From an uncultured Chloroflexia bacterium (GTDB lineage Bacteria > Chloroflexota > Limnocylindria > QHBO01), in contig CAVZAQ010000013.1 in the NCBI GenBank assembly GCA_963773405.1, positions 19,758-83,757 of the forward strand: DNA of 64,000 bases, written 5' to 3'. How positions within the stretch are numbered: position 1 is the first letter of the stretch; every line of letters starts with the position of its first letter. The notes under the pieces are model-generated. The model ran no database searches. It saw only the letters and a list, made by a program, of their open reading frames with translations, and was not told the origin of the DNA. The translations under genes and the position numbers were made by a program. Positions 1 to 64,000 of the stretch are shown one piece after another.

Positions 1-68
1 GAGTGATGGGGGTCCGAGCCGTCGAGGATGCCAATGACCACTCCGGCGTCCAGGATGGTCAGCGCCAT
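1..68 (-). CDS. vapC: PIN-domain VapC-like toxin, 5' portion only (gene continues past window start)
   Basis: Reverse-strand translation from ATG at 68 gives MALTILDAGVVIGILDGSDPHH..., a typical VapC/PIN N-terminus. Its ATG overlaps the stop of the upstream AbrB-family antitoxin (ATGGCGCTGA overlap). Confidence 0.45.
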   Translation of the reverse strand, partial: MALTILDAGVVIGILDGSDPHH

Positions 69-304
69 TCGTCGCGCAGCTCGTCCAGCTCGCCGGGCCG
101 ATACACGCCGGTCAGGCTCCCCGCATGGCGGGCAACGGGGTCCTCCTCGCGCACCAGCAGCACCCGCCCCGGACCGCGAGCCTCGGCACGCAGGCGATCG
201 CCCGTCCGCAGTCCAGCCCGAGCCATCGCGTCACGCGGGATCGTGACCTGGTGCTTGCTGGAGATCTTCGTCCCAGGGAGGGGACTCTTTACTCGATGCG
301 GCAT
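59..304 (-). CDS. AbrB/MazE (SpoVT-AbrB) family antitoxin
   Basis: ORF 59..394(-); the sequence from internal Met MPHRVKSPLPGTKISSKHQVTIPRDAMARAGLRTGDRL... matches the swapped-hairpin AbrB/MazE fold motif (K.QVTIP...GL..GD.L). Stop overlaps the downstream PIN toxin start. Confidence 0.6.
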   Translation of the reverse strand: MPHRVKSPLPGTKISSKHQVTIPRDAMARAGLRTGDRLRAEARGPGRVLLVREEDPVARHAGSLTGVYRPGELDELRDEWR

Positions 305-369
305 TGGTAAAGAATAGCACCCCTGCCCAGCGCTGCCGGTAGCCAGCTCGATGTACCCTCGCCGTCGCG

Positions 370-1452
370 ATGACCAGCAACCGGGATGACGCACGCGACG
401 GCGTCACGTTCACGAACCTCGATCAGCCCCTCTTCGACGGGGCGGACGCGACGAAGCGGGACCTCGTGGACTACCTCGACGCTGTCCGTGACCGCATCCT
501 CCCCGGCCTCGAGGATCGCCCCCTGTCCGTGATCCGCGTCCATCGGGGCCAGGAGGCCTTCATGCAGAAGAACCTCCCGAAGTACACCCCGGCCTGGGTG
601 CGCCGGGTCCGATGGTGGGCGGAGTCATCGAAGCGGGACGTCGAATACGCCCTGTGCAACGACCGGCGCACGCTGCTGTGGTTCGCGAACCAGCGGGCGG
701 TCGAGTATCACCCGACCCTGGTGCGCGTCGACCAGCCGAACCGCCCCACCCACCTGGTCCTGGACCTGGACCCACCGGATGCCGATGCCTTCCCGATGGC
801 GGTTCGCGCTGCGCGCGCCGTTCGCCAGGCCCTGTCCGATGCCGGCCTCAGCGGCGCGATCAAGACCAGCGGCGCCAAGGGCCTGCACGTGTTCGTGCCG
901 ATTGATCCGGAGACGACGTTCGAGGATTCGGCCGCCGCCACCCGGGCCATCGCCGCTCGGGCGGAGCGGACTCGATCCGGAGGTCGCCACCACCGCGTTC
1001 GTGAAGGCCGACCGGGGCGGGAAGGTCTTCGTGGACTCGACCCGGGTCGGCGGCGCCACGGTGGTCGCCGCCTACAGCCCGCGCGTGCGGCCCGGCGTTC
1101 CGGTCTCCTTCCCCGTCTCCTGGGACGATCCTCGACGACATCACTCCCGGGGACTTCACCATCCACACCGCGCTCGGCATCCTGGGCGACGGCGACCCCT
1201 GGCGCGAGCAGATGCCCGACCCGGCAGCGACTGCCGGCGGACCTGATCGAAGAGGGCCACGCAATCCCGGTTGCCCGGGTCCAGGCCATGCACGAGGGCA
1301 AGCGCCGCGCGCGCCTTCGGCGCACGTCGGGCGCGCGCGAAGGACGCGGGGTGAACCCTCAGCGAGATGTCAGCGGCTCCCTCGCTGCATGCTCGGTGGT
1401 CAGGCGCATCGCGGCGGCGTGCGCGGTGATGCCCTCGACGTCGGCCCGATAG
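370..1452 (+). pseudogene. ligD: LigD polymerase/primase (PolDom) domain protein of NHEJ, interrupted by at least 2 frameshifts (near 970 and 1140)
   Basis: ORF 370..1452 carries hallmark LigD PolDom motifs (RVHRGQ, KTSGAKGLHVFVPI). The homologous sequence continues in a second frame (LDPEVATTAFVKADRGGKVFVDSTRVGGATVVAAYSPRVRPGVPVSFPVSWDD, ORF 779..1246), then a third (LDDITPGDFTIHTALGILGDGDPW), then returns to the first. Single-base insertions are visible at gcggagcggActc and gatcCtcgac. Confidence 0.65.
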
Positions 1453-1517
1453 GAATCGTCGGCGAGTATGGATTCAGTCAAGCTGAACGACGGCAAGCGC
1501 TGGGCCGATCCTCCGCC

Positions 1518-2189
1518 TCAGTCCTCCTCGTTGTCCTCGAAGTCGGGCCAGGCCGCGATGTCGACCTTGTGGTTCTCGGGCGAGGCCAGGGTCCACCAAT
1601 GGGGCACATGCGTGTCGTCCGCCAGGCGTCCGCCGGCTTCGAGTGCTGCCGCGACTCGTGCTTCGGCCTGATCGGCCGGCACGCTGACGTCGATGTGGGT
1701 CCGGCCACGCCCGGGCTTCGGAGGCCGGAGGCCCTGGAACGACACGTGCGGGTTGCGCCGGTGCCGATCGACGACGTCCTCCTTCGGTCCCAGGCTCCTA
1801 TACCCGAGGGCTGCGGCCCAAAAGGGAGCCACGTCGGTATCGGCATCCTGTGCCACCGCGATGCCCACGACCTGGACCTGGGAGGGGTCCGGCTCAAGCT
1901 GCAGCTTCCGAGCCTCTGCCGAAATCCGGCGTGCCACTTCGACGTCACGCTGGCTCAGCGCTCCGTACTCCCCGGAGGCCGTCCGGACCGTGACTCCCTC
2001 GGGTCGGACGTCCACATCGGGGAAATGGCCCACGGCCTCGCCAACTTCGGCGATGGCGGCCACAAACCTCGCGGCCTCCGCGAACGATCCGACGCGGAAG
2101 TACGCATGAGCGCCAGAGAAGAGGACCCGCCAGTCCTGCACTCCGGCGGCCTCGTGGAATGCGCGTGCAGTCGTTCGCTTCTCGCTCAT
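1518..2189 (-). CDS. Pterin-4a-carbinolamine dehydratase-like domain fused to VOC/glyoxalase-like domain protein
   Basis: ORF 1518..2225(-) from internal Met MSEKRTTARAF... N-terminal half has a PCD-like motif (EAVGHFPDVDVRPEGVTVRTAS resembling E..GHHPD...W..V.V.L.TH). C-terminal half is VOC-like (VVGIAVAQDADTDVAPFWAAALGY...). Confidence 0.5.
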   Translation of the reverse strand: MSEKRTTARAFHEAAGVQDWRVLFSGAHAYFRVGSFAEAARFVAAIAEVGEAVGHFPDVDVRPEGVTVRTASGEYGALSQRDVEVARRISAEARKLQLEPDPSQVQVVGIAVAQDADTDVAPFWAAALGYRSLGPKEDVVDRHRRNPHVSFQGLRPPKPGRGRTHIDVSVPADQAEARVAAALEAGGRLADDTHVPHWWTLASPENHKVDIAAWPDFEDNEED

Positions 2190-2270
2190 GGCGCCGATGC
2201 TAGGCAGGAAGCCCGCTCCATGCAACGCGCCGCTGCGGAAGCGCCGGGAGCGAGGATTTCATCGTCCGCG

Positions 2271-3192
2271 CTATCCGAGCGACCGCTCGAACCACTCCTG
2301 CTTCAGGGGGCTCTCGGCGGGCTCGAATTGGAAGCTGGGCAACGTGCGCAGGTCGCGGTTCCAGCGGTAGAAGCCGGTGTTGAAGAGCTTCAGATTGGGT
2401 ATGCGCGCGATCGGCTCCAGGTCCAGGTCACGAATCTTGCCGAAGTTGACGAACTGCAGCGAGGGATGGCCGGCGAGCGGCGCGAGGGTCTCGACGTTGC
2501 GAACCTCAAGGATGTTGAGGAACTGCAGGGCGGGCAGGTCTCGCACCCACTCCAGCGTGGTGATGCGCCGAACGTCGGACAGGACGAGGTGCTCGAGGTT
2601 GGGGGCGTCGGAGATGCCCTGCATGCTGTCGAGATTCGGGCAGCCATCGATGACCAGGCGACGCAAGGTACGTCCGAACGAGCCGATGCCGTCGAGTCCT
2701 TTCAGGTCGGCACCGCCGAGGGTCAACGCAGACAGGGGCATCGGCCCAAGCGGGACGAGGTCGTCGAAGGGATAGCGTCCGACTCCAAGAGAGCGCAGCG
2801 TGCCGTGGCCGGAGCGAAGCGAATCGAGACCGTCCGGCGGGCACTCCTCGACACCGAACCACTCGAGGTGCGGGAACGCCTGGAGGTCGAGCGATGATCG
2901 GAAGCCGGCCAGGTTGAGCGACCGCAGCCGTGCCAGCCCATGAACCGGCGTGACGTCGACGGTGCCCTCGACCGAGAGAAACTCCAGGTCGGGAAGGTCG
3001 CGCCAGGAAGGCCAGGTCCTTGATCCCGACAGGCAGGGCCAGGGCGCGTGCCTGCCTGGCACGCGCCTCGGTCACGATGGCGACAGCTGAGGCTGCCCTA
3101 CCGGCGACCTTCCAGCGTCCCCCCGCGGCCGCGAAGGCCTCCCTCAGGTTGCGTGGGTAGTACTTCAGCTCTGATTGTTGGAGGACGCTCAT
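2271..3192 (-). pseudogene. Leucine-rich-repeat (LRR) protein with one frameshift near 3005-3015
   Basis: ORF 2271..3062(-) shows repeated L..L.L.G motifs (LRSLNLAGF, LSALTLGGADLKGLDGI, LRRLVIDGCPNLDSMQGISDAPNLEHLVLSD, LQFLNILEVRNVETL). The N-terminal continuation MSVLQQSELKYYPRNLREAFAAAGG...ALALPVGIKDLAFLA is in another frame (ORF 2506..3192). Confidence 0.45.
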
Positions 3193-3290
3193 GAATAGCC
3201 GAGGCTCGATGGATACGCTTCCAGATCATCCGCCGGTCGGTCCCAGCGACTACCCTACCGTGCCCGTCGAGGTGGCTCGACTCCGCTGCC

Positions 3291-3309
3291 GATGTATGCT
3301 CTATACATC
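3291..3309. promoter_or_regulatory. Perfect 7-bp inverted repeat GATGTAT-gctc-TATACATC abutting the RHH antitoxin start; putative autoregulatory operator
   Basis: gatgtatgctctatacatc read directly. RHH antitoxins bind palindromic operators overlapping their promoter/start. Confidence 0.5.
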
Positions 3310-3606
3310 ATGAAGCGCACCCAGATCTACCTCGAAGAGGGACAGTCCCGCGAGCTCGCCTCTCGGGCACGGAGGCGCGGTACCACCGCATCCCATGTCA
3401 TCCGCGAGGCGGTGGACGCGTACCTCGCCCAGCCCGAGTCAGCCGACGAGCAGGTCCTGCAGCGGTATCGCGCGGCGCTCGACGCCTCCTTTGGCGTGGC
3501 GCCTCGCCTGGCTCGTGGCGTCGCATACGTCGACCAGCTGCGCTCTGCGGACGCGGATCGGGTCCTTGGACTGGACGAGCGGCGGCACGGGCATCGGCCC
3601 ACGTGA
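3310..3606 (+). CDS. Ribbon-helix-helix (CopG-family) antitoxin, VapB-like
   Basis: From Met MKRTQIYLEEGQSRELASRARRRGTTASHVIREAVDAYL: an RHH motif at the N-terminus. Stop overlaps the GTG start of the downstream PIN toxin. Confidence 0.7.
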   Translation: MKRTQIYLEEGQSRELASRARRRGTTASHVIREAVDAYLAQPESADEQVLQRYRAALDASFGVAPRLARGVAYVDQLRSADADRVLGLDERRHGHRPT

Positions 3607-3971
3607 CGGTCCTCGACACCACCGTCCTGATTGACCACCTGCGTGGCGTCCCGGCCGCCGGGGAGTATCTGCGGTCGCTCCCGGCCGTGCCGACCTGCTC
3701 CGAGGTGACGCGTGCCGAGATCCTCCAGGGCCTGCGAAGCAGCGAACGCGACAGGGCCGAGGCGCTGTTCGTCGTGCTGCACTGGGCCGATGTCGACGAG
3801 AAGATCGCGCGACGCGCCGGTGAGCTGGGGCGCCGGTACCGCCGCAGCCACCCTGGGCTGGCCCTGGCCGACCTCCTGATTGCCGCCACGGCGCTCGAGC
3901 TGGATCAGCCGCTCGCCACCGCGAACACCCGCCACTTCCCGATGTTCGCGCGCCTGCGGGCTCCCTACTGA
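3603..3971 (+). CDS. vapC: PIN-domain VapC toxin
   Basis: MTVLDTTVLIDHLRGVPAAGEYL...ADLLIAATALELDQPLATANTRHF: conserved acidic residues and the VapC fold signature. GTG start at 3603 overlaps the antitoxin stop. Confidence 0.75.
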   Translation: MTVLDTTVLIDHLRGVPAAGEYLRSLPAVPTCSEVTRAEILQGLRSSERDRAEALFVVLHWADVDEKIARRAGELGRRYRRSHPGLALADLLIAATALELDQPLATANTRHFPMFARLRAPY

Positions 3972-4067
3972 TGAGCCGACCGGGGACCGATGCCGTCACG
4001 TGCTCCCGCCGGCTGAAGAACTGACCCCGGCCCTGAGGCCGGGGTCAGCGTCTGCGGGGTGCGAGCT

Positions 4068-4376
4068 CTATCGCTCGCCGGTGCCGCCGCGGCAGAGACC
4101 CAGCTTGCCGGGCGCTCCCTTGGGCAGCCCGTAGTACTTCCACGAGTCCGCTGCGGTCTGCACCTGGGACGAGATCTGACCCGACGAGGTGTCGAGGTCA
4201 TTCAGGCCGCTGGCTGCGCAGGCGGAGTTCGCGTGCTCCAGCGCGCCGGTCACGTTCGTGTTGTTGAGGGTTCCGGGTGGCCCCTTCACCTCGCCCGCCA
4301 GCACGGTGCTGACGCCGAGAGTGAACACGAACAGGGTCGCGCACACGGTGGTGAGCAGTCGCCGAGACATCGGCAT
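4068..4376 (-). CDS. Small secreted cysteine-containing hypothetical protein
   Basis: From internal Met MPMSRRLLTTVCATLFVFTLGVSTVLAGEV: predicted signal peptide; 6 Cys; no recognisable family. Confidence 0.35.
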   Translation of the reverse strand: MPMSRRLLTTVCATLFVFTLGVSTVLAGEVKGPPGTLNNTNVTGALEHANSACAASGLNDLDTSSGQISSQVQTAADSWKYYGLPKGAPGKLGLCRGGTGER

Positions 4377-4610
4377 ATACCTCCCTGCCCGGGCTCGGTC
4401 TCGCCATTGGCATTCGGCACGTGTCTCGGGCGACCGCGGCAAAGGGACACGTGTCGTGGAACGGCTGCAAATTCCAGCCACCCCGCGCAGTTCGCGGATG
4501 ATGCGGTAGCGGGGGGCGCCCGCATGTCAAGTGGGCGACAGGCGCCCTGCCTCAGCCCTGGGCGGCCGAGACCAGCGAATAGAAGCTCACCACCGCGACC
4601 GTGAGGGCCG

Positions 4611-5045
4611 CTAGATGCCCACCGTCTCGCAGCCGTCTCCCCAGACGAAGTCCGGAGTGGGTTGAGGACTGTCACTGAGCGCAAGGCTGCTGCACGTCAG
4701 TCGGTGCCATCCGCCGCCGTACGCGTCCTGCGTGGCGTCAATGAAGATCTCGACGCTGCTGGGTCCCAACACTCGAAGCGTCACCGTGAACGGGTCGCCT
4801 TCGACGGTGGGCCGTGTGCTCACGAACTCCGCTTCTCGGCCCGCCTGGTAGGCCTCCCAGAAGCATTGCCGTGCCTCGATGTTCCACTGGCCACCTCCCC
4901 TGGTGTCTTCGACGCCACACGAGGGGAGCTGCGACCGCGTGAGGTAGCTCAGCGGCGGCGCGAACAGCAGGACGCCTCCGACGACGAGCACCAGCGCAAC
5001 GACCGCGATCGCCACCGGTTTCACGTGCGAGTCCATCTCCACCAC
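4611..5045 (-). CDS. Membrane-anchored hypothetical protein
   Basis: N-terminal TM helix VAIAVVALVLVVGGVLLF followed by a Cys-containing extracytoplasmic domain. Confidence 0.4.
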   Translation of the reverse strand: MVEMDSHVKPVAIAVVALVLVVGGVLLFAPPLSYLTRSQLPSCGVEDTRGGGQWNIEARQCFWEAYQAGREAEFVSTRPTVEGDPFTVTLRVLGPSSVEIFIDATQDAYGGGWHRLTCSSLALSDSPQPTPDFVWGDGCETVGI

Positions 5046-5096
5046 AGGATACGGTCAGCTAACGGCGCGGTAAGCGTTGGTGCGCATGGTGCGAGC

Positions 5097-5330
5097 GTGC
5101 CCACGCTATACGAGGAAGGCGGCTTTGCCTTCCGGTTCAGGTCAACCGATGGCGGCGAGCCTCCGCACGTCCACGTCGAAGGCCAGGGCGGCGCCGCCAA
5201 GTACTGGCTTGCCCCGATCAGAATGGCCAAGAGCCGGGGATACAATCGGCGTCAGCTGGCACGGATCGACGCAATCGTCCGCGGCCACGAGCACGACTTC
5301 GAGGAGAGGTGGCATGAGTACTTCGGCTAG
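5097..5330 (+). CDS. DUF4160 family protein
   Basis: GTG start; MPTLYEEGGFAFRFRSTDGGEPPHVHVEGQGGAAKYWL... matches the DUF4160 hallmark (MPT...F.F..ND..PPH.HV). 17-nt overlap with the downstream DUF2442 gene. Confidence 0.65.
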   Translation: MPTLYEEGGFAFRFRSTDGGEPPHVHVEGQGGAAKYWLAPIRMAKSRGYNRRQLARIDAIVRGHEHDFEERWHEYFG

Positions 5331-5610
5331 GAAGCTTGAGTTCCAGCCCTCGGTGGCCACCTCCGTTCGCGTCGACCGCAGCCGCTTCTACGTCCAGCTC
5401 GCCGATGGCCGCGAGATCAGCGCCCCGCTTGACCGATTCCCGCGCCTGCGGGCCGCAACTCCCGAGCAACTCGCGAAGTGCGAGATCACGGCCTTCGGAA
5501 CAGCGATCCGCTGGCCGCAGCTCGACGAGGACATTGGCGTCGCGGCGCTCCTCGGTGTTCCCGAAGACGACCTCGAGGCCGCCGCCGGCTTCGAGCACGA
5601 CGAGCGCTGA
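5314..5610 (+). CDS. DUF2442 family protein (partner of DUF4160)
   Basis: MSTSARKLEFQPSVATSVRVDRSRFYVQLADGREISAPLDRFPRLRAATPEQLAKCEITAFGTAIRWPQLDEDIGVAALLG: canonical DUF2442 pattern (...V..DG......FP.L..AT..Q...WE....G..I.WP.LDEDI). Confidence 0.65.
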   Translation: MSTSARKLEFQPSVATSVRVDRSRFYVQLADGREISAPLDRFPRLRAATPEQLAKCEITAFGTAIRWPQLDEDIGVAALLGVPEDDLEAAAGFEHDER

Positions 5611-5838
5611 ATCCGACGCCGAACAGCAGCTCGTAGCGGTCGGTGGGTGTCGAGATCGCGGTGCTCGACACCCCGGGGCTCCTACTCCCAGATCTCGTCC
5701 CGTGAAGCAGACAGAATCGCCCTGCCGCCAAGTGCCGTCGTTCCCTCATCTCCCCCTCCTCCTTGTGCCGTGCGCACGACAGCCCGGCGGCTCGTGTCGC
5801 ATCGTCGGCGGTGATTCGCAGCGCACCCGCGCGTCGCC

Positions 5839-7053
5839 TCATTCCGCCAGGGCGATGACCTCGGCGACCCGGACGGGGTGCGAGAACCCCTTCATCGACA
5901 TCTCCCCGGCATCGGCCACCTTGACGTGCCCGCCCATCCGGGCCCGGGTGCGTGTGCTGATGAGGATCGCCCCGTCCCCGGCTTCCGCACACAGCCGCGC
6001 TGCCAGGTTCACGACACTCCCCACCGCGGCGTAGTCGACGCGGCCCTCGAAGCCAATGCGCCCCATGGTGGCGTACCCGGTGGCGATGCCCACGCCGAAG
6101 CCCAGCGCATGGCCCATCAGCCGCCAGCCCTCGGCGAGGGCCGCGACATCGGTTCGCAGGGCGAGTGCCATGCGCACCGCGCGTTCGGCATGTTCCGGCT
6201 GCTCCACCGGGTCGTTGAAGAAGACCATCACCCCATCGCCGGTGAAGCGCTCCAACGTGCCTCCCACCTCCGTGATGCCCCGCCCCAGCACGCCGTGGTA
6301 CTCCCGGAGCACCTGCATGACATCTTCGGGCTCGGCCGCTTCGCTGAAGGCCGTGAAGCCACGCAGGTCGCAGAAGACGACCGTGATCTCGCGCCGATGT
6401 CCCGCCAGCAGCCGCTCCCCCTCCGGGCTCGAGACCAGCGCGGCAACCTGCGGCGACAGGAATCGGGCCAGCTCCTTGCGCTGCCGCTCGATGGTGCCCA
6501 CCAGCTGGGTCGTCGTCACCGCGATCACCGCCTGGTCGGCGAACTGCTGCAGGACCTGGATCTGGTCGTCGCGGAAGGGCGTCGGCCTGTCTCGCCAGAC
6601 CGTCACCACCCCGACCACCTCTTCCTCGCGCATCATGGGCACGCCGACCATGGCGCGGAAGCCGCCCAGCTCCTTTGCCTCCGGGTAGTCGTACTCCGGG
6701 TCCAGCTCCACGTCCGGAATGTGCACCGCACGCCGTTCGACGGCGGTCCGGCCCACCAGCGTCCCGCGCGCCGGCAGGATGGGGTGGGCCAGGTTGAACT
6801 CGATGATGGCTTCCGATGAGCCGATGGCGGCCGCGTGCCGGTAGCGACCGTCCTCGCCGCGGAGGTAGATGAACCCACGCTCTGCATGACAGAGCCGGGT
6901 GGCGTGGCTCAGGATCGTGGCCAGCACCGCCTCGAGGTCGAACGGCGCCCCGCCCAGCGAGCGCAGGACGTCGCCGAGGGCTTCCTGGTAGGCGGCTGAA
7001 CCCTCGTCGGGCGACGGGCTTGCCATCGCCGACGAGTCTACGCGATGCGCCAT
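5839..7053 (-). CDS. GAF domain + class III adenylate/guanylate cyclase
   Basis: ORF 5839..7185(-). GAF-like N-terminal part; C-terminal cyclase homology domain (ITVVFCDLRGFTAFSE...LERFTGDGVMVFFNDP...GIATGYATMGRIGFEGRVDYAAVGSVVNLAARL). Start taken at MAHRV (7053) on RBS grounds; 7026 is an alternative. Confidence 0.7.
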   Translation of the reverse strand: MAHRVDSSAMASPSPDEGSAAYQEALGDVLRSLGGAPFDLEAVLATILSHATRLCHAERGFIYLRGEDGRYRHAAAIGSSEAIIEFNLAHPILPARGTLVGRTAVERRAVHIPDVELDPEYDYPEAKELGGFRAMVGVPMMREEEVVGVVTVWRDRPTPFRDDQIQVLQQFADQAVIAVTTTQLVGTIERQRKELARFLSPQVAALVSSPEGERLLAGHRREITVVFCDLRGFTAFSEAAEPEDVMQVLREYHGVLGRGITEVGGTLERFTGDGVMVFFNDPVEQPEHAERAVRMALALRTDVAALAEGWRLMGHALGFGVGIATGYATMGRIGFEGRVDYAAVGSVVNLAARLCAEAGDGAILISTRTRARMGGHVKVADAGEMSMKGFSHPVRVAEVIALAE

Positions 7054-7096
7054 GACACGGACCTTCGACGGAGCGGGTGGGGCGTACGATCGGGCG

Positions 7097-8527
7097 ATGC
7101 GCATCCTTGTCGTGGGCGCCAGCGGATACATCGGTGGCCGCCTCGCGTCCCTGCTTTCGTCGCTCGGGCATGGGCTCGTGCTCATGAGCCGCGACGCGCG
7201 ACCGCTCGCGGCACGGTTCCCGGACGCCGTGGTGGTGGGCGCAGATCTCCTCGAGGCTTCGTCGCTTGGCCGGGCCCTGGAAGGTGTCGAGGTCGCCTAC
7301 TACCTTGCCCACTCGATGGGTTCGGGGGAACGCGGCTTCGCCGATCGCGACAGGACGGCGGCGCGGAACTTCGCCGCGGCGGCCTCGGAGGCAGGCGTCC
7401 GGCGCATCGTGTACCTGGGTGGGCTCGGCGACGAGACCGCTGACCTCTCGGCTCACCTGGCGAGCCGCCAGCAGACCGGGAAGGAGCTCGCCTCGCACGG
7501 CGTGCCCGTCACCGAGTTCCGGGCCGCGATCATCATCGGCTCCGGCAGCGCGTCCTTCGAGATCCTTCGCCATCTCACCGAGCGGCTGCCGATCATGATC
7601 ACGCCGCGCTGGGTTGGCACCCGTTGCCAGCCAATCGGGATCCGGGATGCGCTCGACTACCTCGTTGGCGCGCTCGACCATCCGGAGATCACCGGCGTCG
7701 TCGAGATCGGCGGGCCGGACATCCTCTCGTACGGCGACATGATGCGAACCTACGCCCGGCTTCGCGGCCTCCGGCGCCTCATGATCCCGGTGCCCGTTTT
7801 GACACCGCGCCTCAGCTCGTACTGGGTCAGTCTCGTCTCTCCCGTCCCGGCCGGGATCGCACGGCCCCTCATCGAGGGTCTGCGGAACGAGGTCATCGTC
7901 CGCGATCCGCGCCCGGCCACGGCCTTCGGCCTCCAGCCCGCGTCGTACGAGACCGCGCTCAGGCACGCCATCGACCGAACCGATCGCCATGCCGTGGAAT
8001 CGACCTGGTTCGACTCGCTCGATACGCCCGGCCGCGAGGAGCTCCCGACCGTGAGCTCACACGAGGGGATGATCATCGAGCGACGTCACCAGATCGTCCC
8101 GGTGCCGGCGGATCGCCTGTTCGCCGAGGTCGAGCGGCTGGGCGGCTCGGCCGGCTGGCCCTACGCCAACTTCCTGTGGCGGACTCGCGGCCTCCTCGAT
8201 CGACTTGTCGGCGGGGTCGGCATGCGGCTTGGGCGCCGATCGCCAACCGAGCTGCGGGTCGGCGACGCCCTCGACTTCTGGCGTGTGGAGGCCGTGGAGC
8301 GCCCAACCTTGCTGCGTCTCCGCGCGGAGATGCGTGTCCCCGGCCGTGCCTGGCTCCAGTACGAGGTGACCGCGACCTCGCGGGGCAGCCGCCTGGAGCA
8401 AACCGCCTTCTTCGAGCCGAAAGGCCTGCCCGGCCTGGCGTACTGGTATCTCCTCTATCCCGTCCACGGCCTGATCTTCCGCGGCACGGTCCGCCGCCTT
8501 GCCGAACGAGCCCTGAGCTCTCCCTAG
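7097..8527 (+). CDS. NmrA-like NAD(P)-binding (atypical SDR) domain fused to DUF2867 domain protein
   Basis: MRILVVGASGYIGGRL Rossmann motif. The C-terminal half (WFDSLDTPGREELPT...LWRTRGLLDRLVGGVGMRLGRR...WRVEAVERP) resembles DUF2867. Confidence 0.7.
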   Translation: MRILVVGASGYIGGRLASLLSSLGHGLVLMSRDARPLAARFPDAVVVGADLLEASSLGRALEGVEVAYYLAHSMGSGERGFADRDRTAARNFAAAASEAGVRRIVYLGGLGDETADLSAHLASRQQTGKELASHGVPVTEFRAAIIIGSGSASFEILRHLTERLPIMITPRWVGTRCQPIGIRDALDYLVGALDHPEITGVVEIGGPDILSYGDMMRTYARLRGLRRLMIPVPVLTPRLSSYWVSLVSPVPAGIARPLIEGLRNEVIVRDPRPATAFGLQPASYETALRHAIDRTDRHAVESTWFDSLDTPGREELPTVSSHEGMIIERRHQIVPVPADRLFAEVERLGGSAGWPYANFLWRTRGLLDRLVGGVGMRLGRRSPTELRVGDALDFWRVEAVERPTLLRLRAEMRVPGRAWLQYEVTATSRGSRLEQTAFFEPKGLPGLAYWYLLYPVHGLIFRGTVRRLAERALSSP

Positions 8528-8806
8528 GAGCAGCCCCGATCCTGCGGCGTCGGCGGACGAGCACAAAGAGCAGCAGGTCCGCCCGCCTTGCTCATCGCGC
8601 GACAGGAACGTGCTCGCCAGGTACCGCGGGATCGGGGTGACCTCGCCGCTGCTCGCCGCGGTCGACGCTCGGAGCGCGGCACGGTGGAACGTGCACGGCG
8701 CGAGCCCGTCCCGGGATGCGGACCTCGGGCCAGCGCGAGATTGACCCGCGGTCGTGGCCTCGATCAGGGCATCCGGCGACGCCATAGCCGGCGCGGCACC
8801 TTCGTC

Positions 8807-9047
8807 ATGACCCGCGGCTTGAAGATTTGCTGCGGCGGGACATGCCTTCCGCTTCCGTGCCAATGACCGCAGCGAACCACCGCACGTCCACGTCGAGGGC
8901 AACGGCGGACGGGCAAAGTTCTGGCTGCCCGATGCAGGACTGGTCCGGAGCGAGGGATACAATCGTCGGCAGTTGGCGGCTATCCAGATCATCGTGGCGG
9001 AGAACGCGGAACGCTGGCTGAGGCAATGGCATGACTTCTTCAACTAG
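8807..9047 (+). pseudogene. DUF4160 family protein (second copy), N-terminus disrupted by a 1-nt frameshift near 8824
   Basis: ATG at 8807 gives MTRGLK in one frame. The DUF4160 body (FAAAGHAFRFRANDRSEPPHVHVEGNGGRAKFWLPDAG...WHDFFN) is in the -1 frame and preceded by an in-frame TGA at 8820. Ends at 9047 with the same 17-nt overlap to its DUF2442 partner as copy 1. Confidence 0.5.
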
Positions 9048-9339
9048 ACCCCTGCTGACCCGTCCCGCTCTCGCGGCCGATGTCCGCGTCACCGATGCAC
9101 AGCTCACCGTGACCCTGACCGATGGGCGCGAGATCAGCATCCCGCTGGCCGAGTTCCCCCGGCTGGTGGCCGCCACCCCCGCACAGCGCGCGAACTGGGA
9201 GATCGTCGATCACCGCACGGCCATCACCTGGCCCGACATCGACGAGGAGATCGGCATGGCTGGTCTGCTCGGTGTCTCCGAAACGGCCGTCGAGGAGGCC
9301 GCCGGCTTCACCATCCTCAACCGCGAACCTGCGCGGTAG
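9031..9339 (+). CDS. DUF2442 family protein (second copy)
   Basis: MTSSTRPLLTRPALAADVRVTDAQLTVTLTDGREISIPLAEFPRLVAATPAQRANWEIVDHRTAITWPDIDEEIGMAGLLG: ~50% identical to the protein at 5314..5610. Confidence 0.65.
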   Translation: MTSSTRPLLTRPALAADVRVTDAQLTVTLTDGREISIPLAEFPRLVAATPAQRANWEIVDHRTAITWPDIDEEIGMAGLLGVSETAVEEAAGFTILNREPAR

Positions 9340-9386
9340 CCGACCGTCTGTCACGGCGCCACGCCGGGCCAGGTCACCGGTACGCG

Positions 9387-9941
9387 TTACGAAGCACCGC
9401 TGTGCACGCCGGGGAACACGGCGAGGATCTCTCCGGTCGCGTCGTCGATGACGAGCGTGCCCTGGGTGGACGGAGCGAGGCAGGCGTACGCCGCCGATGA
9501 CGGGTTGGCGCCCACCTCCTGCGAGAAGTTGCTCGACCAGGCATGGACGCGAAGGTTTAGGTAATCCCCCGCGCCCCTCGTGACCCAGACAATGGCATCC
9601 GACGTCTCGTGCGGGATGCATGTGTCCAGGATCCACGCGTCCGACGCGCGCACCGCCCATACCTGCCCGATGTTCGCGGGGATGTGGAGCTCGGGGGCTG
9701 CGATCTGCGGCGTCTGCTGCGCCAGGTAGTCGCGCGACAGCGACACGGCATCGGCGGCGGTCAGCCGAGGCTGAAGGCCAGGCGCCACCGTCGTGGTGTA
9801 CGGCCCGTTCGTCGGCTCGGCACTCGGCCCGATGAGCCCGCACCCAGCGATCAAGAAGCTGAGCGCGCAGACAGCAGTTGCGGCGAGCCGGCGCACATTC
9901 CCTGCGCTGGCGTCCTGGTCGGCGGGCGGCCGTGGATTCAT
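9387..9941 (-). CDS. Hypothetical lipoprotein
   Basis: Lipobox LSFLIAGCGL after a positively charged N-region. Start uncertain (9941 or 9980). Confidence 0.4.
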   Translation of the reverse strand: MNPRPPADQDASAGNVRRLAATAVCALSFLIAGCGLIGPSAEPTNGPYTTTVAPGLQPRLTAADAVSLSRDYLAQQTPQIAAPELHIPANIGQVWAVRASDAWILDTCIPHETSDAIVWVTRGAGDYLNLRVHAWSSNFSQEVGANPSSAAYACLAPSTQGTLVIDDATGEILAVFPGVHSGAS

Positions 9942-9976
9942 ACCGAGGCCCGCGAACGCGTCATGGTTGTGGCGCA

Positions 9977-10411
9977 TCACACCGCTCCAGATGGGCAGAA
10001 CGGGCTCGGTGGGAATGCATCTTCATCCACCTCCGCGATCTTCCCGGCCGCATCGATGACGAACCACCGTGTAACGGGCTGGATGCCGCCGCTGGGCGGT
10101 GGTGCGGACGGATCCACGGCCGGCGGAGTGGGCACCGCGAAGGTCAGGTCGAGCCTGTCGGTGGGCGTGGTAATGCTGACGGTCGACATCCCCCGACTGA
10201 ACCCTCGCGCGTACTCCCTGCACGGAGGAATCCCCTCAGTCCCCGATCGACCGGCATAGGTATCCGACGAATCCCACCGGAACGAGCCGGTCACACTGCC
10301 CACGTTGGCAATTCGGATCAGGCCGTCTGCCGGCGGTGGCCCGCAGCCCGCAACGAGAACAACCACGATGGCCGCAGCAATCCACCCGTGACGCCGACTC
10401 TCGATGCGCAT
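9977..10411 (-). CDS. Hypothetical lipoprotein
   Basis: From MRIESRRHGWIAAAIVVVLVAGCGPPP: signal peptide + lipobox. Confidence 0.4.
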   Translation of the reverse strand: MRIESRRHGWIAAAIVVVLVAGCGPPPADGLIRIANVGSVTGSFRWDSSDTYAGRSGTEGIPPCREYARGFSRGMSTVSITTPTDRLDLTFAVPTPPAVDPSAPPPSGGIQPVTRWFVIDAAGKIAEVDEDAFPPSPFCPSGAV

Positions 10412-10506
10412 TCCCAGACCCCCAGCACATGCGCTTCCCGGCAAATCCTACTTGAACGACGCGCTACCCTACCGTCGAGCCTGCCCAGCAAGGGGGACCA
10501 AAGCCC

Positions 10507-10656
10507 ATGCCGGATACGACGGCCGGACGCGCTGTCGCCTTGCTTGTTGCCGCCCTCGTGCTGGCTGTCGTAGTCATAGTGGTGTCGAACACCGTGGCTA
10601 CCCCGCAGACATACGTCTTCGATACTGCTCCCGAGCAGATCCTGCATTCGCCATGA
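10507..10656 (+). CDS. Small single-TM peptide (49 aa) translationally coupled to the DUF2075 gene
   Basis: ATG at 10507 preceded by AGGGGGA 9 nt upstream. Encodes MPDTTAGRAVALLVAALVLAVVVIVVSNTVATPQTYVFDTAPEQILHSP. Its TGA overlaps the ATG of the next gene (gccATGAag). Below the ORF-track length cutoff. Confidence 0.35.
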   Translation: MPDTTAGRAVALLVAALVLAVVVIVVSNTVATPQTYVFDTAPEQILHSP

Positions 10657-12527
10657 AGCTCTACGCGGGGACGACCGAGCAGTTCCTAAGGGACGCGATG
10701 ACGCACCGCATCGCGGAGAAGCTGGCGGTCGAGTACAAGGCAGAGCTCGGCCACAAGCCCGGCGCGGCCGAGTACAACTCCTGGCAGAACTCCCTGACCA
10801 GTCTGGGCTGGCTCGTCGACCATGCGGGACTCAAGGACCACGGCATCATCCTCGAGTACCAGCTGCCCCTGAGCTCCCTGCGCCTTGACGCCATGCTCAC
10901 CGGCCACCAGAACACCGCCACCGGCCCGCGCAACGCGGTGATCATCGAGCTCAAGCAGTGGACCGATGTCGCCGCCAGCAACGTCCCGGAATGCGTCGAG
11001 ACGTTCGTGGGTCACGCCACGCGACGCGTCCTCCACCCCAGCGTCCAGGTGGGCCGATACCAGCAGTACCTGCTCGACACCCACACGGCGTTCTACGAAG
11101 GCGGCATCGGCCTGGCGGCTGTCAGCTATGTCCACAACATGGACCACGCCACCGGTGAGCTCTTCGCCCCACGGCACGCGGACGCCCTGAAGGCCAATCC
11201 CCTCTTCACCGGCGACCTGGTCGACGACCTGGCGGACTACCTCCTCGAGCGCCTGGACGGGGGCGACGGCAACACCGTCCTGGCCGAGGTCCTCGCCTCC
11301 AAGTACCGCCCGTCCAAGAAGCTCCTCGACCACACCTACCAGATGGTCAAGGGCCAGACCGAGTTCGTGCTCCTGGACGAGCAGCTGGTGGTCTTCAACT
11401 CCGTCCTGGCCGCCGCCCGCGAGAGCTTCTCCGAGACGAAGAAGGGCGTCATGCTCGTCAAGGGCGGACCGGGCACCGGCAAGAGCGTCATCGCCCTCAA
11501 TCTGGTGGGCGAGCTGGCGAAGCAGGGCTTCAACACCCAGCATGCGACGGGATCCAAGGCGTTCACGGAGAACGTCCGTCGCGTCGTTGGCCCGCGAGCC
11601 TCCACCCAGTTCAAGTACTTCAACTCGTACGGGCCGGCGGAGACCAACGACATCGACGTCCTGATCTGCGACGAGGCGCATCGGCTCCGCGAGACAAGCG
11701 CCAGCCGCTACACGCCAAAGGCGAAGAGGACGGACCTGCCGCAGGTGGACGAGCTGATCCGGGCCGCGAAGGTAAGCGTCTTCTTCATCGACGACCTGCA
11801 GGGCGTGCGCCCCAACGAGGTCGGGACCACCGACCTCATCGCGGAAGCGGCCCTGCGCAATGGCGCGGCCATTGACGTCTTCGAGCTGGAGACCCAGTTC
11901 CGCTGCGCCGGCTCGGAGGCGTTCGTCAGCTGGGTCGACAACACCCTTGGCCTGGCGGAGACCGCCAACCCGGTCTGGGAGGGCAACGAGAACTTCGACT
12001 TCCGCATCGTCGACTCCGTGGAGCAGCTGGACGCGCTGATCCGCACCCGGGCCGCCGAGGGCCATTCCGCGCGCCTGACCGCCGGCTTCTGCTGGCGCTG
12101 GAGCAACCCAGAGCCCGATGGCACCCTCGTCAACGACGTGAAGATCGGCTCCTGGGAGATGCCGTGGAATGCCCGGCCCGATGCCGGCCGCCTCGCCCCC
12201 GACGTTCCCCCGTCCATCTACTGGGCATCGAATCCCAACGGGATCAACCAAGTGGGATGCATCTACACGGCCCAAGGATTCGAGTTCGACTACGTCGGAG
12301 TGATCGTTGGTCCAGACCTGCGGTGGGACGGGACTGCCGAGTGGGTCGGCGATCAAAGCGAGTCCCGGGATCCAGGTCTGCGCGGCAGCGGAGAGCGCCT
12401 TACCCATCTGATCCAGAGCGCCTACAGGGTCTTGCTAACCCGAGGGATGAAAGGCTGCTACGTCTACGTCATTGACGACGAGACGCACCGCCATCTGGAA
12501 TCAAGAGTGTCGGGCGGCCGGACATAG
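10653..12527 (+). CDS. DUF2075 family Schlafen-like P-loop ATPase/helicase-like protein
   Basis: Starts at internal Met MKLYAGTTEQFLRDAM... of ORF 10404..12527. N-terminal nuclease-like/Schlafen-like region (IIELKQW), Walker A (LVKGGPGTGKSVIALNL), Walker B (VLICDEAH), and C-terminal CIYTAQGFEFDYVGVIVG...RVLLTRGMKGCYVY typical of DUF2075 (PF09848). Confidence 0.75.
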   Translation: MKLYAGTTEQFLRDAMTHRIAEKLAVEYKAELGHKPGAAEYNSWQNSLTSLGWLVDHAGLKDHGIILEYQLPLSSLRLDAMLTGHQNTATGPRNAVIIELKQWTDVAASNVPECVETFVGHATRRVLHPSVQVGRYQQYLLDTHTAFYEGGIGLAAVSYVHNMDHATGELFAPRHADALKANPLFTGDLVDDLADYLLERLDGGDGNTVLAEVLASKYRPSKKLLDHTYQMVKGQTEFVLLDEQLVVFNSVLAAARESFSETKKGVMLVKGGPGTGKSVIALNLVGELAKQGFNTQHATGSKAFTENVRRVVGPRASTQFKYFNSYGPAETNDIDVLICDEAHRLRETSASRYTPKAKRTDLPQVDELIRAAKVSVFFIDDLQGVRPNEVGTTDLIAEAALRNGAAIDVFELETQFRCAGSEAFVSWVDNTLGLAETANPVWEGNENFDFRIVDSVEQLDALIRTRAAEGHSARLTAGFCWRWSNPEPDGTLVNDVKIGSWEMPWNARPDAGRLAPDVPPSIYWASNPNGINQVGCIYTAQGFEFDYVGVIVGPDLRWDGTAEWVGDQSESRDPGLRGSGERLTHLIQSAYRVLLTRGMKGCYVYVIDDETHRHLESRVSGGRT

Positions 12528-12540
12528 AGGGAGGAGCACA

Positions 12541-13176
12541 GTGACGACACAGGCTGGCTACTGTCCGAATTGCGGCAAGCAGCGCGAGGGGGCGATGCGT
12601 TTCTGCTCGTCCTGCGGCCATGACTTCTGGGCTGCGGCCGCCGGCGCTGCGTCGGCGCCGATGGCCACTTCGACGGCACCACCTCCGGCACCGGTTGGAG
12701 CTCCTCCGCAAGCGAGCGAGGCTTCCGGCGTACCGCTTCCCACGATCCTCGTCCTCGGTGGCGGCGTCCTGCTCGTCGTGGGTTCGTTTCTCCCGTGGGC
12801 AACTGCGTCGACCGTGTTTGGCTCCCTCTCCCGGAGCGGCGTAGATGGCGGCGACGGATGGATCACGACCATCATCGGCGCGCTCATCCTGCTCTTCGGC
12901 GCAATGACGCTGAGACAGGCGAGCCGCGGCCTGAACCTGCTTATCGCCGTCGGCGCTGCGATCGCATTCCTGATCTTCGTCTTCGACCTCGTCGACGTAA
13001 ACAACCGGATCGCCAGCATCGAGGCCGAAGGGCAGGGCCTGGCGCTCGGCACGGTGGGCTTCGGGCTCTGGCTCGTCGGCCTCGGCGCAATCGTCGCGTT
13101 CTTCGCGAGCTTCTTCCGGCGCAGGTGGCACCAGCAGCCAGCGACACGCAATGTCGGAACCACCGAAGTTCGATGA
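12541..13176 (+). CDS. Zinc-ribbon domain membrane protein (4 predicted TM helices)
   Basis: GTG start with GGAGGAG RBS. CPNCGKQ...CSSCGH zinc ribbon, Ala/Pro-rich linker, then 4 hydrophobic helices. Begins 14 nt after the DUF2075 stop. Confidence 0.6.
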   Translation: MTTQAGYCPNCGKQREGAMRFCSSCGHDFWAAAAGAASAPMATSTAPPPAPVGAPPQASEASGVPLPTILVLGGGVLLVVGSFLPWATASTVFGSLSRSGVDGGDGWITTIIGALILLFGAMTLRQASRGLNLLIAVGAAIAFLIFVFDLVDVNNRIASIEAEGQGLALGTVGFGLWLVGLGAIVAFFASFFRRRWHQQPATRNVGTTEVR

Positions 13177-13179
13177 AGG

Positions 13180-13692
13180 GTGCCGGCTGGCGGTGGCATC
13201 CCGCCCGAGCGCCACTGGGCCAGTGATCCCGCGGGCATCAACCAGGCGGGTTGCATCTACACCGCCCAGGGCTTCGAGCTCGATTACCTGGGCGTCATCA
13301 TCGGCCGCGACCTGCGCTGGGATCCGTCATCCGAGGAGTGGATCGGCGATCCTTCCGAGTCCTTCGACTCGATCGTCAAGCGCTCCGGCGACCGGTTCAC
13401 CGACCTCGTCAAGCGCACCTACCGCGTCCTCCTCACCCGCGGCATGAAGGGCTGCTACGTGTACGGGGCGGACCCGGGGACGCGGGAACACATCACCTTG
13501 CGGACGACTGGCGGAACGGACGCCGATGAGGCTCCGGGAGAGTCAGACCCTGTGTACGAAATCCCAAGCTGCGATCGGGTCGGGGGATGCACCGAGTGGT
13601 GGGCGTCTATGAGAGCGACGCCTGATCAGGAGACCTACCGGGACAGGTGCCTCAGCGGATGGTCAGCGGGTCGGTTCCAGCGTTCTTGTTGA
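13180..13692 (+). pseudogene. C-terminal fragment (~105 aa) of a second DUF2075 gene (gene remnant)
   Basis: ERHWASDPAGINQAGCIYTAQGFELDYLGVIIGRDLRWDPSSEEWIGDP...RVLLTRGMKGCYVYGADP aligns at ~65% identity to residues ~590-700 of the full DUF2075 protein, but lacks the N-terminal 80% of the gene. Its third-position GC is higher than in the full-length copy. Confidence 0.55.
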
Positions 13693-13921
13693 GGTAGCGC
13701 ATCCGCACTCGGGCGGCTTGGATCACGCCACGCAGCAGCGAGCCGGCGACGACGACCCCCACAGCCAGCGTCGCGATCCCCCTCACCCAGTCAATCGCCA
13801 GCCAAGTGTTCAGCACGGCGGCAACGAACAGGCCGGCGACCAAGCTCACCAAAACGCCGAGGGCCGCGCCCAGAATGACGGGGACGGGTCCTGGCCCACC
13901 AGATCGATCTTCTCGGGTCAT
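13652..13921 (-). CDS. Small hypothetical membrane protein
   Basis: 89-aa ORF with two hydrophobic segments; no family recognised; could be spurious. Confidence 0.25.
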   Translation of the reverse strand: MTREDRSGGPGPVPVILGAALGVLVSLVAGLFVAAVLNTWLAIDWVRGIATLAVGVVVAGSLLRGVIQAARVRMRYLNKNAGTDPLTIR

Positions 13922-14039
13922 GATTGTCTCCTGATCGAGCGCCCGCCCTCGTTGGTGCGGAGCAGAGACGGCCTCCAGTCACCGGAGCCTGTACGGCCCC
14001 GATTGGCCTGTCAAGGGCCGAAGGACGCCATCAACGTGT

Positions 14040-14930
14040 GCCGCTGCTCCTGCGGCGCTGGAGGCCAGTACGTTCGCTCTACAGCCGCCCGAGCATGTAG
14101 CCGAACGAGGCCACCTCGAGCCACGCTTTCGCGCTCGTCGCGGTTCCCTCGAAACAACGGGACAGGCGCCGCCAGCGTCCGAGCTCGGCGAAGGCTCGCT
14201 CGACGCGCCAGAGCGGCGCGATCGGGGTGAAGTTGCCCTTGCCCTTGCGGGCCGGCGGTCTGGGAATGCCAGGCTGGGTCTTGGGCGGGACCTTGATGTC
14301 GAGCGCCAGATGGCGATGGTCGGCCAGGTTCCGCAGCCCGCGGTAGCCGCGATCGGCGACGATCGCCTGAACGCGCGGGAGGTCGTTGAGGTTGGCGCGA
14401 AGGAGGTCGCGGCCGGCCGACACGTCGTGTGGTCGCGCCGAATCGACTCTCGCCGCGATCGGCAGGCCGAGGATCTCGACCAGGATGCTGCGCTTGGCGC
14501 CGATCGTGCGCCCGCCGCGCCCGCCGTTGTCGTGGAACGTCGGTCCGGCGCGTCCACCCTTCACCGTCTGGGCGTCGATCATCACCATCGACGGGACGGC
14601 ATCGCGGTTGTGCGCAACGCGGATCCGGCGCGCCAGGCGGGTCGTCGCCAAGGCCCAGACGCCATTGGCTCGCCATCGCCGCCATTGCTGCCAGGCGGCA
14701 CCCCACGGGCCGTATCGCTCCGGCAGGTAGCGCCACTGGCAGCCCGTCCTGGCCAGGAAGAGCATCGCCTCGACCATCTGGCGTCGGGGAACTTGGGCTG
14801 GCGCGCCTCGTCGGCCAAACGGATCGAACAGGTCAGCGACGAGCGCCCATTGCGGATCGGTCAGCTCGTAGATCGCGGCCATCGGAAGCAGCCTGGCATC
14901 ACGGCGCGACAGGTTCTATGGCACGAAAGA
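14040..14930. mobile_element. IS5-family insertion sequence (boundaries approximate; inverted repeats not resolved)
   Basis: Contains a single intact DDE transposase gene; element ends could not be defined by eye. Confidence 0.45.
14079..14882 (-). CDS. IS5-family (DDE_Tnp_1 with N-terminal DUF4096-like) transposase
   Basis: MAAIYELTDPQWALVADLF...GCQWRYLPERYGPW...MIDAQTVKGGRAG...VADRGY...: canonical IS5/IS4-group transposase motifs. Confidence 0.8.
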   Translation of the reverse strand: MAAIYELTDPQWALVADLFDPFGRRGAPAQVPRRQMVEAMLFLARTGCQWRYLPERYGPWGAAWQQWRRWRANGVWALATTRLARRIRVAHNRDAVPSMVMIDAQTVKGGRAGPTFHDNGGRGGRTIGAKRSILVEILGLPIAARVDSARPHDVSAGRDLLRANLNDLPRVQAIVADRGYRGLRNLADHRHLALDIKVPPKTQPGIPRPPARKGKGNFTPIAPLWRVERAFAELGRWRRLSRCFEGTATSAKAWLEVASFGYMLGRL

Positions 14931-15013
14931 CCCGGTCTGATCGGGAACTTTCATACACAGGGTCTCAGATCCCGCGGATGCTCTTCCTAATTCTCCGCTC
15001 GGCTGCGAAGCAG

Positions 15014-15328
15014 TTAACGACCGCTTTCGCTCCTAATCAGCGCCCCGGCCTTCGCCGAAGCGGGGGCCACGGTAGGCTTCTTAGCCTTCTTGCGCTCTGC
15101 ATAGATGTTCTGCGAAACCGTCGCGGCGGTTGTCTGCAGCAACGCGGCGATCTCTTGGTTGGTGAACCCAATCAGCGCCAGCCTTAGACACTTGGCCGCC
15201 TGCGTCGTCCCTTCAGGCATTCCGTCCAACATCCCGAACGCGGCAATCTTGTCCTGCATGGTTGCTCCGCCGCGCCGCGGAGTCACTTCTTCGAGTTCGT
15301 CCTGTCCGTTCCGCTCTCGGTTCGGCAT
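15014..15328 (-). CDS. Small GerE/LuxR-type (sigma-70 region-4-like) HTH protein, paralog A
   Basis: AAKCLRLALIGFTNQEIAALLQTTAATVSQNIY matches the GerE-type HTH consensus. AGGAG RBS 9 nt upstream of the ATG; starts 16 nt after the TIR-like gene stop. Confidence 0.55.
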   Translation of the reverse strand: MPNRERNGQDELEEVTPRRGGATMQDKIAAFGMLDGMPEGTTQAAKCLRLALIGFTNQEIAALLQTTAATVSQNIYAERKKAKKPTVAPASAKAGALIRSESGR

Positions 15329-15343
15329 CAGTCGCGCTCCTAC

Positions 15344-16183
15344 CTAGAGGTTGAAATCGCCAAGAGTCAGCCAATCCGTTCCGTCGGTGTCAACGGCGCA
15401 CCCGGCATTCGACAGCTTGGTCGCCAGCTCGCGGCGGCTTGCGGCGAGATTCGTGAGACGCGTGATGTGCTTCCCGCCGACATCGGAAAAGGGCTTAACA
15501 GCTCCGATCTGCACTAGGACAGTCGAATCCGCGTTACGGCCCACGGCCATGCCTGCTTCGAAGAGCACATTGGGTCGTGCTTGGCGAACCGTCGCGTGTT
15601 CATAAGCCTCATCGCTCGGCTTCCAGAATTCTCTTGCAAGGACAACATCGTCGTCTGGCGTGAGAAGCACAACGACAGCGGCAGCTTCACGAAACGCGGC
15701 GGTAAGCACGTCGTCCAAGGACGGGGTGCCTTTGCCGGTTGCCGCCAGAAGCTTGTTCCACTCCAGTGGTTCGAGGCCGAGTGTTCGCAGGAAGATCGCA
15801 AGTTCGTCGCGCATCTTCGTGTTGCGGCCATGCACGATGAAGACTTTCTTGCCTTTGGTCGTCCGAGGCCCGACTGTCTTCGCCGCTTTCGAGGCTTTGC
15901 GTCTCCGCGGCACCGTTAGCGATTGCGCTTCTGCTCGCTGCGGCGATGTCCCAGTGGAGGAGCGCCCTGCGCCTTGGCGCACGGCCCGCAACTGCGCAAG
16001 GTCATCTTCGCTGTTGACATGGTTGCGAATGCTGATTCCGCTTTCGGCAGCAAGGGCGAGGAGAGCGAGCCGGCGGGGCAGAAGGGTGTCGAGCTCCTTC
16101 TCGCGAATCAGCCGCTGCAGCTGGCGCTCGCTGATATCACGCTTCGTCTGGACTTGCGCACGAAGCGCCTTCTCGTCTGCCAC
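15344..16183 (-). CDS. TIR-like nucleotide-binding domain protein (COG4271 / Cap12-PycTIR-type) with uncharacterised N-terminal region
   Basis: GTG start. C-terminal ~150 aa: KKVFIVHGRNTKMRDELAIFLRTLGLEPLEWNK...AAVVVLLTPDD...RQARPNVLFEAGMAVG, matching the FIVHG...LGLEP...LFE(A/L)G pattern of TIR-like effector domains, including the putative catalytic Glu. N-terminal ~110 aa is helical/charged with a low-complexity linker. Confidence 0.6.
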   Translation of the reverse strand: MADEKALRAQVQTKRDISERQLQRLIREKELDTLLPRRLALLALAAESGISIRNHVNSEDDLAQLRAVRQGAGRSSTGTSPQRAEAQSLTVPRRRKASKAAKTVGPRTTKGKKVFIVHGRNTKMRDELAIFLRTLGLEPLEWNKLLAATGKGTPSLDDVLTAAFREAAAVVVLLTPDDDVVLAREFWKPSDEAYEHATVRQARPNVLFEAGMAVGRNADSTVLVQIGAVKPFSDVGGKHITRLTNLAASRRELATKLSNAGCAVDTDGTDWLTLGDFNL

Positions 16184-16195
16184 CGTTGGCTAGCC

Positions 16196-16414
16196 TCACC
16201 CCTCGGGGCCGGCTCGCTTCGCCGCCTGCGACAGGAATCCGCGAACGGAGCCCTCCGAGGATCCCGTTAGCGCTGAGATCTCCTTGTTTGAGAATCCGGC
16301 GCTGTGCAACAACTTCGCCGCGTCACCCTTCGAAAAGTCCTTGATAGCCGACAGTGCCAGAACGTTCGCGACCTTCCTCAACTGAACGGCGACATCCGCT
16401 TCGTCGGCGGCCAT
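16196..16414 (-). CDS. Small GerE/LuxR-type HTH protein, paralog B
   Basis: Starts at internal Met MAADEADVAVQL... with AAGGAG RBS 8 nt upstream. DAAKLLHSAGFSNKEISALTGSSEGSVRGFL HTH. Confidence 0.55.
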   Translation of the reverse strand: MAADEADVAVQLRKVANVLALSAIKDFSKGDAAKLLHSAGFSNKEISALTGSSEGSVRGFLSQAAKRAGPEG

Positions 16415-16416
16415 CG

Positions 16417-16683
16417 CTACTTCTCCTTCCCGTTTGCGGGAGACGCCTTTTGGGCGGACGCCTTGACGATGTGGCGCAACGAATCGTCCGTGGTCCCAAG
16501 AAGGGCGGCAGCGTCTGCACGGGTAAGCCCCAGATTGTTCATCAGGAAGCGCGCCTGCTCGGCGAGTCCCTTCTCCCGCAATCCCGCGTGGTGCAGACAC
16601 AGGAACGCTTGGGACTTGGCCGCTACAAGGGACCAGTCAGTGACGGTAAGAGGATCGCGGGGCACTTCGCGTTCTCCAGGCAC
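16417..16683 (-). CDS. Small GerE/LuxR-type HTH protein, paralog C
   Basis: FLMNNLGLTRADAAALLGTTDDSLRHIV HTH. Its stop is 2 nt upstream of the paralog B start. Confidence 0.5.
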   Translation of the reverse strand: MPGEREVPRDPLTVTDWSLVAAKSQAFLCLHHAGLREKGLAEQARFLMNNLGLTRADAAALLGTTDDSLRHIVKASAQKASPANGKEK

Positions 16684-16743
16684 GGGATTTGGCCGGACAC
16701 AAATGCTATCAAATGCTTGTGCCTCTAGGCGGCACTATTCCCT

Positions 16744-16762
16744 TTGACTCAAGTCAATTGAC
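16744..16762. promoter_or_regulatory. AT-rich promoter/operator candidate containing perfect palindrome GTCAATTGAC and TTGAC/GTCAA inverted repeats, upstream of the HTH-HTH-TIR-HTH operon
   Basis: ttgactcaaGTCAATTGACtgtctcaag lies in a locally AT-rich gap 60-90 nt upstream of the first operon gene. TTGACT -35-like hexamers occur on both strands. Confidence 0.35.
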
Positions 16763-17002
16763 TGTCTCAAGGGACGCCTCCCCCGCCTCCGCCCAGGGCG
16801 TGGGGCGGGTGCCAGATCGGTCCTAATCGCTGCGCCAGTAACGCCGAAGGTCCGATGCGCCAGGCCACGGGCGCGCGCCCTGTTCAGCTCGAGTTCTGCC
16901 AGATCGACTGCAGCACCACCACGCCACAATCCAAGATCAGCACCCCGCCCACTTGACGAGCGCCACAGCTTGGATAAACTGGCTACTGTGAGCGCGCACG
17001 TT

Positions 17003-17620
17003 ATGAATGCCAGCATCGAGAGCGGCCCAAACCGCCCGCAGTCGCCCCTCACGGCCAGTCCGACCTCCAGACCTCGATCAATCGCGCACCGCCTACGCGC
17101 CAGCTGGCCCGGTCTGCGACCGGACGCCAATCTCACCCGTGAGCGCGCCGCTGGGTTGCTCTTCGCGGGTATCTCCAGCCTGGTGGTCGCCGGCCTGGCT
17201 GCCGCCCTCGGCCACCCCGATCGTGTCGTCTCCGATCTCGTCTTACGCGGGCAGTCGCTCGATCTGACGGTCGCCGGGCTTCCCGCGGCCTTGGTGGCGG
17301 CCTGGTTGACCGCTCCCTATGCCGCCAGGCGGAGCGTGAGCCTCCGGCGCGGGGCAGTGACCGTGGCGCTCGTCGTGGTGGTGTTGACAGACCTCATCGC
17401 CGCGGTCTATTTCACCGCTCCGATGCTGTGGAGTCCACCCTTCGATCCCGGCGCATTCGTTACCTTCCCGGTGATACTTGGCTCCGCCGCCCTGTGGGGC
17501 GCGCTGCTCTACGGTCTACCTGGCTTTGTCCTGGCGCTGTCTGCCGGCCTGCCCGGCTTGCTACTGATCCGCCGCCTCCCACTCCTTTCGCCTACGGCTC
17601 CAGACGGCTCCCGCGAATGA
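17003..17620 (+). CDS. Hypothetical polytopic membrane protein
   Basis: ORF 16970..17620 with 5-6 hydrophobic helices. ATGA overlap with the next gene. Confidence 0.4.
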   Translation: MNASIESGPNRPQSPLTASPTSRPRSIAHRLRASWPGLRPDANLTRERAAGLLFAGISSLVVAGLAAALGHPDRVVSDLVLRGQSLDLTVAGLPAALVAAWLTAPYAARRSVSLRRGAVTVALVVVVLTDLIAAVYFTAPMLWSPPFDPGAFVTFPVILGSAALWGALLYGLPGFVLALSAGLPGLLLIRRLPLLSPTAPDGSRE

Positions 17621-18084
17621 CAGGGCTGGAGCACCTAACCTCGACGGAGGCGGATCGCCGCGCCGCTGTTGGGCGAGCGGCCAAGCGCTACGCGTTCGTT
17701 AGCGCGATAAGCGTCGTGCTGGTGAGTCTCTGGGTGGCGATGGCCTGGGGAGGACCGGCCGCCATCGGCTTCTACCTGGGGCCGATCGCCATCGGCTACC
17801 TGGCAATCACCGCGCCGCCGTTTGCAGCCACGGTCGCTGCCTGGCAGTTATCGCCCTGGGTCCACCGCACTGTCGCGCGAACCTTGGTCGCGGTCCTGGC
17901 CGTGACCGCCTGGGCCACCGTGTTGTTGCTGGTCAGCGCCGTCACCGGCTTCCTGTCACCCGATCCACCGTTGACGATCGCCCGTGCGGTCTTCGGTATC
18001 GCCTTCCTGGCACTGCTGACCTTCGTGCCCGTCAGTCTGAGCCTGCCGTGGGGCTGGCGTCGAGAACCGCGCGCTGCCCAATGA
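17617..18084 (+). CDS. Hypothetical polytopic membrane protein
   Basis: From internal Met MTGLEHLTSTEADRR...; 4 hydrophobic helices; translationally coupled to the preceding gene. Confidence 0.45.
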   Translation: MTGLEHLTSTEADRRAAVGRAAKRYAFVSAISVVLVSLWVAMAWGGPAAIGFYLGPIAIGYLAITAPPFAATVAAWQLSPWVHRTVARTLVAVLAVTAWATVLLLVSAVTGFLSPDPPLTIARAVFGIAFLALLTFVPVSLSLPWGWRREPRAAQ

Positions 18085-18306
18085 TCCGGACCCGAGCAGC
18101 TGGCGTCGTCTTTTTTCTCTGTGGCGTCGTGCCCGGAGGCCGCGTCTCCATACCGCCACACCGCGCGACAGGGGAGCCAGCATTAGCTCAAGGTCCCAAC
18201 CCTAGGGGTCGAGGACAAAGCCGCACGCACCACAGTGGTTCACTAGCCACGTCGGTGGCGGAGGGCCAGATGGCCCTTCCCCTTCTTGCAGGCGGCGGTA
18301 GCATAC

Positions 18307-18321
18307 CTAGACGTACTAGGT
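18307..18321. promoter_or_regulatory. Inverted repeat CCTAG-acgta-CTAGG just upstream of padR start; candidate PadR operator
   Basis: cctagacgtactagg read directly, 9 nt upstream of the ATG at 18330. Confidence 0.3.
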
Positions 18322-18329
18322 ACGACGAA

Positions 18330-18650
18330 ATGCCGCCAAGACTCGACCGCGGTGACTACGCCCTCCTCCTGCTCGGCCTCCTCGGCGAGCGCGAGATGTA
18401 CGGGTATGAGCTGGTCGCCGCGCTGCGTGATCGGTCCAAGGCGGTGATCGACCTGCCCGAGGGGACCGTCTATCCGGCGCTGCGCCGCCTGGAGCGCGAA
18501 GGATTGGTGGCCGGGCGCTGGGTCGAGGTTGCCGGCGGTCCACGGCGCCGCTACTACAGCCTCACCATCGCCGGCGAGCGAGCGTTGGCCGATGGCCGCA
18601 AGGCGTGGCGCCGCTTCGCGGCCGCTGCCGATGGAGTGCTGGGCCGGTGA
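18330..18650 (+). CDS. PadR family transcriptional regulator
   Basis: MPPRLDRGDYALLLLGLLGEREMYGYELVAALRD...GTVYPALRRLEREGLVAGRW: PadR winged-helix signature. Confidence 0.75.
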   Translation: MPPRLDRGDYALLLLGLLGEREMYGYELVAALRDRSKAVIDLPEGTVYPALRRLEREGLVAGRWVEVAGGPRRRYYSLTIAGERALADGRKAWRRFAAAADGVLGR

Positions 18651-20026
18651 GCGAGCCGGGGGGCCCGGGCCCGATGGCGCCGGAATCGGCTGCTCGGCTG
18701 CACGCGCACGTCGCGTCGATCCTGGATGTCTCGGCGGTTCCACCGGAGCTCCGCGAGGACATCGCCGAGGAGCTGTACGGGCATCTCATCGAGCGGGTGC
18801 AGGCGTACCGGGATGCAGGCATGGACGAGCCGGCCTCAGTGGAGCGCGCGGTCCGCGAGCTGGGCGGAGTGGAGCAGCTCGGACGCGACTTCCGGCGGGC
18901 GTACCACTCACGGCTGTGGGCGAGCACGGTGGGGATCCTGCTGCCCGCGGTGGCGCCCCGCGAGGTCCGGCCGCCGTCCGTGGGCTGGCTGCGGTTCACG
19001 CTCGCGGTGGTTGTCGTTCTGACCGGCATCGGTCTGCTGCTCATGCTGCCGCAGGCCACGCCAGTCCGGGCAGTCGGGACACTCGCCGTGGACGGGCTGG
19101 GCCTGTGGGCCATCGCGCTGGCCTTCCTGGCGCTGGCGCGCGGGCAGCGCTGGGCGCTGTGGTACGCGCTGTCCGTCACCGTGGAACTGCTCCTGTGGGG
19201 CATCGGCTCGATGCTGGCCACTCCCGCCGGTTCAGTCACCATTCCGCTGGGCGCCATCCTGGCCGCCGTGGTTCTCTTCCAGGCGATGGCGGACCGATAC
19301 CGGCTGCAGGCGTTCGTCGCCGGCTCGCGCCCCCTCGGTCGGGCCATGGTGGCGGCCCTGGCGCTCGCGCTGCTGCTGCCAGTCACCGTGCCGCCGGCCC
19401 TCGCCGCCCTCCCCGATCCCACCCAGGCCGCTTCCTCCGACCTGCTGCTGACGGCCTCCATGCGCTGTGACCGTGGGGACGTCGCCTTCGACGGCATCGG
19501 CACGGTCGCGAATACCTCGCGGGCAACCTTGGTAGCCGACATGACCTGGCGGCGCTCAGACCTGCTGCCCGAGGGCCTGGCGGGCCTCTTCCGCCCGGCC
19601 GACTACGGGGACAGCGCCGGCTTCCGCCTGGTGAACGATGCCCCCGATGCTCCGCTGCCGGCCTGGATGCTCGCCTCCAACGACGTGCCGGTGGTGGATG
19701 TCGCCACAGGCCAGCCGGCGGGCTGGTTCGGATCCACGGCGCCCAGCGTGGCGCTGCTGCCGGACACCATCGGGAGCTTCACGATCGGGATCGACCTGTC
19801 AGCCATCCGGGCCGGCCATACCCTGCGCGCGACGTGGGTGCTGACCCCCGTGGCAGACGCCGGGGCACCCTGGCCGATGATCGAGGTCGCCTACGCCCAC
19901 CTCGATCACTTCCTGCTGGAGGGAACAGTGAGCTGTGGCCAGACGGTCACGGCCCACGAGGTTCCCGTTCCTTCCCCGGCGTCGCCACAGACGCTCACCG
20001 ACCCGTTCGGTATCGGCTACCCGTAA
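18647..20026 (+). CDS. PadR-associated membrane protein with N-terminal helical (DUF1700/HAAS-like) sensor region and large extracytoplasmic domain
   Basis: GTG start overlapping the padR stop. N-terminal ELREDIAEELYGHLIERVQAYRDAGMDEPASVERAVRELG resembles the helical module commonly partnered with PadR. 6+ TM helices; C-terminal ~180 aa soluble domain. Confidence 0.5.
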   Translation: MSEPGGPGPMAPESAARLHAHVASILDVSAVPPELREDIAEELYGHLIERVQAYRDAGMDEPASVERAVRELGGVEQLGRDFRRAYHSRLWASTVGILLPAVAPREVRPPSVGWLRFTLAVVVVLTGIGLLLMLPQATPVRAVGTLAVDGLGLWAIALAFLALARGQRWALWYALSVTVELLLWGIGSMLATPAGSVTIPLGAILAAVVLFQAMADRYRLQAFVAGSRPLGRAMVAALALALLLPVTVPPALAALPDPTQAASSDLLLTASMRCDRGDVAFDGIGTVANTSRATLVADMTWRRSDLLPEGLAGLFRPADYGDSAGFRLVNDAPDAPLPAWMLASNDVPVVDVATGQPAGWFGSTAPSVALLPDTIGSFTIGIDLSAIRAGHTLRATWVLTPVADAGAPWPMIEVAYAHLDHFLLEGTVSCGQTVTAHEVPVPSPASPQTLTDPFGIGYP

Positions 20027-21236
20027 TCGCCGACCGAAGGCCGGGCCCGTAAGGAGCCCGGGTCAGGGGCCGGTGCCTCCGCCCGGAAACGCGCCATCCG
20101 ATGCCGGGCTGGTAGGTGAGCGTGTAGAACCAGGTGTGGTCGCCATCGGGCAGGTTGAAGTCGCCACCCTGGGTGGTCAGCGTCAGGCCAAAGACCTCCT
20201 CCGTCGCGTTCGGCCGCGCCGGAGTCGGATTGATGTCGAAGCCGATGATCCGGATAGTGCTGGCACAGAACACGTTGGTGTTCGGGGTGAAGGCGGTGGT
20301 CGCCACCGCCAGCGCTGCCGGGCAGTTGCGGTCCTGGACCGCCTGCAGGTACGTGGTGAGCACAGTGAGCGGCGTGGCGTCCACGGGAGGAGCCGACGGC
20401 ACCGGCGAGGCGCTGAACTCGTCGATGGGAACGAACCCCTTCCCTGGGACCTGGTAGCCGACCAGGGTCTTGAGGTCCTCGCCATAGACCGGAACCGCCC
20501 CATCATCAAGCCGACCGAGCAGGTAGGCCTTTGGGGCGTAGCCGGCGATTGACTCCCCGTCGCGGCCATACGTGGAGATGAAGTCCGGCCAGAGCGCGTC
20601 ATAGGCGTCGCCCGCGCTCCCGTACCCGTTTGTTGGAACACGGCCCTTTGTCGGCGAGCGCCAGACGACCTTCTCGATCACCAGCGTGGCATCGCAGTAT
20701 CGGCCGCAGGCAGGCTGCGATTCGGGCCTCACCCGGGCCACGGTGAGCGCACCTGACGTCCGAACAAAGCCGCTCGCCGTCTCAACCTGCGAAAGAACGA
20801 AGTACGGGGCCGGATCATCCGCCGACTCGAGCCGCCACTCCTCGGTGCAGCCGGAAGAACCAGGTGGGCAGCCGGTGCCGACCACTGTGAGCCGACCACC
20901 GACAAGGAAGGTGCCCATCTGGTTCTCCTCGAGGCGGTCAACAATCTGCTGTCCGCGAAGGACGGGCTCCCCGCCGATGGCGATCGGCAACCCGTCACTC
21001 CCCACTCGGATGCCGCCCGGGCCAGGGATGCCGCCAACCTGGAAGAAGACGACGGCCAGCACCAGCACCGATACCACGACCGCGGCCAGGCCTACGGGCA
21101 GCATGAGCTGGGCACGGGTCACCGGTTGGGCCGGGATCGCCGGATAGTCGGCATCGGCCCGAGTCAGCTCGTCGGTCCACAGTCCCTGGAGCCGGGTGGT
21201 GAGCTCGGCATCGGGCAATCGGTCAGTCATCGTCAA
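19995..21236 (-). CDS. Anti-sigma factor-like membrane protein (partner of the ECF sigma at 21223..21732)
   Basis: Start overlaps the sigma gene stop. Short cytoplasmic N-terminus, single TM (LAAVVVSVLVLAVVFF), large extracytoplasmic domain. Confidence 0.5.
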   Translation of the reverse strand: MTMTDRLPDAELTTRLQGLWTDELTRADADYPAIPAQPVTRAQLMLPVGLAAVVVSVLVLAVVFFQVGGIPGPGGIRVGSDGLPIAIGGEPVLRGQQIVDRLEENQMGTFLVGGRLTVVGTGCPPGSSGCTEEWRLESADDPAPYFVLSQVETASGFVRTSGALTVARVRPESQPACGRYCDATLVIEKVVWRSPTKGRVPTNGYGSAGDAYDALWPDFISTYGRDGESIAGYAPKAYLLGRLDDGAVPVYGEDLKTLVGYQVPGKGFVPIDEFSASPVPSAPPVDATPLTVLTTYLQAVQDRNCPAALAVATTAFTPNTNVFCASTIRIIGFDINPTPARPNATEEVFGLTLTTQGGDFNLPDGDHTWFYTLTYQPGIGWRVSGRRHRPLTRAPYGPGLRSAITGSRYRTGR

Positions 21237-21732
21237 GCGCCTCCCGGAGCCGGGCCAGCCCCGTCCTGAGCTGGGTCTTCACCGTGTTCTCGCTGACCCC
21301 CAGCGCGGATGCCGCGTCCCGCACCGGCAGGCCAACCATGTGATGGAGCACCACCGCCGCCCGCATCCGGACCGGCAGGTTCGCCAGGGCGTCCCGCAGG
21401 TCGGCGTGGTCCGCGCGCCGTGCCGGGTCCGATGTCGGATCCGGCTGGTCGTGGCGGTCGTGATCGAGCCGAATCAGGCGACGCAGGCGCCGGACGACGC
21501 GGAACGCCTCGCGGGTCTCGATCCGCAGCAGCCAGCTGCGAAGCGCGGCCGGCTCGCGCAGGGTCTCGATCCTTCTCAGGGCAATCTCGAACGTGGCCTG
21601 GACCAGGTCCTGGGCCTCCGCGTCGTTCAGGGTGATGAGGCGCGCGGCGGCCAGTAGCACCGGTCCGTGCTCGTGGATTGCCTCGACCCCGATCGCCTGG
21701 GCGTCAGGGCGCTCGGCCGTCAACTCGACCAT
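21223..21732 (-). CDS. ECF (sigma-70 family) RNA polymerase sigma factor
   Basis: Region 2 (LVQATFEIALRRIETL...RSWLLRIETREAFRVVRR) and region 4 (LPVRMRAAVVLHHMVGLPVRDAASALGVSENTVKTQLRTGL). Confidence 0.75.
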   Translation of the reverse strand: MVELTAERPDAQAIGVEAIHEHGPVLLAAARLITLNDAEAQDLVQATFEIALRRIETLREPAALRSWLLRIETREAFRVVRRLRRLIRLDHDRHDQPDPTSDPARRADHADLRDALANLPVRMRAAVVLHHMVGLPVRDAASALGVSENTVKTQLRTGLARLREALDDD

Positions 21733-21813
21733 TGCGTCCGCGTCACCCATTCGGCCCTCCCCTCACCCCTTCAGAGGCGCTGACCGAACGATACGGGTGA
21801 TTCCGTGGACTCG

Positions 21814-23079
21814 CTACGTGCCTGCTTTGATGACGAAGGTGACAAACGTCAAGCTCGCAGTGCCCACGTGCCCAGTGACCTCCCAGCATCCTTCGGTCGG
21901 GAAGGTCTCCCCGCTCACCTGGAAGCCGATGGATCCATAGCCTTGCGGGACGTCTGACTGGAGCGGCGGGGCCTCGGCGTCCAAGCGTCGCCCGGTAATC
22001 GTGAGATCGCCGGGCACTTCACGCCACCAGCCCAGCTTCCAGGTGACGAAGCCGTTTGGGTCAATCTGCGAATCGGGCGCGATCATCACTCCGTCGAGGC
22101 CGAGACCGCCGACCCACAAACCGTCGCTTCCGACGGCGTTCGCAGCCCCAAAGAGCGAGCCACCGATCTCCGCGGGCGCTTGGCTGGGCATGGTGACTGG
22201 ACACCGAGCCACGTCGTCCATGGTGACATCGGCCCCGAGGATCGTGACCAGCACATCTGTGGTGCCGCTGGCATTCGGCGTGTGCCACTCGAGGTACACG
22301 TTCACCTGTCCAGGCTCGACGCCATCGGGGATTCGGACTGAGAAGTCCTGGTATCCCGGAGCCCAGGTCGATTCGCTGGGCGAGAGAGCGGCGTGCGCGG
22401 TGATCTGCGGCGCTGCATTTCCGGCGAAGTGGGCGTCAACCGCCGTGACCCCTGGGAGCGCACCGCCGGTAATCAGCCCACCGGCTGAAACAAAGGCACC
22501 AGAGTCCGGACGCCAGACGCTGATGGCGCTGCCGCCCTGGTGCAGATCAACACGAACCTCCGTGCTGGCGCCTCCCGGATATGTGACCGAGAGCACCGCC
22601 GGGGTGTTCGCGGATGGCGGATACAACAGCACCGGTCCAGTGAAGTTGCCTTGGGCGTCGGCCGTGAGCATCGACGCCGACAGCTGCAACGGCTCACTAC
22701 CCGCCGTCGTGAGCTCGGCCACCAGCACGGCCCCGGGTACTGCCCCTGCGCCTGACACCTCCAGAGGCCTTGAGAGCGAGATCTGGTCGCCCTCCTTGGG
22801 AGTCAGGATCGTCAATGTGTTTGACGAGCCGATTGGTGACGGCGTGGGAGCACCGATGTTCGGGCCGGGCGCTCGCGCCAGCAGCGCAACAATCGCGACG
22901 ACGGCCACGACCGTGGGAATCACCGCCAAGACCGCGATTCGGCGCCACCACGGAACCCGGCTTGCGCGATCCGCGAGCCGATCGCGGAGCGCGTCGGCAT
23001 CGACGCGAAGGGGTATCTGCTCGAGCTCGGCCTGCAGGCGCTGACGCAGACGCTGCTCGCGATTCCGGTCATCGGTCAT
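21814..23079 (-). CDS. Anti-sigma factor-like membrane protein (partner of the ECF sigma at 23069..23620)
   Basis: From internal Met MTDDRNREQRLRQRLQAELEQ...; single TM (IAVLAVIPTVVAVVAIVALL); large extracytoplasmic domain; overlaps the sigma gene stop. Confidence 0.5.
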   Translation of the reverse strand: MTDDRNREQRLRQRLQAELEQIPLRVDADALRDRLADRASRVPWWRRIAVLAVIPTVVAVVAIVALLARAPGPNIGAPTPSPIGSSNTLTILTPKEGDQISLSRPLEVSGAGAVPGAVLVAELTTAGSEPLQLSASMLTADAQGNFTGPVLLYPPSANTPAVLSVTYPGGASTEVRVDLHQGGSAISVWRPDSGAFVSAGGLITGGALPGVTAVDAHFAGNAAPQITAHAALSPSESTWAPGYQDFSVRIPDGVEPGQVNVYLEWHTPNASGTTDVLVTILGADVTMDDVARCPVTMPSQAPAEIGGSLFGAANAVGSDGLWVGGLGLDGVMIAPDSQIDPNGFVTWKLGWWREVPGDLTITGRRLDAEAPPLQSDVPQGYGSIGFQVSGETFPTEGCWEVTGHVGTASLTFVTFVIKAGT

Positions 23080-23620
23080 CGGCTGCCTCCGATGGGAGGG
23101 CTTCGTCTCCAAGCTCTGCGCGGAGCCGGCGCAACGCGAGCCGCAGCTCCGTCTTCACCGTGTTGGGACTCCGGTCGAGGGCCTCCGCCAGCTCTGCGAT
23201 GGTCAGGTCGGCGTAGTAGCGCAGGGCGATGGCCGCCCGCATCCTGGGTGGCAGGTGGCTGACCGCGTCGGCGATGGAGAGGCGATCCGCAATCGATCCC
23301 GTTGGATCGGCGCCACCCGCGCTCGGCGGCAGAGGATCGATCTCCCGAGACCGTCGCCGCCGGCTCAGCGCCTTGCGGACCGCGATGCGCAGGAGCCACG
23401 GGCGCAGCCTTGCGGGATCCCGCAGGCGATTGACCTGCTGCCATGCGGTGAGCAGCGTGTCGACGAGGACTTCCTCCGCGTCGGGCGCACTGTGCAGGAC
23501 GAGGTAGGCAACCCCTTGGATCTGGCCGCCATAGGAGGCCAGCAATTGGTCCAGTGCCTCGGGTCGCTGTGCGCGTAGGTCCTCGACGAGCTGGTCTGCC
23601 AGGAGCCCCTCCCCGATTGG
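23069..23620 (-). CDS. ECF sigma factor; N-terminus probably split by a frameshift in a G-run near 23590
   Basis: ORF 23069..23545(-) holds region 2.x to region 4 (LRPWLLRIAVRKALSRRRR...LPPRMRAAIALRYYADLTIAELAEALDRSPNTVKTELRLALRRL). In-frame upstream peptide EGLLADQLVEDLRAQRPEALDQLLASYGGQIQ is typical of region 2.1 but lacks a start. A GTG (VNAEPNRGG...) lies in the adjacent frame. Confidence 0.65.
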   Translation of the reverse strand, partial: PIGEGLLADQLVEDLRAQRPEALDQLLASYGGQIQGVAYLVLHSAPDAEEVLVDTLLTAWQQVNRLRDPARLRPWLLRIAVRKALSRRRRSREIDPLPPSAGGADPTGSIADRLSIADAVSHLPPRMRAAIALRYYADLTIAELAEALDRSPNTVKTELRLALRRLRAELGDEALPSEAADDR

Positions 23621-23738
23621 GTTCGGCGTTCACATCAATACTGACGCGCGCAGCCCGGGTTTCGGGTGAACGGAGAACCGAAAATGTCGCAGCGAGTGGG
23701 CTTTGGGGATACTCTGCGCTCGGCAAGGGGGAACGGCG

Positions 23739-24779
23739 ATGCGGCGAATCACATTGGTCTTGGGGCTGGCAGCGCTGCTGGCTGCCTGCGGCTACGCGAC
23801 GGTACCCAGCGCCGAGCCCACCGCAACCCCGGAGGCCACCCGTACGCCGGTCGTGCCGATCATTGGACCCGACCGGCAACCAGACTGGCCGGAGGACGTG
23901 GTGCTGGCCGTCCCGCCCGGCACCAGCGACGAGACGACCACCAAGGCCTTCGAGCGCTGGCCCCTCATCGAGCAGCAGGCCACCATTCAGGCCTGGAACC
24001 ACGCGGTCTGGCTGCACCCATATCGGCCGGCGGACATGACGGACCTGCTAGCCGCGCTCAACGCGGGTCGAGTCAACATCGCCGTCCTGGATCCCCTGTC
24101 GGTCGCCAAAGCGCTGCACCAGGGAATCGCCATCACCCCGCGCGCCCAGGAAGGAATCCTGCAGGCCGACAACACAGGCGGGGCAAAGGGAACGGTCGCG
24201 GGCTGGATCACCGTTGGGGACGGGCTGTGCACCACGCCGGTGACCCTCAGCGGCGGCCTTGGCTACTGCAACGGAGCCGCTGAGACGGCGCCGCAGCAGG
24301 GCAGCGAGGCGCTGGCGGACCTGGGCCAGGCCGGAATCGTCCTCGGTGAGCGGACCTCGTTCCTCGACTACCTGGTGCCCGGCGATCAGCTCCTGGGTGC
24401 CGGGAGCGATCCGCGCACGACGCTCCCTGCCGTGGCAGATCCAGCCGAGAGGATGACGATGCTCTGCAACGGACAGGCGCAAGTGACCGTCGCGCCGCTC
24501 CCGCTGAGTGATCTCCCCGCACCCTGCGATGGCAAGGACCTGGTGGTGTTCGCCACCACCCCGATGGTGCCCGGCCCAGCCCTGGTCACCTCTGGTCTCC
24601 CTGAACAGATGGCGGAGCAGCTCGCCTTGGACCTGGCTGGCACATCGCAATGCGAGGTTGTCCTCCAGAACTCGGCATGTCCGCCGTTCTGGGTGCCGCT
24701 ATGGGGCCAGCTGCAAATGGCGCCGGCCCAGATTTCCTACCAACCCCTCGCGAAGGCACTCGCCGACCTCGGCCCCTAG
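23739..24779 (+). CDS. Lipoprotein, possible PhnD/SsuA-like periplasmic substrate-binding protein
   Basis: From internal Met MRRITLVLGLAALLAACGYATVP (lipobox). C-terminal region has weak resemblance to phosphonate/aliphatic-sulfonate binding proteins. Confidence 0.45.
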   Translation: MRRITLVLGLAALLAACGYATVPSAEPTATPEATRTPVVPIIGPDRQPDWPEDVVLAVPPGTSDETTTKAFERWPLIEQQATIQAWNHAVWLHPYRPADMTDLLAALNAGRVNIAVLDPLSVAKALHQGIAITPRAQEGILQADNTGGAKGTVAGWITVGDGLCTTPVTLSGGLGYCNGAAETAPQQGSEALADLGQAGIVLGERTSFLDYLVPGDQLLGAGSDPRTTLPAVADPAERMTMLCNGQAQVTVAPLPLSDLPAPCDGKDLVVFATTPMVPGPALVTSGLPEQMAEQLALDLAGTSQCEVVLQNSACPPFWVPLWGQLQMAPAQISYQPLAKALADLGP

Positions 24780-24814
24780 CTCAGGGACACCAAGGACGGG
24801 CGCCCGGCCAGGGG

Positions 24815-25099
24815 TCAGCGGGAACGGGCCCGCCGTTGAGCGACATACTGCTCAGCGAGATCCCGAACCACCTGGCTGACCGACTTGCCATCCTCTTCCG
24901 CGTATCGTGTCAGCTCATTTCGCAGCGTCGCCGGGACTCGAGCCTCGATCTTCGGGGAAGGCGAGCCGTCAGACGCGTCTTCAAGCGAGGGGCGGCCTCG
25001 TCGCCGCCGCCACGTCGTCAGGTCGTAACCGGCCTCGGCCTCTTCAGCCAAGTGGTCGAGGTCGGCGTCTGTGAGTGGGCGCCCGCTCTTTGTCCTCAT
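24815..25099 (-). CDS. brnA: Ribbon-helix-helix antitoxin, BrnA-like
   Basis: From internal Met MRTKSGRPLTDADLDHLAEEAEAGYDLTTWRR...KIEARVPATLRNELTRYAEEDGKSVSQVVRDLAEQYV: RHH at the C-terminus as in BrnA. ATGA overlap with the upstream toxin. Confidence 0.55.
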   Translation of the reverse strand: MRTKSGRPLTDADLDHLAEEAEAGYDLTTWRRRRGRPSLEDASDGSPSPKIEARVPATLRNELTRYAEEDGKSVSQVVRDLAEQYVAQRRARSR

Positions 25100-25356
25100 C
25101 GGTGCCCGTTGACCTCGTAGTACATGTCTTCGTAGGCCTTTCGCAACTTCATCGCGTGGATGATCCACAGCACCCCCTCGTCGTCCTCCACCCCGACCAC
25201 CTCGAGTGGGTTGCCGTGTTGATCAGGCCCGAGGAACATCGTCTGTCCCGGCCAATGTGCGTTATCCAAGGGAAATGGACAGTGATCGACGACATATCTG
25301 ATCCGGTCGTCGCTGATGTTGCGTTTCCGAGCGGACGGACGGATCTCGACTCTCAC
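25096..25356 (-). CDS. brnT: BrnT-like (DUF497) toxin
   Basis: GTG start; ...GNPLEVVGVEDDEGVLWIIHAMKLRKAYEDMYYE resembles the BrnT C-terminal motif (..RLL.VVFT.R.D.IRIISARKA...E...Y). Toxin-first gene order as in brnTA. Confidence 0.45.
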   Translation of the reverse strand: MRVEIRPSARKRNISDDRIRYVVDHCPFPLDNAHWPGQTMFLGPDQHGNPLEVVGVEDDEGVLWIIHAMKLRKAYEDMYYEVNGHR

Positions 25357-25378
25357 CCACGTTCTCCATGGTCGGAAT

Positions 25379-25403
25379 ACTGTACGCCATAAATGCGTAG
25401 AGT
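25379..25403. promoter_or_regulatory. Imperfect inverted repeat ACTGTACGC-N7-GCGTAGAGT upstream of the BrnT-like toxin; candidate operator
   Basis: Read directly; 8/9 arm complementarity, 23-47 nt upstream of the toxin GTG. Confidence 0.3.
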
Positions 25404-25463
25404 CAAGTGACCCGCGGGACGCGGAAGTACGGCGAGGTTCGACGCAGAAGCCCGACACGCGGA

Positions 25464-25488
25464 AGGCCGGGCACTCAGCCCGGCCTTC
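25464..25488 (-). terminator. GC-rich hairpin (10-bp stem AAGGCCGGGC/GCCCGGCCTT, 5-nt loop) immediately downstream of the nrdJ stop; putative intrinsic terminator
   Basis: Read directly. No U-tract, which is common in high-GC genomes. Confidence 0.4.
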
Positions 25489-25509
25489 GAGACTGGAGGA
25501 GCGCTCAGG

Positions 25510-28500
25510 TCAACTGCACCCGCTCGTCGCGCCGCAGTTGATGCACTTGTAGCAGGACCCGTTGCGAACCATGATCGAGCCGCATTCGCTGCACGACGGC
25601 GAGTCCGCGGTGTCGAAGATCACCGTGGGCTGACCAACCGAAAGCCGCTCGTCCCGCGCCTGCGCCACGATCTTCAGCCCATCCAGCAGCCCGTTCTCGT
25701 GCGCCTCTTCCGCCACCTCCCCGGTATCTGGGCCGGCTGGCGCCTCTCCGGCCTGAACCGGGGCTGTGGTCGCGTCAACTTCAGATCGTCTCCCCGTCCG
25801 GAGCCGCAGCGGAACCGGATGGGCGGCGGCGGGCACGCGGCCGCTGAGACGAGGCTCGAGGCGGACGGGGCGTCCTCGCCGCCTCCCCAACTGCCACTGG
25901 CGTGGCTCCGCGAGGGACATCTGCCGATTGACCACGCCCACCCCATCCTGCTCATCCCGCGACAGGAACTTGCTGGCGAGGTACCGGAAGATGTAGTCGA
26001 CGATGGACTTGGCCATGGGCACGTCCTGGTTCCAGGTGAACCCGGCCGGCTCGAAGCGCATGTGGCTGAACTTGTTGACCAGGTCCTTCAGCGGCACCCC
26101 GTACTGGAGGGCGACGCTCACCGCGATGGCGAACGCCTCCATCATCCCGGCGACGGTGCTCCCCTCCTTGGAGATCCGGATGAAGAGCTCGCCCGGCTGC
26201 CCGTCGTCGTACAGGCCCACCGTGAGATACCCCTCGTGCCCGGCCACGTTGAACTTGTGGGTGAACGCGCTGCGCTCATCGGGCAGCCGCCGGCGGATGG
26301 GCCGGTAGACGGTGGTGACCGATGCGGCCGTATCGGTCTTGGCTGCGTCGCCGCCTTCCTTCTTGGTGTTCAGGGGCTGGCTGCGCTTGGAGTTGTCCCG
26401 ATAGACCGCGATGGCCTTGAGGCCCAGCTTCCAGCCGTCGATGTAGACCTGGGCGATCTCCGCCGCGGTCGACGCCTCCGGCATGTTCACCGTCTTGCTG
26501 ATGGCGCCACTGATGAACGGCTGGACCGCGGCCATCATCTTGAGGTGCCCGTTGTAGTGGATGGAGCGGGTGCCGTTGGCCGGCTTGAAGGCGCAGTCGA
26601 AGACGTCCAGATGCTCGTCGCGCAGGTGCGGCGCGCCCTCGATGGTCTCGTGCTCGTCGATGTAGCCGACGATCTCCTCGACCTGGGTCGCGGAGTAGCC
26701 GAGCCGCTTGAGCGCGTGCTGGACCGTGTGGTTCACGATCTTCAGGTAGCCGCCGCCCACCAGGCGCTTGTACTTGATGAGGGCGATATCGGGCTCAACC
26801 CCGGTGGTGTCGCAGTCCATCATGAAGGCGATGGTGCCGGTGGGCGCCAGCACGGACAGCTGCCCATTGCGGAAGCCGGTCTTCTCGCCCAGGGCCACCA
26901 CCTCGTCCCACGCGGTCAGCGTGGCATCCAGCAGGTCCTCGGGGACCAGCTTCGATCGATGCGGTAGGCCGCGTCGCGGTGCATCCCCATGACCTTGAGG
27001 TACGGCTCGCGGTTGACCGCGTAGCCCGCAAACGGCCCGCCCTGGTCGCGGGAGATGCGCGCGCTCTGGAGCGCCGCCTCCGCCTGCATCAGGGCGGTGA
27101 CCGCCGCCGAGTAGGAGCGACCGGCATCGGAGTCATAGGCCAGCCCGCGGTTCATGAGCAGGGCGCCAAGGTTGGCGTAGCCCAGGCCGATGGGGCGGAA
27201 GTCGCGGGAGTTCTCCCCGATCCGCGGCGTGGGGTAGCTCGCGTTGTCGACGATGATCTCCTGCGCGGTGAACACGATCCGCACCGCGTGGCGGTAGTCC
27301 TCGATCGCGAACTCCCCGTCGTCGCTCACGAACTTCATGAGGTTCAGGCTCGCGAGGTTGCAGGCCGAGTCGTCGAGGTACATGTACTCGCTGCACGGGT
27401 TGCTGGCGTTGATGGGGCTCGTGTTGGCGGACGTGTGCCAGCGGTTCACGTTGTCGTGGTACTGGATCCCCGGGTCGCCGCAGACCCAGGCCGCCTCCGC
27501 CATCTTGTTGAGGAGGTATCGGGCCTTGACGGTCTGCATGGGCTCGCCGGTCTTCACCGCGTGGGTGGTCCAGTCGCCGTCGCGCTCGACCGCGTCCATG
27601 AACGCGTCGGTCACGCGCACGGAGTTGTTCGAGTTCTGGAAGAAGACCGATTCGTAGGCGGCGCCGCCGTTGAAGTTGCCGTCATAGCCGGCGTCGATCA
27701 GCGCCCAGGCCTTCTTCTCCTCGACCAGCTTGCAGTCGATGAACTCCTCGACATCGGGGTGGTCGATGTTGAGGATCACCATCTTCGCCGCGCGCCGGGT
27801 CTTGCCGCCGGACTTGATCACGCCGGCGAAGGCGTCGAAGCCCTTCATGAAGCTGACCGGGCCCGATGCGGAGCCGCCGCCCTTGAGCCCCTCGTGCTTG
27901 GACCGCAGGGTGGAGAGGTTGGAGCCGGTGCCGGAGCCGAACTTGAAGAGCATCCCCTCCGTCTTGGCCAGGGTCAGGATGGACTCCATGGTGTCTTCGA
28001 CGGAGTTGATGAAGCACGCGGAGCACTGGGGCTTGACGTCGATCCCCACGTTGAACCAGACCGGGGAGTTGAAGGAGGCACGCTGCTTGAGGAGGATGTC
28101 CTTGAGCTCGTCGCGGAACGCTGGCGGCGTCGCCATCGGTCGCGAAGTAGGCGTCCTTGATGCCCCAGTCGGCGATGGTGTCGGCCACCCGGTCGATCAT
28201 CTGCTTGACGGAGTGCTCGCGCTCCGGGGTGCCCATGGTGCCGCGGAAGTACTTGGAGGCGACCACGTTGGTGGCCAGGGCCGACCAGCTCTTGGGGAAC
28301 TCCAGGTTCTTCTGCTCGAAGACGACCTTGCCGTGCTCGTTGGTGATGGCGGCTTCGCGCTTGTCCCACTCGACGGTGTCGTAGGGGTGGACCCCCTCGC
28401 GGGTGAAGCGCCGCTCGATGGCCAGGCCCTTCCAGGTGCGGGCCGCGCCCGGCTCAAGCTGTGAGTAGCCCGTCTTGCGCTTCGCAACCCCCGTTGCGCC

Positions 28501-28661
28501 CTGGCCGGTGGTGGTCCCGTGGCCGTTGCCGGTTCCGTGGCCGTTGCCGGTTCCGTGGCCGTTGTGGCCGTTGCCGGTTCCGGGCCGTTGCCGGTTCCGT
28601 GGCCGTTGTGGCCGTTGGTCTTGGCGGCTGCGGCCGTGGTGGGGGTCGCGGAGCGTGCCAT
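25510..28661 (-). pseudogene. nrdJ: Class II (adenosylcobalamin-dependent) ribonucleotide reductase NrdJ, split over 4 reading frames by at least 3 single-base indels (near 28580, 28135, 26940); probably sequencing errors
   Basis: ORFs 28197..28661, 27682..28266, 26916..28136 and 25510..26901 (all -) align end-to-end with NrdJ. Recognisable segments: ...VASKYFRGTMGTPEREHSVKQMIDRVADTIADWGIKDAYFATDGDAA / FRDELKDILLKQRASFNSPVWFNVG...NPCSEYMYLDDSACNLASLNL... / ...VALGEKTGFRNGQLSVLAPTGTIAFMMDCDTTGVEPD...CSECGS...CYKCINCG. Confidence 0.8.
28516..28618 (-). repeat. 18-nt in-frame tandem repeat (~5 units) within the nrdJ 5' coding region, encoding (GHGTGN)n; one unit carries a 1-nt deletion
   Basis: Plus strand ccgttgccggttccgtgg units. 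The odd unit ggttccgggccg versus ggttccgtggccg in the others coincides with the first nrdJ frameshift. Confidence 0.6.
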
Positions 28662-28841
28662 CTCTCTTCAGTGCCCTCTGCCTCCGGGGGTCTGCCGCCC
28701 CGGCCTTGTCGATACGTCGCCTGCCGGCCGTTTCTGCGTCTCCCCGCGCCCTTCGCGGCCCTCCGCGGCCGCTCGCGGCCTTTCGGGGCCGGTTCGCGTC
28801 GCTTTGCGCCGTTTCGCGCCCCCGGTTGGGGCACAGTTCGC

Positions 28842-28857
28842 CCTACCCGCGGGTAGG
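28842..28857. promoter_or_regulatory. Perfect 16-bp palindrome CCTACCCGCGGGTAGG in the nrdJ leader
   Basis: Read directly; ~180 bp upstream of the nrdJ ATG; could be an operator or an RNA hairpin. Confidence 0.35.
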
Positions 28858-28989
28858 TTGGGGAGACCAGGGGCGCTGCCGGCGCCGACGGTTATGCGAG
28901 GCGTCGCTGCGGCCCTCATCGCCAGCCGCTCGACGCCGAAGTCAGGAGCGGTAGTGTAGGACGCGCCCACACCCGAGTCAAGCCGAAAA

Positions 28990-29038
28990 CCACAACATGT
29001 GGTGGTACCTTCGGGCAGGTGGCCACAACATGTCGGGG
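28990..29038. promoter_or_regulatory. Two tandem NrdR-box-like 16-bp palindromes (CCACAACATGTGGTGG and CCACAACATGTCGGGG) spaced 33 bp, upstream of nrdJ
   Basis: Both fit CAC-N8-GTG as in the NrdR box consensus acaCwAtATaTwGtgt. Tandem boxes ~3 helical turns apart are the typical NrdR site architecture. Confidence 0.45.
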
Positions 29039-29159
29039 GAGCGTAGGACAAATGTGGACGAAATGTGCATGAGCTGTGGACTCATGGTGGACGGGCGGAT
29101 AGGCGCCGGCCCCGGCCCCATGGCTGTTGCGCAGCGCAAGACTGGCTGCCACCTCCCAC

Positions 29160-29350
29160 CACTGTTACAGCCGATGTAACCCAATGTCGGCAGGAATGAC
29201 TCTGCAGGTCGGTTGTCGACGTGGTGTTGGCCGGTCGTAACGCAGCGTCGCGGATGGGGCGTCCGCGGGTAGTCGGCGGGTTGGCGGCGGTCGGCGGCGG
29301 GTCCCGGAGGCGCGTTCCCCGACGTTACGTTCCAGCCGGTCGAACATGGG
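29160..29350. repeat. Composite intergenic repeat element, copy E5 (three ~30-nt modules; terminal module CGACGTTACGTTCcagccggTCGAACAT)
   Basis: Modules at ~29160, ~29230 and ~29308, homologous to those at 30.9, 39.7, 41.7 and 44.9 kb. Confidence 0.55.
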
Positions 29351-29386
29351 GCGACGGTGGTTGCGGCGGGACGGCAGAATCGGGGC

Positions 29387-30013
29387 ATGCAAGCAGGGTG
29401 GCGGGGGCATCGGCTTCGGCCAGGCGCGACCGTCGCTGCGGTCGTGGCGCTGATGGCGGTCCCGATGCTGGCCGGATGTGGCCTGGGCAGCTCGGAGCGG
29501 GGCACCGCACCATCGGTGGATGCGTCCGCGGTGGCGACCCTGCGTGTCTCCAGCACGGCCTTCCGGGATGGCGCGAACATCCCGGCGACGTTCACGTGCG
29601 ACGCCAAGGACGCCGGAGCGGCGGTGCTCTCCCCCGCCCTGGCCTGGATAGGCGCACCGGCCACTGCGCACGCGATGGCCGTGGTGGTGATTGATCCCGA
29701 CGCGAGCAACTTCGTTCACTGGCTCGCGGCCAACGTCCCGCCGGGGAACGGAGGTTCGGGGTTCCTGGCGCAGGGCTCGTCTGGCAGCGAGGCGTCCGGC
29801 GTGGAGGGACGCAACTCCGCGGGAAAGAGCGGCTGGACGCCGCCGTGCCCGCCGTCGGGGGACAGGAAGCACCGCTACGTGGTGACGGTCTACGGGCTGA
29901 GCGAGCCACTCTCCGTGGAGGCGGGCTTCTCCCTGTCGGACCTGCGAGCGGCCATGGATGGCAAGGTCGTCGCCACGGGCACCATGACCGGCTTCTACGC
30001 GCGCACGACGTAA
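29387..30013 (+). CDS. YbhB/YbcL (PEBP/Raf-kinase-inhibitor-like) family lipoprotein
   Basis: From internal Met MQAGWRGHRL...VALMAVPMLAGCG (lipobox). PEBP motifs TFTCDAKDAGAAVLSPALAW...HRYVVTVYGL. Confidence 0.65.
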   Translation: MQAGWRGHRLRPGATVAAVVALMAVPMLAGCGLGSSERGTAPSVDASAVATLRVSSTAFRDGANIPATFTCDAKDAGAAVLSPALAWIGAPATAHAMAVVVIDPDASNFVHWLAANVPPGNGGSGFLAQGSSGSEASGVEGRNSAGKSGWTPPCPPSGDRKHRYVVTVYGLSEPLSVEAGFSLSDLRAAMDGKVVATGTMTGFYARTT

Positions 30014-30091
30014 GCAGCTGCGAAATCGGCGGCTGGGGGATCGGCGGCTGCGGGATCGGCTGCTGGGGGATCGGTCTATTGCGACATCGGT

Positions 30092-30766
30092 CTAGACCAG
30101 GGCAACCCCGTTCGCGCCCGGATCGCGTCCTTCGTGCAGGGCCGCCAGCACCGACCGTCCGTCCAGGGGCAGCTCGTCGCGGAGGAGCTCCCGGACGGTC
30201 GCCAGTGCTCGACGGTTGGCCGAGGTGTCGGGAAGGACCACGATGAACCGGGCGCCCGGCGGTCCGCCGTCTCGCCACTTGAGGTGCACGGCGCGGAGCT
30301 GGGCCTGCGCGTCTGTCAGGCGAGTGATGACCTCCACGCAGACGGTGACCCGGGTGCGGGGCTCGTGCAGAACCAGGTCGAAGGCGCGCAGGTCTCCGGA
30401 CCTGCGCAGCGGGACCTCGAGGGCGAGGCGCCAGGCAGGCGAGATGCGGTCGCGTAGGCGTCTTGTCACCGCCAGCTGGGCGACGTCCCGCATCGCCGAG
30501 CCGGCCGGGAAGACGCGGACCTGCAGCCGCAACCCCACGACCGCGGCGAGTCCCTCCAGGTCGGGCAGGGGCACGCCGCCGATTTTCCCGGTCTCGACGC
30601 GCGCGACGCGCTGGCGGGCCCAGCCCACCCGCGCAGCCACCTGCGCCTGCGTCATTCCCGCGGCGAGCCTGGCGCGGCGGATCTCCTCGCCGGCGTCCCG
30701 AAGGTGACGGGCCGCCGTCCGTTGCGCCTCGGTCACGCGCCGTACCCGCCCGGTCATGCGGTGCAT
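30092..30766 (-). CDS. XRE-family HTH transcriptional regulator with C-terminal uncharacterised domain
   Basis: Cro/C1-type HTH (LRDAGEEIRRARLAAGMTQAQVAARVGWARQRVARVETGK); ~130-aa C-terminal domain of unknown function. Confidence 0.55.
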   Translation of the reverse strand: MHRMTGRVRRVTEAQRTAARHLRDAGEEIRRARLAAGMTQAQVAARVGWARQRVARVETGKIGGVPLPDLEGLAAVVGLRLQVRVFPAGSAMRDVAQLAVTRRLRDRISPAWRLALEVPLRRSGDLRAFDLVLHEPRTRVTVCVEVITRLTDAQAQLRAVHLKWRDGGPPGARFIVVLPDTSANRRALATVRELLRDELPLDGRSVLAALHEGRDPGANGVALV

Positions 30767-30859
30767 CGTGCGCGCGGTTGGTTACCGGCGGCTTAAGGCG
30801 GGCTTGGTGCGGGTTTGGTGCGCCGGCTCAGTGGCGGGTCGGCGCGGCCTCAGTGGCGG

Positions 30860-31070
30860 TTCCGAGGCCGATGTTCGGGTGGGCCGGCGCTGGCTCGGTG
30901 GCGGGTCGGCGGCCGATGTTCGGGTGGGTCGAACGTAACGTCGCGGAGGGTGCCCTTTCGGGGCCGTTGCCGACGCCATGTTCGGGAGGGTCGAACGCTG
31001 CGTCGGGGATGAGGGGTCCGCGGGCTGTTCACCGACGTTGCGTTACAGCCGCTGTAACACGCAGCCGAGG
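30860..31070. repeat. Composite intergenic repeat element, copy E4 (modules cgATGTTCGggtgggTCGAACGTAACGTCGcgg, ccATGTTCGggagggTCGAACGctgCGTCGggg, inverted CGACGTTgCGTTAcagccgcTGTAACA), plus a ~45-nt local duplication upstream
   Basis: Read directly, 30860-31070; ggccgatgttcgggtggg occurs twice (30867, 30912). Confidence 0.55.
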
Positions 31071-31339
31071 AGGCCGGGGTGATCTGCCGAGGAGGCCGGG
31101 GCGATCTGCCGAGGAGGCCGGGGCGATCTGCCGAGGAGGCCGGGCGCCGGGGGGCCGCGCCGGAAGCGGAGGGCGCGAGGCCGAGGGTGCCGGGATCGCG
31201 GGGCTCGGGGCCCGGGCCGGGGCGGCGGGCTCGGGAGAGGCCGCGGACACTGGGGCGTCGGGGCTCGGAGCGCGGCGGGTCCTGAGCGTCCGGAGGGCCA
31301 CTGGTCCCAAACGACGATCCTTTCGGCCCGTTGCCCTAT

Positions 31340-31385
31340 CCGCATAGATGCTTAGAACATATAGCATACGAAGGCCTATAGATGG
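31340..31385. promoter_or_regulatory. AT-rich segment with imperfect inverted repeats (CATATAG...CTATAGATG) upstream of the arsR-like regulator and sulfur operon
   Basis: atagatgcttagaacatatagcatacgaaggcctatagatgg is about 40% GC in a 70% GC genome. Confidence 0.3.
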
Positions 31386-31585
31386 ACCAGGCATCGAAAA
31401 GGACTGCCGGAACGGCAAGGGAGGCGGGTTGACATGCAGAGCATCACGCGGCGACGGACCAGGTACCGCCGCCTCTTCTCATCGCCGGATTGTCTGTGCT
31501 GGCGGCTGGGCTCGCTCGCCCTGCGGCTGTCATCGCGGCGCTGAGTGACTGGACCGTTGGAACACCGAAGCCGGAGGAGCTGACC

Positions 31586-31975
31586 ATGCTGCGAGCATTG
31601 GAAGACATCTACGCCATCCAGGCGTCAATCCTCCGCACCCTCGGAAGCCCCCGCCGGCTGGAGATCATCCACGTCCTGGGCACAGGGCCGACGGAGGTTC
31701 ACCGCATCGCGGAGGAGCTGGGTGTCAGCCAGCCCACCGTCAGCCAGCACCTGGCCGCCCTCCGGGGCGCCGGCCTGGTCGACGCCGTCCGGGACGGCAG
31801 GAACGTCCGCTACGCGCTCACCGATCCGGGGATCCTGCAGGCCTGCGACCTGATGCGCGACGTCCTCTTCCGGCGTCTCGGCCGTCTCTCCAGCCTGGCC
31901 GCCACATTCGACACACCCCAGCGCCCTCGCCGGCGCACAGAGCGCGCACGCGCGCTGGAGGTTGCACACCGATGA
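31586..31975 (+). CDS. ArsR/SmtB family transcriptional regulator (sHdrR-like position)
   Basis: ATG with GGAGGA RBS. ...ILRTLGSPRRLEIIHVLGTGPTEVHRIAEELGVSQPTVSQHLAALRGAGLVDAVRDGRNVRYAL: ArsR winged helix. Confidence 0.75.
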   Translation: MLRALEDIYAIQASILRTLGSPRRLEIIHVLGTGPTEVHRIAEELGVSQPTVSQHLAALRGAGLVDAVRDGRNVRYALTDPGILQACDLMRDVLFRRLGRLSSLAATFDTPQRPRRRTERARALEVAHR

Positions 31976-32385
31976 GCGAATCCCTCTCCATCGTCCTCAG
32001 CTCGGGGACGGATGACAAGCTCCAATCCGCGGCGATCATGGCCGCGGGCGCCGCTGCCCTTGGGCAGAAGGTCAACATCCTGCTCCAGTTCTGGGCGCTC
32101 GACGCCTTCCGGTCCGATCGCATCGGCGCGGACCACGGCCTGATGCCGGAGGCGGGCGAGGCCGGCGCGGCCGCCGTCCGCGATCACACCCCACACGGGA
32201 GGCTCGAGTGGCAGGAGACCCTGCGCCAGGCGAAGGAGCTTGGCGAGGTGGAGATCCACGCCTGCACGAACTCCCTTGAGCTGCTTGGCATCGATGCCAT
32301 GGACCTCGACCCGATCGTGGACGGGGCCGGCGGCATCGCAACGTTCTTCCTGAAGGCCGAAGACGGCCCCATCGTCTTCATCTAA
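31972..32385 (+). CDS. DsrE/DsrF-like family sulfur-relay protein
   Basis: LSIVLSSGTDDKLQSAAIMAAGAAALGQKVNILLQFWALDAF...VEIHACTNSLELLGID: DsrE/YchN fold with conserved Cys. Confidence 0.6.
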   Translation: MSESLSIVLSSGTDDKLQSAAIMAAGAAALGQKVNILLQFWALDAFRSDRIGADHGLMPEAGEAGAAAVRDHTPHGRLEWQETLRQAKELGEVEIHACTNSLELLGIDAMDLDPIVDGAGGIATFFLKAEDGPIVFI

Positions 32386-32400
32386 GGAGTCGCACGAAAA

Positions 32401-32769
32401 ATGGCAGACCACGAGAAGCTCGTCTTCATGGTTACCCACGGACCCGAGCATCCGGAGCACGCGACGATCCCGTTCGTCATGGCCTGCGCGGCCCTGGCGT
32501 CCGATGTCGAAGTGGTCATGGGTTTCCAGGCTGATGGCGTCTGCATCGTCCGCGAGGGCGAGGCGGAGCACGTCGAGGCGAAGGCCTTCCCGCCCCTCAC
32601 CAAGCTCATCAACGACTTCCGCGAGCTGGGCGGAACCATGCTCGTCTGCGGGCCCTGCCTGAAGGGTCGCGAGATCGCAGAGACCGATCTTGTCGTCGGC
32701 GCCGAAGTGGTGGCCGCCGGACGGTTCATCGCCGAGATCACGTCGGCAACCAACGCCCTCGTCTACTAA
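32401..32769 (+). CDS. DsrE/DsrF-like family sulfur-relay protein
   Basis: KLVFMVTHGPEHPEHATIPFVMACAALASDVEVVMGFQADGV...MLVCGPCLKGREIA: DsrE-family with active-site Cys. Confidence 0.65.
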   Translation: MADHEKLVFMVTHGPEHPEHATIPFVMACAALASDVEVVMGFQADGVCIVREGEAEHVEAKAFPPLTKLINDFRELGGTMLVCGPCLKGREIAETDLVVGAEVVAAGRFIAEITSATNALVY

Positions 32770-32818
32770 CCCATCAACCATCCCGATCCGCCGTGCGGAT
32801 CGAATCAAAGGAGCCGAC

Positions 32819-33082
32819 ATGGACACCACCACCATCCAGCCGCTCGAAGAGATCACCGCCGCCAAGGTCATCGACGCCCGCGGCGCCGCCTGCCCGGGGC
32901 CCCTGCTGGAGGCCAAGAAGGGCATGGGCACCGTCGCCATCGGCGAGGTGATCGAGATCTGGTCCACCGATCCGGTGACCAAGACCGACATCGGCGCATG
33001 GTCCGGCAAGGTCGGGCACGAGTACCTGGGCGCCGTGCAGGACGCCGGCTACGACCGCGTCTTCGTGCGACGGATGAAGTAG
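32819..33082 (+). CDS. tusA: TusA-like sulfurtransferase
   Basis: From internal Met MDTTTIQPLEEITAAKVIDARGAACPGPLLEAKKGM...: CPxP active-site motif. Confidence 0.75.
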   Translation: MDTTTIQPLEEITAAKVIDARGAACPGPLLEAKKGMGTVAIGEVIEIWSTDPVTKTDIGAWSGKVGHEYLGAVQDAGYDRVFVRRMK

Positions 33083-33151
33083 GCGAACCGCCTGGATCAC
33101 GGGGCGCGGCTGCCGCGCCCCGGATCCGCCACCAAGGGAGTCGATGAACAG

Positions 33152-33601
33152 ATGAGCGCGCAGATAGTCGCCGAGGCTCCGGTGGCCCACACGGGCCCAC
33201 CGAGGATCCTGGTCTTCTCCACGAACAACATCAGCGACCCGGGGATCGACCTGGCGGGCAGCGCCCACATGCACTACTCCCCGGGCGTCAAGGTGATCAA
33301 CCTGCCGTGCACCAGCGGCATCCGCCCGTCGTGGATCCTCCACGCCCTGGAGACCGGCTTCGACGGCGTGTTCGTGGCCTCCGACGGCGACGAGTGCGCC
33401 TACCTGCCCGACTGCGGCAAGCGCTCCTCGCGGATCCTTGCCGAGGCCCAGGCGACGATGAAGGAGCGCGGCATCGACCCGAACCGGGTGCGCCTGGCCG
33501 CGATCTGCTCCGTCTGCTCGGAGCCGTTCACCAAGCACGTCACCCAGTTCTCAACCGCCCTGGCCGAGCTTGCGCCCGGCGACCACGAGGTGACCAGATG
33601 A
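33152..33601 (+). CDS. MvhD/FlpD-like (methyl-viologen-reducing hydrogenase delta subunit family) iron-sulfur protein
   Basis: ILVFSTNNISDPGIDLAGSAHMHYSPGVKVINLPCTSGIRPSWILHALETGFDGVFVASDGDECAYLPDCG: MvhD signature. Confidence 0.7.
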   Translation: MSAQIVAEAPVAHTGPPRILVFSTNNISDPGIDLAGSAHMHYSPGVKVINLPCTSGIRPSWILHALETGFDGVFVASDGDECAYLPDCGKRSSRILAEAQATMKERGIDPNRVRLAAICSVCSEPFTKHVTQFSTALAELAPGDHEVTR

Positions 33602-36382
33602 CCGAAGCGTGCGCGGTTCCGACCGCGAACAAGGTCGACTACGACGTCATGGTCGTGGGCAGCGGCATCGGCGGCATGGAGTCCGCCCTGAAGCTGGGCG
33701 ACATGGGCTACAAGGTCCTGCTGGTCGAGAAGGAAGCCAGTGTCGGCGGCAAGATGATCCTGCTGTCGAAGGTCTTCCCCACCCTCGACTGCGCCAGCTG
33801 CATCTCGACCCCCAAGATGGCGGCGACCATTCATCACCCGAACATCACCGCCCTGACCTACGCGCAGGTGGACGGCATCCGCAAGTCCGCCGACGGGCGC
33901 TTCCACGCTTCCGTGACCAAGAAGGCCCGGTTCGTGGACATCGACACCTGCACCGGCTGCCAGAAGTGCGAGACCGCCTGCACCGTCGCCATTCCCGACC
34001 AGTTCAACGCCGACCTGGTGGCGCGCCGCGCGGCGTACATCGCGTTCCCGCAGGCCGTGCCCAAGAAGGCGGTCATCGACCGCCAGGGAAGCTCGCCGTG
34101 CTCGTTCGCGTGCCCGGCCGGCATCCAGGCCCACGGCTACGTCTCCCTGATCCGATCAGGTGAGTACGAGAAGGCCTACGAGCTGGTGCTCGACGCCACG
34201 CCGCTGGTGGGCACCCTGGGACGCGCCTGCTACGCCCCGTGCGAGGGCGAATGCACCCGCGGATCGCTGGAGGGGACGCTCCCCATCCGGCGCCTCAAGC
34301 GCTTCATCTCCGATCAGCATGACGAGGCCGGCACAGGGCCGGGAATCGAGATCGCGCCGCCGAACGGCAAGCGTGTGGCCGTCGTGGGCTCCGGGCCCAC
34401 GGGTCTCACCGCCGCATGGCAGCTGGCCCGCCTGGGCTACGCGGTCCGGATCCTGGAGTCCGCGCCCGTCGCGGGCGGCTTCCTGCGGTTGGGCATCCCG
34501 TCCTACCGACTGCCCGAGTCCGTGGTGGAACGCGACATTGCCGAACCTGACCGATGTCGGCGTCGAGATCGTGACCGACACGGTCGTTCGTGACGTGACC
34601 GCACTCAAGGCCGAGGGCTACGACGCCGTGCTCGTCGCCACCGGAACCCACAAGTCCCTGGGCCTGGGCGTACCCGGCGAGGACCGCCTGGGCGTCCTGG
34701 GCGGCACCGACTTCCTGCGCAAGGTCAAGCTGGGGACGCCCATGGACCTCGCCGGCCGGACCGTCGTGGTCGTGGGCGGCGGCAACGTGGCCATGGACGC
34801 CGCACGGACCGCGCGCCGCCTGGGCGCCGAGTCCGTCACCGTCGCCTACCGGCGCGGACGGCACGAGATGCCCGCCAACCACGTTGAGGCCACCGACACC
34901 GAGGCCGAGGGCGTGCAGTTCGCCTTCCAGGTCGCCCCGGCCGAGGTGACCGGGGACGCGAACGGTGCGGTCAACGGACTGCGCTGCACGCGGATGCAGC
35001 TGGGCGAGCCGGATGCCTCCGGGCGTCGTCGCCCCGAGCCCATTCAGGGCAGCGAGCACGTCATCCCCTGCGACCTGGTGATCGCCGCCATCGGCATGAA
35101 GCCGGAGCTCTCCGCCTTTGGCGGTCAGCTGGCCACCAGCGACAACGGCCGCCTGCTGGCGGACACGGTGACCCGCCGCACGGAGCTCGAGTACGTGTTC
35201 GCCGCGGGCGACGCGGTGCACGGGCCCACCGACATCACCCGCGCCGTGGGCGAGGGACGCCGCGCGGCGCACATGATCGACCGCTGGCTCACCGGCGGGA
35301 CCATGGACGGCTTCGACGACCGGCTCCCGGTCGTGGACAAGCAGGCGGTCCTGGCGCGCCAGAAGGAATACAGCCTGCGACCGCCGACCCCGGACGCCAC
35401 GACCCTGGTCGCAGCGCCCACCGACTTCAGCGAGGTCGAGGCGGGGCTCACCGAGGCCGAGGCGCGTGCCGCGGCCGGGCGGTGCATCGACTGCGCGGTC
35501 TGCAGTGAATGCGGCGAGTGCGTGGCGGCCTGCCCGGTTGACGGCTGCATTGACCTCCACGCGCGCGACGAGACCTTCGAGGCCGATATCGGCGCCGTCG
35601 TGGTCTCGACCGGCTTCAAGCTCTTCCCCGCCGACCTCAAGCCGGAGTACGGCTTTGGTCGCTTCACCAACGTCATCACCGGGATGCAGATGGACCGCCT
35701 GCTGGCGCCCACCCGTCCCTTCAACACGATCCTGCGCCCGGGCGACGGCAAGGTCCCGGAGCGGATCGCCTACATCCTGTGCACCGGCTCGCGTGACGAG
35801 ACGGTGGGCAACCCCCTCTGCTCGCGGTTCTGCTGCATGTACTCCATCAAGCAGAACCAGCTCCTGATGGGCGCCCTGCCGCTGGCCGACGTGACCGTCC
35901 ACTACATGGACATCCGGGCCCCGGGCAAGCGCTACGACGAGTTCTACGAGCAGGCGAAGGCCATGGGCGCCACGTACGTCAAGGGCCGTGTCGCCGATGT
36001 CAGCGAGAAGCCGAACGGCGACCTCGTCCTCAAGTACGAGGACATCGAGAACGGCGGCAAGATCGTGGAGGCGGAGTACGACCTGGTCGTGCTGGCCGTG
36101 GGCGTCCAGCCCAACCACGATGCGGAGCAGCTGTTCGAGGTGGGCGAGCTGGGGCTCGACGAGTGGAGCTACGTCGGCGAGCCGGAGGAGGACCTCAACC
36201 CGGGCCAGACCAACATCCCCGGGGTGTTCGTGGCCGGGGCGGCCTCGGGAGCCAAGGACATCGCGGACTCGATCGTCCACGCGGGGGCCGCTGCGGCCCA
36301 GGTGGCCGCTCACCTCGAGCAGACGAAGGTCGAAGCCCCCGAGACGGAAGCACTCGAGACGATTGCGATGGTGACGGCATGA
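33598..36382 (+). CDS. hdrA: Large HdrA-like flavoprotein with inserted GltD-like NAD(P)H-binding domain (~928 aa), interrupted by one frameshift near 34540
   Basis: ORF 33307..34593 from MTEACAVP (VDYDVMVVGSGIGGMESALKLGDMGYKVLLVEKEASVGGKM...DCASCISTPKM; GltD-like VAVVGSGPTGLTAAWQLARLGYAVRILE) continues in ORF 34160..36382 (NLTDVGVEIVTDT...CIDCAVCSECGECVAACPVDGCI...ILCTGSRDETVGNPLCSRFCCMYSIKQNQ: HdrA 4Fe-4S and C-terminal signatures). Confidence 0.7.
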
Positions 36383-38127
36383 CCACCAAGAAGAAGAAGG
36401 ACGAGGGGCGCCGGATAGGCGTCTACGTCTGCCACTGCGGCGGCAACATCAGTGACTACGTCGACGTCGACAAGGTCATCAAGGGGATCGAGGACGACGG
36501 CGACGTCGTCGTGGCCAAGACCGCCATGTTCGCCTGCTCGGACGCCACGCAGGGCGAGATGATCGCGGACATCGAGGCCCAGAAGCTCGACGGCCTGGTG
36601 GTCGCCAGCTGCTCGCCCAAGCTCCACACCTACACGTTCCGCGGCGTCGCCTCGCGCGCGGGCCTGAACCCCTACGAGTACACGCAGGTCAACATCCGCG
36701 AGCAGTGCTCGTGGGTGCACACCGACGACGAAGCGGCGGCCACCGAGAAGGCGACGGACCTGGTCCGGGCCGGCATCGCGCGGACGCGCCTGACGACCCC
36801 GCTGGAGCCCATGGTGGTCGACACGCTGCCGCACACCCTGGTGATCGGCGCCGGGATCGCCGGCCTGCGAGCCGCCATCGGCCTCGCCGACATCGGCCTC
36901 AAGGTCACCGTCGTGGAGCGCGAGCTGGAGGTGGGCGGCTGGGTCCGCGACTTCGGCCCCATGTACCCCCACGGTCGCAAGGGCAGCGAGCTGATCGCCG
37001 AGCTGGTGGCCGAGGTCCGCAAGCGACCAGCCATCACAGTACTGACCGGAGCCGCAGTGGTCGGCAAGGCCGGCAGCTTCGGCAACTACCAGGTCAGCGT
37101 CCGGGTGGGCGACCCGGGCTCCGCCACGATCGAGGTCGCGGTGGGAACCATCATCACCGCCACCGGGTTCGACGCCTACGAGCCGGAGGCCGGAGAGTTC
37201 GGCTACGGGATCGACGGCGTGGTCACCCTCCCGCAGTTCAAGGCCATGGTCGACGGCGCCACCGGTCCGCTCACACAGAACGGGCGCCCGGTTCGCAGCG
37301 TTGCCTACGTCTACTGCGTGGGAAGCCGGAACACGAACGGCTGCTCGAACGCCTACTGCTCGCGCTTCTGCTGCGCGGCAACGGTCCAGACGGCTGTCGA
37401 CGTGGCCGGCCTGGACCCGACGGTTCGCCAGTTCCACCTGTACCGGGACATGCGGACCTACGGGAAGTTCGAGCCGATCTACGAGGAGGCTCGCAAGACG
37501 GGCTCGGTCTTCATCAAGTTCGACAACGACGCGCCGCCCGCCGTGGAGCGCAGCGATGCCGGCGAGATGACCGTGACCGTGCGCGACCTGCTCACCGAGA
37601 ACACGGAGCTGGCCATCCCGGTCGACCTCGTGGTCCTGGTGACCGGCATGGTCCCGCGCGAGAACTCCGAGCTGGTGGACGTGCTCAAGCTGCCCGCCGG
37701 CACCGACGGCTTCTTCAACGAGATCCATCCCAAGCTCCGCCCGGTCGAGACCGTGGTGGACGGGGTGCTGATCGCCGGCACCTGCCAGGGACCCAAGACC
37801 TCGGCCGAGAGCGTTGCCTCCGGTCTGGCAGCGGTGACACAGAGCGCCGCGGTCCTGAAGAAGGGCTACACGGAGCTGGACCCGCTGGTCGCCATCGTGA
37901 GCCCGGAGGCCTGCACCGCCTGTGGCGACTGCCTCACCGCCTGTCCATACGACGCGATCTCCATGACCGAGGAGGGTGACCGGCACTTCGCCGTGATCAG
38001 CCCCACCGGCTGCAAGGGCTGCGGCGGCTGCGTGCCGATCTGCCCCGAGAACGCGATCGACCTGCTCGGCTACACCGACGGCCAGATCAGCGCCATGATC
38101 GAGAGCCTCGTGGAGGTACCCGCCTGA
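36379..38127 (+). CDS. hdrA: HdrA-like flavoprotein (QmoA-like)
   Basis: From MTTKKKKDEGRRIGVYVCHCGGNISDYVD (HdrA N-terminal Cys cluster). FAD motif LVIGAGIAGLRAAIGLADIGLKVTVVERE; YVYCVGSRNTNGCSNAYCSRFCC; C-terminal ferredoxin CTACGDCLTACP...CKGCGGCVPICP. ATGA overlap with the upstream gene. Confidence 0.75.
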   Translation: MTTKKKKDEGRRIGVYVCHCGGNISDYVDVDKVIKGIEDDGDVVVAKTAMFACSDATQGEMIADIEAQKLDGLVVASCSPKLHTYTFRGVASRAGLNPYEYTQVNIREQCSWVHTDDEAAATEKATDLVRAGIARTRLTTPLEPMVVDTLPHTLVIGAGIAGLRAAIGLADIGLKVTVVERELEVGGWVRDFGPMYPHGRKGSELIAELVAEVRKRPAITVLTGAAVVGKAGSFGNYQVSVRVGDPGSATIEVAVGTIITATGFDAYEPEAGEFGYGIDGVVTLPQFKAMVDGATGPLTQNGRPVRSVAYVYCVGSRNTNGCSNAYCSRFCCAATVQTAVDVAGLDPTVRQFHLYRDMRTYGKFEPIYEEARKTGSVFIKFDNDAPPAVERSDAGEMTVTVRDLLTENTELAIPVDLVVLVTGMVPRENSELVDVLKLPAGTDGFFNEIHPKLRPVETVVDGVLIAGTCQGPKTSAESVASGLAAVTQSAAVLKKGYTELDPLVAIVSPEACTACGDCLTACPYDAISMTEEGDRHFAVISPTGCKGCGGCVPICPENAIDLLGYTDGQISAMIESLVEVPA

Positions 38128-38402
38128 TGACCACGACCGCAACGCGCACCGGGCCCGCGCCGAACCCGAACCGGGACATCCGCGAGGTGATCCGCGAGGA
38201 GCCGGTGATGCGCGCCCGGATCCTGGCCGCCCTCGACGACGGGCCGCTCACGGTGCCGCAGATCGCCACCGCCATCAACGCCCCGACCCACGAGGTCGTC
38301 TACTGGGTGATGGGCATGCGTCGCTTCGGCTGGCTCGCAGAGGTCAAGGGCAGCGAAGACGACGGCTACTTCACCTACGAGCCGACCGGAAGGACCTCGT
38401 AA
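38127..38402 (+). CDS. Small winged-helix-like hypothetical protein
   Basis: 91 aa; RARILAALDDGPLTVPQIATAINAPTHEVVYWVMGMRRFGWL suggests a wHTH; overlaps neighbours by 1-4 nt. Confidence 0.4.
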   Translation: MTTTATRTGPAPNPNRDIREVIREEPVMRARILAALDDGPLTVPQIATAINAPTHEVVYWVMGMRRFGWLAEVKGSEDDGYFTYEPTGRTS

Positions 38403-39607
38403 TGACCGCAACGACCACCCCGGTGCCGGCCACCAGGATCGACCTGGGGCTCTATCCCGACATCAGGCGCTTCGGCGCGGCCGATGTCTCCGCCTGCTTC
38501 AGCTGCGGCACATGCACCGCCAGCTGTCCGCTCTCCGAGACCGATACCGCCTTCCCGCGCCGCGTGATCCGCTTCGCGCAGCTGGGCATGAAGGATGCGC
38601 TCCTGTCGTCGAAGGAGCTGTGGACCTGCTACGCCTGCGGCGAGTGCAGCGAGAGCTGCCCCATGTCCGCGGAGCCGTCCGAGTTCATGGCCGCCGCGCG
38701 CCGCTATGCGATCGCCAGCTACGACCACACGGGGCTCGCTCGCACCATGTACACCATGCCGGTGATCGGCACCGGGATCGCCCTGATCCTGGCCGCCGTC
38801 TTCGCGGCGTTCATGTACGCGTCGCACGGCCCGCAGGACGCCGCGACCCTGGCGCTCTTCGGGTTCATCCCCAACGAGCTGATCCACAGCATGGGCCTGA
38901 TCGTGATGGCCGTCGTGTTCCTGGCCGGCCTGGCCGGGATCGTGACCATGGGCCGCCGCCTGGCCCGGGTGGAGGGCGTGACGCTGCGCTCGACGCTTGG
39001 CAGCCGCGCGGCGCTGGCCCGCAGCGCTCGGGCGCTGTGGAGCGCCATCGGCATGGAGTCGCTGGGACAGGCTCGCTACCGCACGGACTGCGACGTGGAG
39101 AACGAGTCCGCCGTGGCGTGGTATCGGCGCCGCTGGTTCATCCACGCCATGACCGTCTGGGGCTTCCTTGGCCTGCTGGGCGCAACGATCGCCGACTACG
39201 GCCTGGAGATCATTGGCTGGAAGGCCACGGGCACCCCGGTGCCGATGTGGTACCCGGTCCGCCTGCTTGGCACCGTGGCGGGGATCGCGCTGATCTACGG
39301 GACGACCATGCTGATCATGGACCGCGTGCGGAAGTCGCACCGCTCGGTGCGGACCTCCTCGCCGGCGGACTGGACGCTGCTGGTCCTGCTCTGGATCACC
39401 GGGGTCACCGGCTTCGGGATCGAGCTGGCACTGTACCTGCCGCAGGCGCCGGCCTGGGGCTACTGGTTCTTCCTCTTCCACGTGGCGATTGCCATGGAGC
39501 TGGTCCTGCTGGCCCCGTTCATGAAGCTGGCCCACGCGGTCTACCGGCCGGTGGCGCTCTTCTTCTTCGCCCTGCGCAAGGAGGGCGCCGGATCGCCCGC
39601 GCAGTAA
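38402..39607 (+). CDS. Fusion of HdrC-like 2x[4Fe-4S] ferredoxin domain and NarI/HdrE-like membrane di-heme cytochrome b domain (QmoC-like)
   Basis: CFSCGTCTASCP and CYACGECSESCP cluster motifs, followed by 5-6 TM helices with conserved His (IHSMGL, FIHAMTVWGF, LFHVAIAMEL). Confidence 0.7.
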   Translation: MTATTTPVPATRIDLGLYPDIRRFGAADVSACFSCGTCTASCPLSETDTAFPRRVIRFAQLGMKDALLSSKELWTCYACGECSESCPMSAEPSEFMAAARRYAIASYDHTGLARTMYTMPVIGTGIALILAAVFAAFMYASHGPQDAATLALFGFIPNELIHSMGLIVMAVVFLAGLAGIVTMGRRLARVEGVTLRSTLGSRAALARSARALWSAIGMESLGQARYRTDCDVENESAVAWYRRRWFIHAMTVWGFLGLLGATIADYGLEIIGWKATGTPVPMWYPVRLLGTVAGIALIYGTTMLIMDRVRKSHRSVRTSSPADWTLLVLLWITGVTGFGIELALYLPQAPAWGYWFFLFHVAIAMELVLLAPFMKLAHAVYRPVALFFFALRKEGAGSPAQ

Positions 39608-39645
39608 CGACAGCCGAGCCGCCCGGCGGGGCCATCCGTCGGGCG

Positions 39646-39720
39646 GCCCCACGTCGGGCGGCCCCACGTCGGGCGGCCTCCGGGCCGGGGCCGGGGCCCG
39701 GGCCGGGGCAATGTTCGGGC
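39646..39720. repeat. GC-rich short tandem repeats (ccacgtcgggcggcc x2.5; gggccgg units) downstream of the sulfur operon
   Basis: Read directly. Confidence 0.4.
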
Positions 39721-39885
39721 GGCCGTAACGTAACGTCGCCCAAGCGGGCTGGTCCAGGGTTGGTACCGGGTCGTCCGGGCGGTCCAGCGCTCGTGGGTTA
39801 CGGCTGGTCGAACACAGCGTCGGTGAATCGGCCCCGGCAGGCCATCCGCCGACGATACGTTCGGGTGGCTCGAACATCCCGCCCG
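39700..39885. repeat. Composite intergenic repeat element, copy E3 (caATGTTCGggcggccGTAACGTAACGTCGccc; gGTTACGgctggTCGAACAcagCGTCG; inverted CGACGaTACGTTCGggtggcTCGAACAT)
   Basis: Read directly. Confidence 0.55.
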
Positions 39886-39946
39886 CTCCGGCCGCTCCGC
39901 CGCTCCGGTCGCTCCGGTCGCTCCGGTCGCTCCGGCCGCTCGCGGG
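39882..39946. repeat. Tandem repeat of 9-nt unit CGCTCCGGY (~7 copies)
   Basis: cccgctccggccgctccgccgctccggtcgctccggtcgctccggtcgctccggccgctcgcgg; intergenic, just upstream of the second padR. Confidence 0.55.
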
Positions 39947-39953
39947 GCTCGAT

Positions 39954-39976
39954 GAGTGTCCGCGCCCTATACACTC
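39954..39976. promoter_or_regulatory. Inverted repeat GAGTGT-N11-ACACTC upstream of padR; candidate operator
   Basis: gagtgtccgcgccctatacactc, 10 nt upstream of the ATG at 39986. Confidence 0.3.
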
Positions 39977-39985
39977 TCCGGGCAT

Positions 39986-40429
39986 ATGACTAAGCGTTCG
40001 CCCGGGCGCGACCCGATCGCATCCGGCCGGGACAAGCGCGGCACCCCCATCCACCATGGGTGGGCGACGCTCGGTGGCCGCCGCCGCTGGATGGAGCCCT
40101 TCATGCTGGTCCTCCTGGCGGAGGGATCGGCGCACGGGTACGCGCTGGTGGGGCAGCTGGAGGAGATGGGCGTGGCCACCGGCTCGCAGCTCGACTTCGG
40201 GCAGGTCTACCGCACGCTGCGCGACCTCGAGCGGGACGGCCTGGTGAGCTCCACCTGGTCGACCGAGCCGGCCGGGCCACAGCGTCGCGAGTACGAGCTG
40301 ACCGATGCCGGCTACGCCACCCTGGACGAATGGGCCGCGGTCATGCGCGAGCGCGCACGGCTGATGGCCGAGTTCGACGGGCGCTACCTGTCGGCTGTCG
40401 CCCGGCCCCCAAGGCGCTCCCGGAGCTAG
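39986..40429 (+). CDS. PadR family transcriptional regulator
   Basis: ...MEPFMLVLLAEGSAHGYALVGQLEEMGVATGSQLDFGQVYRTLRDLERDGLVSSTW...YELTDAG: PadR signature. Confidence 0.7.
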   Translation: MTKRSPGRDPIASGRDKRGTPIHHGWATLGGRRRWMEPFMLVLLAEGSAHGYALVGQLEEMGVATGSQLDFGQVYRTLRDLERDGLVSSTWSTEPAGPQRREYELTDAGYATLDEWAAVMRERARLMAEFDGRYLSAVARPPRRSRS

Positions 40430-40917
40430 ATCGGCTGAGCCATGGCGTGGTCCAGGGACTGCGCCAGCGCGTCGCGCTCCTCGGGCGAGAGGCTCCCCTC
40501 CAGCACGGCGAGGTAGTGCTCCTCCTCCGCGAGGTGCACCTTGTACATGGCGTGCAGCCGGTAGAGCGCGCGGCGCAGGCCCATGGCCTCGCCGGGGTCG
40601 AGGGTGCAGGCGATGACATTGGGCCGGTAGTCACCCAGCGTCCCGATCAGGCGCCGCAGCTCGCGGTGCTCGTGGCGCATGGGGATCATGGAGTGCCGGT
40701 TCTGAAGAAGCCGCTCCAGCTCGGGGTAGATGCTGCTCTCGACCGCGTCGATGTGCGGCAGCATCTGGTCGTGGATGAAGCGGTACTCGGCCTCGAAGCG
40801 CGCGGCGAACGCCTCCGGGCGGACCGTGTCGATGGTCTCCGCAAGGGCGGGCAGGGCGTCGATGTGGGGCATCATCAGCTCATGGTGATGCTGGGTCGTC
40901 TCGGGCAGGGACCGCAT
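40426..40917 (-). CDS. Hemerythrin HHE cation-binding domain protein
   Basis: H-rich helical motifs (MMPHIDALP..., HDQMLPHIDAVESSIYPELE, HEHRELRRLIG, LHAMYKVHLAEEEHY). Confidence 0.6.
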   Translation of the reverse strand: MRSLPETTQHHHELMMPHIDALPALAETIDTVRPEAFAARFEAEYRFIHDQMLPHIDAVESSIYPELERLLQNRHSMIPMRHEHRELRRLIGTLGDYRPNVIACTLDPGEAMGLRRALYRLHAMYKVHLAEEEHYLAVLEGSLSPEERDALAQSLDHAMAQPI

Positions 40918-41039
40918 GGTCGCGCTCAGCTCTCTATCCGTTGCCCGCTCCGCCGGCCGGTCCGGGCCTTGCTCGCAGCATCATCCGGGTTCGCGCGCGC
41001 CCGTAGGGCCATCCGGCCCTGATCGGGGGCCGCGCGGGC

Positions 41040-41085
41040 CGGGCCGTTGCGCCGCCGGCCGGGCCGGGCCGTTGCGCCGCCGCGG
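41040..41085. repeat. Direct repeat GGGCCGTTGCGCCGCCG x2 between the hemerythrin paralogs
   Basis: Read directly. Confidence 0.4.
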
Positions 41086-41092
41086 ACGAGGG

Positions 41093-41584
41093 TCAGAGGG
41101 GCTCTGCGATGGCGTGGTCGATGGCACGCGCCAGGGTCGAGCGCTCCTCCGGCGAGAGGTTGTGCTCCAGCACGCCGATGTAGTGCTCCTCCTCCGCGAG
41201 GTGCACCTTCAGGATCGCGTAGAGCCGGTACAGGACCCGGCGCAGCCCGGTCGCCTCCGCTGCGCTCAGACGACCGCCGGCCACCTGCTCGCGGTACTTG
41301 CCGAGCGAGCCGATGAGGCGGTGGATCTGCCGATGCTCGTGGCGCATGGGCAGCATGGAGTGGCGGTTCTGCATCAGCCGCTCGAGCTCGGGGTAGATGG
41401 TCTCCTCGATCCGCTCCACGTGCGGCACCAGCTCATCGACGATGAACGTGTACTCCGCCTCGAACAGCGGCGCATAGGCGCTCGTGGCACCCTCGGCGAC
41501 CATCTCGGCCAGCCTCCCCAGCGCGTCCACGTGGGGCAGGATCTGCTCGTGACGCTGGTGCTCGGTCTCGGGAAGCGACAGCAT
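41093..41584 (-). CDS. Hemerythrin HHE cation-binding domain protein (paralog)
   Basis: From internal Met MLSLPETEHQRHEQILPHVDALGRLAEMV...; ~55% identical to 40426..40917. Confidence 0.6.
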   Translation of the reverse strand: MLSLPETEHQRHEQILPHVDALGRLAEMVAEGATSAYAPLFEAEYTFIVDELVPHVERIEETIYPELERLMQNRHSMLPMRHEHRQIHRLIGSLGKYREQVAGGRLSAAEATGLRRVLYRLYAILKVHLAEEEHYIGVLEHNLSPEERSTLARAIDHAIAEPL

Positions 41585-41737
41585 GGCAATGCTCCTACAG
41601 CTACGGCGCGATCCGGGACGTTGGGCGACCTTCCCCACCCGCTGCACTCCGGGCTCCAAGGCTGCGCGCGCGCCTGCCGCCTCGCCAGTGCCACCCGGAC
41701 CGCCGCCGGGGGTCGCACCGGGCCACCACCGGCATTG

Positions 41738-41915
41738 CGCGGCGGATGTTCGGATGGTTGGAACGTAACGTCGGGGAACGCGGCCGCGAGGGCCGCCGGC
41801 AGCCAGCGCCCGACGCAATGTTCGGGTGGCTGTTACCGGGCATGCCCCCGGGTCGTGGAGTGCGGCCCGTCGGCGGTCCCCGGCGACGTTATGTTCGAGC
41901 AGGCGTAACCCAGGA
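41738..41915. repeat. Composite intergenic repeat element, copy E2 (ggATGTTCGgatggtTGGAACGTAACGTCGggg; caATGTTCGggtggcTGTTACcggg; inverted CGACGTTAtGTTCGAgcaggcGTAAC)
   Basis: Read directly. Confidence 0.55.
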
Positions 41916-43134
41916 ACGGGGTGTCAGCGGGCCGATGGCGCCGTGACAGAGGGACCAGCCGGGGAGGCTCCGCCCACGGCGGGTGCGACGGGGCCGGCGG
42001 GGCAACCAGCCGGAAGAGCATGGGCCCCAGGGTGGAGGACACCGCGGCGAGCAGGACGATGCTCGACTGCAGTGGGCGGTCGATGACGCCCAGCCGCACG
42101 CCCAGCTCGGCCACCGCGATGATCAGGCTCAGTCGGGCGGAGAGCAGGAGCCCCGCAGCCAGGACGGAGCGCATCGGCAGACCCAGCAGGCGCAGGGGGA
42201 GCGCCGCCGACGACCTTGATCGCCAGCGCCAGGGCGATGAGCGCCAACGTGATGCGGAGCGCCACGGGGTCGCCCAGCGCGGAGAGGTCGAAGCGGATCC
42301 CGACCCCAATGAAGAAGACCGGGATCAGGAACCCGTAGGCAAAGCCGGCGAGCTTCTGGTCCAGCGTTCCCCGGTACGGGAAGACGAGGGCGAAGACGGA
42401 TCCGGCCATGAAGGCGCCCAGGATCGGCTCGATCCCCAGCACCAGGGCCAAACCCACCAGGACCAGCATCAGGGCCAGCGTGGCGCGGATTCCGACCTCC
42501 TCCGGATCGTCCACGTCGAAGAGGCGCCGGAACGACTCCGGCCACCACCAGGCCATGCCGCCTCACCGCCATCAGCCCAAAGCCGATGACCGCGAAGAAG
42601 GCGGGGACCGCCAGCAGCGAGACCGCGGTTCCCGAGTCAGTGACGAGCGCCAGGCAGGTGACGGCGATCAGGGTCAGGAAGTCCGCGACCAGCGCGGATA
42701 CCAGGATCGCCTGGCCCAGCGCGGTGCCCATGTGGCGCGTGGTGCGCAGGGTGGGCACCACCATCCCGACGCTGGTGGTGGCCAGCACGAACATCGTGAA
42801 GAGGCCGTACCCGAGCAGCCAGACGGATCCGGCCGAGGCCGCCAGGGTGATCCCGAAGACGAGCAGGCCCACCGCCAGCTGGGCGCGCGCCCGTCGACCG
42901 AAGCCCGGCCAGGTTGATCTCGAAGCCCGAGAGGAACATGAGCAGGAAGAAGCCCAGCTCCCCGAGCTGGCTGATGAAGTCCGTCAGGCTGACGAGGTGC
43001 AGGACCGGGCCTACCGCGACCCCGAAGAGGATCTCCAGGACCGGCGCCGGAACGCCCACCCGGCGCGCGACGAGCGGCAGGGCGAACGCTGCAACCGCGA
43101 TGACGATGAGGGTCGCGGCGGCGCTGGAGTCCAC
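41833..43134 (-). pseudogene. Monovalent cation:proton antiporter (CPA/Kef-type Na+/H+ exchanger family), split over 4 frames by at least 3 frameshifts
   Basis: N-terminus MDSSAAATLIVIAVAAFALPLVARRVGVPAPVLEILFGVAVGPVLH...FLLMFLSGFEINLAG (ORF 42637..43134) continues in ORF 42129..42872 (LLVFGITLAASAGSVWLLGYGLFTMFVLATTSVGMVVPTLR...), then ORF 41924..42556 (LALMLVLVGLALVLGIEPILGAFMAGSVFAL...GFLIPVFFIGVGIRFDLSAL), then ORF 41833..42309 (LRLLGLPMRSVLAAGLLLSARLSLIIAVAELGV...). Confidence 0.65.
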
Positions 43135-43139
43135 GCGCC

Positions 43140-44746
43140 TAGCTGCCGCGCCCGGACGGCGGCGTCGTGCTCGTGGGGACGCCGGGGACGAGCAGGACCG
43201 AGCATGGGCGCGCGAAGGACGAGGTGACCGGCAATGCCCGGAGCCCAGACCCGCGGCGTCGTGGACGGCAGGCCCATGACCAGCAGGTCCGCGTTGGCCG
43301 CCTCTGCCCGCAGGATGCGCACGGGGTTCCCCTCGCGGACCATGCGCCGAAGGTGGATCCCCTGCACGGAAGCCGCCTCACGCATCCGCCCCAGGGCCAC
43401 GACCGCCTCCGCCCGGGCATCGCTGGCGGCCATGAACGCCGGCGGGCGGACCGCGATCCCGGTCAGCTGAGCCTTGGTCTGCACCGCAAGGTCAATGGCC
43501 GCCTGCGAGGCGGCCCGCCCGGCATGCGTCTCGCGCGCCGGGGCCAGGATGGTCGCGATAGCCGGCGCCCTCGCCCCGGACCAGGAGCACGGCGACGTGC
43601 TGGGCCAGCGCGGCGCGCAGGAGCCCCACCGCCGCGAATCGGCCGCCCGGAGGGGGCAGGACGGCAACCCCGGCATGAGCGGCGCGTGCCGCGGCGATCA
43701 CGGCATCCGCGGAGCCCGACTCCAGCGCCGCCTCCGTTACGGTGATCCCCTCCGCCCGCTCGGTCGCCGCCTGGATCAGGGCCCGGATCTCTCGCGTCTC
43801 CACGGAGGGCTCGGCGGACGCCTCCTCCGGGCCCGGCTCCCCGTCGTCGTCGACGTCGCCATTCCCGCGCGGAGACCTTGGCCTCCGGCTCGCCGTTGGG
43901 CCCCATGGGCCTGTGCAGCAGCAGCAACCCCTCCGCCGCGCTGTTGCGGACGAGGTGGATCGCCGCGGGCAGCAGGCGCTCCAGGTCCTCCGGCGAATGG
44001 AGGCGCACCGCAATGAGGCTGCCGAAATCGGCCGGGAATCGGGCCGTGGCGGTCGTGAAGGTGCGCACCACCATGGGGTAGTCCGCCGTGGCGCAGACCA
44101 CGGTCACCAGGTCCCCCTCCTCGAGGACCGTGGCGCCGTGCGGCACGATCAGCGCCCCCCGGCGGCTGATGGCGGCGATCAGCGTCCGCTCCAGCTCGAG
44201 CTCTCGCAGGGGGCGACCAACCAGCGGCGAGTCCGCCGCGATCCGGAACTCGATCGCCTGGGCCATCCCCTCCGCGAACGCGGCCGAGCTGACCCGGCGC
44301 GGCTCGAGCTGGATCTCCAGGCGACGCGCCGTCAGGCGCGCCGGGGAGAAGGCGACGAAGTCCTCGCTGCGGTACGCGTTGATGCTCTCCGGACCGGCAG
44401 CCACGGCCGCGATGCGCGGGACGCCCGCCGCCTTCGCGATCCGGCACACCTCCAGGTTGGCGCGGTCGTTGCCGATGGCGGCCACCACCGCATCGGCCCG
44501 GTCCAGGCCCGCCCGCTCGAGCACCACCCGGCTGGTGCCGTCGCCCAGCTCCAGGCGCGTCTCCCCCGCCGATGCCGCCGATGCCGCCGGCCGGCCCGAT
44601 CCATTGCCCGTTTCGCCGGAGCGCGCGTCGCGAAGCAGGTCGAGCCGTTCCTGGTCGTTGTCGACGACCGTGACCTGCCAGGCCTCCGAGAGTCCTCGCA
44701 ACAGATCGCGGGTGATGCCACCCGCCCCGACGACGATGAGCTGCAC
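43140..44746 (-). pseudogene. TrkA-N/TrkA-C (RCK) domain protein with two C-terminal universal stress protein (UspA) domains, split by at least 2 frameshifts
   Basis: MQLIVVGAGGITRDLLRGL...VVDND (Rossmann) ... TrkA-C (SPLVGRPLRELELERTLIAAISRRGALIVPHGATVLEEGDLVTVV), then Usp-like ...AEGLLLLH / (frame 2) ITVTEAALESGSADAVIAAARAAHAGVAVLPPPG...HVAVLLVRGE / (frame 3) AIDLAVQTKAQLTGIAV...ADLLVMGLPS...GHLVLRAPMLVLLVP. Sits directly upstream of the antiporter. Confidence 0.55.
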
Positions 44747-44859
44747 CGATCCTCCGACCCTGGGCGCGGTACCGGGGGGTTCCGGTTGGCGCGCATTATC
44801 CGGGACGGCCGGGCCGCGGCGCGCGGGGTGTCAGCGCCGGCCCGATACCGGGCATGGTC

Positions 44860-45020
44860 GGCCATGCCATGTTCGAGCAGCTGGAACGTAACGTCGCCCG
44901 TGGCGCCGCCCCGAGGGTCTTACCGACACGGTGTTCGACCCGCCGTGACGTACCGTCGCCAGAACAGCGGGAGACCGCCTCTCGCCGACGTTACGTTCGG
45001 GTGGGTGTAACAACGGGCGG
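44860..45020. repeat. Composite intergenic repeat element, copy E1 (ccATGTTCGagcagcTGGAACGTAACGTCGccc; gGTGTTCGAcccgccGTGACGTACCGTCGcc; inverted CGACGTTACGTTCGggtgggTGTAACAA)
   Basis: Read directly, between the divergent trkA-like and dipeptidase genes. Confidence 0.55.
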
Positions 45021-45091
45021 ATCCAGGTGGGGTTTGCCGCGAGATTCGTGCCGCCTGAAGAGGGCGCCATCGGCCTAGACTACGCGCGCCC

Positions 45092-46296
45092 ATGAGCAGC
45101 ACCGCGGCCCTCAAGCACGCGCGCAGACCTTCTCCGCCGGCAGATCCTGATCGACGGGCACAACGACCTGCCCTGGGCGATCCGCGAACGCGGAGGGCGC
45201 GCCGGGCGACATCGGCGCCTACGAGCTCGTCCGGGAGCGGCGCCAGCCGGGGATCGCCCGGGGCCACACGGATTTCGCGCGCGCCCGACGGGGCGGGCTG
45301 GGCGGCCAGTTCTGGAGCGTCTACGTCCCCGGCGAGGGCGGGATGGACGCCCGTCCGGCGCGCACCCAGCTGGAGCAGCTGGACCTGGCGCGGCGGCTCA
45401 TCGACCGCTACCCGCGACACCTTCGCTTCGCGTGGTCAGCGCGCGAGGTCCGCGAGGCGTTCGCCGCGGGGCGCATCGCCAGCCTGCTGGGTATGGAGGG
45501 CGGGCACGTCATCGAGAACTCGCTGGGCGCCCTGCGTGCGTTCGCCGACCTGGGCGCCCGCTACATGACCCTGACCCACAACAGGGCCAACGACTGGGCG
45601 GACTCCGCCACCGATGCGCCGCGCCACGACGGCCTCTCCGACTTCGGCCGCGAGGTGGTCCGGGAGATGAACCGGATCGGGATGCTGGTGGATCTCTCCC
45701 ACGTGGCGCCGTCGACGATGCGCGACGCGCTCGACACCTCCGAGGCGCCGGTGATCTTCTCCCACTCCTCGGCGCGGGCCCTGTGCGACGTCCCGCGCAA
45801 TGTCCCCGACGAGATCCTGCGCCGGGTGCCGGCCAACGGCGGGGTGGTGATGATCACCTTCGTCGCCGGCTTCGTCTCGCCCGATGCCGCCGCGATCCTG
45901 GTGCCGGCCATCGCGGAAGTCGGCGAGCGGCTGGCCGGCGTCACGGATCCAGCCGAGCGGCGCGCCATCCAGCGCGAGGTCCTCGAGGGGCTGGAGGTGC
46001 CCATCCCGCCGCTCTCGGTGGTGGCCGACCACGTCGAGCACGTGGTGGCGGTGGCGGGGATGGAGCACGTGGGGCTGGGTGGCGACTTCGACGGCACGGT
46101 CTTCCTCACCCGCGGGCTCGAGGATGTCTCCGGCTACCCGAACCTGTTCGCAGAGCTGCTGTCGCGCGGATGGTCCGATGCCGATCTCGCCCGCCTGGCG
46201 GGCGGCAACGTCCTGCGCGTGATGCGCGAGGCGGAGGGTGTCGCGGCGCGCCTGCGGCGCGCCGGGCGCGAGGCGTCGCTGGCCGCCATCGGCTGA
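45092..46296 (+). pseudogene. Membrane dipeptidase (peptidase family M19), N-terminal 40 codons spread over 3 frames (2 indels)
   Basis: ORF 45343..46296: GHVIENSLGALRAFADLGARYMTLTHNRANDWADSA...VDLSHVAPSTMRDALD...VIFSHSSARALCDVPRNVPDEIL...HVGLGGDFDG: M19 motifs. Upstream, MSSTAALKHAR (frame 1), LLRRQILIDGHNDLPWAIRERGG (frame 2) and GDIGAYELVRERRQPGIARGHTDFARARRGGLGGQFWSVYVP (frame 3) form the conserved N-terminus. Confidence 0.65.
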
Positions 46297-46458
46297 CGGC
46301 GGCCGCCGGGCAGGCACCGGGTCCACCGGGGGGGCGCCCGCTGTCGGAGGTTTCGTGCGGCAGGAACGCACGACTGGACGACCGCACGACTGCACGGGTG
46401 CACGAAAGGGCCCGACGGCCGCTCGCGACCGATCAGCCCGGCGCGAACAGCGGCCTGA

Positions 46459-47112
46459 TCAGGTGAGGAGCGAGAGGACCAGCAGGGCCTGCCCCAGGTG
46501 GTACGCGACCCTGCGCGGCAGGCGGCCGCCGGGCAGGCGTGCGACGAACCGATCCCAGCCCAGCAGCCCGTCGGAGACGAAGAAGAAGATTGCTCCCGCG
46601 GCGGCCGTGGCGTCACCGATCCCGGCAGCGGCGGCGGTCATCAACGAGATGACGGCAAGGTAGACGGCGACCGCGGTGCCCAGACGCCAGCCGCTCTTCG
46701 CGACCGCGGCGCGCACGATGCGGCTGCCGACCCAGGTGCCGGCCACCCAGACGAAGACCGCGCCCATCGCCAGCTCGCCCGGCGCCTGCTGCTCCCCGAC
46801 GAAGGCGCCCAGGTACGCGACGGTGAGCGACGAGGAAGAGGCCCAGCCCCATCGCCGAACCAGCGTCGCTCGCCGGGGACCACGGACAAGGAGCGCGACG
46901 TCGCCGGCGAGCGAGACGGCGAGCGCGAACGCAAACCACGAACGCTCGCCCGGGCTGCGCGGGTCCAGGACCAGCGCGGCGACCAGCAGGGCAGCGAGCA
47001 CCGCCGGCTTGGTCACCAGCTCCACCCGGCGGCGGCCGGTGCCCACGGCCATCCAGTCTGCGAGCGCCGCCACGGCGGCAAGGCCGAAGCAGATCGAGGC
47101 GGCTGGCGTCAT
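46459..47112 (-). CDS. YhhN-family (lysoplasmalogenase-like) membrane protein
   Basis: ...AGAIFFFVSDGLLGWDRFVARLPGGRLPRVAYHLGQALLVLSLL: YhhN C-terminal signature; 6-7 TM helices. Start at MTPAASICFG (47112) or MGPYD (47133). Confidence 0.5.
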   Translation of the reverse strand: MTPAASICFGLAAVAALADWMAVGTGRRRVELVTKPAVLAALLVAALVLDPRSPGERSWFAFALAVSLAGDVALLVRGPRRATLVRRWGWASSSSLTVAYLGAFVGEQQAPGELAMGAVFVWVAGTWVGSRIVRAAVAKSGWRLGTAVAVYLAVISLMTAAAAGIGDATAAAGAIFFFVSDGLLGWDRFVARLPGGRLPRRVAYHLGQALLVLSLLT

Positions 47113-47175
47113 GAAGGCATCGTACGGCCCCATTGCGCCCAGGTGGGATGATCCACGCCATGTCCGCGACCGTAC

Positions 47176-48007
47176 CCCGGACGTGAACGCGCTGCTGGAC
47201 GCCGTCGGTGCGGCCTTGCCCAATCTCGGCCTCGCCCTCGTGGCGGTTCTTGCCCTGATGACCGCCCTGTGGCTGCTCAGCCTGCCGCTGCGCAACGCGA
47301 GCATCGTGGACATCGCCTGGGGGCCGCTCTTCGCGCTCCAGGCGCTCGTCTACCTGGCGGTCACCCCGGATGGGTTCGGGGGCCGCAAGCTGATCCTCGC
47401 CGTCCTGGTCGTGGTCTGGGCCGCGCGCCTTGCCTGGCACGTTGCATCCCGCAACCTGGGCCAAGGGGAGGACTTCCGCTACGCCGCGTGGCGCCGCGAC
47501 GCCGGCGCATCGTGGTGGTGGCGCTCGTTCCTCCGCGTCTTCGTCCTCCAGGGCGTCCTGGCCTGGGTGATCGGCATGCCCCTCTTCGCCGCAATGGTCG
47601 GCGGACCGCAGCACTGGACGCCGATCGACGCCATCGGCGCAGTGGTGTGGGCCATCGGCTTCTTCTTCGAGGCGGTCGGTGACTGGCAGCTGCGGCGCTT
47701 CGTCGCGAACCCCGCCAACCGGGGAACCACCATGCGCTCCGGCCTGTGGGCCCTCACCCGCCACCCGAACTACTTCGGCGACGCCACGCAGTGGTGGGGA
47801 TTCTGGTTCCTCGCGCTCGCGGCCGGGGGCTGGTGGAGCGTCTTCTCCCCCGCCCTCATGACCTTCCTGCTCGTCCGCGTCTCCGGGGTGGGCCTCCTGG
47901 AACGCGAGATCGTCGCCCGCCGCCCCGACTACGCCGAGTACATGCAGACGACCTCCGCCTTCATCCCGTGGTTCCCACGCCACCGCACCGGGAGATCAGC
48001 CCAATGA
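47176..48007 (+). CDS. DUF1295 family (steroid 5-alpha-reductase-like) membrane protein
   Basis: ...SLPLRNASIVDIAWGPLFAL...LTRHPNYFGDATQWWGFWFLALAAGG: DUF1295 signature. Start uncertain (ATG 47111, GTG 47176 or ATG 47258). Confidence 0.5.
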
Positions 48008-49792
48008 TCCTCAGCAGCTCCGAGACGATCCGCGCCTACACGAATGCCGGCTGGTGGGGCACCACCACCCTCCTGGACCTGTGGAACGCGAACGTCGCCG
48101 CCCACCCGGAGCGCACCGCCCTGGTCGATCCCCCGAACCGCGCGCGAGCTGACCGTGGGCGCGCCGCAGCGCTGGACCTACGCGGAGGCCGATGACCGGG
48201 CCACCCGCCTCGCGAGCGCGCTCCGCACGGCCGGAGTCGGGCGCGACGACGTGGTCATGGTCCAGCTCCCCAACATCGTGGAGCTGCCGCTCGTCTACCT
48301 CGCGGCGCTGAAGCTTGGGGCCGTGGTCTCGCCGCTGCCGGTCCAGTACCGGCAGCACGAGCTGCGCCACACCATGGGCGTGGTGCAGCCGCGGGCCTTC
48401 ATCACCGCGACCCGATGCACCGGGTTCGACCACGTGGCCATGGTCTCCGCGCTGCGCTCCGAGGTGCCATCGCTCTCGCCGGATGTGGTCGTCGCACTGG
48501 CGGAAGACGGCGATGCGCTGCCGGACGGCGTGCTGGCGCTGCGCGGCATCCTCGAGACCGATGGCGCCCTCCCCGCGTTCGAGGGCCTCACTCCGGGGTG
48601 GGACGCCAACGAGATCACCACCATCTGCTGGACCTCCGGCACGGAGGCGGAGCCCAAGGGCGTCCCGCGCAGCCACAACATGTGGATCAGCATCGCCTAC
48701 GGGACGACGGACGGCGCCCGCCTGGCCGATGGCGCGGTGATGCTCAACCCGTTCCCCATGGTCAACATGTCGGGGATCGGCGGGATGCTGGTGCCCTGGC
48801 TGCAGGTGGCGGGCACGCTGGTCATGCACCATCCCATGAGCCTCCCCGTGTTCCTTGCCCAGGTCGCGACGGAGCACGCCGAGTACACGGTGGCGCCGCC
48901 CATCCTGCTGAACATGCTGCTCGCCAACGAGGCGCTGCTGGCCGCGGCCGATCTCTCGTCGATGCGGGTCATCGGCTCCGGCAGCGCGCCGCTCTCCGCC
49001 TTCATGGTGGAGGGCTGGAAGAACCGGTTCGGTATCGACGTCCTCAACTTCTTCGGGTCGAACGAGGGGATCGCGCTGGTCGGCGACCCGGCGACCGTGC
49101 CCGATCCGGGCGAGCGGGCGCGCTACTTCCCGCGCTTCGGGACACCCGGTCCGCGCGCCGCTGGCGGCGACCTCGGGGAGTGGGGCAACCGCGCCGCCCT
49201 GGGCATGGAGACCCGGCTCCTGGACCCGCTCAGCGGGGAGCCGCTCACCGCCCCGGACCAGCCCGGCGAGCTTGCCTTCCGCGGCCCCACCCTCTTCCCC
49301 GGCTACTACCACCGGCCGGAGATGACCGCGCGCGCCTTTGACGCGGACGGCTTCTACCGCACCGGCGACCTGTTCGAGGTCCCGGCGGAGCGGCGGGATC
49401 GACTTCGCTTCGTGGGACGTGCCCGCGACCTCATCATCCGCGGCGGGATGAAGGTGGCCCCGGAGGAGCTGGAGGCGCTCATCGCCAGCCATCCGGCGGT
49501 CGCCGAGGTGGCGGTGGTGGGAATCGAGGACCGGCGGCTGGAGGGCGAGCAGCGGATCTGCGCCGTGGCGGTCCTGCGTCCGGAGACGTCGCTGACCATG
49601 GGCGAGCTGCGGGCGTATCTCGCGGAGCGGCAGATCGCCGCCTACAAGATGCCCAAGGAGCTGCTGATCCTGGACGCACTGCCGCGCAACCCGGTGGGCA
49701 AGGTCCTCAAGCGCGATCTTCGCATGCGGCTCGAGGGTCGGGGTGTCGGGCGCTCGGTGGCCGAGTCCGAGGGCGAAGCGACCCACGCCTGA
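48005..49792 (+). CDS. AMP-dependent acyl-CoA synthetase/ligase, with one frameshift near 48140
   Basis: MILSSSETIRAYTNAGWWGTTTLLDLWNANVAAHPERTALVDPPNR (ORF 47746..48195 tail), then ELTVGAPQRWTYAEADDRATRLASAL... in ORF 48044..49792, with AMP-binding motif ICWTSGTEAEPKGV and C-terminal YRTGDL...GRARDLIIRGGMKVAPEELE. Confidence 0.7.
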
Positions 49793-49836
49793 ACCGCGGA
49801 CGCCGGCCGCCCGCATCGGCCTAGACTGGGCCGCCG

Positions 49837-50469
49837 ATGCAGCAGCCACCACCCGGAATCACCCGCCTGGGCGCGCTCGACGTGATCCTGGTTCGCCACG
49901 CACAGCCGATTCCGTCGTGGTCTCCGGGCTGGGAGGATCGCGACAACGAGCGCCCGCTGGACGCCGCCGGCCAGCGTGCAGCCGACGAGCTCGCCGACGA
50001 GCTGGAGCGGTACGGGCTCACAGCCATCTACTCCAGCCCGTACCCGCGCGCGCGTCAGACCGTGGAGCCGGCGGCACGCCGCCACGAGCTCCAGGTCCAG
50101 GAGCTGGCAGACCTGCGTGAGCGGCTCCTGAACGCCGATGCGCCGCGCGACGACTGGCGCGAGGTGCTCGAGCACAGCTGGTCGGATCCCGACTACGCCC
50201 TCCCCGGCGGCGAGTCCGGCCGCACGGCACAGCGGCGGGCGCTCGCGGTCCTGGACCTGCTCCGCGTCCGCCACCCGGACGGCGGCCGCCTCCTCGTCGC
50301 GAGCCACGGCAACCTGATCGCCCTCATCCTCCAGGCGCTCGAGCCCGGCGTGGACTGCGCCTTCCACCTCGCCATGCCCATGCCCGCGCTCTACCACCTC
50401 CAGCACGACGGAATCGGATGGCGGGTGATGGGCGGCTCCGGCTTCGTCCCCCTCTCGGCCACCAACTGA
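49837..50469 (+). CDS. Histidine phosphatase (phosphoglycerate-mutase-like) family protein
   Basis: ILVRHAQPIPSWSPGWEDRDNERPLDAAGQRAADELADEL...SSPYPRARQT...LVASHGNLIALI: RHG catalytic motif and family signatures. Confidence 0.65.
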   Translation: MQQPPPGITRLGALDVILVRHAQPIPSWSPGWEDRDNERPLDAAGQRAADELADELERYGLTAIYSSPYPRARQTVEPAARRHELQVQELADLRERLLNADAPRDDWREVLEHSWSDPDYALPGGESGRTAQRRALAVLDLLRVRHPDGGRLLVASHGNLIALILQALEPGVDCAFHLAMPMPALYHLQHDGIGWRVMGGSGFVPLSATN

Positions 50470-50478
50470 CCGGAAGGC

Positions 50479-51687
50479 TCAGGCGTCGCGGGAGGTGAGG
50501 TCCTCCAGCGTCTCGCGGCGACGAGAGAGTCGCGCCTCACCCCCCTCCACGACGACCTCCGCCGCGCGCGGACGACCGTTGTAGGTCATCGACATCGCAG
50601 CGCCGTAGGCGCCCGCGCGCCCGATCGCCAGCAGGGCGCCCCGCCCGCACCGCGCCAGCTCCCCGGGGGAGAGCCAGCGGCGGAGATCGCGGGAGAGGAC
50701 GTCGCCCGCCTCGCAGATCGGCCCCGCCAGATCGACGCGCGGCGCGGCGGCGAGGGCCTCCCCGGGGGCCAGCAGCGCGACGGGATGGTCCGCCCCGTAG
50801 AGGACCGGGCGGATCAGATCGGTCATGCCCGCATCGGCCACCAGGTAGGTCAGGCCCTCCGCTGCCCGCGGCTGGACGCGCACCACCCGGGTGACCAGCC
50901 AGCCGGCATCGGCGACCAGGCTGCGACCCGGTTCGCAGATGAGCCGATGGCGCCCGAACCGCGCCCCTGCCGCATCCGCGAGCCGCGACAGGATCTCCGG
51001 GTCCGTGGCGGCGAGCCCGCCGCCCAGGTCGATCCGCTCCGGCGCCAGGCCGGCGGCGAACGCCGTCGCCTCGACCTCGGCCAGGCGGTCGAGGAGGGCC
51101 AGGTGGGCCGCCACGCCCTCGATACCGGAGCCGATGTGGGCGCCCAACCCGGCCAGCGGCAACCCGGCACCGCCCAGCATGGCGAGCGCGGCGGGAAGAT
51201 TGTCGAGCGGAATGCCGAACTTTGCCGACCCGGCGCCGGTGGCCAGGTGCGGATGGGTCGCTGCCTCCAGCGCCGGGTTGACGCGCAGCCCGATCCGCGG
51301 ATGCGTGGCGGCCGGGGCGAGACGCATCAGGACGTCCAGGTCGTCGAGCGACTCCGCGTTCACCAGCGCGCCGGCCTCGAGGCCCTCCCGCAGCTCCTCG
51401 TCGCGGCGCCCGACCCCGTTCATCACGATCCGATCCGGGGGACAGCCGGCGCGCAGCGCGAGCGCCAGCTCAACATCGGTGACCACCTCGCAGCCCGCGC
51501 CATCGGCGACGAGCCGGCGCAGGAGCGCCGGATCCGCGTTGGCCTTGACGGCGTAGGCGACCAGCGCCTCCGGGAACGCTGCGCGGTAACGGGCCAGGTT
51601 GGCGGCCGCGGCGTCCAGGTCGGTGATCCAGACGGGCGTCCCCCAGCGAGAGGCTGCGTCGACGAGGAAGGCGGGGGTGGCGGTCAC
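50479..51687 (-). CDS. PLP-dependent Orn/DAP/Arg decarboxylase family protein (diaminopimelate decarboxylase-like)
   Basis: ORF 50479..52143(-). Conserved part begins ~VTATPAFLVDAASRWGTPVWITDL...YAVKAN...; ...GGGLAA...; C-terminal ...ICEAGDVL... Start taken at GTG 51687; the upstream in-frame 150 codons are not family-like. Confidence 0.6.
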   Translation of the reverse strand: MTATPAFLVDAASRWGTPVWITDLDAAAANLARYRAAFPEALVAYAVKANADPALLRRLVADGAGCEVVTDVELALALRAGCPPDRIVMNGVGRRDEELREGLEAGALVNAESLDDLDVLMRLAPAATHPRIGLRVNPALEAATHPHLATGAGSAKFGIPLDNLPAALAMLGGAGLPLAGLGAHIGSGIEGVAAHLALLDRLAEVEATAFAAGLAPERIDLGGGLAATDPEILSRLADAAGARFGRHRLICEPGRSLVADAGWLVTRVVRVQPRAAEGLTYLVADAGMTDLIRPVLYGADHPVALLAPGEALAAAPRVDLAGPICEAGDVLSRDLRRWLSPGELARCGRGALLAIGRAGAYGAAMSMTYNGRPRAAEVVVEGGEARLSRRRETLEDLTSRDA

Positions 51688-52161
51688 CGCCCGGAGGGTG
51701 TCTCGCTCGAGCGCGCCTCGACCGGTCGCCCGGGACGGCGGCCCGAGTCGGCGTCCGGCTTCCACGCCCGGGCGCGGTAGGCCGTCACGTAGTCCGCGGC
51801 ACCCCGCTCGGCGAAAAAGGCGTCGGCGGCTGCTGCGGCCGCCGCTCTGCCTCACGGAAGCGCCCGCGGCCAGGTGCCCCACCGCCAACCGGAGCCGGGC
51901 GAGGAGCGTGATCTCACCAACGTCGTCGAGGGCTCGTTGCGCGGCGCCGAACGCGATCCGGCCCTCCTCCCAGCGTTGCGTCGACGAGCTTCGCAAGGGT
52001 AGTGCCCATCTGGTGGATGGCCAGCGTGCGGGGTGCGCCATCGGCGATCGGCTCGAGCGCCTGCAGCGCGGGCGCGATCCACTCACCCTGCGCGGATGCC
52101 GCTCCGGCGAAAAGAATGGCCGTGGCGCCCGCAAGGGCCGCATCGCCCACGCTCTGGCCCT

Positions 52162-55100
52162 TCAGTCCAGCCTCGCGAGCCTCCTCCCAGCGACCCTGGG
52201 CGATGTGCAGCTCGCCCAGCAGGGACGAGAGGCCTGCGGTGGCCTGCGCGCTGTCCAGGACGACCGGCCGGCTCGTGCAGGCAGCCGCAGCTGCGTCTCC
52301 GCCTCATCCGGGTCGCCGCGGTAGATCCGCCTGCGAATGAGCTCCGTCTCGAACCAGGTCGCGTAGAAGCCGGAGGCATCGGCCCGCTCAACCTCCATTT
52401 CGGGCAGCCACGCGTCCCAATCACCCAGGTCGAACGACGTGCCCAGCGCGACACCGATCGCCTGCTGCATCCGGGTGCGCAGCCCGAACCGCTCGGCGAT
52501 CTCATGCTGCTCTCCAACCAGGGTCAGCGCCGAGCGGAGGCTGATCCCACCAATCAGGATCTGCAGGTTGTTGCGGGCGCGGAGCGCGTTCATGGGGTTG
52601 CCGGCCAGGTCCGCCACGCTGATGCAGCCGCGAAGGGTCACCTCCGCCTCCGTGATGACGCCGACGTTGAGGAGCGCGGTCCCCTTGGTGATCAGGATGT
52701 CGACGAGGTCGGTCTGGGTGAGGACGGCCTGCTGGGCGAGAACGCGGTCGCACCATTCGATCGAGCGGCGATCGCCCGAAATCATCAGCGCCCGTGCCAG
52801 CTCCGCCTGGGCTCGCGCCACCTCCCGCGATGACGGGAGGCCCTCTGCGTCGGCGAGCGCCGCCTCGAGGATCTGGATCGCGGCGCGGTCACCGTGCTCC
52901 GTGAGCTTGGCGGTGGCCTGCAGCGTGCGCGCGCGCAGGATCCCGACGCGGTCGCCGAGTCGGCGGGAGATCTGCTCCGCCTCGTGGCCGTGGGCGATTG
53001 CCGCCTCGATGCGGCCCGAATGCATCGCCGCATTGCCGGCGCGCTCCTGGAGTGCTGCCTGCTCGGCCGGATCCGCGGTCACCTCGAGCGCCTGCTCCAG
53101 GTACTGCTCCGCGCCCACGAACGAGTGCAGCGCCATGGCCCGATCCGCGGCCGCGCGCAGGACGATCCGCGCCTGCGCCGCGAGCGCATCGGCTTCCGCT
53201 CCGTCGGCGGTGGCGCGGTAGGCCGCGAGGTAGTGGCTGGCCAGGACGCCGGCGATCTCGTCCTCGCCCAGCGCCTCGTAGAAGCGCGCCGCGGCCACGT
53301 GCTTCGCACGACGGTCCCGCTTCGCGAGCGACTGGTAGGCGACCTCGCGGACCACGCCCTGGACGAACCGGTGCTGGCCGCGCTCAGGCGATCGGGGGTC
53401 CGCGTCCAGGGCCAGGATCTCGTGCCGCACCAAACCCGTCAGGCGCTCCTCCAGGCTGTGGCCATCGAGACCGCTCACCGCCGTAAGCGCATCCAGGCTG
53501 AAGGAGAGGCCCAGCACGGACGCATCCGTGACGAGGGACCGCTCCTCGGGATCAAGCGAGTCGAGGCGGGCGGCGATCAGCGCGTGCAGCGACTCGGGAA
53601 CCACCAGCTCCGGGAGATCCTGCACCAGCGTGTATCGGCCGTCCTGCTCGTGGAGGATGCCGCGGTCCAGGAGCATTCGCAGCGTCTCCACCGCGTAAAG
53701 CGGCACGCCCTCCGCTCGCCCCACGATGGCGCGCAGCGCCGGCTCCGGCATCCCAGGCACCAGGCCGGTGAGCAGGAGGCGCATGTCGTCGTCGGAGAGG
53801 GGCTCGAGGTGGATGGAGGTCGCCGCGCGGACGCCCTGCCCCCACCCGGGGCGCCGCTCGAGGAGCTCGGGGCGTGCCTCAGCCAGGACGAAGATCGGCG
53901 AGCTGCGGGCCCAGGTGAGCAGATGTTCCACGAAGTCGAGCAGACCCTGGTCCGCCCACTGCAGGTCCCAGAAGACGAGGAGCACCGTTCCCTGTTCCGC
54001 CATCCGCTCGAAGAAGGTGCGCCAGGCCGCGAAGAGCTCTTCGCGGGACTCCTCCGGGAGATCGTCCAGGCCCAGCAGACCGGCCAGGCGGGGCTCGATC
54101 CAGCGCCGCTCGGCCGGATCCGTCACGAACTGCTCCACGGTCGCGCGCAGCTGCTCTCGTGCGACCGCCGGGTCGTCCGACTCCGCGATCCCCGCGCGGC
54201 CGCGCACCATCTCGGCCAGCGCCCAGTAGCTGATCCCCTCGCCGTACGACGGGGAGCGGCCCTCGTGGAACCAGATGTTCTCCACGACCCCGTCGAGGTA
54301 CTTCTCGAGCTCCCAGCCGAGCCGGCTCTTGCCGATGCCTGCCTGGCCGATGATCGTCACCAGCCGCGGCTTGCCCTCGCGGGCGGTGGCGTGGAACTGC
54401 TCCTTGAGCGCACGCAGCTCCTCGTCTCGCCCGACGAACGGCGGCTCAAGCTGGGCCGCGCGCCCGGATCCGCCGCGCCGGGCGACGACCGCGGTCGCGC
54501 GCCAGACGGGGACGGGGGCGGCCTTTCCCTTGAGCTCGCGATCACCCGCCTCCTCGAAGGCGATGGCGTTCGATGCGGCGCGCATGGTCGCCTCGCCCAC
54601 CAGGACGTTCCCCGGCTGCGCCGCCGACTGGATGCGAGACGCGGTGTTGACCAGGTCGCCGGCGACCATGCCCTGGTTCGTGGCGCCAATGGTGACCGCC
54701 GCCTCCCCGGTCAGGACCCCTGCCCGGGCCGCCAGGTGCTCGTCGCCGATCTCCATGGCTCCGACGGCGGCGACCAGCTCCAGGGCGGTGCGGACCGCGC
54801 GCTCCGCGTCGTCCTCGTGCGCGGTGGGTGTGCCCCAGACCGCCATCACCGCGTCCCCGATGAACTTCTCGATGATGCCGCCGTGGCGTTCGACGATCTC
54901 CTGGGCCGTCTCGAAGTAGCGGCTCAGCAGGTCGCGCGTCTCCTCCGCGTCGTGATGCTCCGAGACGGTGGTGAACCCCACCAGGTCGGTGAACATGACC
55001 GAGACGAGGCGACGCTCCGCGACGGCGGCGGTCGGCTGTCCCTCGCCCGTGGCTGATCCCGGGGTGGCTGAGGGCTCAGCAGGGGCAGATGCTCCCGACA

Positions 55101-55248
55101 TCGCGGTGCCGCACTCCCGGCAGAACTTGGCACCACCGGGGTTGTCCGTGCCACACGACGGGCAGGCGACCGCCATGCGCGCTCCGCACTCGATGCAGAA
55201 CTTGGCGCCGGGCTCATTGGCCGTGCCGCAGGCGGTGCAGGTCAGCAT
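52162..55248 (-). CDS. Multidomain signalling protein: double zinc ribbon + class III adenylate/guanylate cyclase + AAA/NB-ARC-like ATPase + TPR repeats; C-terminus probably frameshifted
   Basis: MLTCTACGTANEPGAKFCIECG...CPSCGTDNPGGAKFCRECG; cyclase VSVMFTDLVGFT...GDAVMAVWG; Walker A IIGQAGIGKSRL; long helical TPR-like C-terminal half. The final ~45 residues of the ORF look non-native, and TPR-like sequence continues in another frame downstream. Confidence 0.7.
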   Translation of the reverse strand: MLTCTACGTANEPGAKFCIECGARMAVACPSCGTDNPGGAKFCRECGTAMSGASAPAEPSATPGSATGEGQPTAAVAERRLVSVMFTDLVGFTTVSEHHDAEETRDLLSRYFETAQEIVERHGGIIEKFIGDAVMAVWGTPTAHEDDAERAVRTALELVAAVGAMEIGDEHLAARAGVLTGEAAVTIGATNQGMVAGDLVNTASRIQSAAQPGNVLVGEATMRAASNAIAFEEAGDRELKGKAAPVPVWRATAVVARRGGSGRAAQLEPPFVGRDEELRALKEQFHATAREGKPRLVTIIGQAGIGKSRLGWELEKYLDGVVENIWFHEGRSPSYGEGISYWALAEMVRGRAGIAESDDPAVAREQLRATVEQFVTDPAERRWIEPRLAGLLGLDDLPEESREELFAAWRTFFERMAEQGTVLLVFWDLQWADQGLLDFVEHLLTWARSSPIFVLAEARPELLERRPGWGQGVRAATSIHLEPLSDDDMRLLLTGLVPGMPEPALRAIVGRAEGVPLYAVETLRMLLDRGILHEQDGRYTLVQDLPELVVPESLHALIAARLDSLDPEERSLVTDASVLGLSFSLDALTAVSGLDGHSLEERLTGLVRHEILALDADPRSPERGQHRFVQGVVREVAYQSLAKRDRRAKHVAAARFYEALGEDEIAGVLASHYLAAYRATADGAEADALAAQARIVLRAAADRAMALHSFVGAEQYLEQALEVTADPAEQAALQERAGNAAMHSGRIEAAIAHGHEAEQISRRLGDRVGILRARTLQATAKLTEHGDRAAIQILEAALADAEGLPSSREVARAQAELARALMISGDRRSIEWCDRVLAQQAVLTQTDLVDILITKGTALLNVGVITEAEVTLRGCISVADLAGNPMNALRARNNLQILIGGISLRSALTLVGEQHEIAERFGLRTRMQQAIGVALGTSFDLGDWDAWLPEMEVERADASGFYATWFETELIRRRIYRGDPDEAETQLRLPARAGRSSWTARRPPQASRPCWASCTSPRVAGRRLARLD

Positions 55249-55306
55249 TTGGCTCCGCGTGCTCAAGGATCTGAGCACGGAGTATGACGGGTGTTGTCCC
55301 TTGCGC

Positions 55307-55987
55307 CTACCCGGGATCCCGCACCCGGAGGAGCGTCAGCCCGTCGCCGATGGGCACCATGGCCACCTCGACCCGCTCATCGGTGGCGAGCTTCGCGTTG
55401 AGCGCACGGATGGCGAGGGTGCTGCCGTCGTCGACCGCCGGATCCGCCACCCGACCGGACCACAGGACATTGTCGATGGCGATCACGCCGCCCGGCCGGA
55501 CCAGGCGCAGCGCCCGCTCCACGTATCCGTCGTAGTTGGGCTTGTCCGCATCAATGAAGGCGAAGTCGAAGGTGCCGGCGGCGCCATCGGCGAGCAGCGC
55601 GTCGAGCGTGTCGATGGCCGGGCCCAGGCGCAGCTCCACGTGGTCGGCGACGCCGGCGGCCTCCCAGGTCTGACGGGCGATATCGGTCCATTCCGCGCTG
55701 ACGTCGCAGCAGAGCAGGTGGCCATCGGACGGCAGGGCCAGGGCCACCGCGGTGGAGCTGTACCCGGTGAAGGTCCCCACCTCGAGGCAGCGTCGCGCGC
55801 CCGTGAGCCGCACGAGGAGCGCCATGAATGCGCCCTGCTCGGGCGCGATCTGCATGCCATGCTGCGGGAGGGCAGCCGTGCGCTCGCGGAGCGCGCGCAG
55901 GACCTCCGGCTCGCGGACGCCCACCCCCACGAGGTAATCGCCAAGCGTCTCGTCGAGGCCGATGCTGGTGTTGGACATGGGTGGCAT
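55307..55987 (-). CDS. Class I SAM-dependent O-methyltransferase (caffeoyl-CoA OMT family)
   Basis: ...LEVGTFTGYSSTAVALALPSDGHLLCCDVSAEW...FDFAFIDADKPNYDGY...LVRPGGVIAIDNVLW: family-3 OMT motifs. Confidence 0.7.
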   Translation of the reverse strand: MPPMSNTSIGLDETLGDYLVGVGVREPEVLRALRERTAALPQHGMQIAPEQGAFMALLVRLTGARRCLEVGTFTGYSSTAVALALPSDGHLLCCDVSAEWTDIARQTWEAAGVADHVELRLGPAIDTLDALLADGAAGTFDFAFIDADKPNYDGYVERALRLVRPGGVIAIDNVLWSGRVADPAVDDGSTLAIRALNAKLATDERVEVAMVPIGDGLTLLRVRDPG

Positions 55988-56015
55988 GGTAGCCCCCGCG
56001 CGGGCGAGCGTGACG

Positions 56016-57014
56016 CTACAGGCCGGCGAAGAGGGAGTCCTCGCGCCCGGTGGACGGGGCATCGTGGCCTCGCCAGGTGGCCAGGACGAAGTCCTCGCTC
56101 GAGAGCGCCCGATCGACAAGGTCCTTCGGCATGTCCAGCAGCCAGCCGAAGTCCTGGCGCTGGGTCCGGTGGCAATCCATGCTGCGGTGCTTCACGGCGA
56201 TCCACCCTGAGACGTCGACGCGGGCCGTGACATCGGCATCCGGCGTGCCAAAGGCGTTCGGCTGGTCCCCGCTCGCGAGGGTCTCTGCGATCTGGCGCAG
56301 TGCCTCGACGTTGGTGGGGTTGAGCGCGTCGGGCCCGTACTGGGCAGCCGCGGCCTCGACCTTCTCGAGCGTGTCACCAAAGTCCCAGGGGAGCTTCAGG
56401 CCGCGCCGATGGAGCTCCAGCATCAGGCCCAGCAGAGCCTCGCGGTTGAACGCCGTCTCGTAGAGCTTCGCAACGGCATGCGGCTCGCCCGCGTCGCGGT
56501 AGCGTCGGGGATCCGCCGCGGCTTCGAAGGCGCCCACCGCAAGGCGGTGGGCGTTGATGTGGTCGGGGTGGCCGTAGCCTCCGTTGCTGTCGTAGCTGAC
56601 CATGACCGCCGGGCGCGCCTCGCGCACGATGCGCGCCACCCGGCCGATCGCCTCGTCGAGATCCTGGCGCCAGAAGGCATCCGCCCGCTCGTTCGACGGC
56701 GTGCCCATCATCCCCGAGTCTCGATAGCCGAGGAGGTGCAGACGCAGCTCGCCGCCGTTGGCGGCCGCCTCGCCGAGCGCCGCCACGGAGCACTCGAGCT
56801 CCGCGCGCCGAATCTGGCGCAGGCGCGGCTTGGCCTCCTCCGGATCCAGGGCCGGATCGTGGATCTCTCCCTCCTCGCCGCCGGTGCAGGTGACGAGGTC
56901 CACGCGGCGCCCCTCTGCCAGCGACCGCGCGATGAGCCCGCCGGTCGACATGCATTCGTCGTCGGGATGGGCGTGGACGAGGAGGAGCCCTCCGGCGGGC
57001 GTGGCCTTGGTCAT
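56016..57014 (-). CDS. LmbE/PIG-L family N-acetylglucosaminyl deacetylase (MshB/Mca-like)
   Basis: From internal Met MTKATPAGGLLLVHAHPDDE: diagnostic metal-binding motif; HPDH further downstream. Confidence 0.7.
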   Translation of the reverse strand: MTKATPAGGLLLVHAHPDDECMSTGGLIARSLAEGRRVDLVTCTGGEEGEIHDPALDPEEAKPRLRQIRRAELECSVAALGEAAANGGELRLHLLGYRDSGMMGTPSNERADAFWRQDLDEAIGRVARIVREARPAVMVSYDSNGGYGHPDHINAHRLAVGAFEAAADPRRYRDAGEPHAVAKLYETAFNREALLGLMLELHRRGLKLPWDFGDTLEKVEAAAAQYGPDALNPTNVEALRQIAETLASGDQPNAFGTPDADVTARVDVSGWIAVKHRSMDCHRTQRQDFGWLLDMPKDLVDRALSSEDFVLATWRGHDAPSTGREDSLFAGL

Positions 57015-57060
57015 GGGCAGGTTGATCTCCGGCTGCGGGACGGGATGCGGGACGCGCGGA

Positions 57061-57402
57061 TCACGAGGCGGTGCGGTGCTCCGGGCACTGGCACAGCTCG
57101 CGAAGCCGCGCGTAGGTGAAGAGGCCGGTGTCGTGCCCGTCGGCCCAGATGGGAGCCAGCGCGTAGCGGCCAATCCACTTCACGCGCTCGATCGTCGTCT
57201 GCTCCGGTCCGAAGTACGTCTCCAGGGTCACGAGGCCGGGCATGCTTCCCTCCCCGGCGCACAGCGCGCAGGGGCAGGCGCGGCGGAGATCGGTCCATTC
57301 CCATTCGCCCAGGTGGCCGTCGTCCCACCGGATGCGGATGATGCGGGCCGTCTCGTCGAGCTCGATGCCAATCGGATTGACGATCTCGGGTCGCGGGCTC
57401 AT
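57061..57402 (-). CDS. DUF971 domain protein
   Basis: IIRIRWDDGHLGEWEWTDLRRACPCALCAGE: DUF971 signature. Confidence 0.55.
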   Translation of the reverse strand: MSPRPEIVNPIGIELDETARIIRIRWDDGHLGEWEWTDLRRACPCALCAGEGSMPGLVTLETYFGPEQTTIERVKWIGRYALAPIWADGHDTGLFTYARLRELCQCPEHRTAS

Positions 57403-57427
57403 CGGTCTCGAACGCAGGGCGAAAGGC

Positions 57428-59083
57428 TCATGGCTGCCAGAATTGTGCGACACCCAGCCATTCCGCGCCAAAGGTCGCCCCGTTGGCGGTCAGCTGGGTC
57501 GGCTTCCTGCCATTGGCCAGATCCCAGACGTAGAGGTCCTGGCGGACGCCTCCGCCCGACGCATTGATGCCCAGGGTGAAGACCACGTGGTCTCCCTTTG
57601 GCGACCAGCGAAGGTGGCTGAGCAGCCCCGTGACCTGGACGCGGGAGATGGTGGCGCCGGTGGCGTCCACGACGGCGAGGGTCGAGATGGCGCCGCTCTC
57701 CGTGACCGAGATACGCCGCGTTCCATCCGGCGACCAGAGGACCGGCGGCCGGGCGACCGCAATGGTATCGCCGATGACCGGATCGATTCGCCACTGGCCG
57801 GCGTTCGCAATCCAGAGGACGACGTTGCCGTCGCTCGTGCCGAACAGACGGTCCGTCCCACCCTCGTCAAAGAAGCGTGCCGCATTCAGCTGCGATCGCT
57901 GCTCCGACGCGGGGTGCGGGAAGTTGATGGTCGACAGGGTCGTGGTGGTGCCCGACGCGAAGCTGATGGCGTACACCGTCGCATCGTCGTTTGCGCCGCC
58001 GCGGGTCACCTTCGCCACGTAGATGGTGCTCGCATCACTGCCGAACGTCACCGCGTCGACACCGGACGCCAGGACGCGGTCCGGCTTGCCCGGCGTGATG
58101 GCCAGGAGCTTGCCGCTCACGATGGCGACCATGACGGTGCCGTCCGGGGCCACGGCATAGTGCCCAATGTCGAGGCTGGACTTGGCCACGACCGTCGGGG
58201 CCTTGGAGGTCGCGAAATCGTCGCGGTACAGCTCGCTCGCCCCGAGAGCGGTGGGCCGCGCCAGGTAGAGCATCTCCATGGCGCCGTAGGTGGGCACCGG
58301 AGTCGGGGCCGGTGTGACGGTGGCCGATGCCGGGACGCTCTCGGAGGGAGTCGCGAGGACTGGCAGGCTGGCCACCAGAGACGCGGACGGACGGACCCCG
58401 ATGCTCGGCGATGTGCTCGCCGCAAAGCCGCCGTTCGCCTCGGTGTAGATGAGCGCCAGCAGGACGATGACGATCCCCGCCAGGGCGAGGACCATGCCGA
58501 TCAGCCAGGGGACCGCCTGCTCGGCCGTGGTCGGGCGCCGGCGATCGCCGTATCGGCGCGTGTCCCAGATCTCGAGTGCTGGCGTCGACGGCTCCGCCTC
58601 CACGACCTCGCCGCCGGCCGCTGCCGCGGCCACGTCCGGAACCACGTCGCGGTTCTCGTCCCGGGCCTCGTCGTGGTCCTCGTCCCGGGCCTCGTCATAG
58701 GCCCCGTCGCCGGCCTCGTGATAGGCCCCGTCCCGGGCGTCGTCGCGGGCCTGGCCGTAGGCCTCGCCGTAGGGGCCTTCCTGCGACTCCGGTCGGTCGG
58801 TCCCGGGTGGGTCGCCCCATGTGCCGGTGTCCTCGGACGGCCAGGAGAGTGGGCCTGGCGTGCCGAAAGGGCCCTCATCCCGGGGGTCGCGAGATTCGAA
58901 CGGGCCTTCATCCCGGGGATCGGCTCCGAAAGGACCGTGCGGCTCCCGGGGATCGTCCGGCTCGAAGGGATCGCCGGGCTCGCGGGGATCGTCCGGCTCG
59001 AAGGGATCGTCCGGCCCGAAGGGATCGCGCGGACCCGTCATCCAGGCACCACCACGGCTGTTGGGCTCATCGCGCCCGATCAT
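57428..59083 (-). CDS. Membrane-anchored protein with repetitive acidic/Pro-rich cytoplasmic N-terminus and C-terminal beta-propeller-like (TolB/WD40-like) domain
   Basis: N-terminal repeats DDPFEPDDPREPG x2 and DPRDEGPF x2; single TM (VPWLIGMVLALAGIVIVLLALIY); C-terminal ~330 aa with repeated beta-strand-rich segments. Confidence 0.5.
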   Translation of the reverse strand: MIGRDEPNSRGGAWMTGPRDPFGPDDPFEPDDPREPGDPFEPDDPREPHGPFGADPRDEGPFESRDPRDEGPFGTPGPLSWPSEDTGTWGDPPGTDRPESQEGPYGEAYGQARDDARDGAYHEAGDGAYDEARDEDHDEARDENRDVVPDVAAAAAGGEVVEAEPSTPALEIWDTRRYGDRRRPTTAEQAVPWLIGMVLALAGIVIVLLALIYTEANGGFAASTSPSIGVRPSASLVASLPVLATPSESVPASATVTPAPTPVPTYGAMEMLYLARPTALGASELYRDDFATSKAPTVVAKSSLDIGHYAVAPDGTVMVAIVSGKLLAITPGKPDRVLASGVDAVTFGSDASTIYVAKVTRGGANDDATVYAISFASGTTTTLSTINFPHPASEQRSQLNAARFFDEGGTDRLFGTSDGNVVLWIANAGQWRIDPVIGDTIAVARPPVLWSPDGTRRISVTESGAISTLAVVDATGATISRVQVTGLLSHLRWSPKGDHVVFTLGINASGGGVRQDLYVWDLANGRKPTQLTANGATFGAEWLGVAQFWQP

Positions 59084-59181
59084 AGCGAAGGCCGGCCTCG
59101 TCGGACCCGGTGCCCGCGTGCCCCGCAGCCTTTCCCGCCTGCGGCCGGGCGTGGTGGGTCGGCGAAGACAGCCCGCGTAAG

Positions 59182-60072
59182 ATGGCGCGCATGAGCGTGA
59201 AGGTGGCAGCCTGCCAGATCGACCCCCAGCTCGGTGAGGTCGACCGCAACCTGGAGCGGATCGAGCGGGCGGTGGGTGAGGCGGCGCGCAGCGGCGTCAG
59301 TCTCGCCGTCCTGCCCGAGGCTGCGGTCACCGGCTATGCCTTCGATTCACTCGACGAGGCGAGGCCGGTGGCGCGCCGGGCAAAGATGGTTGCCGAGGAT
59401 CGCCTCGCGGAGCTCGCCCGCATCCACGACATGGCGATCATCTGCGGCTCCCTGGAGCCAGAGGCCAACCAGATCTACAACCTGGCCCACATCATCACCG
59501 CCGATGGCCGCCGCTTCCGCTATCGCAAGACCCACCTTCCCTTTCTGGGCGTCGACCGCTTCGCCACCCCGGGGCCGGATGCGCCACAGGTCTACGAGCT
59601 GGGCGGCCTTCAGGTTGGGGTCCTGATCTGCTACGACCTGCGCTTCCCGGAAGCGTCGCGGATCGTGAGCCTGGACGGCGCCGATCTCATCGCCCTGCCC
59701 ACGAACTGGCCCGTGGGCGTGGAGTTCCATCCGGAGCTCTTCGCGCCGGCCCGCGCGGCGGAGAACCACTGCTATCTGCTGGCCTGCGACCGCGTGGGGA
59801 CCGAACGCGGGACCACGTTCCTCGGCCGCTCGATCCTGCTCGACTACGACGGGAAGCGGCTGGCGACGGCGAGCGACGTCGAAGAGACGTTGCTGGTTGG
59901 CGAGGTGGATGCCGACAGCGCCCGTGAGACGCACGTGCGCCTGCGCCCCGGCGAGCATGAATGGGACACGATCGCGGATCGTCGTCCCGGACTCTATGAG
60001 CGGCTTCTCACCCCAGGCGTCAACCGCCGGCGGCCTCCGGGTGCCAACCTGTACTCAGGGAATGGCGAGTAG
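59182..60072 (+). CDS. Carbon-nitrogen hydrolase (nitrilase superfamily) protein
   Basis: MARMSVKVAACQ...LAVLPEAAVTGY...RKTHLP...VGVLICYDLRFPE...: E-K-C catalytic triad context. Confidence 0.7.
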   Translation: MARMSVKVAACQIDPQLGEVDRNLERIERAVGEAARSGVSLAVLPEAAVTGYAFDSLDEARPVARRAKMVAEDRLAELARIHDMAIICGSLEPEANQIYNLAHIITADGRRFRYRKTHLPFLGVDRFATPGPDAPQVYELGGLQVGVLICYDLRFPEASRIVSLDGADLIALPTNWPVGVEFHPELFAPARAAENHCYLLACDRVGTERGTTFLGRSILLDYDGKRLATASDVEETLLVGEVDADSARETHVRLRPGEHEWDTIADRRPGLYERLLTPGVNRRRPPGANLYSGNGE

Positions 60073-60081
60073 CTGCTCGTC

Positions 60082-60285
60082 CTACTCCGATGCGGCCCAC
60101 ATGATGAGGCCCACCGTGACGACGCCCGTGACCAGCCCCACGAACGCGGCAAGGCCTTCCGGCCCGTTCCCATTCACGGTGGGGGCGATGTCGTTGATCA
60201 CCGCCAGCCCAACGGCCATATAGCCAAGCCAGAGCACGGTCGCGACAGCGGCGATGATGCTCCGCCGCGTACGGTCCTTGGACAT
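60082..60285 (-). CDS. Small hypothetical membrane protein
   Basis: 67 aa, two hydrophobic helices. Confidence 0.3.
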   Translation of the reverse strand: MSKDRTRRSIIAAVATVLWLGYMAVGLAVINDIAPTVNGNGPEGLAAFVGLVTGVVTVGLIMWAASE

Positions 60286-60390
60286 TCAGCGCATCGTAGC
60301 AGACGCTCAGACGCCCGACGCCGCCAGCCGAACACGCTCCGGGACGGCGTGGAACAGGGTCGGATTCGCCCGCTTGGGCAGCCCCACTGC

Positions 60391-61347
60391 TCAGGCGAGC
60401 AGGCTGCCGGGCCGATCTGTTCCGGGACGCATCTCCTCGAGGATGGCCAGGAACGCAGCCGCCGGCGCCGAGGGCTCGATCGCGTCCCGCCGGCGAGCCA
60501 CGACGATCTGGCGGCTGATGGGCGGAAGGTCCGCCACGACCACGGGAACCAGGCGCCCGGTGCCAATCTCCATCTGCACCGAGGTCCGCGGCAGGAGCGC
60601 AATGCCCAGCCGCTGCTCCACCATCCGCTTCGCCGCATCGATGTTGTCCACCTCGATGGTCCCGCGCGGCGCGATCCCGGCCTGCCGCACCAGCGCGCTG
60701 GTCAGCTCGTGATAGCTGCTCGTCCGGTCGAAGAGGATGAGGTGCTCCGTCGAGAGCTGGCCCATGTTCACCGTACCCGCCAGGGCGAAGGGATGGCCCC
60801 GGTGGACCACGAGCACCAGCGTATCGGTGTAGAGCAGGACGCTCGTGATGTCGGCGTGGCGGATGGGTCGCATCAGCCCCAGCTCGATCTCCTCGCGAAG
60901 GACCATCTGGAGCACCTCCTCGGAGTGTCCGGCGCGCACGGCGAGCTGGACCCGCGGATGGCTCTCCTGGAAGTGATGCAGGACGGCGGGCAGGACGTAG
61001 GTGCTGATCGCCGGTGCCGCGCCGATGGCGAGGCGTCCGGCCGCGCCGGACGCGATCTCGGCAACCTGCTCGCGCCCCGTGGCCAGCGCGGCCCGCGCTC
61101 GCTGCGCGTACGGAAGGAAGGCGCGGCCGGCATCGGTCAGGTGGCTGCCGGAGCGTCCGCGAACCAGGAGCCGGGCGCCCAGGACCGCCTCGAGCGCCTG
61201 GATGCGCGCCGTCACTGCGGGCTGCGTCACGAAGAGCCGCTCGGCCGCGGAGCCGATGCTCCCCGTGTCCGCCACCGCCACCAGGGCATCCACCTGCGCC
61301 AGGAGGAGCGCCTCAACCGGCGGCTGGTTGGGTCTCTCAAACGCCAT
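60391..61347 (-). CDS. LysR family transcriptional regulator
   Basis: N-terminal HTH (LLAQVDALVAVADTGSIGSAAERLFVTQPAVTARIQALE) and LysR substrate-binding domain. Confidence 0.8.
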   Translation of the reverse strand: MAFERPNQPPVEALLLAQVDALVAVADTGSIGSAAERLFVTQPAVTARIQALEAVLGARLLVRGRSGSHLTDAGRAFLPYAQRARAALATGREQVAEIASGAAGRLAIGAAPAISTYVLPAVLHHFQESHPRVQLAVRAGHSEEVLQMVLREEIELGLMRPIRHADITSVLLYTDTLVLVVHRGHPFALAGTVNMGQLSTEHLILFDRTSSYHELTSALVRQAGIAPRGTIEVDNIDAAKRMVEQRLGIALLPRTSVQMEIGTGRLVPVVVADLPPISRQIVVARRRDAIEPSAPAAAFLAILEEMRPGTDRPGSLLA

Positions 61348-61788
61348 CGGACATCAGTGTCGCTTATGACCTTCATCTGAGCAATTGCTTTGACTGATAC
61401 TACGCCATCGGCCAGAGTAGATGCATGACGTATCAAAACCTGACCACGAACGCGCTGCCGCGACTGAGGTTCGGCACGCGTCGCACCCCCCGCATCTCCG
61501 CGATCCTGGAGGGGCTGCGCCTGCGCCGGCCTCCCGTCGACGAGCCCGAGGTCATGACGACCGCGGAGCTCGCCGAGTGCGGCTGCCCCGACTGGTGCCA
61601 CCGCGACCACCACAACGAGTAGGCACCCCACCCCTCGCAGCTCATCGTGGAGGTCCATTCCATGACCGTGACCCAGCTCCCGCCTGCCCCGCCGGGCAAC
61701 GACGCCCGAGACGGGCCTCGTCGAGACGCCGCTCCTGCCCCCGGGCTTCGGCATCCCCGCGTCCCGATTCGAGAATCCATCCACGCGC

Positions 61789-62838
61789 ATGCGCCGCCTG
61801 CTCGAGACGGAGCCCTACCTCTTCGGCCCGGGCGTCTACGACCCCATGGGCGCGCAGCTCGCCATGTACCACGGGTACAAGGCCATGTACTTCAGCGGCT
61901 ACAGCTTCGCCATCGCCCACCTGGGCACCACCGACATGGACCTCTACTCCGGCCCGGAGATCGCCGATGGCGCCCGCCGGACGGTGAGTGCGCTGCGCAA
62001 GTTCCAGCTGACCCAGGCGGTGGGCGATCCCGAGAAGGGGGTCGCTCCGCGCCACCTGGAGATCCCGCCCCTCGTGGTGGACATGGACGGTGGGTACGGG
62101 AACATCTTCAACGTCCAGCGCACCACCGAGCTGTACGTCGGGGCGGGGGTTGCCGCGGCGCATATCGAGGACCAGGTCCTCCCCAAGCGCTGCGGGCACA
62201 TTGGCGGAAAGGCGCTCATCCCGGCATCCGAGATGGTCGGCAAGCTGCGGATGGCGCGCGCGGTCGCGGACGACCTGGGGAATCACGATTTCGTGGTCAT
62301 CGCCCGCACGGACGGCCTCTCCGCGATCGACGCGCCCGAGCCCGCGCGTGGCCTGGACCTGGCCGTGGAGCGAGCGCTGCGCTACCTGGACACCGGGATC
62401 CCCGACCTCGTGTGGTGCGAGTTCCCCACCTCGGACCGCGGACCGGTGGAGGAGTTCTCGCAGCGGGTCCGCTCGCGCTTCCCGGAGGCGCGCTTCGCCT
62501 TCAACTGGTCGAGCAGCTTCAAGTGGTTCCGCGATCCGGAGCCGATCACCTTCGCCCAGCTGGGCGAGCTGGGGTTCCGCTTCATCTTCATCACCCTGGG
62601 CGCCCAGCACGCCACCGGCTATGGACTCAACCAGCTCCTGGTGGAGATGGCAGATGGTCAGCAGGACGGATACATCGCCCTGCAGCGCCGGGAGTGGGAG
62701 GGCAACCTGGACGTGCCCACGCGCTCGCACCACCAGTTCAGCGGGGTCCCCTACCACCACCTGATGGGCAAGGCGTATGACGCCGCGCGCCTGGGATCCG
62801 ACTTCGTGGAGGAGCTTGACGAGGAGCGCGTGGTCTAG
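61789..62838 (+). CDS. Isocitrate lyase / PEP mutase family protein (short ICL or 2-methylisocitrate-lyase-like)
   Basis: KAMYFSGYSFAIAHLG...DMDGGYGN...EDQVLPKRCGHIGGKALIP...IARTD...FNWSSSFKW: ICL-family catalytic motifs (K-C-G-H). Possible N-terminal extension in a neighbouring frame. Confidence 0.7.
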   Translation: MRRLLETEPYLFGPGVYDPMGAQLAMYHGYKAMYFSGYSFAIAHLGTTDMDLYSGPEIADGARRTVSALRKFQLTQAVGDPEKGVAPRHLEIPPLVVDMDGGYGNIFNVQRTTELYVGAGVAAAHIEDQVLPKRCGHIGGKALIPASEMVGKLRMARAVADDLGNHDFVVIARTDGLSAIDAPEPARGLDLAVERALRYLDTGIPDLVWCEFPTSDRGPVEEFSQRVRSRFPEARFAFNWSSSFKWFRDPEPITFAQLGELGFRFIFITLGAQHATGYGLNQLLVEMADGQQDGYIALQRREWEGNLDVPTRSHHQFSGVPYHHLMGKAYDAARLGSDFVEELDEERVV

Positions 62839-62859
62839 GCGCACGCGGGCCGCGGAGCG

Positions 62860-64000
62860 TCAGGGAGCCGCAGAAGGGAGTGCACCCCCGGGCGGCTCCT
62901 TCGCACCTGCTCGATCCCGGACCGACGCCACCAGCAGTGCCGCCCCCACGTACGAGCAGGCCATTACCCCGAAGGCGGCCGGATAGCCGAGGCCCTGGGC
63001 GACCAGCCCAATCACCCAGGCCCACGCCGCACCGATCCCGAACGCGGCGGTGAAGTACACCGCGAACGCCACGTCCCGCAGAGGCCCGGTGGCGCGGTCG
63101 GCCAGGAAGGCCTGCAGTACGGGCGACTCGGAGAAGACGGCGGCGCCGAAGGGGAGGAGGAGCGGCACCAGGACGACGAGATTCGCGCCCGCGGCCAGGA
63201 ACGCCACGATCCCCGCGGCCATGAGGCTGTAGTAGACGATGAGGGTCCGCCGTCGGCCGTATCGGTCACTGATCCAGCCCGCCAGGAGCGGCCCCACCAC
63301 CGCGCCCACCAGGAGCAGCGCGTAGAGGGTGGCGGTGGTGCCCTCGTCGAAGCCCAGCGGCCCGGACAGGTAGAGGAGCATGAACGGGGCGAGGATGTCC
63401 AGGCCCCGCCCGCCGGCCGCGACCAGGGCAGCGGCGAGGATGGCACGCAGGTCGCGACGGGCCAGCACCTCCCGGACCTGTCCGCGCACGGAACCCTGCG
63501 CACGAGCCGCCCGGCGGTACGCATGGTGGTCCTCGCGGACGAAGACCAGGATCGCGATCCCCACCAGGACCGCGGGTGCGCCAAACAGCGCCAGCGTCGC
63601 CTGCCAGCCCACGCTATGGATGAGCGCAACTCCCACGAACGGGACCAGGATGGTGCCCACGTTCCCCCCGCTGATATGGGCGCTGATGCGCGAAGCCGCG
63701 CCGGTCGGACGGGTAGACGTCCGAGAGGAGCGCGTTGCCCACCGGGTGCTGGGGACTGCTCCCGATCCGCGAGGCGCTGATGGCGGCCAGCAGCTGCCCC
63801 ATCCCGCGGGAGAGCCCGCCGGCCATGAGGCTCACCCCGAACAGGATCTGGCCGCCGCCGAGGAGGACGGGCCTGGCCACGTACCGGGTAAGGACCCCGT
63901 ACGACAGCTGCATGAGCCCACCGACCGCCGTGGTGATGGCGATGAAAAGGCCGATGTCGCTGGGCCGCAGCCCGAACTGCACGACCACGACCGCGTAGAT
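62860..64000 (-). CDS. MFS transporter, 5' end beyond window; one frameshift near 63670
   Basis: ORF 63614..63988(-) (…GNALLSDVYP) and ORF 62860..63660(-) (GTILVPFVGVALIHSVGW...) are contiguous MFS sequence in two frames; 10+ TM helices. Confidence 0.6.

Follow-up and report, generated by a model that had tools for sequence, protein, structure and literature searches.

Comparison of the 64,000-nt window (the whole stretch of DNA analysed here) with profiles, proteins and DNA of relatives revealed 22 homology-confirmed frame breaks in 11 genes; these breaks are very probably base-level consensus errors of a Nanopore-only metagenome assembly, and the genes of the organism itself would then be intact. 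A sequence-only reading had proposed uncorrected indel errors rather than pseudogenes, which is supported by breaks private to this contig, a contrast between sequencing platforms, low dN/dS, zero nonsense codons and clustering by position. The same reading counted at least 15 interrupted genes, which was too many, the confirmed number being 11, or up to 13 with two possible cases; its junction coordinates were nearly all correct within ~30 nt, as judged by DNA alignment. Break density in the window is ~1 per 3 kb, with ~20% of genes affected, and lies far above that of finished genomes.

The G+C content of the window is ~70%, at which long spurious open reading frames (ORFs) are common, and we therefore demanded that homology continue across frames. 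Break sites were placed by DNA alignment to syntenic relatives, whose intact proteins match the window piecewise in different frames with contiguous query coordinates. Rfam and tRNA scans gave no matches.

Frame breaks in individual genes

The interrupted genes, including two without confirmation, are as follows.

370..1340, plus strand: LigD primase-polymerase; three +1 breaks (~970, 1129 and 1223), the frame passing from 1 through 2 and 3 back to 1
2274..3192, minus strand: LRR protein; one +1 break between 3034 and 3002
8806..9047, plus strand: DUF4160 copy 2; probable break near 8824
23072..23629, minus strand: ECF sigma factor; candidate break in a G-run near 23590
25513..28661, minus strand: class II ribonucleotide reductase nrdJ; three breaks (-1 at ~28578, +1 at 28124, -1 at 26952)
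33598..36382, plus strand: HdrA-type flavoprotein fusion; one +1 break at 34540
41927..43134, minus strand: CPA antiporter (Na+/H+ exchanger); four breaks (+1 at 42903, 42564 and 42208; probable fourth at 41988)
43142..44746, minus strand: TrkA-N/TrkA-C/Usp protein; three +1 breaks (43869, 43554 and 43208)
45092..46296, plus strand: membrane dipeptidase (Peptidase_M19); two +1 breaks (45125 and 45186)
48004..49792, plus strand: AMP-binding protein (acyl-CoA synthetase-like); one +1 break at 48144
51687..55248, minus strand: DZR/guanylate cyclase/AAA_16 protein; three breaks in the tail (~52285, 51978 and ~51850)
62863..64000, minus strand, running past the window end: MFS transporter; one +1 break at 63688

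Conserved protein had been said to continue across frames, and in the confirmed genes intact homologs do run on between frames, as do Pfam profile coordinates in nrdJ, LigD, CPA and the HdrA fusion. In the LigD gene, for which two or three shifts had been suggested, the Pfam LigD_Prim-Pol profile is split over two frames (positions 1-176, then 176-232), and the intact 322-aa ortholog from locus L002 matches piecewise in three frames; DNA alignment places three insertions. The single shift proposed for the LRR gene is reproduced by a 305-aa homolog (P0365), which follows frame -2 with residues 1-52 (3192-3034) and frame -3 with residues 62-305 (3002-2274).

The nrdJ gene carries the three shifts that had been described, one of them inside an 18-nt tandem repeat, according to Pfam continuity and a six-sequence DNA alignment that placed the sites. 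Ribonuc_red_2_N is located in ORF 27685-28842; ORF 26919-28196 holds Ribonuc_red_lgC positions 1-348, and ORF 25513-27132 holds positions 361-523 together with TSCPD. The break at ~28578 falls within the NGHGTG repeat: the N-terminus MARSATPTTAAAAKTNGHNGHGTGNG agrees with L084 and then shifts, one 18-nt repeat unit reading CCCGG, not CCACGG. A 937-aa Logan protein in the same cluster as a 598-aa fragment indicates that full-length nrdJ exists. In public protein databases the nrdJ of the window stands as a 406-aa "protein". For the HdrA-type fusion, a single shift had likewise been read correctly: Pfam Pyr_redox_2 positions 1-47 and 95-291 lie in separate frames, and the intact 927-aa L084 ortholog follows frame 1 for residues 1-314 (98% identity) and frame 2 for the remainder. 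Over 6.9 kb aligned between the window and L084 at 94% identity, the one at 34540 is the only single-base indel in coding sequence.

Three shifts had been claimed for the CPA antiporter; all three were found, and the probable fourth at 41988 makes that count probably too low. The Pfam Na_H_Exchanger matches (3-71, 70-188, 191-307 and 309-371) are spread over four ORFs. L085 encodes an intact 399-aa ortholog with 97-99% identity in the first two pieces; the first 192 residues reach this identity in spite of two shifts, and the C-terminal APSAR-stop agrees with L085 in frame -1 only. The adjoining TrkA-Usp gene had been credited with two shifts, a count that has to be raised to three: four pieces in three frames are needed to match the intact 531-aa ortholog of L085, DNA alignment agrees, and Pfam TrkA_N and TrkA_C share one frame with Usp in another. 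Two shifts within 120 nt in the dipeptidase gene were recovered by DNA alignment to the intact 402-aa L085 gene; its homologs (about 120) are ~400 aa long, and the window ORF has no start codon before 45343. The one shift expected in the acyl-CoA synthetase gene is also present, since the L085 ortholog matches frame 1 with residues 1-47 (91% identity) and frame 2 with residues 43-585; AMP-binding_C is complete, and the stop codon of the gene is therefore the natural one.

The DZR-cyclase-ATPase tail, previously considered only probably shifted, contains three breaks. The first 988 codons are clean and the breaks are confined to the last 200 of 1,189 codons, where the C-termini of L085 and L086 match segmentwise in frames -2, -1, -2 and -3, up to a matching stop. 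The single MFS shift that had been predicted is confirmed by orthologs from L024 (to residue 168) and L008 (to residue 215), which correspond to 64000-63689 in frame -1; the next ortholog residue resumes at 63687 in frame -2, and Pfam MFS_1 is divided between both pieces.

Two further cases are less firm. DUF4160 copy 2 probably carries a frame break near 8824, judging from the reading frames: the Pfam match (positions 3-65/65) starts 7 codons past an in-frame stop and has no in-frame start codon, and the ATG at 8806 is in a different frame. The shift claimed for this gene is thus probable, not confirmed. In the ECF sigma gene at 23.5 kb, regions 2 and 4 are both intact in one frame; the TTG at 23545, which is the sole start codon in this frame, would truncate region 2.1, and L087, the one useful locus from a metagenome scan, reads GTG at the window's GTC.

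Several other frame changes were discarded. A short-read relative has the same structure as the four overlapping ORFs at 55.3-59.3 kb, which are therefore distinct genes, and further changes on the codon-usage path were ordinary gene boundaries; the genes concerned are RHH/PIN, PadR, and ECF sigma with a neighbouring ORF. The window also holds one genuinely truncated gene remnant, a DUF2075 C-terminal fragment (13177-13689) beside an IS transposase.

Relatives, platforms and the indel spectrum

Each break is private to the contig analysed here. Every testable site is read through in a single frame by syntenic relatives (80-94% nucleotide identity), as seen in L084 (94%), L085 (80-90%), L086, L002 and the short-read locus L004; the comparison with close relatives called for earlier thus found intact orthologs wherever a site could be tested. 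In the case of nrdJ, the window and the related loci L083, L084, L001 and L002, whose contigs have Flye-style names, each have indels of their own at different alignment columns, and short-read L004 is intact over 28124, the sole junction that it covers. Outside the window, which was left out of these counts, 18 phase-confirmed junctions were found in 141 kb of Flye-style/MFD loci versus 3 in 352 kb of short-read loci, the platform being read from naming ("contig_N" or MFD titles as Flye-style; k141 and NODE as short-read). The rates of 1.28 and 0.085 per 10 kb differ ~15-fold (p = 8e-8). A junction was counted only with a codon-phase change in the subject, raw counts being contaminated by frameshifts in query genomes, and ORFs were filtered by codon-position G+C. 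L085, which has a Flye-style name, had 0 confirmed junctions in 18 kb; error rates therefore vary from one assembly to another, this contig being an unusually poor case.

The MFD long-read MAGs are Nanopore-only, built by Flye assembly plus one Medaka round (PMC12313526), and use the same contig naming in GTDB records. The ERZ accessions appear to belong to the MFD project, and this contig would, judging from its relatives and its length of 313 kb, share the platform. Nanopore bins under ~40x coverage require short-read polishing, as indels give frameshifted gene calls (PMC9262707).

The clustering of the breaks tracks position, not gene: nine fall in 3.5 kb across three genes and both strands (P = 2e-4), and overall the breaks are grouped in local patches of 0.3-3 kb. 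In 13 of the 16 aligned +1 insertions the inserted base differs from both neighbours (it equalled a neighbour in 3 of the 13 insertions of the first context test). Homopolymers in the window reach 7 nt at most, only the ECF sigma site, itself an unverified break, is located in a G-run, and the breaks as a set do not show the homopolymer-run signature of classic Nanopore errors. The private indels of the relatives are insertions in every case; L084 nrdJ reads GCG-TCAG-CCTG where others have TC or AG, both serine-codon variants standing in tandem. A model in which both alleles are kept received no significant support, 12 of 14 insertions abutting the third codon position versus 2/3 expected (binomial, p ~0.1). 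CGCG/GCGC context occurred at 6/13 sites against a 9.5% background (p = 7e-4), an association noticed post hoc, and at 0/3 hold-out LigD sites.

Our results are consistent with the following course of events. The host would be a high-G+C soil Chloroflexota (Limnocylindria-like), its genome assembled from long reads; consensus building and polishing would have added single bases and, less often, dropped them, in patches of 0.3-3 kb with poor read pile-up, and gene callers would then have cut each affected gene into fragments. Candidate causes of the patches are low coverage, reads of co-occurring close relatives on conserved genes, or modified bases.

Selection and the alternatives

A mixture, with assembly errors behind most breaks but true lesions or naturally differing start sites behind a few, is improbable. 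Its candidates are the ECF sigma N-terminus and DUF4160 copy 2, which are without ortholog support, and the CPA and DZR C-termini, which are variable, such tails being the least conserved parts (for DZR, 60% amino-acid identity and a dN/dS of 0.39). However, the tail segments match relatives in each frame up to the same terminal stop, and no single break has positive evidence of being real.

That the frameshifts are real, through recent massive gene inactivation (reductive decay) with repeated lesions in already dead genes, is very unlikely. Several genes do have three or four breaks, as dead genes would, and the DUF2075 remnant beside the transposase is truly truncated. Dense disrupted genes with multiple lesions per gene are also the likeness to Mycobacterium leprae-type pseudogenisation, but the window differs in having no nonsense codons, internal deletions or relaxed dN/dS, and its lesions are not common to relatives. 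Repaired genes contained 0 in-frame stops alongside 22 frame breaks, and no internal deletions were found in affected genes, as the sequence-only reading had stated. Its argument that real decay should add nonsense mutations holds, though less strongly than implied: under a neutral spectrum we estimate roughly 4-9 nonsense mutations per 22 indels. Measured against relatives 6-20% divergent, and hence insensitive to very recent inactivation, dN/dS was 0.07-0.18 in broken genes versus 0.08-0.43 in intact neighbours, and 0.09-0.20 after the first shift, the divergent DZR tail excepted; purifying selection has not weakened beyond the shifts. Decay is further opposed by nrdJ being broken at differing sites in five related long-read contigs and intact in short-read data, by clusters that span gene and strand boundaries with DZR broken in its tail only, by +1 insertions that do not duplicate the neighbouring base, unlike slippage mutations, and by short-read relatives without such junctions.

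We regard as scarcely credible a more specific form, in which an insertion-biased Limnocylindria-like soil bacterium is caught in the first moments of large-scale inactivation, before substitutions have accumulated; if the indels were real, the genes already broken would include those for the class II ribonucleotide reductase, LigD, and the cation antiporter and its TrkA-Usp partner. Programmed ribosomal frameshifts or transcriptional slippage used for expression, for which the only support is that +1/-1 shifts occur in otherwise intact genes, can practically be dismissed, as orthologs are single-frame at every site, no shared slippery motif was found at the break sites, and a gene may have up to four shifts.

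Likeness to known errors and practical meaning

The preferred reading, consensus error, describes a known kind of artefact of low biological interest, and its importance is practical. The breaks resemble indel errors of Nanopore-only (Flye plus Medaka) MAGs in being single-base breaks in conserved genes at about this density, private to the assembly and absent in short-read relatives, with selection signatures intact. The classic form of such errors consists of homopolymer insertions and deletions, whereas the breaks of the window are patchy, +1 in 17 of 22 cases and seldom at homopolymers. Systematic modification-induced (methylation-related) Nanopore errors are mainly mismatches, not insertions, and thereby differ from the window's mostly +1 insertions; a motif-specific effect would agree with the partial CGCG/GCGC association, which is weak and was noticed post hoc. 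Modification-induced errors are reported to be dependent on sequence context, variable between organisms and persistent despite depth (PMC11610603, PMC12392509). For those who develop polishing tools, the spectrum of errors may be of interest, with its patchy non-homopolymer +1 insertions, often in conserved genes shared by co-occurring relatives.

If the breaks are consensus errors, the contig needs polishing or frameshift-aware annotation. The IDEEL test was devised to find such indel errors, which fragment gene calls. In public protein databases ~20% of this contig's genes stand in pieces, as do many genes from related public contigs, which inflates protein family and pseudogene counts. Metabolic reconstruction is distorted as well, since the ribonucleotide reductase, antiporter or dipeptidase seem broken, and the breaks could be mistaken for decay of the genome in a soil lineage about which little is known.

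Frame breaks in conserved genes

G+C content is ~70% all along the window, which makes ORFs alone (404 of at least 60 amino acids were listed) weak evidence for genes there. We built a six-frame codon-usage path over the window, and homology then had to continue across each frame change; the changes in the path coincide with most of the junctions listed in the sequence-only reading, which had proposed that at least 15 genes carry uncorrected indel sequencing errors and are not real pseudogenes. Breaks, that is, single-base frame changes inside otherwise conserved genes, were recognized where intact proteins of relatives align to the window piecewise, the pieces changing frame but following one another directly in query coordinates, and the lesions were placed by DNA alignment. 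This yielded 22 breaks in 11 genes. Homology continues across the frames and the breaks are thus real, with small corrections to the original list, on which 11 genes are now confirmed and the second DUF4160 copy is probable.

Breaks by gene (window positions, placed by DNA alignment unless otherwise described)
970, 1129, 1223: LigD primase-polymerase, +1 at each
3192-3034 and 3002-2274: LRR protein, the pieces on either side of its break
~28578, 28124, 26952: nrdJ, -1, +1 and -1, respectively
34540: HdrA-type fusion, +1
42903, 42564, 42208: CPA antiporter, +1 at each
43869, 43554, 43208: TrkA-Usp protein, +1 at each
45125, 45186: dipeptidase, +1 at each
48144: AMP-binding enzyme, +1
52285, 51978, ~51850: DZR-cyclase-ATPase, frame changes all within the final 200 codons
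63688: MFS transporter, +1

The nearest relatives are uncultured Chloroflexota/Candidatus Limnocylindria MAGs. They include L084 and L083, from the same sample (ENA ERZ25039500, contig_6513 and contig_6514); L085 (ERZ25039539, contig_27988, 735 kb); L086, L001, and L002, with names in the same "contig_N" style; and L004, from a short-read Chloroflexota MAG, with a contig name of the k127 type. L084 shares 94% DNA identity with window positions 31.3-38.2 kb, and L085 shares 80-90% over 36.9-55.8 kb.

Pfam matches pass from frame to frame in the same way. In nrdJ, Ribonuc_red_lgC residues 1-348 are followed by 361-523 and TSCPD in another frame, with Ribonuc_red_2_N in a third ORF; the LigD match covers 1-176 and then 176-232, Pyr_redox_2 in the HdrA-type fusion covers 1-47 and then 95-291 in a different frame, and Na_H_Exchanger in the antiporter is spread over four ORFs (3-71, 70-188, 191-307, and 309-371). 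The antiporter probably has a fourth frame change at 41988, judging from its C-terminal APSAR-stop, which agrees with L085 solely in the other frame. Every segment of the DZR-cyclase-ATPase tail agrees with its counterpart in L085 and L086, and the stop is common to all. Homologs of the LRR protein are ~305 amino acids long in an exhaustive protein search; the N-terminus of one of them, P0365, matches the first piece and the remainder matches the second, in another frame. The second DUF4160 gene is probably also broken, since its domain starts 7 codons past a stop, an in-frame start codon is absent, and the available ATG belongs to a different frame. The ECF sigma gene, with a break listed near 23590, is a further candidate; its sigma regions 2 and 4 are intact in a single frame.

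At ~28578 in nrdJ, one unit of an 18-nt repeat reads CCCGG, not CCACGG, and the remaining N-terminus is identical to that of L084. This tandem repeat (28502-28617, minus strand) codes for NGHGTG units, and its copy number and unit sequence vary among the window, L083, L084, L001, and L002.

Several other candidates were rejected. The apparent stop in the AMP-binding enzyme is a natural one, after a complete C-terminal domain, and that in the DZR tail came from a segment read in the wrong frame. Four overlapping ORFs at 55.3-59.3 kb are separate genes, as L004 has the same arrangement, and other frame changes in the codon-usage path simply mark the borders between genes.

Sequencing errors or gene decay

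Each break occurs in the window alone; at every site, relatives read through. In nrdJ, private indels differ among five contigs with Flye-style names (the window, L083, L084, L001, and L002), and site 28124 is intact in short-read L004. A full-length protein of 937 amino acids, from a Logan assembly, shares a 90% cluster with a 598-amino-acid fragment. At site 28124 the window has an extra C and L084 an extra T in the same alignment column, indicating either an error-prone site across independent assemblies or an ambiguous alignment. A survey of the window and 86 related loci looked for neighboring alignment pieces that differ in frame, and a junction counted only where the subject itself shows a change in the codon phase of its G+C content. 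Flye-style or Microflora Danica (MFD)-titled loci, with the window excluded, held 18 junctions in 141 kb and short-read loci held 3 in 352 kb, i.e., 1.28 versus 0.085 per 10 kb (P = 8e-8); contig naming and the titles of records served to infer the platform.

Genuine decay would leave other traces. Indels are about one-tenth as frequent as substitutions in bacterial mutation spectra, so 3 to 4 neutral indels per 1.2-kb gene should bring dozens of substitutions and some stops; neither was seen in the broken genes, and a search of the repaired genes for in-frame stops found none. dN/dS is 0.07-0.18 in broken genes (window versus L085 or L084), 0.09-0.20 past the first shift outside the divergent DZR tail, and 0.08-0.43 in intact neighbors. 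Residues 1-192 of the antiporter are 97-99% identical to L085 across two shifts. The private occurrence of the breaks, the platform contrast, the low dN/dS, and the lack of stops after repair uphold the reading as errors, not pseudogenes.

The contig's probable type of assembly points the same way. GTDB records whose contigs are named in this style belong to long-read MAGs of Microflora Danica, and we infer that the ERZ accessions and the window belong to that project. Its catalogue relies on Nanopore reads alone, with Flye as the assembler and a single round of Medaka polishing, and its authors described a Nanopore-associated drop in coding density among MAGs of lower coverage (PMC12313526). 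The same group found that Nanopore bins below ~40x need short-read polishing and that indels lead to frameshifted gene calls (PMC9262707).

Other features of the window

Positions 3300-17700 look like a mobile or defense island, with lower G+C and a weak coding signal at 14.9-17.7 kb, around the TIR effector protein.

Features at 3300-17700
3304-3968: RHH antitoxin and PIN toxin
5109-5607 and 8806-9339: two DUF4160 genes, each with a small ORF downstream
~10647-12527: full-length DUF2075 paralog (DUF2075 ATPase)
13177-13689 (plus): only the C-terminal part of a DUF2075/Schlafen-group-3 helicase (profile 259-353/354)
14082-14915 (minus): IS4/5-family transposase (DUF4096 and DDE_Tnp_1), adjoining the preceding ORF
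15344-16183: protein with a CAP12/Pycsar-type TIR effector domain

The ORF at 13177-13689 has the appearance of a true remnant of a truncated gene, so real gene fragments are not wholly absent from the window. At 31490-39607 (plus strand) lies a conserved operon, sulfur-carrier and heterodisulfide-reductase in type and syntenic in L084, L085, and L086; it encodes an HTH regulator, DrsE_2, DsrE, TusA, FlpD, the 927-amino-acid HdrA-type fusion, a 581-amino-acid HdrA-like protein, an 81-amino-acid protein, and a 401-amino-acid Fe-S protein. Tandem 163-amino-acid hemerythrin-domain paralogs (40429-40917 and 41096-41584, minus strand) share ~60% identity, and each is 94-95% identical to its L085 counterpart.

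Character and possible causes of the breaks

The breaks are clustered, with a median spacing of 356 nt and nine within 3.5 kb (P = 2e-4); the patches lie at 0.9-3.1, 26.9-28.6, 41.9-45.2, and 51.8-52.3 kb. Clusters track position, not genes: the patch at 41.9-45.2 kb spans three genes on both strands, and breaks in the DZR gene are confined to the last sixth of its length. Insertions predominate (+1 in 17 of 22 breaks; sign test, P = 0.017), and the relatives' private indels in the nrdJ alignment are all insertions. The errors are not of the homopolymer type: the inserted base matches a neighbor in 3 of 13 insertions tested, and in the LigD gene, whose three insertions were aligned afterwards, the added base likewise mostly differs from its neighbors. 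A CGCG/GCGC context at 6 of the 13 sites (P = 7e-4) was a post hoc observation whose enrichment failed in three hold-out sites.

Mixed alleles are one possible source of inserted bases. At columns 1734-1735 of the nrdJ alignment (~27349), L084 reads GCG-TCAG-CCTG where others have TC or AG; its TCAG places both synonymous serine codon variants in tandem and resembles a consensus from a mixed pile-up of two co-occurring strains. Co-occurring relatives with cross-mappable reads do exist, since L083 and L084 come from one sample and their nrdJ copies are ~90% identical. The codon-position test of this idea was nonsignificant (binomial, P ~0.1). Each of four causes would fit the data: low local coverage, cross-mapping of related populations to genes that are conserved, stretches left unpolished, and modified bases.

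Our results support the view that the breaks are a known kind of assembly artifact and no biological feature. Their interest is practical: the contig requires polishing or frameshift-aware annotation, and gene fragments from the window are already present in public protein collections.

Follow-up and report, generated by a model that had tools for sequence, protein, structure and literature searches.

Introduction

Single-polypeptide nuclease-helicases are a known type of anti-phage protein. Nhi of Staphylococcus epidermidis (SERP2475; Bari et al., bioRxiv 10.1101/776245) joins a PD-(D/E)xK nuclease to a helicase that overlaps DUF2075, and its reported structural neighbors are the SF1B-type proteins Dda, Upf1, and Dna2. 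Nhi-like proteins (Millman et al., bioRxiv 10.1101/2022.05.11.491447) have the same layout, and according to their authors they have no sequence identity to Nhi. The protein described here shares this organization, with an N-terminal PD-(D/E)xK domain and a DUF2075 (PF09848) helicase predicted within a single polypeptide, and its surroundings also resemble a defense island. The PF09848 helicase is shared as well with the group III Schlafen proteins (SLFN5/11/13/14).

Other known loci resemble this one in the arrangement of their parts. In Rhs and CDI orphan loci, truncated 3' copies stand behind a complete gene and begin just inside a conserved stretch, and each copy is preceded by the cargo of a newer end, an arrangement that points to serial displacement by recombination. 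The integrative element e14 at icd replaces the 3' end of its target, and the original end is left as a pseudogene fragment. A further comparison is the pairing of a MazG-like gene with DUF2075. We know of no name for this module, and no mention of the pairing was found in the literature searched. Its DUF2075 proteins belong to the same subfamily as the protein described here and are 50-57% identical to it.

The locus lies in a 64,000-nucleotide stretch of DNA from an uncultured Chloroflexia bacterium (GCA_963773405.1 CAVZAQ010000013.1:19758-83757), referred to below as the window; loci used for comparison are designated by an L and a number. Overall it appears likely that a resident Nhi-like gene has received a swapped 3' end together with a zinc-ribbon membrane protein gene (ZnTM) as cargo, and that ZnTM and a small upstream ORF are lineage-restricted neighbors.

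Results

Nuclease-helicase protein

The central gene of the locus is predicted to encode a single-polypeptide nuclease-helicase of the known anti-phage type, with the domain layout of Nhi and Nhi-like proteins. The 624-aa DUF2075 gene with Walker A and DEAH motifs that was noted in a preliminary description of this DNA is present (Table 1), and its product matches the Pfam family SLFN-g3_helicase (PF09848) with an E-value of 1.5e-85 over residues 265-608, corresponding to profile positions 2-354 of 354. Walker A (GGPGTGKS, residues 271-278) and DEAH (residues 340-343) are invariant in an alignment of 35 sequences. D79, E99, L100, and K101 are invariant in two homolog alignments, one of which has 35 sequences, and constitute the predicted nuclease site. 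The N-terminus, which had been called Schlafen-like, is predicted to have a restriction endonuclease-like fold. A Pfam search gave no match before residue 250 and detected no Schlafen core or AlbA_2-type domain, and in this the protein is unlike the group III Schlafens. The AF2 model of the 624-aa protein has a pLDDT of 83. Its best PDB matches in Foldseek are SLFN11 (the top match, E = 1.2e-10), Dda, Dna2, RecD2, Upf1, and nsp13, and thus include the SF1B-type neighbors reported for Nhi.

Table 1. Features of the locus, with positions counted from the first nucleotide of the window.
Feature	Position	Strand	Remarks
Small ORF, 49 aa, one hydrophobic segment	10507..10656	+	Stop overlaps DUF2075 start (ATGA, 10653-10656)
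Nhi-like nuclease-helicase gene (DUF2075/SLFN-g3 helicase), 624 aa, probable recombinant mosaic	10653..12527	+	PF09848
N-terminal PD-(D/E)xK nuclease-like domain, ~aa 1-235	10653..11357	+	Putative catalytic D79, E99-L-K101
Putative catalytic D79	10887-10889	+	
Putative catalytic E99-L-K101	10947-10955	+	
SF1B helicase/DUF2075 domain, aa 265-608	11445..12476	+	Walker A 11463-11486, DEAH 11670-11681
Predicted left recombination junction	12180..12193	+	Resident palindrome left arm (GATGCCGGCCGCC) and central T retained
Putative imported block, ~987 nt	12194..13180	+	New DUF2075 3' end (codons ~514-624), 13-nt spacer, ZnTM, 4 more nt
ZnTM, zinc-ribbon membrane protein gene, 211 aa	12541..13176	+	GTG start; Zn_Ribbon_1
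Putative displaced original DUF2075 3' end (orphan), codons ~510-608	13181..13476	+	Inside spurious-looking ORF 13180-13692
IS4/IS5-family transposase (context, outside the cassette)	14079..14882	-	Pfam DUF4096, DDE_Tnp_1
CAP12/PCTIR-type TIR-domain protein	15344..16183	-	PF10137, E = 2.3e-25; PADLOC PDC-S35, E = 1.8e-20

The protein belongs to a widespread subfamily. Homologs number 7810, and identity exceeds 50% across bacterial and archaeal phyla. Unlike Nhi, the subfamily consists of proteins of ~620 aa that keep this level of identity between bacteria and archaea and are usually paired with a MazG-like gene. The PADLOC models of Nhi (E = 6e-11) and AbiO (E = 5.7e-10) match the window protein weakly and in the P-loop region only (residues ~212-418, profile ~160-330 of ~470; for the Nhi model, 180-330 of 470), and there is a weak match to PDC-S41 over residues 534-606 alone. 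By analogy with Nhi, the protein would most likely recognize and degrade phage replication intermediates, and its nuclease would be fed with DNA by ATP-driven translocation of the helicase.

Replacement of the 3' end

The gene appears to be a mosaic of a resident body and an imported end. Codons 1-511, about 82% of the gene, are 97.7% identical to the ortholog in L001, a related Chloroflexia MAG with the same left flank (94.6% identity between 9201-10597 of the window and 1-1398 of L001), and amino acids 512-624 are 63.6% identical. Nucleotide identity to L001, taken over successive windows of 100 nt, drops sharply near position 12190, from 0.97 to 0.81, 0.77, 0.56, and 0.63, and past the left junction (12180-12193) the aligned genes no longer resemble each other. 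GC3 is 0.93 in codons 1-511, 0.74 in the last 113 codons, 0.79 in ZnTM, and 0.90 in the DUF2075 remnant that follows ZnTM. The higher GC3 of the remnant relative to the intact gene had been taken to suggest that the whole cassette was acquired horizontally. The difference exists (0.90 versus 0.74), but it concerns the last 113 codons alone. The identity to L001, the shared left flank, and the GC3 of the first 511 codons point to a resident body, and it is the block of ~1 kb formed by the last ~113 codons and ZnTM that appears to have been imported by recombination. Comparison with the syntenic L001 locus does support the earlier proposal that a resident DUF2075 3' end was displaced by recombination. 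No close donor of the replacement end was found: the best among the top matches was 69% identical over at least 98 aa, and the body reaches 96%. Shorter partial matches to the replacement end reach 79%.

Both parts of the block are under purifying selection between the window and L081, a close relative. The replacement C-terminus differs at 34 synonymous and 14 non-synonymous codons, and ZnTM at 36 synonymous and 31 non-synonymous codons.

The remnant appears to be the original 3' end of the same DUF2075 gene, now a non-functional orphan. It matches PF09848 positions 259-353 (E = 1.8e-25) and has substitutions, such as V534A, at sites that hardly vary in the family. The preliminary description gave it as a C-terminal fragment of ~105 aa from a different paralog with ~65% identity to the intact gene. 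The fragment is there, but its identity to the intact gene's own end is 61% over 103 aa, and the assignment to a different paralog is contradicted by its similarity to the C-terminal part of the intact gene in L001, with 83.5% aa and 89.5% nucleotide identity. To L001's own orphan it has 94% nucleotide identity. An assembly duplication had been named as another possible origin. However, the same right-hand junction is found in the independently assembled L081, whose remnant has lost 192 nt internally, and comparable displaced ends are found in L001 and L090, so the remnant is not an assembly artifact. The long-read MAGs compared here do carry indel errors, as shown by frameshifts of nrdJ in the window, L006, and L004, and the junctions may therefore not be reliable in their fine detail.

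Displaced ends recur in the clade. Orphan 3' ends with differing upstream cargo are present in L001, L090, L083, L084, and L086. The orphan starts at aa 500-522 in seven of eight cases, and at least seven independent displaced ends in the clade start within ~23 codons of each other around a palindrome, with 5' ends scattered over ~60 nt. This palindrome is the strongest inverted repeat of the L001 gene and sits at the junction; it has 13-nt arms that are 92% complementary and a 1-nt loop. The clustering of displaced ends around it suggests a recombination hot spot. An 8-bp version of the repeat is partly explained by the GC-rich codons for D-A-G...G-I. The L001-like left arm is retained in the window's intact gene and not in L081, and the conserved direct repeats at the flanks of the insert do not exceed the 7-nt TGCCGGC in length. 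In a 90%-identity cluster of 24 members, the gene body is common, C-terminal types differ, and the tails are hypervariable. The departure of L090 from the resident type starts near aa 440, and its orphan is truncated at the 3' end. To the right of the window's orphan, the transposase of Table 1 lies within a 6.6-kb segment (~13465-20053), in place of which L081 has 1.4 kb.

These comparisons indicate that the DUF2075 gene is resident in this Chloroflexia lineage, syntenic with nrdJ, and this synteny is kept in L002-L007. They also indicate that, in an ancestor shared by the window and L081, a divergent DUF2075 3' end took the place of the gene's last ~113 codons, that ZnTM arrived with that end in a single block of ~1 kb, and that the original end was shifted downstream to become the orphan. 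The left crossover was probably homologous, while the right joint was probably illegitimate and located at or beside the near-perfect palindrome of the resident allele. Because such swaps are repeated in the clade, the 3' end appears to act both as the recombination anchor and as the left border of a variable island.

Neighboring genes

ZnTM belongs to a rare protein family with only seven members among 5.8 billion proteins. The preliminary description of a zinc-ribbon protein with four transmembrane segments and a strong ribosome binding site holds, except that the gene starts 13 rather than 14 nt after the DUF2075 TAG, behind GAGGGAGGAG. The protein has an N-terminal zinc ribbon (CPNC..CSSC; Zn_Ribbon_1, E = 5.7e-6), an Ala/Pro-rich linker, and four predicted transmembrane helices. 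The four hydrophobic segments are conserved throughout the family, which also has the motif GSFLPW.TAST.FGS.SRSG.D.GGDGW. A DUF2075 gene or fragment adjoins ZnTM in six of the seven distinct loci, L085 being the exception (counted were the window, L081, L082, L083/L084 with one protein, L085, and L086). In L082, where ZnTM is 54% identical, the DUF2075 stop and the ZnTM start share 4 nt. On account of this overlap and of the six adjacent loci, ZnTM may be functionally coupled to DUF2075. The DUF2075 C-terminus that precedes ZnTM in L082 is of the common type, with 65% identity to the window's imported end and 76-80% to other types. ZnTM comes after a GGDEF-like gene and not after DUF2075 in L083 and L084, and in these two loci and L086 it lies beside DUF2075 fragments alone. 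No co-variation was found between the DUF2075 C-terminal type and the presence of ZnTM.

The small ORF may encode a small membrane protein or a leader peptide. It is present as first described, with a single transmembrane segment, the sequence AGGGGGA 8 nt before its ATG, and a TGA overlapping the DUF2075 ATG. Homologs that agree with it in start site, hydrophobic core, and overlap at the stop are found in L081 (96% aa identity), in L090 (49 aa), and twice, in diverged form, in L001. Since four diverged versions preserve the reading frame and its start, along with the hydrophobic core and the ATGA overlap, the ORF may be a real co-translated partner. In favor of a real gene, its differences between the window and L090 are distributed 24/18/29 over the three codon positions. 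Less favorable are its GC3 of 0.69, which is atypical of the genome, the changes between the window and L081 (no synonymous and two non-synonymous), and its absence from the wider set of loci described below.

The three-gene combination is not conserved beyond close relatives. When both proteins were searched by tblastn, neither ZnTM nor the small ORF was found in any of 80 DUF2075 loci from bacteria and archaea, and the trio therefore does not behave as the recurrent unit that had been considered. Outside the window, the full trio was seen in L081 only, while L082 has DUF2075 with ZnTM and L090 has the small ORF with DUF2075. The genes downstream of DUF2075 are heterogeneous: in relatives with gene bodies more than 90% identical, they encode 255 aa (L001), 61 and 114 aa (L090), or MJECL33/32 (L091). 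A MazG-like gene (PF12643) is immediately adjacent to DUF2075 in 57 of the 80 loci, lying upstream in 53 of them and downstream in 4. Unlike this module, the window has no MazG-like gene in its 64 kb, nor do its Chloroflexota-clade relatives L001-L009 and L081-L086.

The surroundings point to defense. The CAP12/PCTIR TIR protein (PDC-S35) lies 2.8 kb downstream of the DUF2075 gene and is probably a sign of a defense-island context, and the L001 locus has a Lamassu LmuB gene at its flank. Together with the nuclease-DUF2075 layout, these genes agree with the earlier assignment of the locus to a defense-associated kind.

Discussion

It is unlikely that the three genes form a dedicated defense or abortive-infection system, in which the DUF2075 ATPase would be the sensor and the small TM peptide and ZnTM the membrane effectors or regulators. 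The genes are packed as tightly as in an operon, with the ATGA overlap and the 13-nt gap holding a strong ribosome binding site, and the arrangement is repeated in L081. ZnTM directly follows DUF2075 in L082 despite its divergence, it adjoins DUF2075 in nearly all of its loci, purifying selection acts on it and on the imported C-terminus, and the surroundings are those of a defense island. However, neither partner occurs in the 80 loci across phyla, and the nearly identical gene bodies of L001, L090, and L091 carry other downstream genes. ZnTM can stand behind a GGDEF-like gene or persist beside mere fragments of DUF2075 (L083, L084, L086), and it seems to have come as recombination cargo. The C-terminal type does not co-vary with ZnTM, nothing in the analysis supports the sensor-effector layout proposed in the preliminary description, and Nhi works as a single protein. 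Very unlikely, in turn, is that the ~1-kb block is what remains of a site-specific integrative element that targets the DUF2075 3' end and carries a replacement for it, with the orphan as attR. The order of parts, a gene 5' part, a foreign 3' end, cargo, and then the original 3' end, is identical to that of e14 at icd, orphan starts from several loci cluster within ~23 codons, and there is an inverted repeat at the site. Unlike e14, the inserted segments have no recognizable recombinase: from the intact end to the orphan, the window, L081, L090, and L001 all lack an integrase or recombinase gene. The orphan 5' ends spread over ~60 nt with no single att core in common, the left crossovers vary (L090 diverges near aa 440), and the flanking direct repeat does not exceed TGCCGGC.

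The orphans could also be read as silent cassettes that diversify the C-terminus of a defense protein by gene conversion, in the manner of pilS or vls. In L083, L084, and L086, a single expressed gene does have several partial 3' copies behind it, C-terminal types differ among close relatives, and the L001-like palindrome arm that is present in the window and not in L081 could have arisen by local gene conversion. We nevertheless consider this reading highly improbable. There are one to three fragments per locus with unrelated genes between them, and what the fragments cover is helicase motifs V and VI, which are conserved, rather than a variable recognition surface. Their sequence is being lost, as in the 192-nt deletion of L081 and the 3' truncation of L090, and near-invariant residues are altered.

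Replacement of a resident 3' end with ZnTM as cargo resembles the Rhs/CDI loci in form. Truncated 3' copies that keep the conserved part are found in the window, L081, L001, L090, L083, L084, and L086. Unlike in Rhs/CDI, the displaced piece holds conserved helicase motifs and not a variable toxin domain, and comparison of the L082 C-terminus gives no sign that the gene after the C-terminus is a cognate immunity or partner gene. A broader proposal, which is speculative and which we hold to be doubtful as a whole, is that the 3' end of the gene is a cassette-capture site. Foreign DUF2075 genes would serve as templates for the repair of breaks that arise at the palindrome (codons ~509-518), and with every repair a new end and the downstream DNA of the donor would come in. 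A defense island would be built by serial displacement, and ZnTM, which is nearly confined to this position, and the small TM ORF would be genuine membrane partners that modulate the nuclease-helicase. If this is true, the island at the capture site would be a toxin-free analog of the Rhs/CDI orphan arrays.

Results

The locus encodes a nuclease-helicase of Nhi-like type whose 3' end is prone to recombination, accompanied by lineage-specific cargo. The predicted genes are a small transmembrane ORF, a DUF2075 gene and a zinc-ribbon membrane protein gene (ZnTM), and a DUF2075 remnant directly follows the ZnTM stop. The ZnTM start codon is 13 nt past the DUF2075 stop and is preceded by GAGGGAGGAG. 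The remnant corresponds to positions 259-353 of the SLFN-g3_helicase/DUF2075 model (Pfam, E = 1.8e-25) and is 61% identical to the intact DUF2075 end over 103 aa. ORF calls, Pfam searches and pairwise identities agreed with the features of the preliminary description except for small numbers. The GC content of the window is about 65-75%. The part of the remnant ORF beyond the homology overlaps an 89-aa ORF (13652-13921, minus strand), which has two hydrophobic segments; Pfam, PADLOC and NCBIfam gave no match to it, nor did tblastn against the comparison loci. An Rfam scan of 9900-14100 matched nothing, a sigma-70 promoter scan found none, and terminator-like matches were judged unconvincing.

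Features of the window and of comparison loci fetched from other assemblies (L numbers)
Feature	Position	Strand	Remarks
Small ORF, 49 aa	10507-10656	+	TGA overlaps ATG of next gene
DUF2075 gene, 624 aa	10653-12527	+	Pfam SLFN-g3_helicase/DUF2075, E = 1.5e-85
ZnTM, 211 aa	GTG start 12541, stop 13176	+	Pfam Zn_Ribbon_1
Remnant	13181-13476, within ORF 13180-13692	+	Homologous to last ~100 codons of the 624-aa gene
IS4/IS5-family transposase	14079-14882	-	Inside 13465-20053 segment
CAP12/PCTIR TIR-domain protein	15344-16183	-	PADLOC PDC-S35; inside 13465-20053 segment
nrdJ, class II ribonucleotide reductase	25510-28600	-	Split across reading frames, e.g. at 26901-26916
MazG-like genes, examples	L017:5653-5982, L043:7869-8234		Seen among L010-L080
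HNH_2 genes near DUF2075	L010:4619-5569, L061:2685-3614, L090:3617-5464, L091:2446-3387		
452-454-aa protein	In regions L091:4643-6997 and L001:1597-3924 and 8846-9964; also in L006, L082, L003		

Alignments to related loci indicate that the native 3' end was displaced by an inserted block of about 987 nt (12194-13180), which contains ZnTM and the 3' end of a foreign DUF2075 gene. The closest resident-type locus, L001 from a Chloroflexia MAG, has the left flank in common with the window (9201-10597 against 1-1398, 94.6% identity). Up to about 12134 the DUF2075 gene matches L001 with a nucleotide identity of 0.90-0.99, which then drops to 0.81, 0.77, 0.56 and 0.63; the protein is 97.7% identical over residues 1-511 and only 63.6% over residues 512-624. 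The remnant matches the L001 C-terminus at 83.5% amino acid and 89.5% nucleotide identity. In the alignments the left junction lies just past GATGCCGGCCGCCT, at about 12193, and the right junction is TGCCGGC (13181-13187), 4 nt beyond the ZnTM stop. GC3 is 0.93 in the resident part, 0.90 in the remnant and 0.91-0.96 in nrdJ, compared with 0.74 in the imported end and 0.79 in ZnTM. The 3' end of nrdJ is 0.7-5.4 kb from the DUF2075 gene in six related MAGs, showing that the DUF2075 gene is resident in the lineage. No match over most of the imported 3' end exceeded 69% identity among the top 120 homologues, the 80 DUF2075 loci examined and L082, another locus with ZnTM, so no close donor was found; shorter partial matches reach 79%.

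The preliminary description had inferred recombination and a defence-type gene, and both stand. Its account of what was acquired, of the origin of the remnant and of a conserved trio does not. It suggested that the intact cassette was acquired horizontally, but codons 1-511 are resident by their identity to L001 and their GC3. The remnant, taken there for a different paralogue, is rather the former end of the same gene. The GC3 contrast on which it relied is found between the imported end and the remnant, but not in codons 1-511.

The swap is older than the split of the window and L081 lineages, because L081, a close relative, has the same genes and the same right junction. This independent assembly is syntenic with the window at 9950-13229 (92%) and 20053-25413 (96%) and holds the small ORF (96% amino acid identity), DUF2075 (95%) and ZnTM (85%). 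The identical right junction shows that the remnant is not an assembly duplication, a possibility raised in the preliminary description; the L081 remnant lacks 192 nt internally. Codons that differ between the window and L081 number 34 synonymous and 14 non-synonymous in the imported end, against 36 and 31 in ZnTM, which is consistent with purifying selection on both. The nrdJ gene is frameshifted in the window and in two comparison loci (L004 and L006), which suggests indel errors in these long-read MAG assemblies. Frameshifts as a sign of orphan decay were down-weighted since this housekeeping gene is frameshifted too, and because of indel errors in these MAGs neither orphan frameshifts nor single-nucleotide junction details are relied on.

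The regions on either side of the locus also differ from L081. Window segment 13465-20053 (6.6 kb) is replaced by 1.4 kb in L081; besides the transposase and TIR-domain genes it encodes a PadR-like regulator and membrane proteins and has small HTH-like ORFs. On the other side, 3971-9950 (6 kb) includes a DUF2442 protein and an NAD-dependent epimerase-like ORF; its counterpart, L081:3174-4222 (1 kb), adjoins PIN/MazE toxin-antitoxin genes.

The 624-aa protein is Nhi-like by architecture. The motifs GGPGTGKS (271-278) and DEAH (340-343) are invariant in a 35-sequence alignment, as are D79 and E99-L-K101 in the N-terminal third. The AlphaFold model (pLDDT 83) resembles the SF1B helicases SLFN11, Dda, Dna2, RecD2, Upf1 and nsp13. 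The anti-phage protein Nhi has a PD-(D/E)xK nuclease ahead of a DUF2075 helicase (Bari et al., bioRxiv 10.1101/776245), and an 'Nhi-like' protein has the same layout (Millman et al., bioRxiv 10.1101/2022.05.11.491447). The PADLOC models Nhi, AbiO and PDC-S41 gave only partial matches, and the label is therefore limited to architecture and does not extend to membership of the Nhi family at sequence level. It has the SLFN-g3_helicase domain in common with Schlafen proteins, but the Schlafen core domain was not detected by Pfam. A PDB single-sequence search found nothing, and a profile search gave only P-loop-level matches, to HelD and SLFN11. Two otherwise intact DUF2075 genes have an in-frame TAG, at L001:7459-7461 (codon ~487) and L087:~306-308 (codon ~479), a short way before the conserved internal GTG ('VKIG') at which gene callers begin. 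Pseudogenization, sequencing error or some other cause could account for them.

The distribution of ZnTM and the small ORF does not indicate a recurrent three-gene system. A one-genome-per-species scan gave 580 relatives of the DUF2075 gene, and the best 80 loci, which were examined (50-92% identity), come from many phyla of bacteria and archaea. In these best 80 of 580, tblastn gave no match to either ZnTM or the small ORF, contrary to the trio proposed earlier, and the genes downstream of DUF2075 are heterogeneous. The ZnTM family is rare, with 7 members among 5.8 billion proteins, and has a loop motif that is strongly conserved. In the window, L081 and L082 (with a 4-nt overlap in L082) ZnTM adjoins a full DUF2075 gene, and in L083, L084 and L086 DUF2075 fragments, while in L085 it has no DUF2075 neighbor. 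A GGDEF-like gene precedes it in L083 and L084. Co-adaptation of the DUF2075 C-terminus and ZnTM is unsupported; in L082 the type ahead of ZnTM is the common one and not the imported type of the window. ZnTM is associated with the DUF2075 locus, but not demonstrably with helicase function.

The small ORF recurs with 49 aa in L081 and L090, and two diverged forms are found in L001. The L090 copy retains the start, the MPxTTAGRAxAL N-terminus, the hydrophobic core and the ATGA overlap, and its differences from the window by codon position (24/18/29) look mildly coding-like. Counting against a real gene are a GC3 of only 0.69 and the changes relative to L081, of which 0 are synonymous and 2 non-synonymous. 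Together with the intergenic region before it (10445-10652), the small ORF is 98.5% identical to L081, compared with 94.6-96.6% for flanking coding regions, and there are no third-position changes; this could reflect nucleotide-level constraint or recent exchange.

Across the subfamily the most frequent neighbors are of other kinds. Clustering of flanking ORFs found a MazG-like pyrophosphohydrolase (PF12643, ~110-125 aa) next to DUF2075 in 57 of the 80 loci, immediately upstream in 53 and downstream in 4; it is absent from the window and its Chloroflexota-clade relatives. No paper was found on MazG with Nhi-like or Schlafen proteins, or on the MazG-like and DUF2075 pairing. The subfamily is very widespread, and this pair is a candidate for experimental study. 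HNH_2 endonuclease genes (~310 aa; PADLOC 'HNH', E = 1.4e-20) occur in 15 of the 80 loci, some in tandem pairs. In the Chloroflexota clade a 452-454-aa protein with N-terminus MLKDEKWPVARLIPITS, lacking Pfam and PADLOC matches, recurs next to DUF2075. In L091 its gene, one for a YccF-like membrane protein of 145 aa and one for a protein of 171 aa form an apparent operon directly upstream of DUF2075. L001 has these three genes too, but there they lead into an N-terminal DUF2075 fragment of 105 aa (3921-4238). About 5 kb beyond the L001 DUF2075 gene, on its downstream side, is the C-terminal part of Lamassu LmuB (L001:12804-13757, minus strand; PADLOC E = 5e-92), so the L001 locus is also in a defence island.

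Displacement of the DUF2075 3' end has occurred repeatedly. Orphan 3' ends with unrelated upstream sequence are found in L001, L090, L083 (two), L084 (two, one in common with L083) and L086 (two). Of eight distinct orphan starts, seven map to residues 500-522, where the protein reads W-x-M-P-W-N-A-K/R-x-D-A-G-R-L-A-x-G-I-P. In one Chloroflexia lineage, then, a palindromic stretch of about 23 codons contains the starts of at least seven independent displaced ends. The strongest inverted repeat in the whole L001 gene (GATGCCGGCCGCC / GGCGGACGGCATC; 13-nt arms, 92% complementary, 1-nt loop) is located exactly at the junction region, and several clade members, but no distant homologues, have an 8-bp version with a spacer of 11 nt. 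A metagenome pattern scan gave 0 matches to the 13-nt-arm palindrome and 3 to the 8-nt-arm version, all in intact genes without orphans. The left crossovers are not fixed; L090 departs from the resident type near residue 440. The 90%-identity cluster of the window protein (24 members) has a common gene body, at least three C-terminal types and a hypervariable final ~20 residues, with at least nine different tails after LLTRGMKGCY among proteins whose bodies are >90% identical (P0279-P0290).

When the remnant was searched against 1.84 billion representative proteins, many matches were 100-300 aa long, with N-termini peaking at about aa 497. This peak was rejected as orphan evidence: the three matches inspected (L087-L089) are longer or interrupted genes, and callers start at the internal GTG, making the peak a gene-calling artefact. 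Such calls confound an estimate of orphan frequency across metagenomes.

Discussion

These loci may have arisen when a break associated with the palindrome was repaired with foreign homologous DNA as template. The upstream side would be joined by homologous recombination and the downstream side by an illegitimate, microhomology-level joint. This scheme would explain why orphan starts are fixed and left crossovers variable. A dedicated three-gene system would account for the association of ZnTM with the DUF2075 slot, to which L085 is an exception, but is disfavoured by the neighborhood data. Insertion of a site-specific integrative element is likewise disfavoured by the imprecise junctions and the lack of a recombinase. 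The orphans might also be silent cassettes that diversify the C-terminus, but they are few, encode conserved motifs and lose sequence, and this reading is disfavoured as well.

A three-gene cassette inferred from a single genome can mislead, and here comparison with relatives reduces the trio to an Nhi-like gene and recombination cargo. Close relatives have the gene body in common and differ in C-terminal type and downstream genes. If this pattern and the clustering of displaced ends hold true in a larger survey, the defence gene itself would be the homology anchor for exchange of neighboring island content, and this possible hot spot would bear on how defence islands are assembled.

Follow-up and report, generated by a model that had tools for sequence, protein, structure and literature searches.

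TIR-like domains of the Pfam family PF10137 are found in Cap12 (TIR-STING) of CBASS and in PycTIR of Pycsar. A CD-NTase is encoded in CBASS operons and the cyclase PycC in Pycsar, and the effectors of both systems carry a STING, SAVED or cNMP-binding sensor domain. Thoeris pairs a TIR protein, ThsB, with a signal-activated effector. In the Xre-RES type II toxin-antitoxin (TA) systems, an HTH antitoxin is paired with a NAD+-degrading RES toxin, and HTH regulators are present in many defense operons. Two further candidates lie close to the locus described here. PDC-S35 is a single-gene candidate phage defense gene in PADLOC, proposed through guilt-by-embedding (Payne et al., preprint 10.1101/2024.01.29.577857). 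Swarozyc is a DUF4062 TIR-like NADase whose activation needs an HTH/winged-fold auxiliary domain that recognizes a phage protein (preprint 10.64898/2026.05.01.722283). Here we analyze an operon in a 64,000-nt stretch of DNA from an uncultured Chloroflexia bacterium (the window) and find that, judged by its genes and their relatives, it belongs to a widespread and apparently undescribed gene module.

A TIR-like protein encoded among small HTH genes

Reading the open reading frames of the window places four genes on the minus strand at 15014–16683: HTH-C (16417–16683, 88 aa from a GTG), HTH-B (16196–16414, 72 aa), a 279-aa TIR-like protein (the effector, 15344–16183) and HTH-A (15014–15328, 104 aa). 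The gaps between them are 2, 12, and 15 nt, which confirms the four-gene, single-strand operon described in an earlier note on this DNA. GGAG-type ribosome-binding sites precede HTH-B, HTH-A, and an alternative HTH-C start; the public gene call uses this gene's second GTG (16665), giving 82 aa. Together with the arrangement in relatives, whose genes overlap or stand no more than 17 nt apart, this spacing suggests co-translation. About 60–80 nt upstream of HTH-C, sequence reading and a palindrome scan locate two overlapping perfect palindromes, AGTCAATTGACT and TTGACTTGAGTCAA (16744–16763, minus strand), which form a candidate operator or promoter element. In 40 related loci, the region upstream of the distal HTH gene shares no comparable palindrome, which leaves their function unproven.

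The operon has a GC content of 61.4% versus 69.4% for the whole window, and a GC3 of 0.68–0.77 versus 0.85–0.88 in neighboring genes. The GC drop reported earlier (roughly 52–62% against about 70%) is thus real but milder, and only one 100-nt interval, in the promoter region, falls to 49%. The surrounding genes encode a DUF2075/SLFN-g3 helicase, a Zn-ribbon membrane protein, an IS5 element that abuts the operon, membrane proteins, PadR, and an ECF sigma factor. The IS5 and DUF2075 genes, previously placed just upstream, both lie at lower coordinates and hence downstream in the operon's direction of transcription. Searches for tRNA genes in the window and for Rfam families at 12000–19000 returned no match.

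Domain organization of the effector

Alignment conservation and an AF2 model delimit an N-terminal domain at residues 1–72 (15968–16183, minus strand), comprising four helices modeled at pLDDT 86–97 and carrying the conserved pattern LPRRLA.LALAAE.GI.I....DL.QLR in a 26-sequence alignment. This domain matches no Pfam family. Kinship with the HTH family was considered and rejected (hhalign probability <1%). The linker that follows (residues 73–112; 15848–15967, minus strand) is basic, rich in Lys and Arg, and variable in length across the family alignment; it is predicted to be disordered, with pLDDT below 50 over residues 73–107.

Residues 113–243 (15455–15847, minus strand) form the TIR-like domain. 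They match PF10137 with an E-value of 2.3e-25 and 89.3 bits, against a gathering cut-off of 24.7, over model positions 1–117 of 119. The best structural matches are TIR domains (TIR, flavodoxin-like fold), with a lower-Z likeness to nucleoside 2-deoxyribosyltransferases and response-regulator receivers. The original TIR-like assignment therefore stands on both profile and fold, and the four motifs on which it drew (KKVFIVHGRN, FLRTLGLEP, VVLLTPDD, and NVLFEAGMA) are all present. Glu209 (codon 15557–15559), in NVLFEAG, is invariant in 26 relatives and sits in a segment that aligns to Cap12 models; it is the putative catalytic residue. A C-terminal extension (residues 244–279 and the stop codon; 15344–15454, minus strand), modeled as one helix and a strand, is conserved across the family as ..R.EL.TKL.NAGC.VD..G.DW...GDF. 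A PDB sequence search with the effector profile found no relatives, and the public annotation reads only "nucleotide-binding protein".

Two types of small HTH protein

HTH-C is a small four-helix HTH protein, which we term C-type, with the motif W..V.A...A.LCL...LGL.R.DAA.LLGT; in 41 loci an ortholog is likewise the distal upstream gene. Its AF2 model (pLDDT 79) contains four helices, and in a Foldseek search the top ranks are PhyR sigma-like, SigD4, and SigC region 4 structures, some of them in complexes with anti-sigma factors, at non-significant E-values of about 0.6–2. Pfam gives only weak HTH_31 and Xre-like matches and no Sigma70_r4_2 or GerE match, and a PDB sequence search with the HTH-C profile found no relatives. 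HTH-B represents a B-type, sigma-region-4.2-like HTH protein with the motif ..VANVLAL....AGFSNKEISALTGSSEGSVRGFL, and in most loci its ortholog immediately precedes the effector gene. It matches Sigma70_r4_2 at E 3.2e-5, with 23.9 bits just below the 25.7 cut-off. HTH-A, encoded downstream of the effector, is a B-type paralog with an acidic N-terminus and a basic tail that scores 18.6 against 25.7 for Sigma70_r4_2 and 17.6 against 23.5 for GerE. Orthologs of HTH-A with 56–61% identity occupy the same downstream position in L002, L064, and the Microbacterium locus L040, and further downstream orthologs occur in L089 and L090 (HMM matches in L089, L090, and L095). With seven loci in all, HTH-A is, on this distribution, a lineage-specific extra copy.

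The C-type and B-type profiles align with an hhalign probability of 98.3% (E 2e-14), and by this comparison the two upstream HTH types are ancient paralogs. The mutual paralogy proposed for the three proteins holds at this level, but pairwise BLAST among them is weak (E about 1e-3), and their homology is secure only between profiles. Their supposed common motif, G[FL][TS]N.EI[AS]AL, occurs in HTH-A (GFTNQEIAAL) and HTH-B (GFSNKEISAL) but not in HTH-C (GLTRADAAAL). The assignment to a GerE/sigma-70-region-4 type fares similarly: HTH-B and HTH-A show such matches, all below the Pfam gathering scores, but HTH-C has none.

HTH genes track the effector N-terminal domain

We surveyed 80 species-level loci, 48 encoding the N-terminal domain and 32 encoding PF10137 relatives whose N-termini differ. 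Directly upstream, on the same strand, a single family of small HTH genes is present in 47 of the 48 loci with the domain and in none of the 32 others (Fisher p = 1.5e-21, a value that overstates independence because the surveyed loci share ancestry and are evolutionarily related). All 11 further independent metagenome or viral loci also carry them, so the suggestion that homologs would be found beside small HTH genes is borne out almost without exception. Judged by gene content, the HTH genes follow the 72-aa N-terminal domain and not the TIR-like domain itself, and the constant part of the module is the effector with one or two HTH genes upstream of it. The larger unit first proposed, a TIR effector with three HTH genes, survives as an HTH–effector association, but its third member, HTH-A, is confined to its few loci. 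Sets of two or three HTH paralogs persist across phyla, and their reading frames often overlap.

No other gene family is conserved beside the effector in 49 related loci. The reported lack of an adjacent cyclase was upheld, with no cyclase gene within about 8 kb of the operon and none conserved in these 49 loci; likewise no ThsA-like partner is adjacent, the small HTH genes being the only ones conserved beside the TIR-like gene. A metagenome search with the HTH-C alignment returned at least two loci, one with the same C–B–effector gene order (L087) and one, on a 1.3-kb contig, with two adjacent HTH-family ORFs (L088). With the N-terminal domain as query, a word-index search had no match, and a phmmer search of 1.84 billion representatives gave only 11 matches, among them a spurious repeat protein (P0157) that we rejected as a relative.

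In one relative, P0159, the same N-terminal domain is fused to Hypoth_Ymh, a HEPN-like domain, instead of TIR. PADLOC models match this protein as Aga_HEPN (7e-12) and PD-Lambda-3_B (2e-11). At its locus (L096), a B-type HTH gene whose product is 53% identical to HTH-B lies directly upstream of the Ymh-effector gene, and a HEC-07 homolog lies 2 kb away. Since P0159 keeps both the N-terminal domain and the B-type HTH, the effector is exchangeable, as observed at this one locus only, and the HEPN-like domain groups the module with systems whose suicide effectors are interchangeable.

Distribution and genomic context

Searches of 185,579 species genomes yielded 464 matching stretches with a patchy distribution, spread over at least 12 phyla plus a haloarchaeal MAG and including soil and sediment lineages. 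The flanks of relatives vary, with an integrase and a TA-rich island, a type I RM system, or a helicase-nuclease with PDDEXK genes; a serine recombinase adjoins one locus. Several relatives are chromosomal, among metabolic and housekeeping genes and with no recognizable element nearby. The nearest four ORFs on the flanks of each locus (150 ORFs) contain scattered defense matches only (RM, RT, mad genes, AriA), and because these data are too noisy we claim no defense-island enrichment. As to the idea of a defense islet, some homologs adjoin restriction or defense genes and others lie among housekeeping genes, and a defense role is a prediction. In 72,556 plasmids, the HTH-B and N-terminal domain queries had no match, and matches to the effector query were confined to its TIR half. 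The phage collection gave no matches, the full-length architecture was found in neither the phage nor the plasmid collection, and few viral contigs carry the module.

A proposed mechanism and its alternatives

We favor, as somewhat probable, a reading of the locus as a self-contained, horizontally mobile toxin-antitoxin-like or abortive-infection conflict module. Mobility is suggested by the lower GC and GC3 than in neighboring genes, the abutting IS5 element, the occurrence in at least 12 phyla, and the variable contexts. The reading also draws on the tight gene spacing, the linkage of the HTH genes to the N-terminal domain, the lack of any further conserved partner, the change of effector domain in P0159, and the precedent of Xre-RES. 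In the model we propose, the TIR-like domain of the 279-aa effector would break down NAD+ in its active state, Glu209 serving in catalysis, and the 72-aa N-terminal domain would be an adaptor through which the HTH proteins hold the enzyme inactive. The holding proteins would be the co-translated C-type/B-type pair, joined by the extra B-type HTH-A in the lineage of the window, and all of these are probably repressors of the operon as well. Once lost, titrated, or displaced, the HTH proteins would no longer restrain the effector, which could then oligomerize and deplete NAD+. Phage infection or loss of the element are possible triggers, and the module may serve in anti-phage defense. Points that count against this conflict-module reading are the lack of a conserved operator-like palindrome across loci and the relatives among ordinary metabolic genes, with defense matches only scattered over the 150 flanking ORFs, as well as the restriction of the exchange to one locus, the shared ancestry behind the Fisher value, HTH assignments that stay under the Pfam cut-offs, and an HTH-C fold search without a significant match.

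A possible, if unlikely, alternative is that the effector is a single-protein TIR-like defense gene, its N-terminal domain a phage sensor or oligomerization module and the HTH proteins a dedicated pair of operon repressors that do not touch the enzyme. The commonness of HTH regulators in defense operons counts in its favor, as do the resemblance of the B-type proteins to sigma region 4.2 or LuxR-type DNA-binding HTHs, the palindromes upstream of HTH-C in the window, and the treatment of the related PDC-S35 by PADLOC as a single-gene candidate. Plain regulators, however, are usually promiscuous, whereas this HTH family tracks one N-terminal domain and follows it even when the effector domain changes (P0159/L096); the retention of paralogs across phyla, often in overlapping frames, and the lack of a conserved operator motif in 40 loci also argue against repression alone. 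Small upstream HTH genes and a toxin-type enzyme are the classic type II TA layout, and with an integrase and other TA pairs or a serine recombinase beside relatives and IS5 abutting the window operon, the module could be an addiction (post-segregational killing) system that stabilizes mobile elements and has no anti-phage role. We regard this as quite unlikely given the plasmid and phage searches (effector matches through the TIR half only, few viral contigs), the chromosomal copies among housekeeping genes, and the occurrence of both PF10137 TIR-like and Ymh/HEPN-like effectors in known or candidate anti-phage systems.

T4 AsiA grabs sigma region 4, and a decidedly improbable variant of the model would make the small proteins decoys of host sigma region 4, guarded by an anti-sigma-like four-helix N-terminal domain. 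A phage takeover factor with this target would strip the decoys from the adaptor and unleash the TIR-like NADase or HEPN-like RNase, making the module a guard/decoy immune sensor for transcription hijacking; its one support is that sigma-4 domains, some with anti-sigma factors, rank first among the non-significant fold matches of HTH-C. It is very improbable that the locus has a non-conflict function, such as a nucleotide-binding or nucleoside-transferase-like enzyme whose transcription is controlled locally. The bare public annotation, the lower-Z fold likenesses, and the metabolic neighborhoods at some loci would fit such a role, but the patchy spread over many phyla, the variable flanks, the atypical GC in the window, the swap to a HEPN-like domain, and the best structural matches to TIR domains speak against it. 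Thoeris-like signaling, with the TIR-like protein producing a nucleotide signal to which the HTH proteins would respond as effectors or regulators, appears extremely improbable: at 72–104 aa the four-helix HTH proteins leave no room for a ligand-binding domain, the PF10137 type is used as a NAD-depleting effector, the same HTH and N-terminal domain set occurs with a HEPN-like domain unable to make such a signal, and no known Thoeris effector is adjacent.

If the conflict-module reading is correct, the family would add an undescribed, multi-gene layer of control over classic suicide effectors in at least 12 phyla and a haloarchaeal MAG, marked by a 72-aa adaptor domain and small sigma-4-like proteins that are inherited strictly together and by the TIR-like/HEPN-like exchange. 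With three genes in less than 1.7 kb, it would offer a compact, testable system for asking how a TIR-type NADase stays silent and then fires without a nucleotide second messenger.

Comparison with known systems

A literature search on PDC-S35, PF10137, COG4271, and TIR-like proteins together with HTH turned up no account of this module, in keeping with the earlier claim that it belongs to no named system, but its TIR half does resemble PDC-S35. Five PDC-S35 models match the TIR-like domain and continue through the greater part of the C-terminal extension, to about residue 266 (best E 1.8e-20, residues 100–266). The match covers model positions 107–259 of 264, and the N-terminal approximately 100 positions differ. 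PDC-S35 is defined as a single gene, whereas the family described here carries HTH genes at nearly every locus; the model thus catches, via the TIR half only, a multi-gene family with a different N-terminus.

In layout and in its proposed logic the module resembles Xre-RES, with small HTH genes immediately upstream of a co-transcribed gene (predicted from the gaps in the window) for a putatively NAD-targeting toxin in a compact, mobile unit. It differs in having a TIR-like instead of a RES fold, sigma-region-4-like instead of Xre HTH proteins, two or three HTH paralogs, and a dedicated N-terminal adaptor domain on the effector. PD-Lambda-3 and the pAgo-associated HEPN protein (Ymh/PF09509) share the HEPN-like domain of the sister architecture P0159/L096; the window effector is TIR-like instead, and the PD-Lambda-3 partner protein is absent. 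Swarozyc likewise combines a TIR-like enzyme with an HTH fold and is a precedent for an HTH fold that senses instead of binding DNA, but its enzyme belongs to DUF4062 and not PF10137, and its auxiliary domain is fused, in contrast to the separate small genes of the window. Unlike Thoeris, the operon has no adjacent ThsA-type or signal-binding (SLOG, Macro) effector, and its TIR domain is of the PF10137 effector type.

The window effector belongs to the same Pfam family as Cap12 and PycTIR, but it lacks their sensor domains and scores only 15.4 against a cut-off of 450 with the NCBIfam Cap12 model. Neither a CD-NTase nor a PycC cyclase is encoded among its neighbors in the window or is conserved in the 49 related loci. 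In place of a cyclase and a sensor domain, control here appears to lie with the small HTH proteins and a novel N-terminal domain.

Architecture of the effector and its operon

The 279-aa protein encoded on the minus strand at 15344-16183 contains PF10137, the CAP12/Pycsar effector TIR domain, at residues 113-243 (E 2.3e-25, far over threshold), confirming the TIR-like nature that the earlier note had proposed. An AlphaFold2 model built with 26 homologues in the alignment (mean pLDDT 84.8) displays four parts: an N-terminal domain of 72 residues (the N-domain, four helices over residues 2-72), a disordered Lys/Arg-rich linker (residues 73-107), the TIR-type alpha/beta domain, and a short, conserved C-terminal extension. 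Glu209, located in NVLFEAG, is invariant across the effector alignment, and its segment is also aligned by the NCBIfam Cap12 model and PADLOC TIR effector models. The full-length Cap12 equivalog model scores 15.4 against a cut-off of 450; the effector thus possesses a Cap12-type domain but is not a Cap12 protein. Models of PDC-S35, a PADLOC candidate defence gene, match at E 1.8e-20 over their C-terminal 60% only. The N-domain matches no Pfam family, and its membership in the helix-turn-helix (HTH) family described below was ruled out by profile-profile comparison, which shows the two to be unrelated.

Three small HTH-like genes accompany the effector in a tightly packed series of minus-strand ORFs spanning 15014-16683, with intergenic gaps of 2, 12, and 15 nt: HTH-C (16417-16683, 88 aa from a GTG), HTH-B (16196-16414, 72 aa), the effector, and HTH-A (15014-15328, 104 aa). 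A public gene call begins HTH-C at a second GTG (16665, 82 aa), and GGAG-type ribosome-binding sites precede this alternative start, HTH-B, and HTH-A. GC content is 61.4% in the operon versus 69.4% in the window, a smaller drop than was estimated when the region was first described as a low-GC islet, and third-position GC is 0.68-0.77 versus 0.85-0.88 in the nearby IS5 transposase and ECF sigma genes. This marks the operon as foreign in base composition.

HTH-B scores just under the Sigma70_r4_2 threshold (23.9 versus 25.7 bits), HTH-A produces weaker Sigma70_r4_2 and GerE matches, and HTH-C yields only weak Xre-type matches; compared pairwise, the three are marginally similar. Orthologue alignments from other genomes sort these proteins into two conserved types, a C-type (W..VIAR.LAYLCL...DK.L.EQA.FLE.LGL.R.D.A.LLGT...SL.EL.) and a B-type (I.NLLALL.VK....Q.EQI..L..AGF...EIA.LLG.T.N.V.V.L...R.K.), both usually ending in a basic tail. 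The B-type motif resembles sigma region 4.2. C-type and B-type proteins are homologues of each other (profile-profile 98.3%, E 2e-14), and HTH-A is a B-type paralogue. The AlphaFold2 model of HTH-C (pLDDT 79) contains four helices and has no significant match in the PDB; the top-ranked entries all represent sigma region 4 (PhyR sigma-like, SigD4 with RsdA, and SigC) at non-significant E values of 0.6-2, so the putative sigma-4/HTH label is plausible rather than established.

HTH genes are linked to the N-domain

The effector family has more than 2,000 database relatives, annotated as 'nucleotide-binding protein' and nothing further; nearly all of the top 120 are ~270-330 aa long with coverage above 90%. 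Scanning a single genome for each GTDB species identified 464 matching stretches, the best 80 of which were fetched as loci for ORF calling and iterative HMM searches. The N-domain is encoded in 48 of these 80, and HTH-family genes lie immediately upstream on the same strand in 47 of the 48; in the sole exception (L021), the effector gene is truncated at its 5' end. In the 32 loci with PF10137 behind other N-termini, the fetched sequence contains no HTH-family gene at all (Fisher's exact p = 1.5e-21, a value in which shared ancestry overstates independence, across loci spanning many phyla). The HTH-effector arrangement recurs in 11/11 further loci from metagenomes and IMG/VR. Module genes in relatives overlap or lie at most 17 nt apart, and clustering of all flanking ORFs revealed no other conserved gene family near the effector, the remaining clusters being antisense shadows of the HTH and effector genes. 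Hosts include Gaiellaceae, Microbacterium, Acidobacteriota, Nitrospirota, NC10, Verrucomicrobiota, Planctomycetota, Gemmatimonadota, Myxococcota, Alpha- and Gammaproteobacteria, Ignavibacteriota, and a Halobacteriales MAG. The contig of this archaeal MAG, only 5 kb long, carries a complete C-B-effector set (L014, 1470-2884; 45% identity), reflecting either transfer between the domains of life or erroneous binning.

Counting downstream copies, two HTH-family genes accompany the effector in 36 loci, one in six, three in two, and four in three. A downstream HTH-A-type gene is confined to a subset (the window, L002, L040, L064, L089, L090, and L095) with C-B-effector-A and C-effector-A architectures. 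The window's four-gene operon, as described in the earlier note, is thus a lineage-specific form of a wider HTH-HTH-effector module. Four tandem HTH-family genes, rather than two, precede the effector in three Acidobacteriota loci (L026:3960-4976, L036:3983-4975, and L059:4096-4878), an arrangement that a duplication of the C-B pair would produce. A single HTH gene often resembles a C/B hybrid: in L010, L011, L012, and L025, one ~100-aa protein encoded upstream of the effector has a C-type-looking N-terminal half (IARSFAVIAL) and a B-type-looking C-terminal half (GLSNSEIAKLLGTTANTVAVRL), which may represent the unduplicated ancestral state.

The catalytic domain is exchanged in one locus

Queried by phmmer with the 72-aa N-domain, 1.84 billion representatives yielded 11 matches in a search of little power. 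One of them, P0159 (242 aa, N-domain 45% identical), contains Hypoth_Ymh (PF09509, E 2.5e-26) instead of the TIR-like domain; this Ymh domain matches the PADLOC pAgo-associated HEPN (7e-12) and PD-Lambda-3_B (2e-11) models. Directly upstream in its contig (L096) lies a 73-aa B-type HTH gene (HTH HMM E 1e-18) whose product is 53% identical to HTH-B of the window. In this single locus, therefore, the HTH partner and N-domain stay together across an exchange of the catalytic domain. Retention of a partner through such swaps is typical of conflict systems. Farther upstream, three other small genes (3311-4282, 100-114 aa) take the place of the C-type HTH, two of them paralogous and winged-HTH-like (..EIAAAAGVGAATVSRLWSQWAREGLV..); this set may form another version of the control layer. 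Just upstream of it lies a homologue of HEC-07, a candidate defence gene (685-2256, E 4e-49).

Genomic context

A complete IS5-family element (13543-14965), flanked by a 3-bp TCA direct repeat, lies 48 nt past the HTH-A stop, and its insertion may thus have replaced the operon's terminator. The terminal inverted repeats, at 13546 and 14962, are imperfect, starting GACCCTGTGTA and ending TACACAGGGTC; within the element lie a minus-strand DUF4096+DDE_Tnp_1 transposase gene (14079-14882, 267 aa) and a second ORF (13652-13921, 89 aa). Beyond it, a DUF2075/SLFN-g3 helicase region (10404-13545) comprises a full helicase gene, a Zn-ribbon membrane protein gene (12472-13176), and a C-terminal fragment of a second DUF2075 paralogue (13180 to ~13500). 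The full helicase likely starts near 10653, at MKLYAGTTEQF, and weakly matches PDC-S41, Nhi, and AbiO in PADLOC. The fragment, which shares 76% DNA identity with the end of the first copy (13399-13465 against 12402-12468) and whose reading frame continues into the IS element, looks like a rearranged remnant. The operon's other flank encodes membrane proteins, PadR, and an ECF sigma/anti-sigma pair. As first noted for cyclases, no signal-generating partner adjoins the operon: nucleotide cyclase, SLOG, SAVED, and Macro genes are all absent among its window neighbours. Elsewhere in the window are a DUF2442 gene (9031-9339, E 6e-18), a family often paired with DUF4160 as a putative toxin-antitoxin module, and a LigD primase-polymerase domain gene (370-1449, E 3.6e-54), consistent with an actinobacterial-type NHEJ gene unrelated to the HTH/effector module.

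Among relatives, L089 neighbours helicase-nuclease, DUF2357/PDDEXK_7, and ResIII genes, L090 lies 6 kb from a type I RM system, L092 adjoins an integrase and a run of toxin-antitoxin pairs, L087 adjoins a serine recombinase, and L093-L095 occupy plain metabolic neighbourhoods. When the four ORFs closest to each effector were scanned with PADLOC and Pfam, defence matches were scattered; a defence-island association is at most suggestive. The module was not found among 50,697 phage records or, TIR-only relatives excepted, on plasmids, and is rare in IMG/VR (five contigs, two with the N-domain). Overall, its behaviour is that of a small, self-sufficient mobile cassette.

A putative toxin-antitoxin-like or abortive-infection switch

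The best-supported model, towards which we lean with modest confidence, is a toxin-antitoxin-like or abortive-infection switch. The TIR-like domain would act as an NAD+-degrading effector, with the N-domain as the handle through which co-translated HTH proteins would bind it and keep it inactive. These proteins are probably repressors of the operon as well, and their loss or displacement would release the effector. Gene architecture, domain family and fold, the invariant Glu, the linkage of HTH genes to the N-domain, the lack of a signal-generating partner, and the effector swap are observed, whereas catalysis, physical binding, repression, the trigger, and the biological role are inferred.

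The main rival, which we consider rather unlikely, holds that the HTH proteins are transcriptional regulators only and that the N-domain is a sensor. A sigma-4.2-like recognition helix would suit such regulators, as would palindromes at 16744-16763, though these show no conservation across the related loci compared; against it, the HTH genes track the N-domain exactly and two or three paralogues are retained. Less likely still are roles in addiction alone, in Thoeris-like signalling, or in housekeeping.

Comparison with known systems

The HTH-HTH-effector module is real, conserved, and uncharacterised, and its function is putative. We found no description in the literature of PF10137 proteins with small HTH partners; a large survey of bacterial TIR systems included PF10137 among its search Pfams, mentions HTH nowhere, and expressly excludes TIRs of the effector and stand-alone types. 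The Cap12 and PycTIR effectors share the domain but differ in control layer. PDC-S35 shares the TIR half but is a single-gene, untested candidate, the PDC candidates having been proposed on the strength of homologues lying inside BREX, DISARM, or type I RM loci (10.1101/2024.01.29.577857). Xre-RES systems, which pair an HTH antitoxin with an NAD+-degrading toxin, follow a similar logic with different folds. Swarozyc is a different TIR-like NADase, whose HTH-fold auxiliary domain recognises a phage portal (10.64898/2026.05.01.722283).
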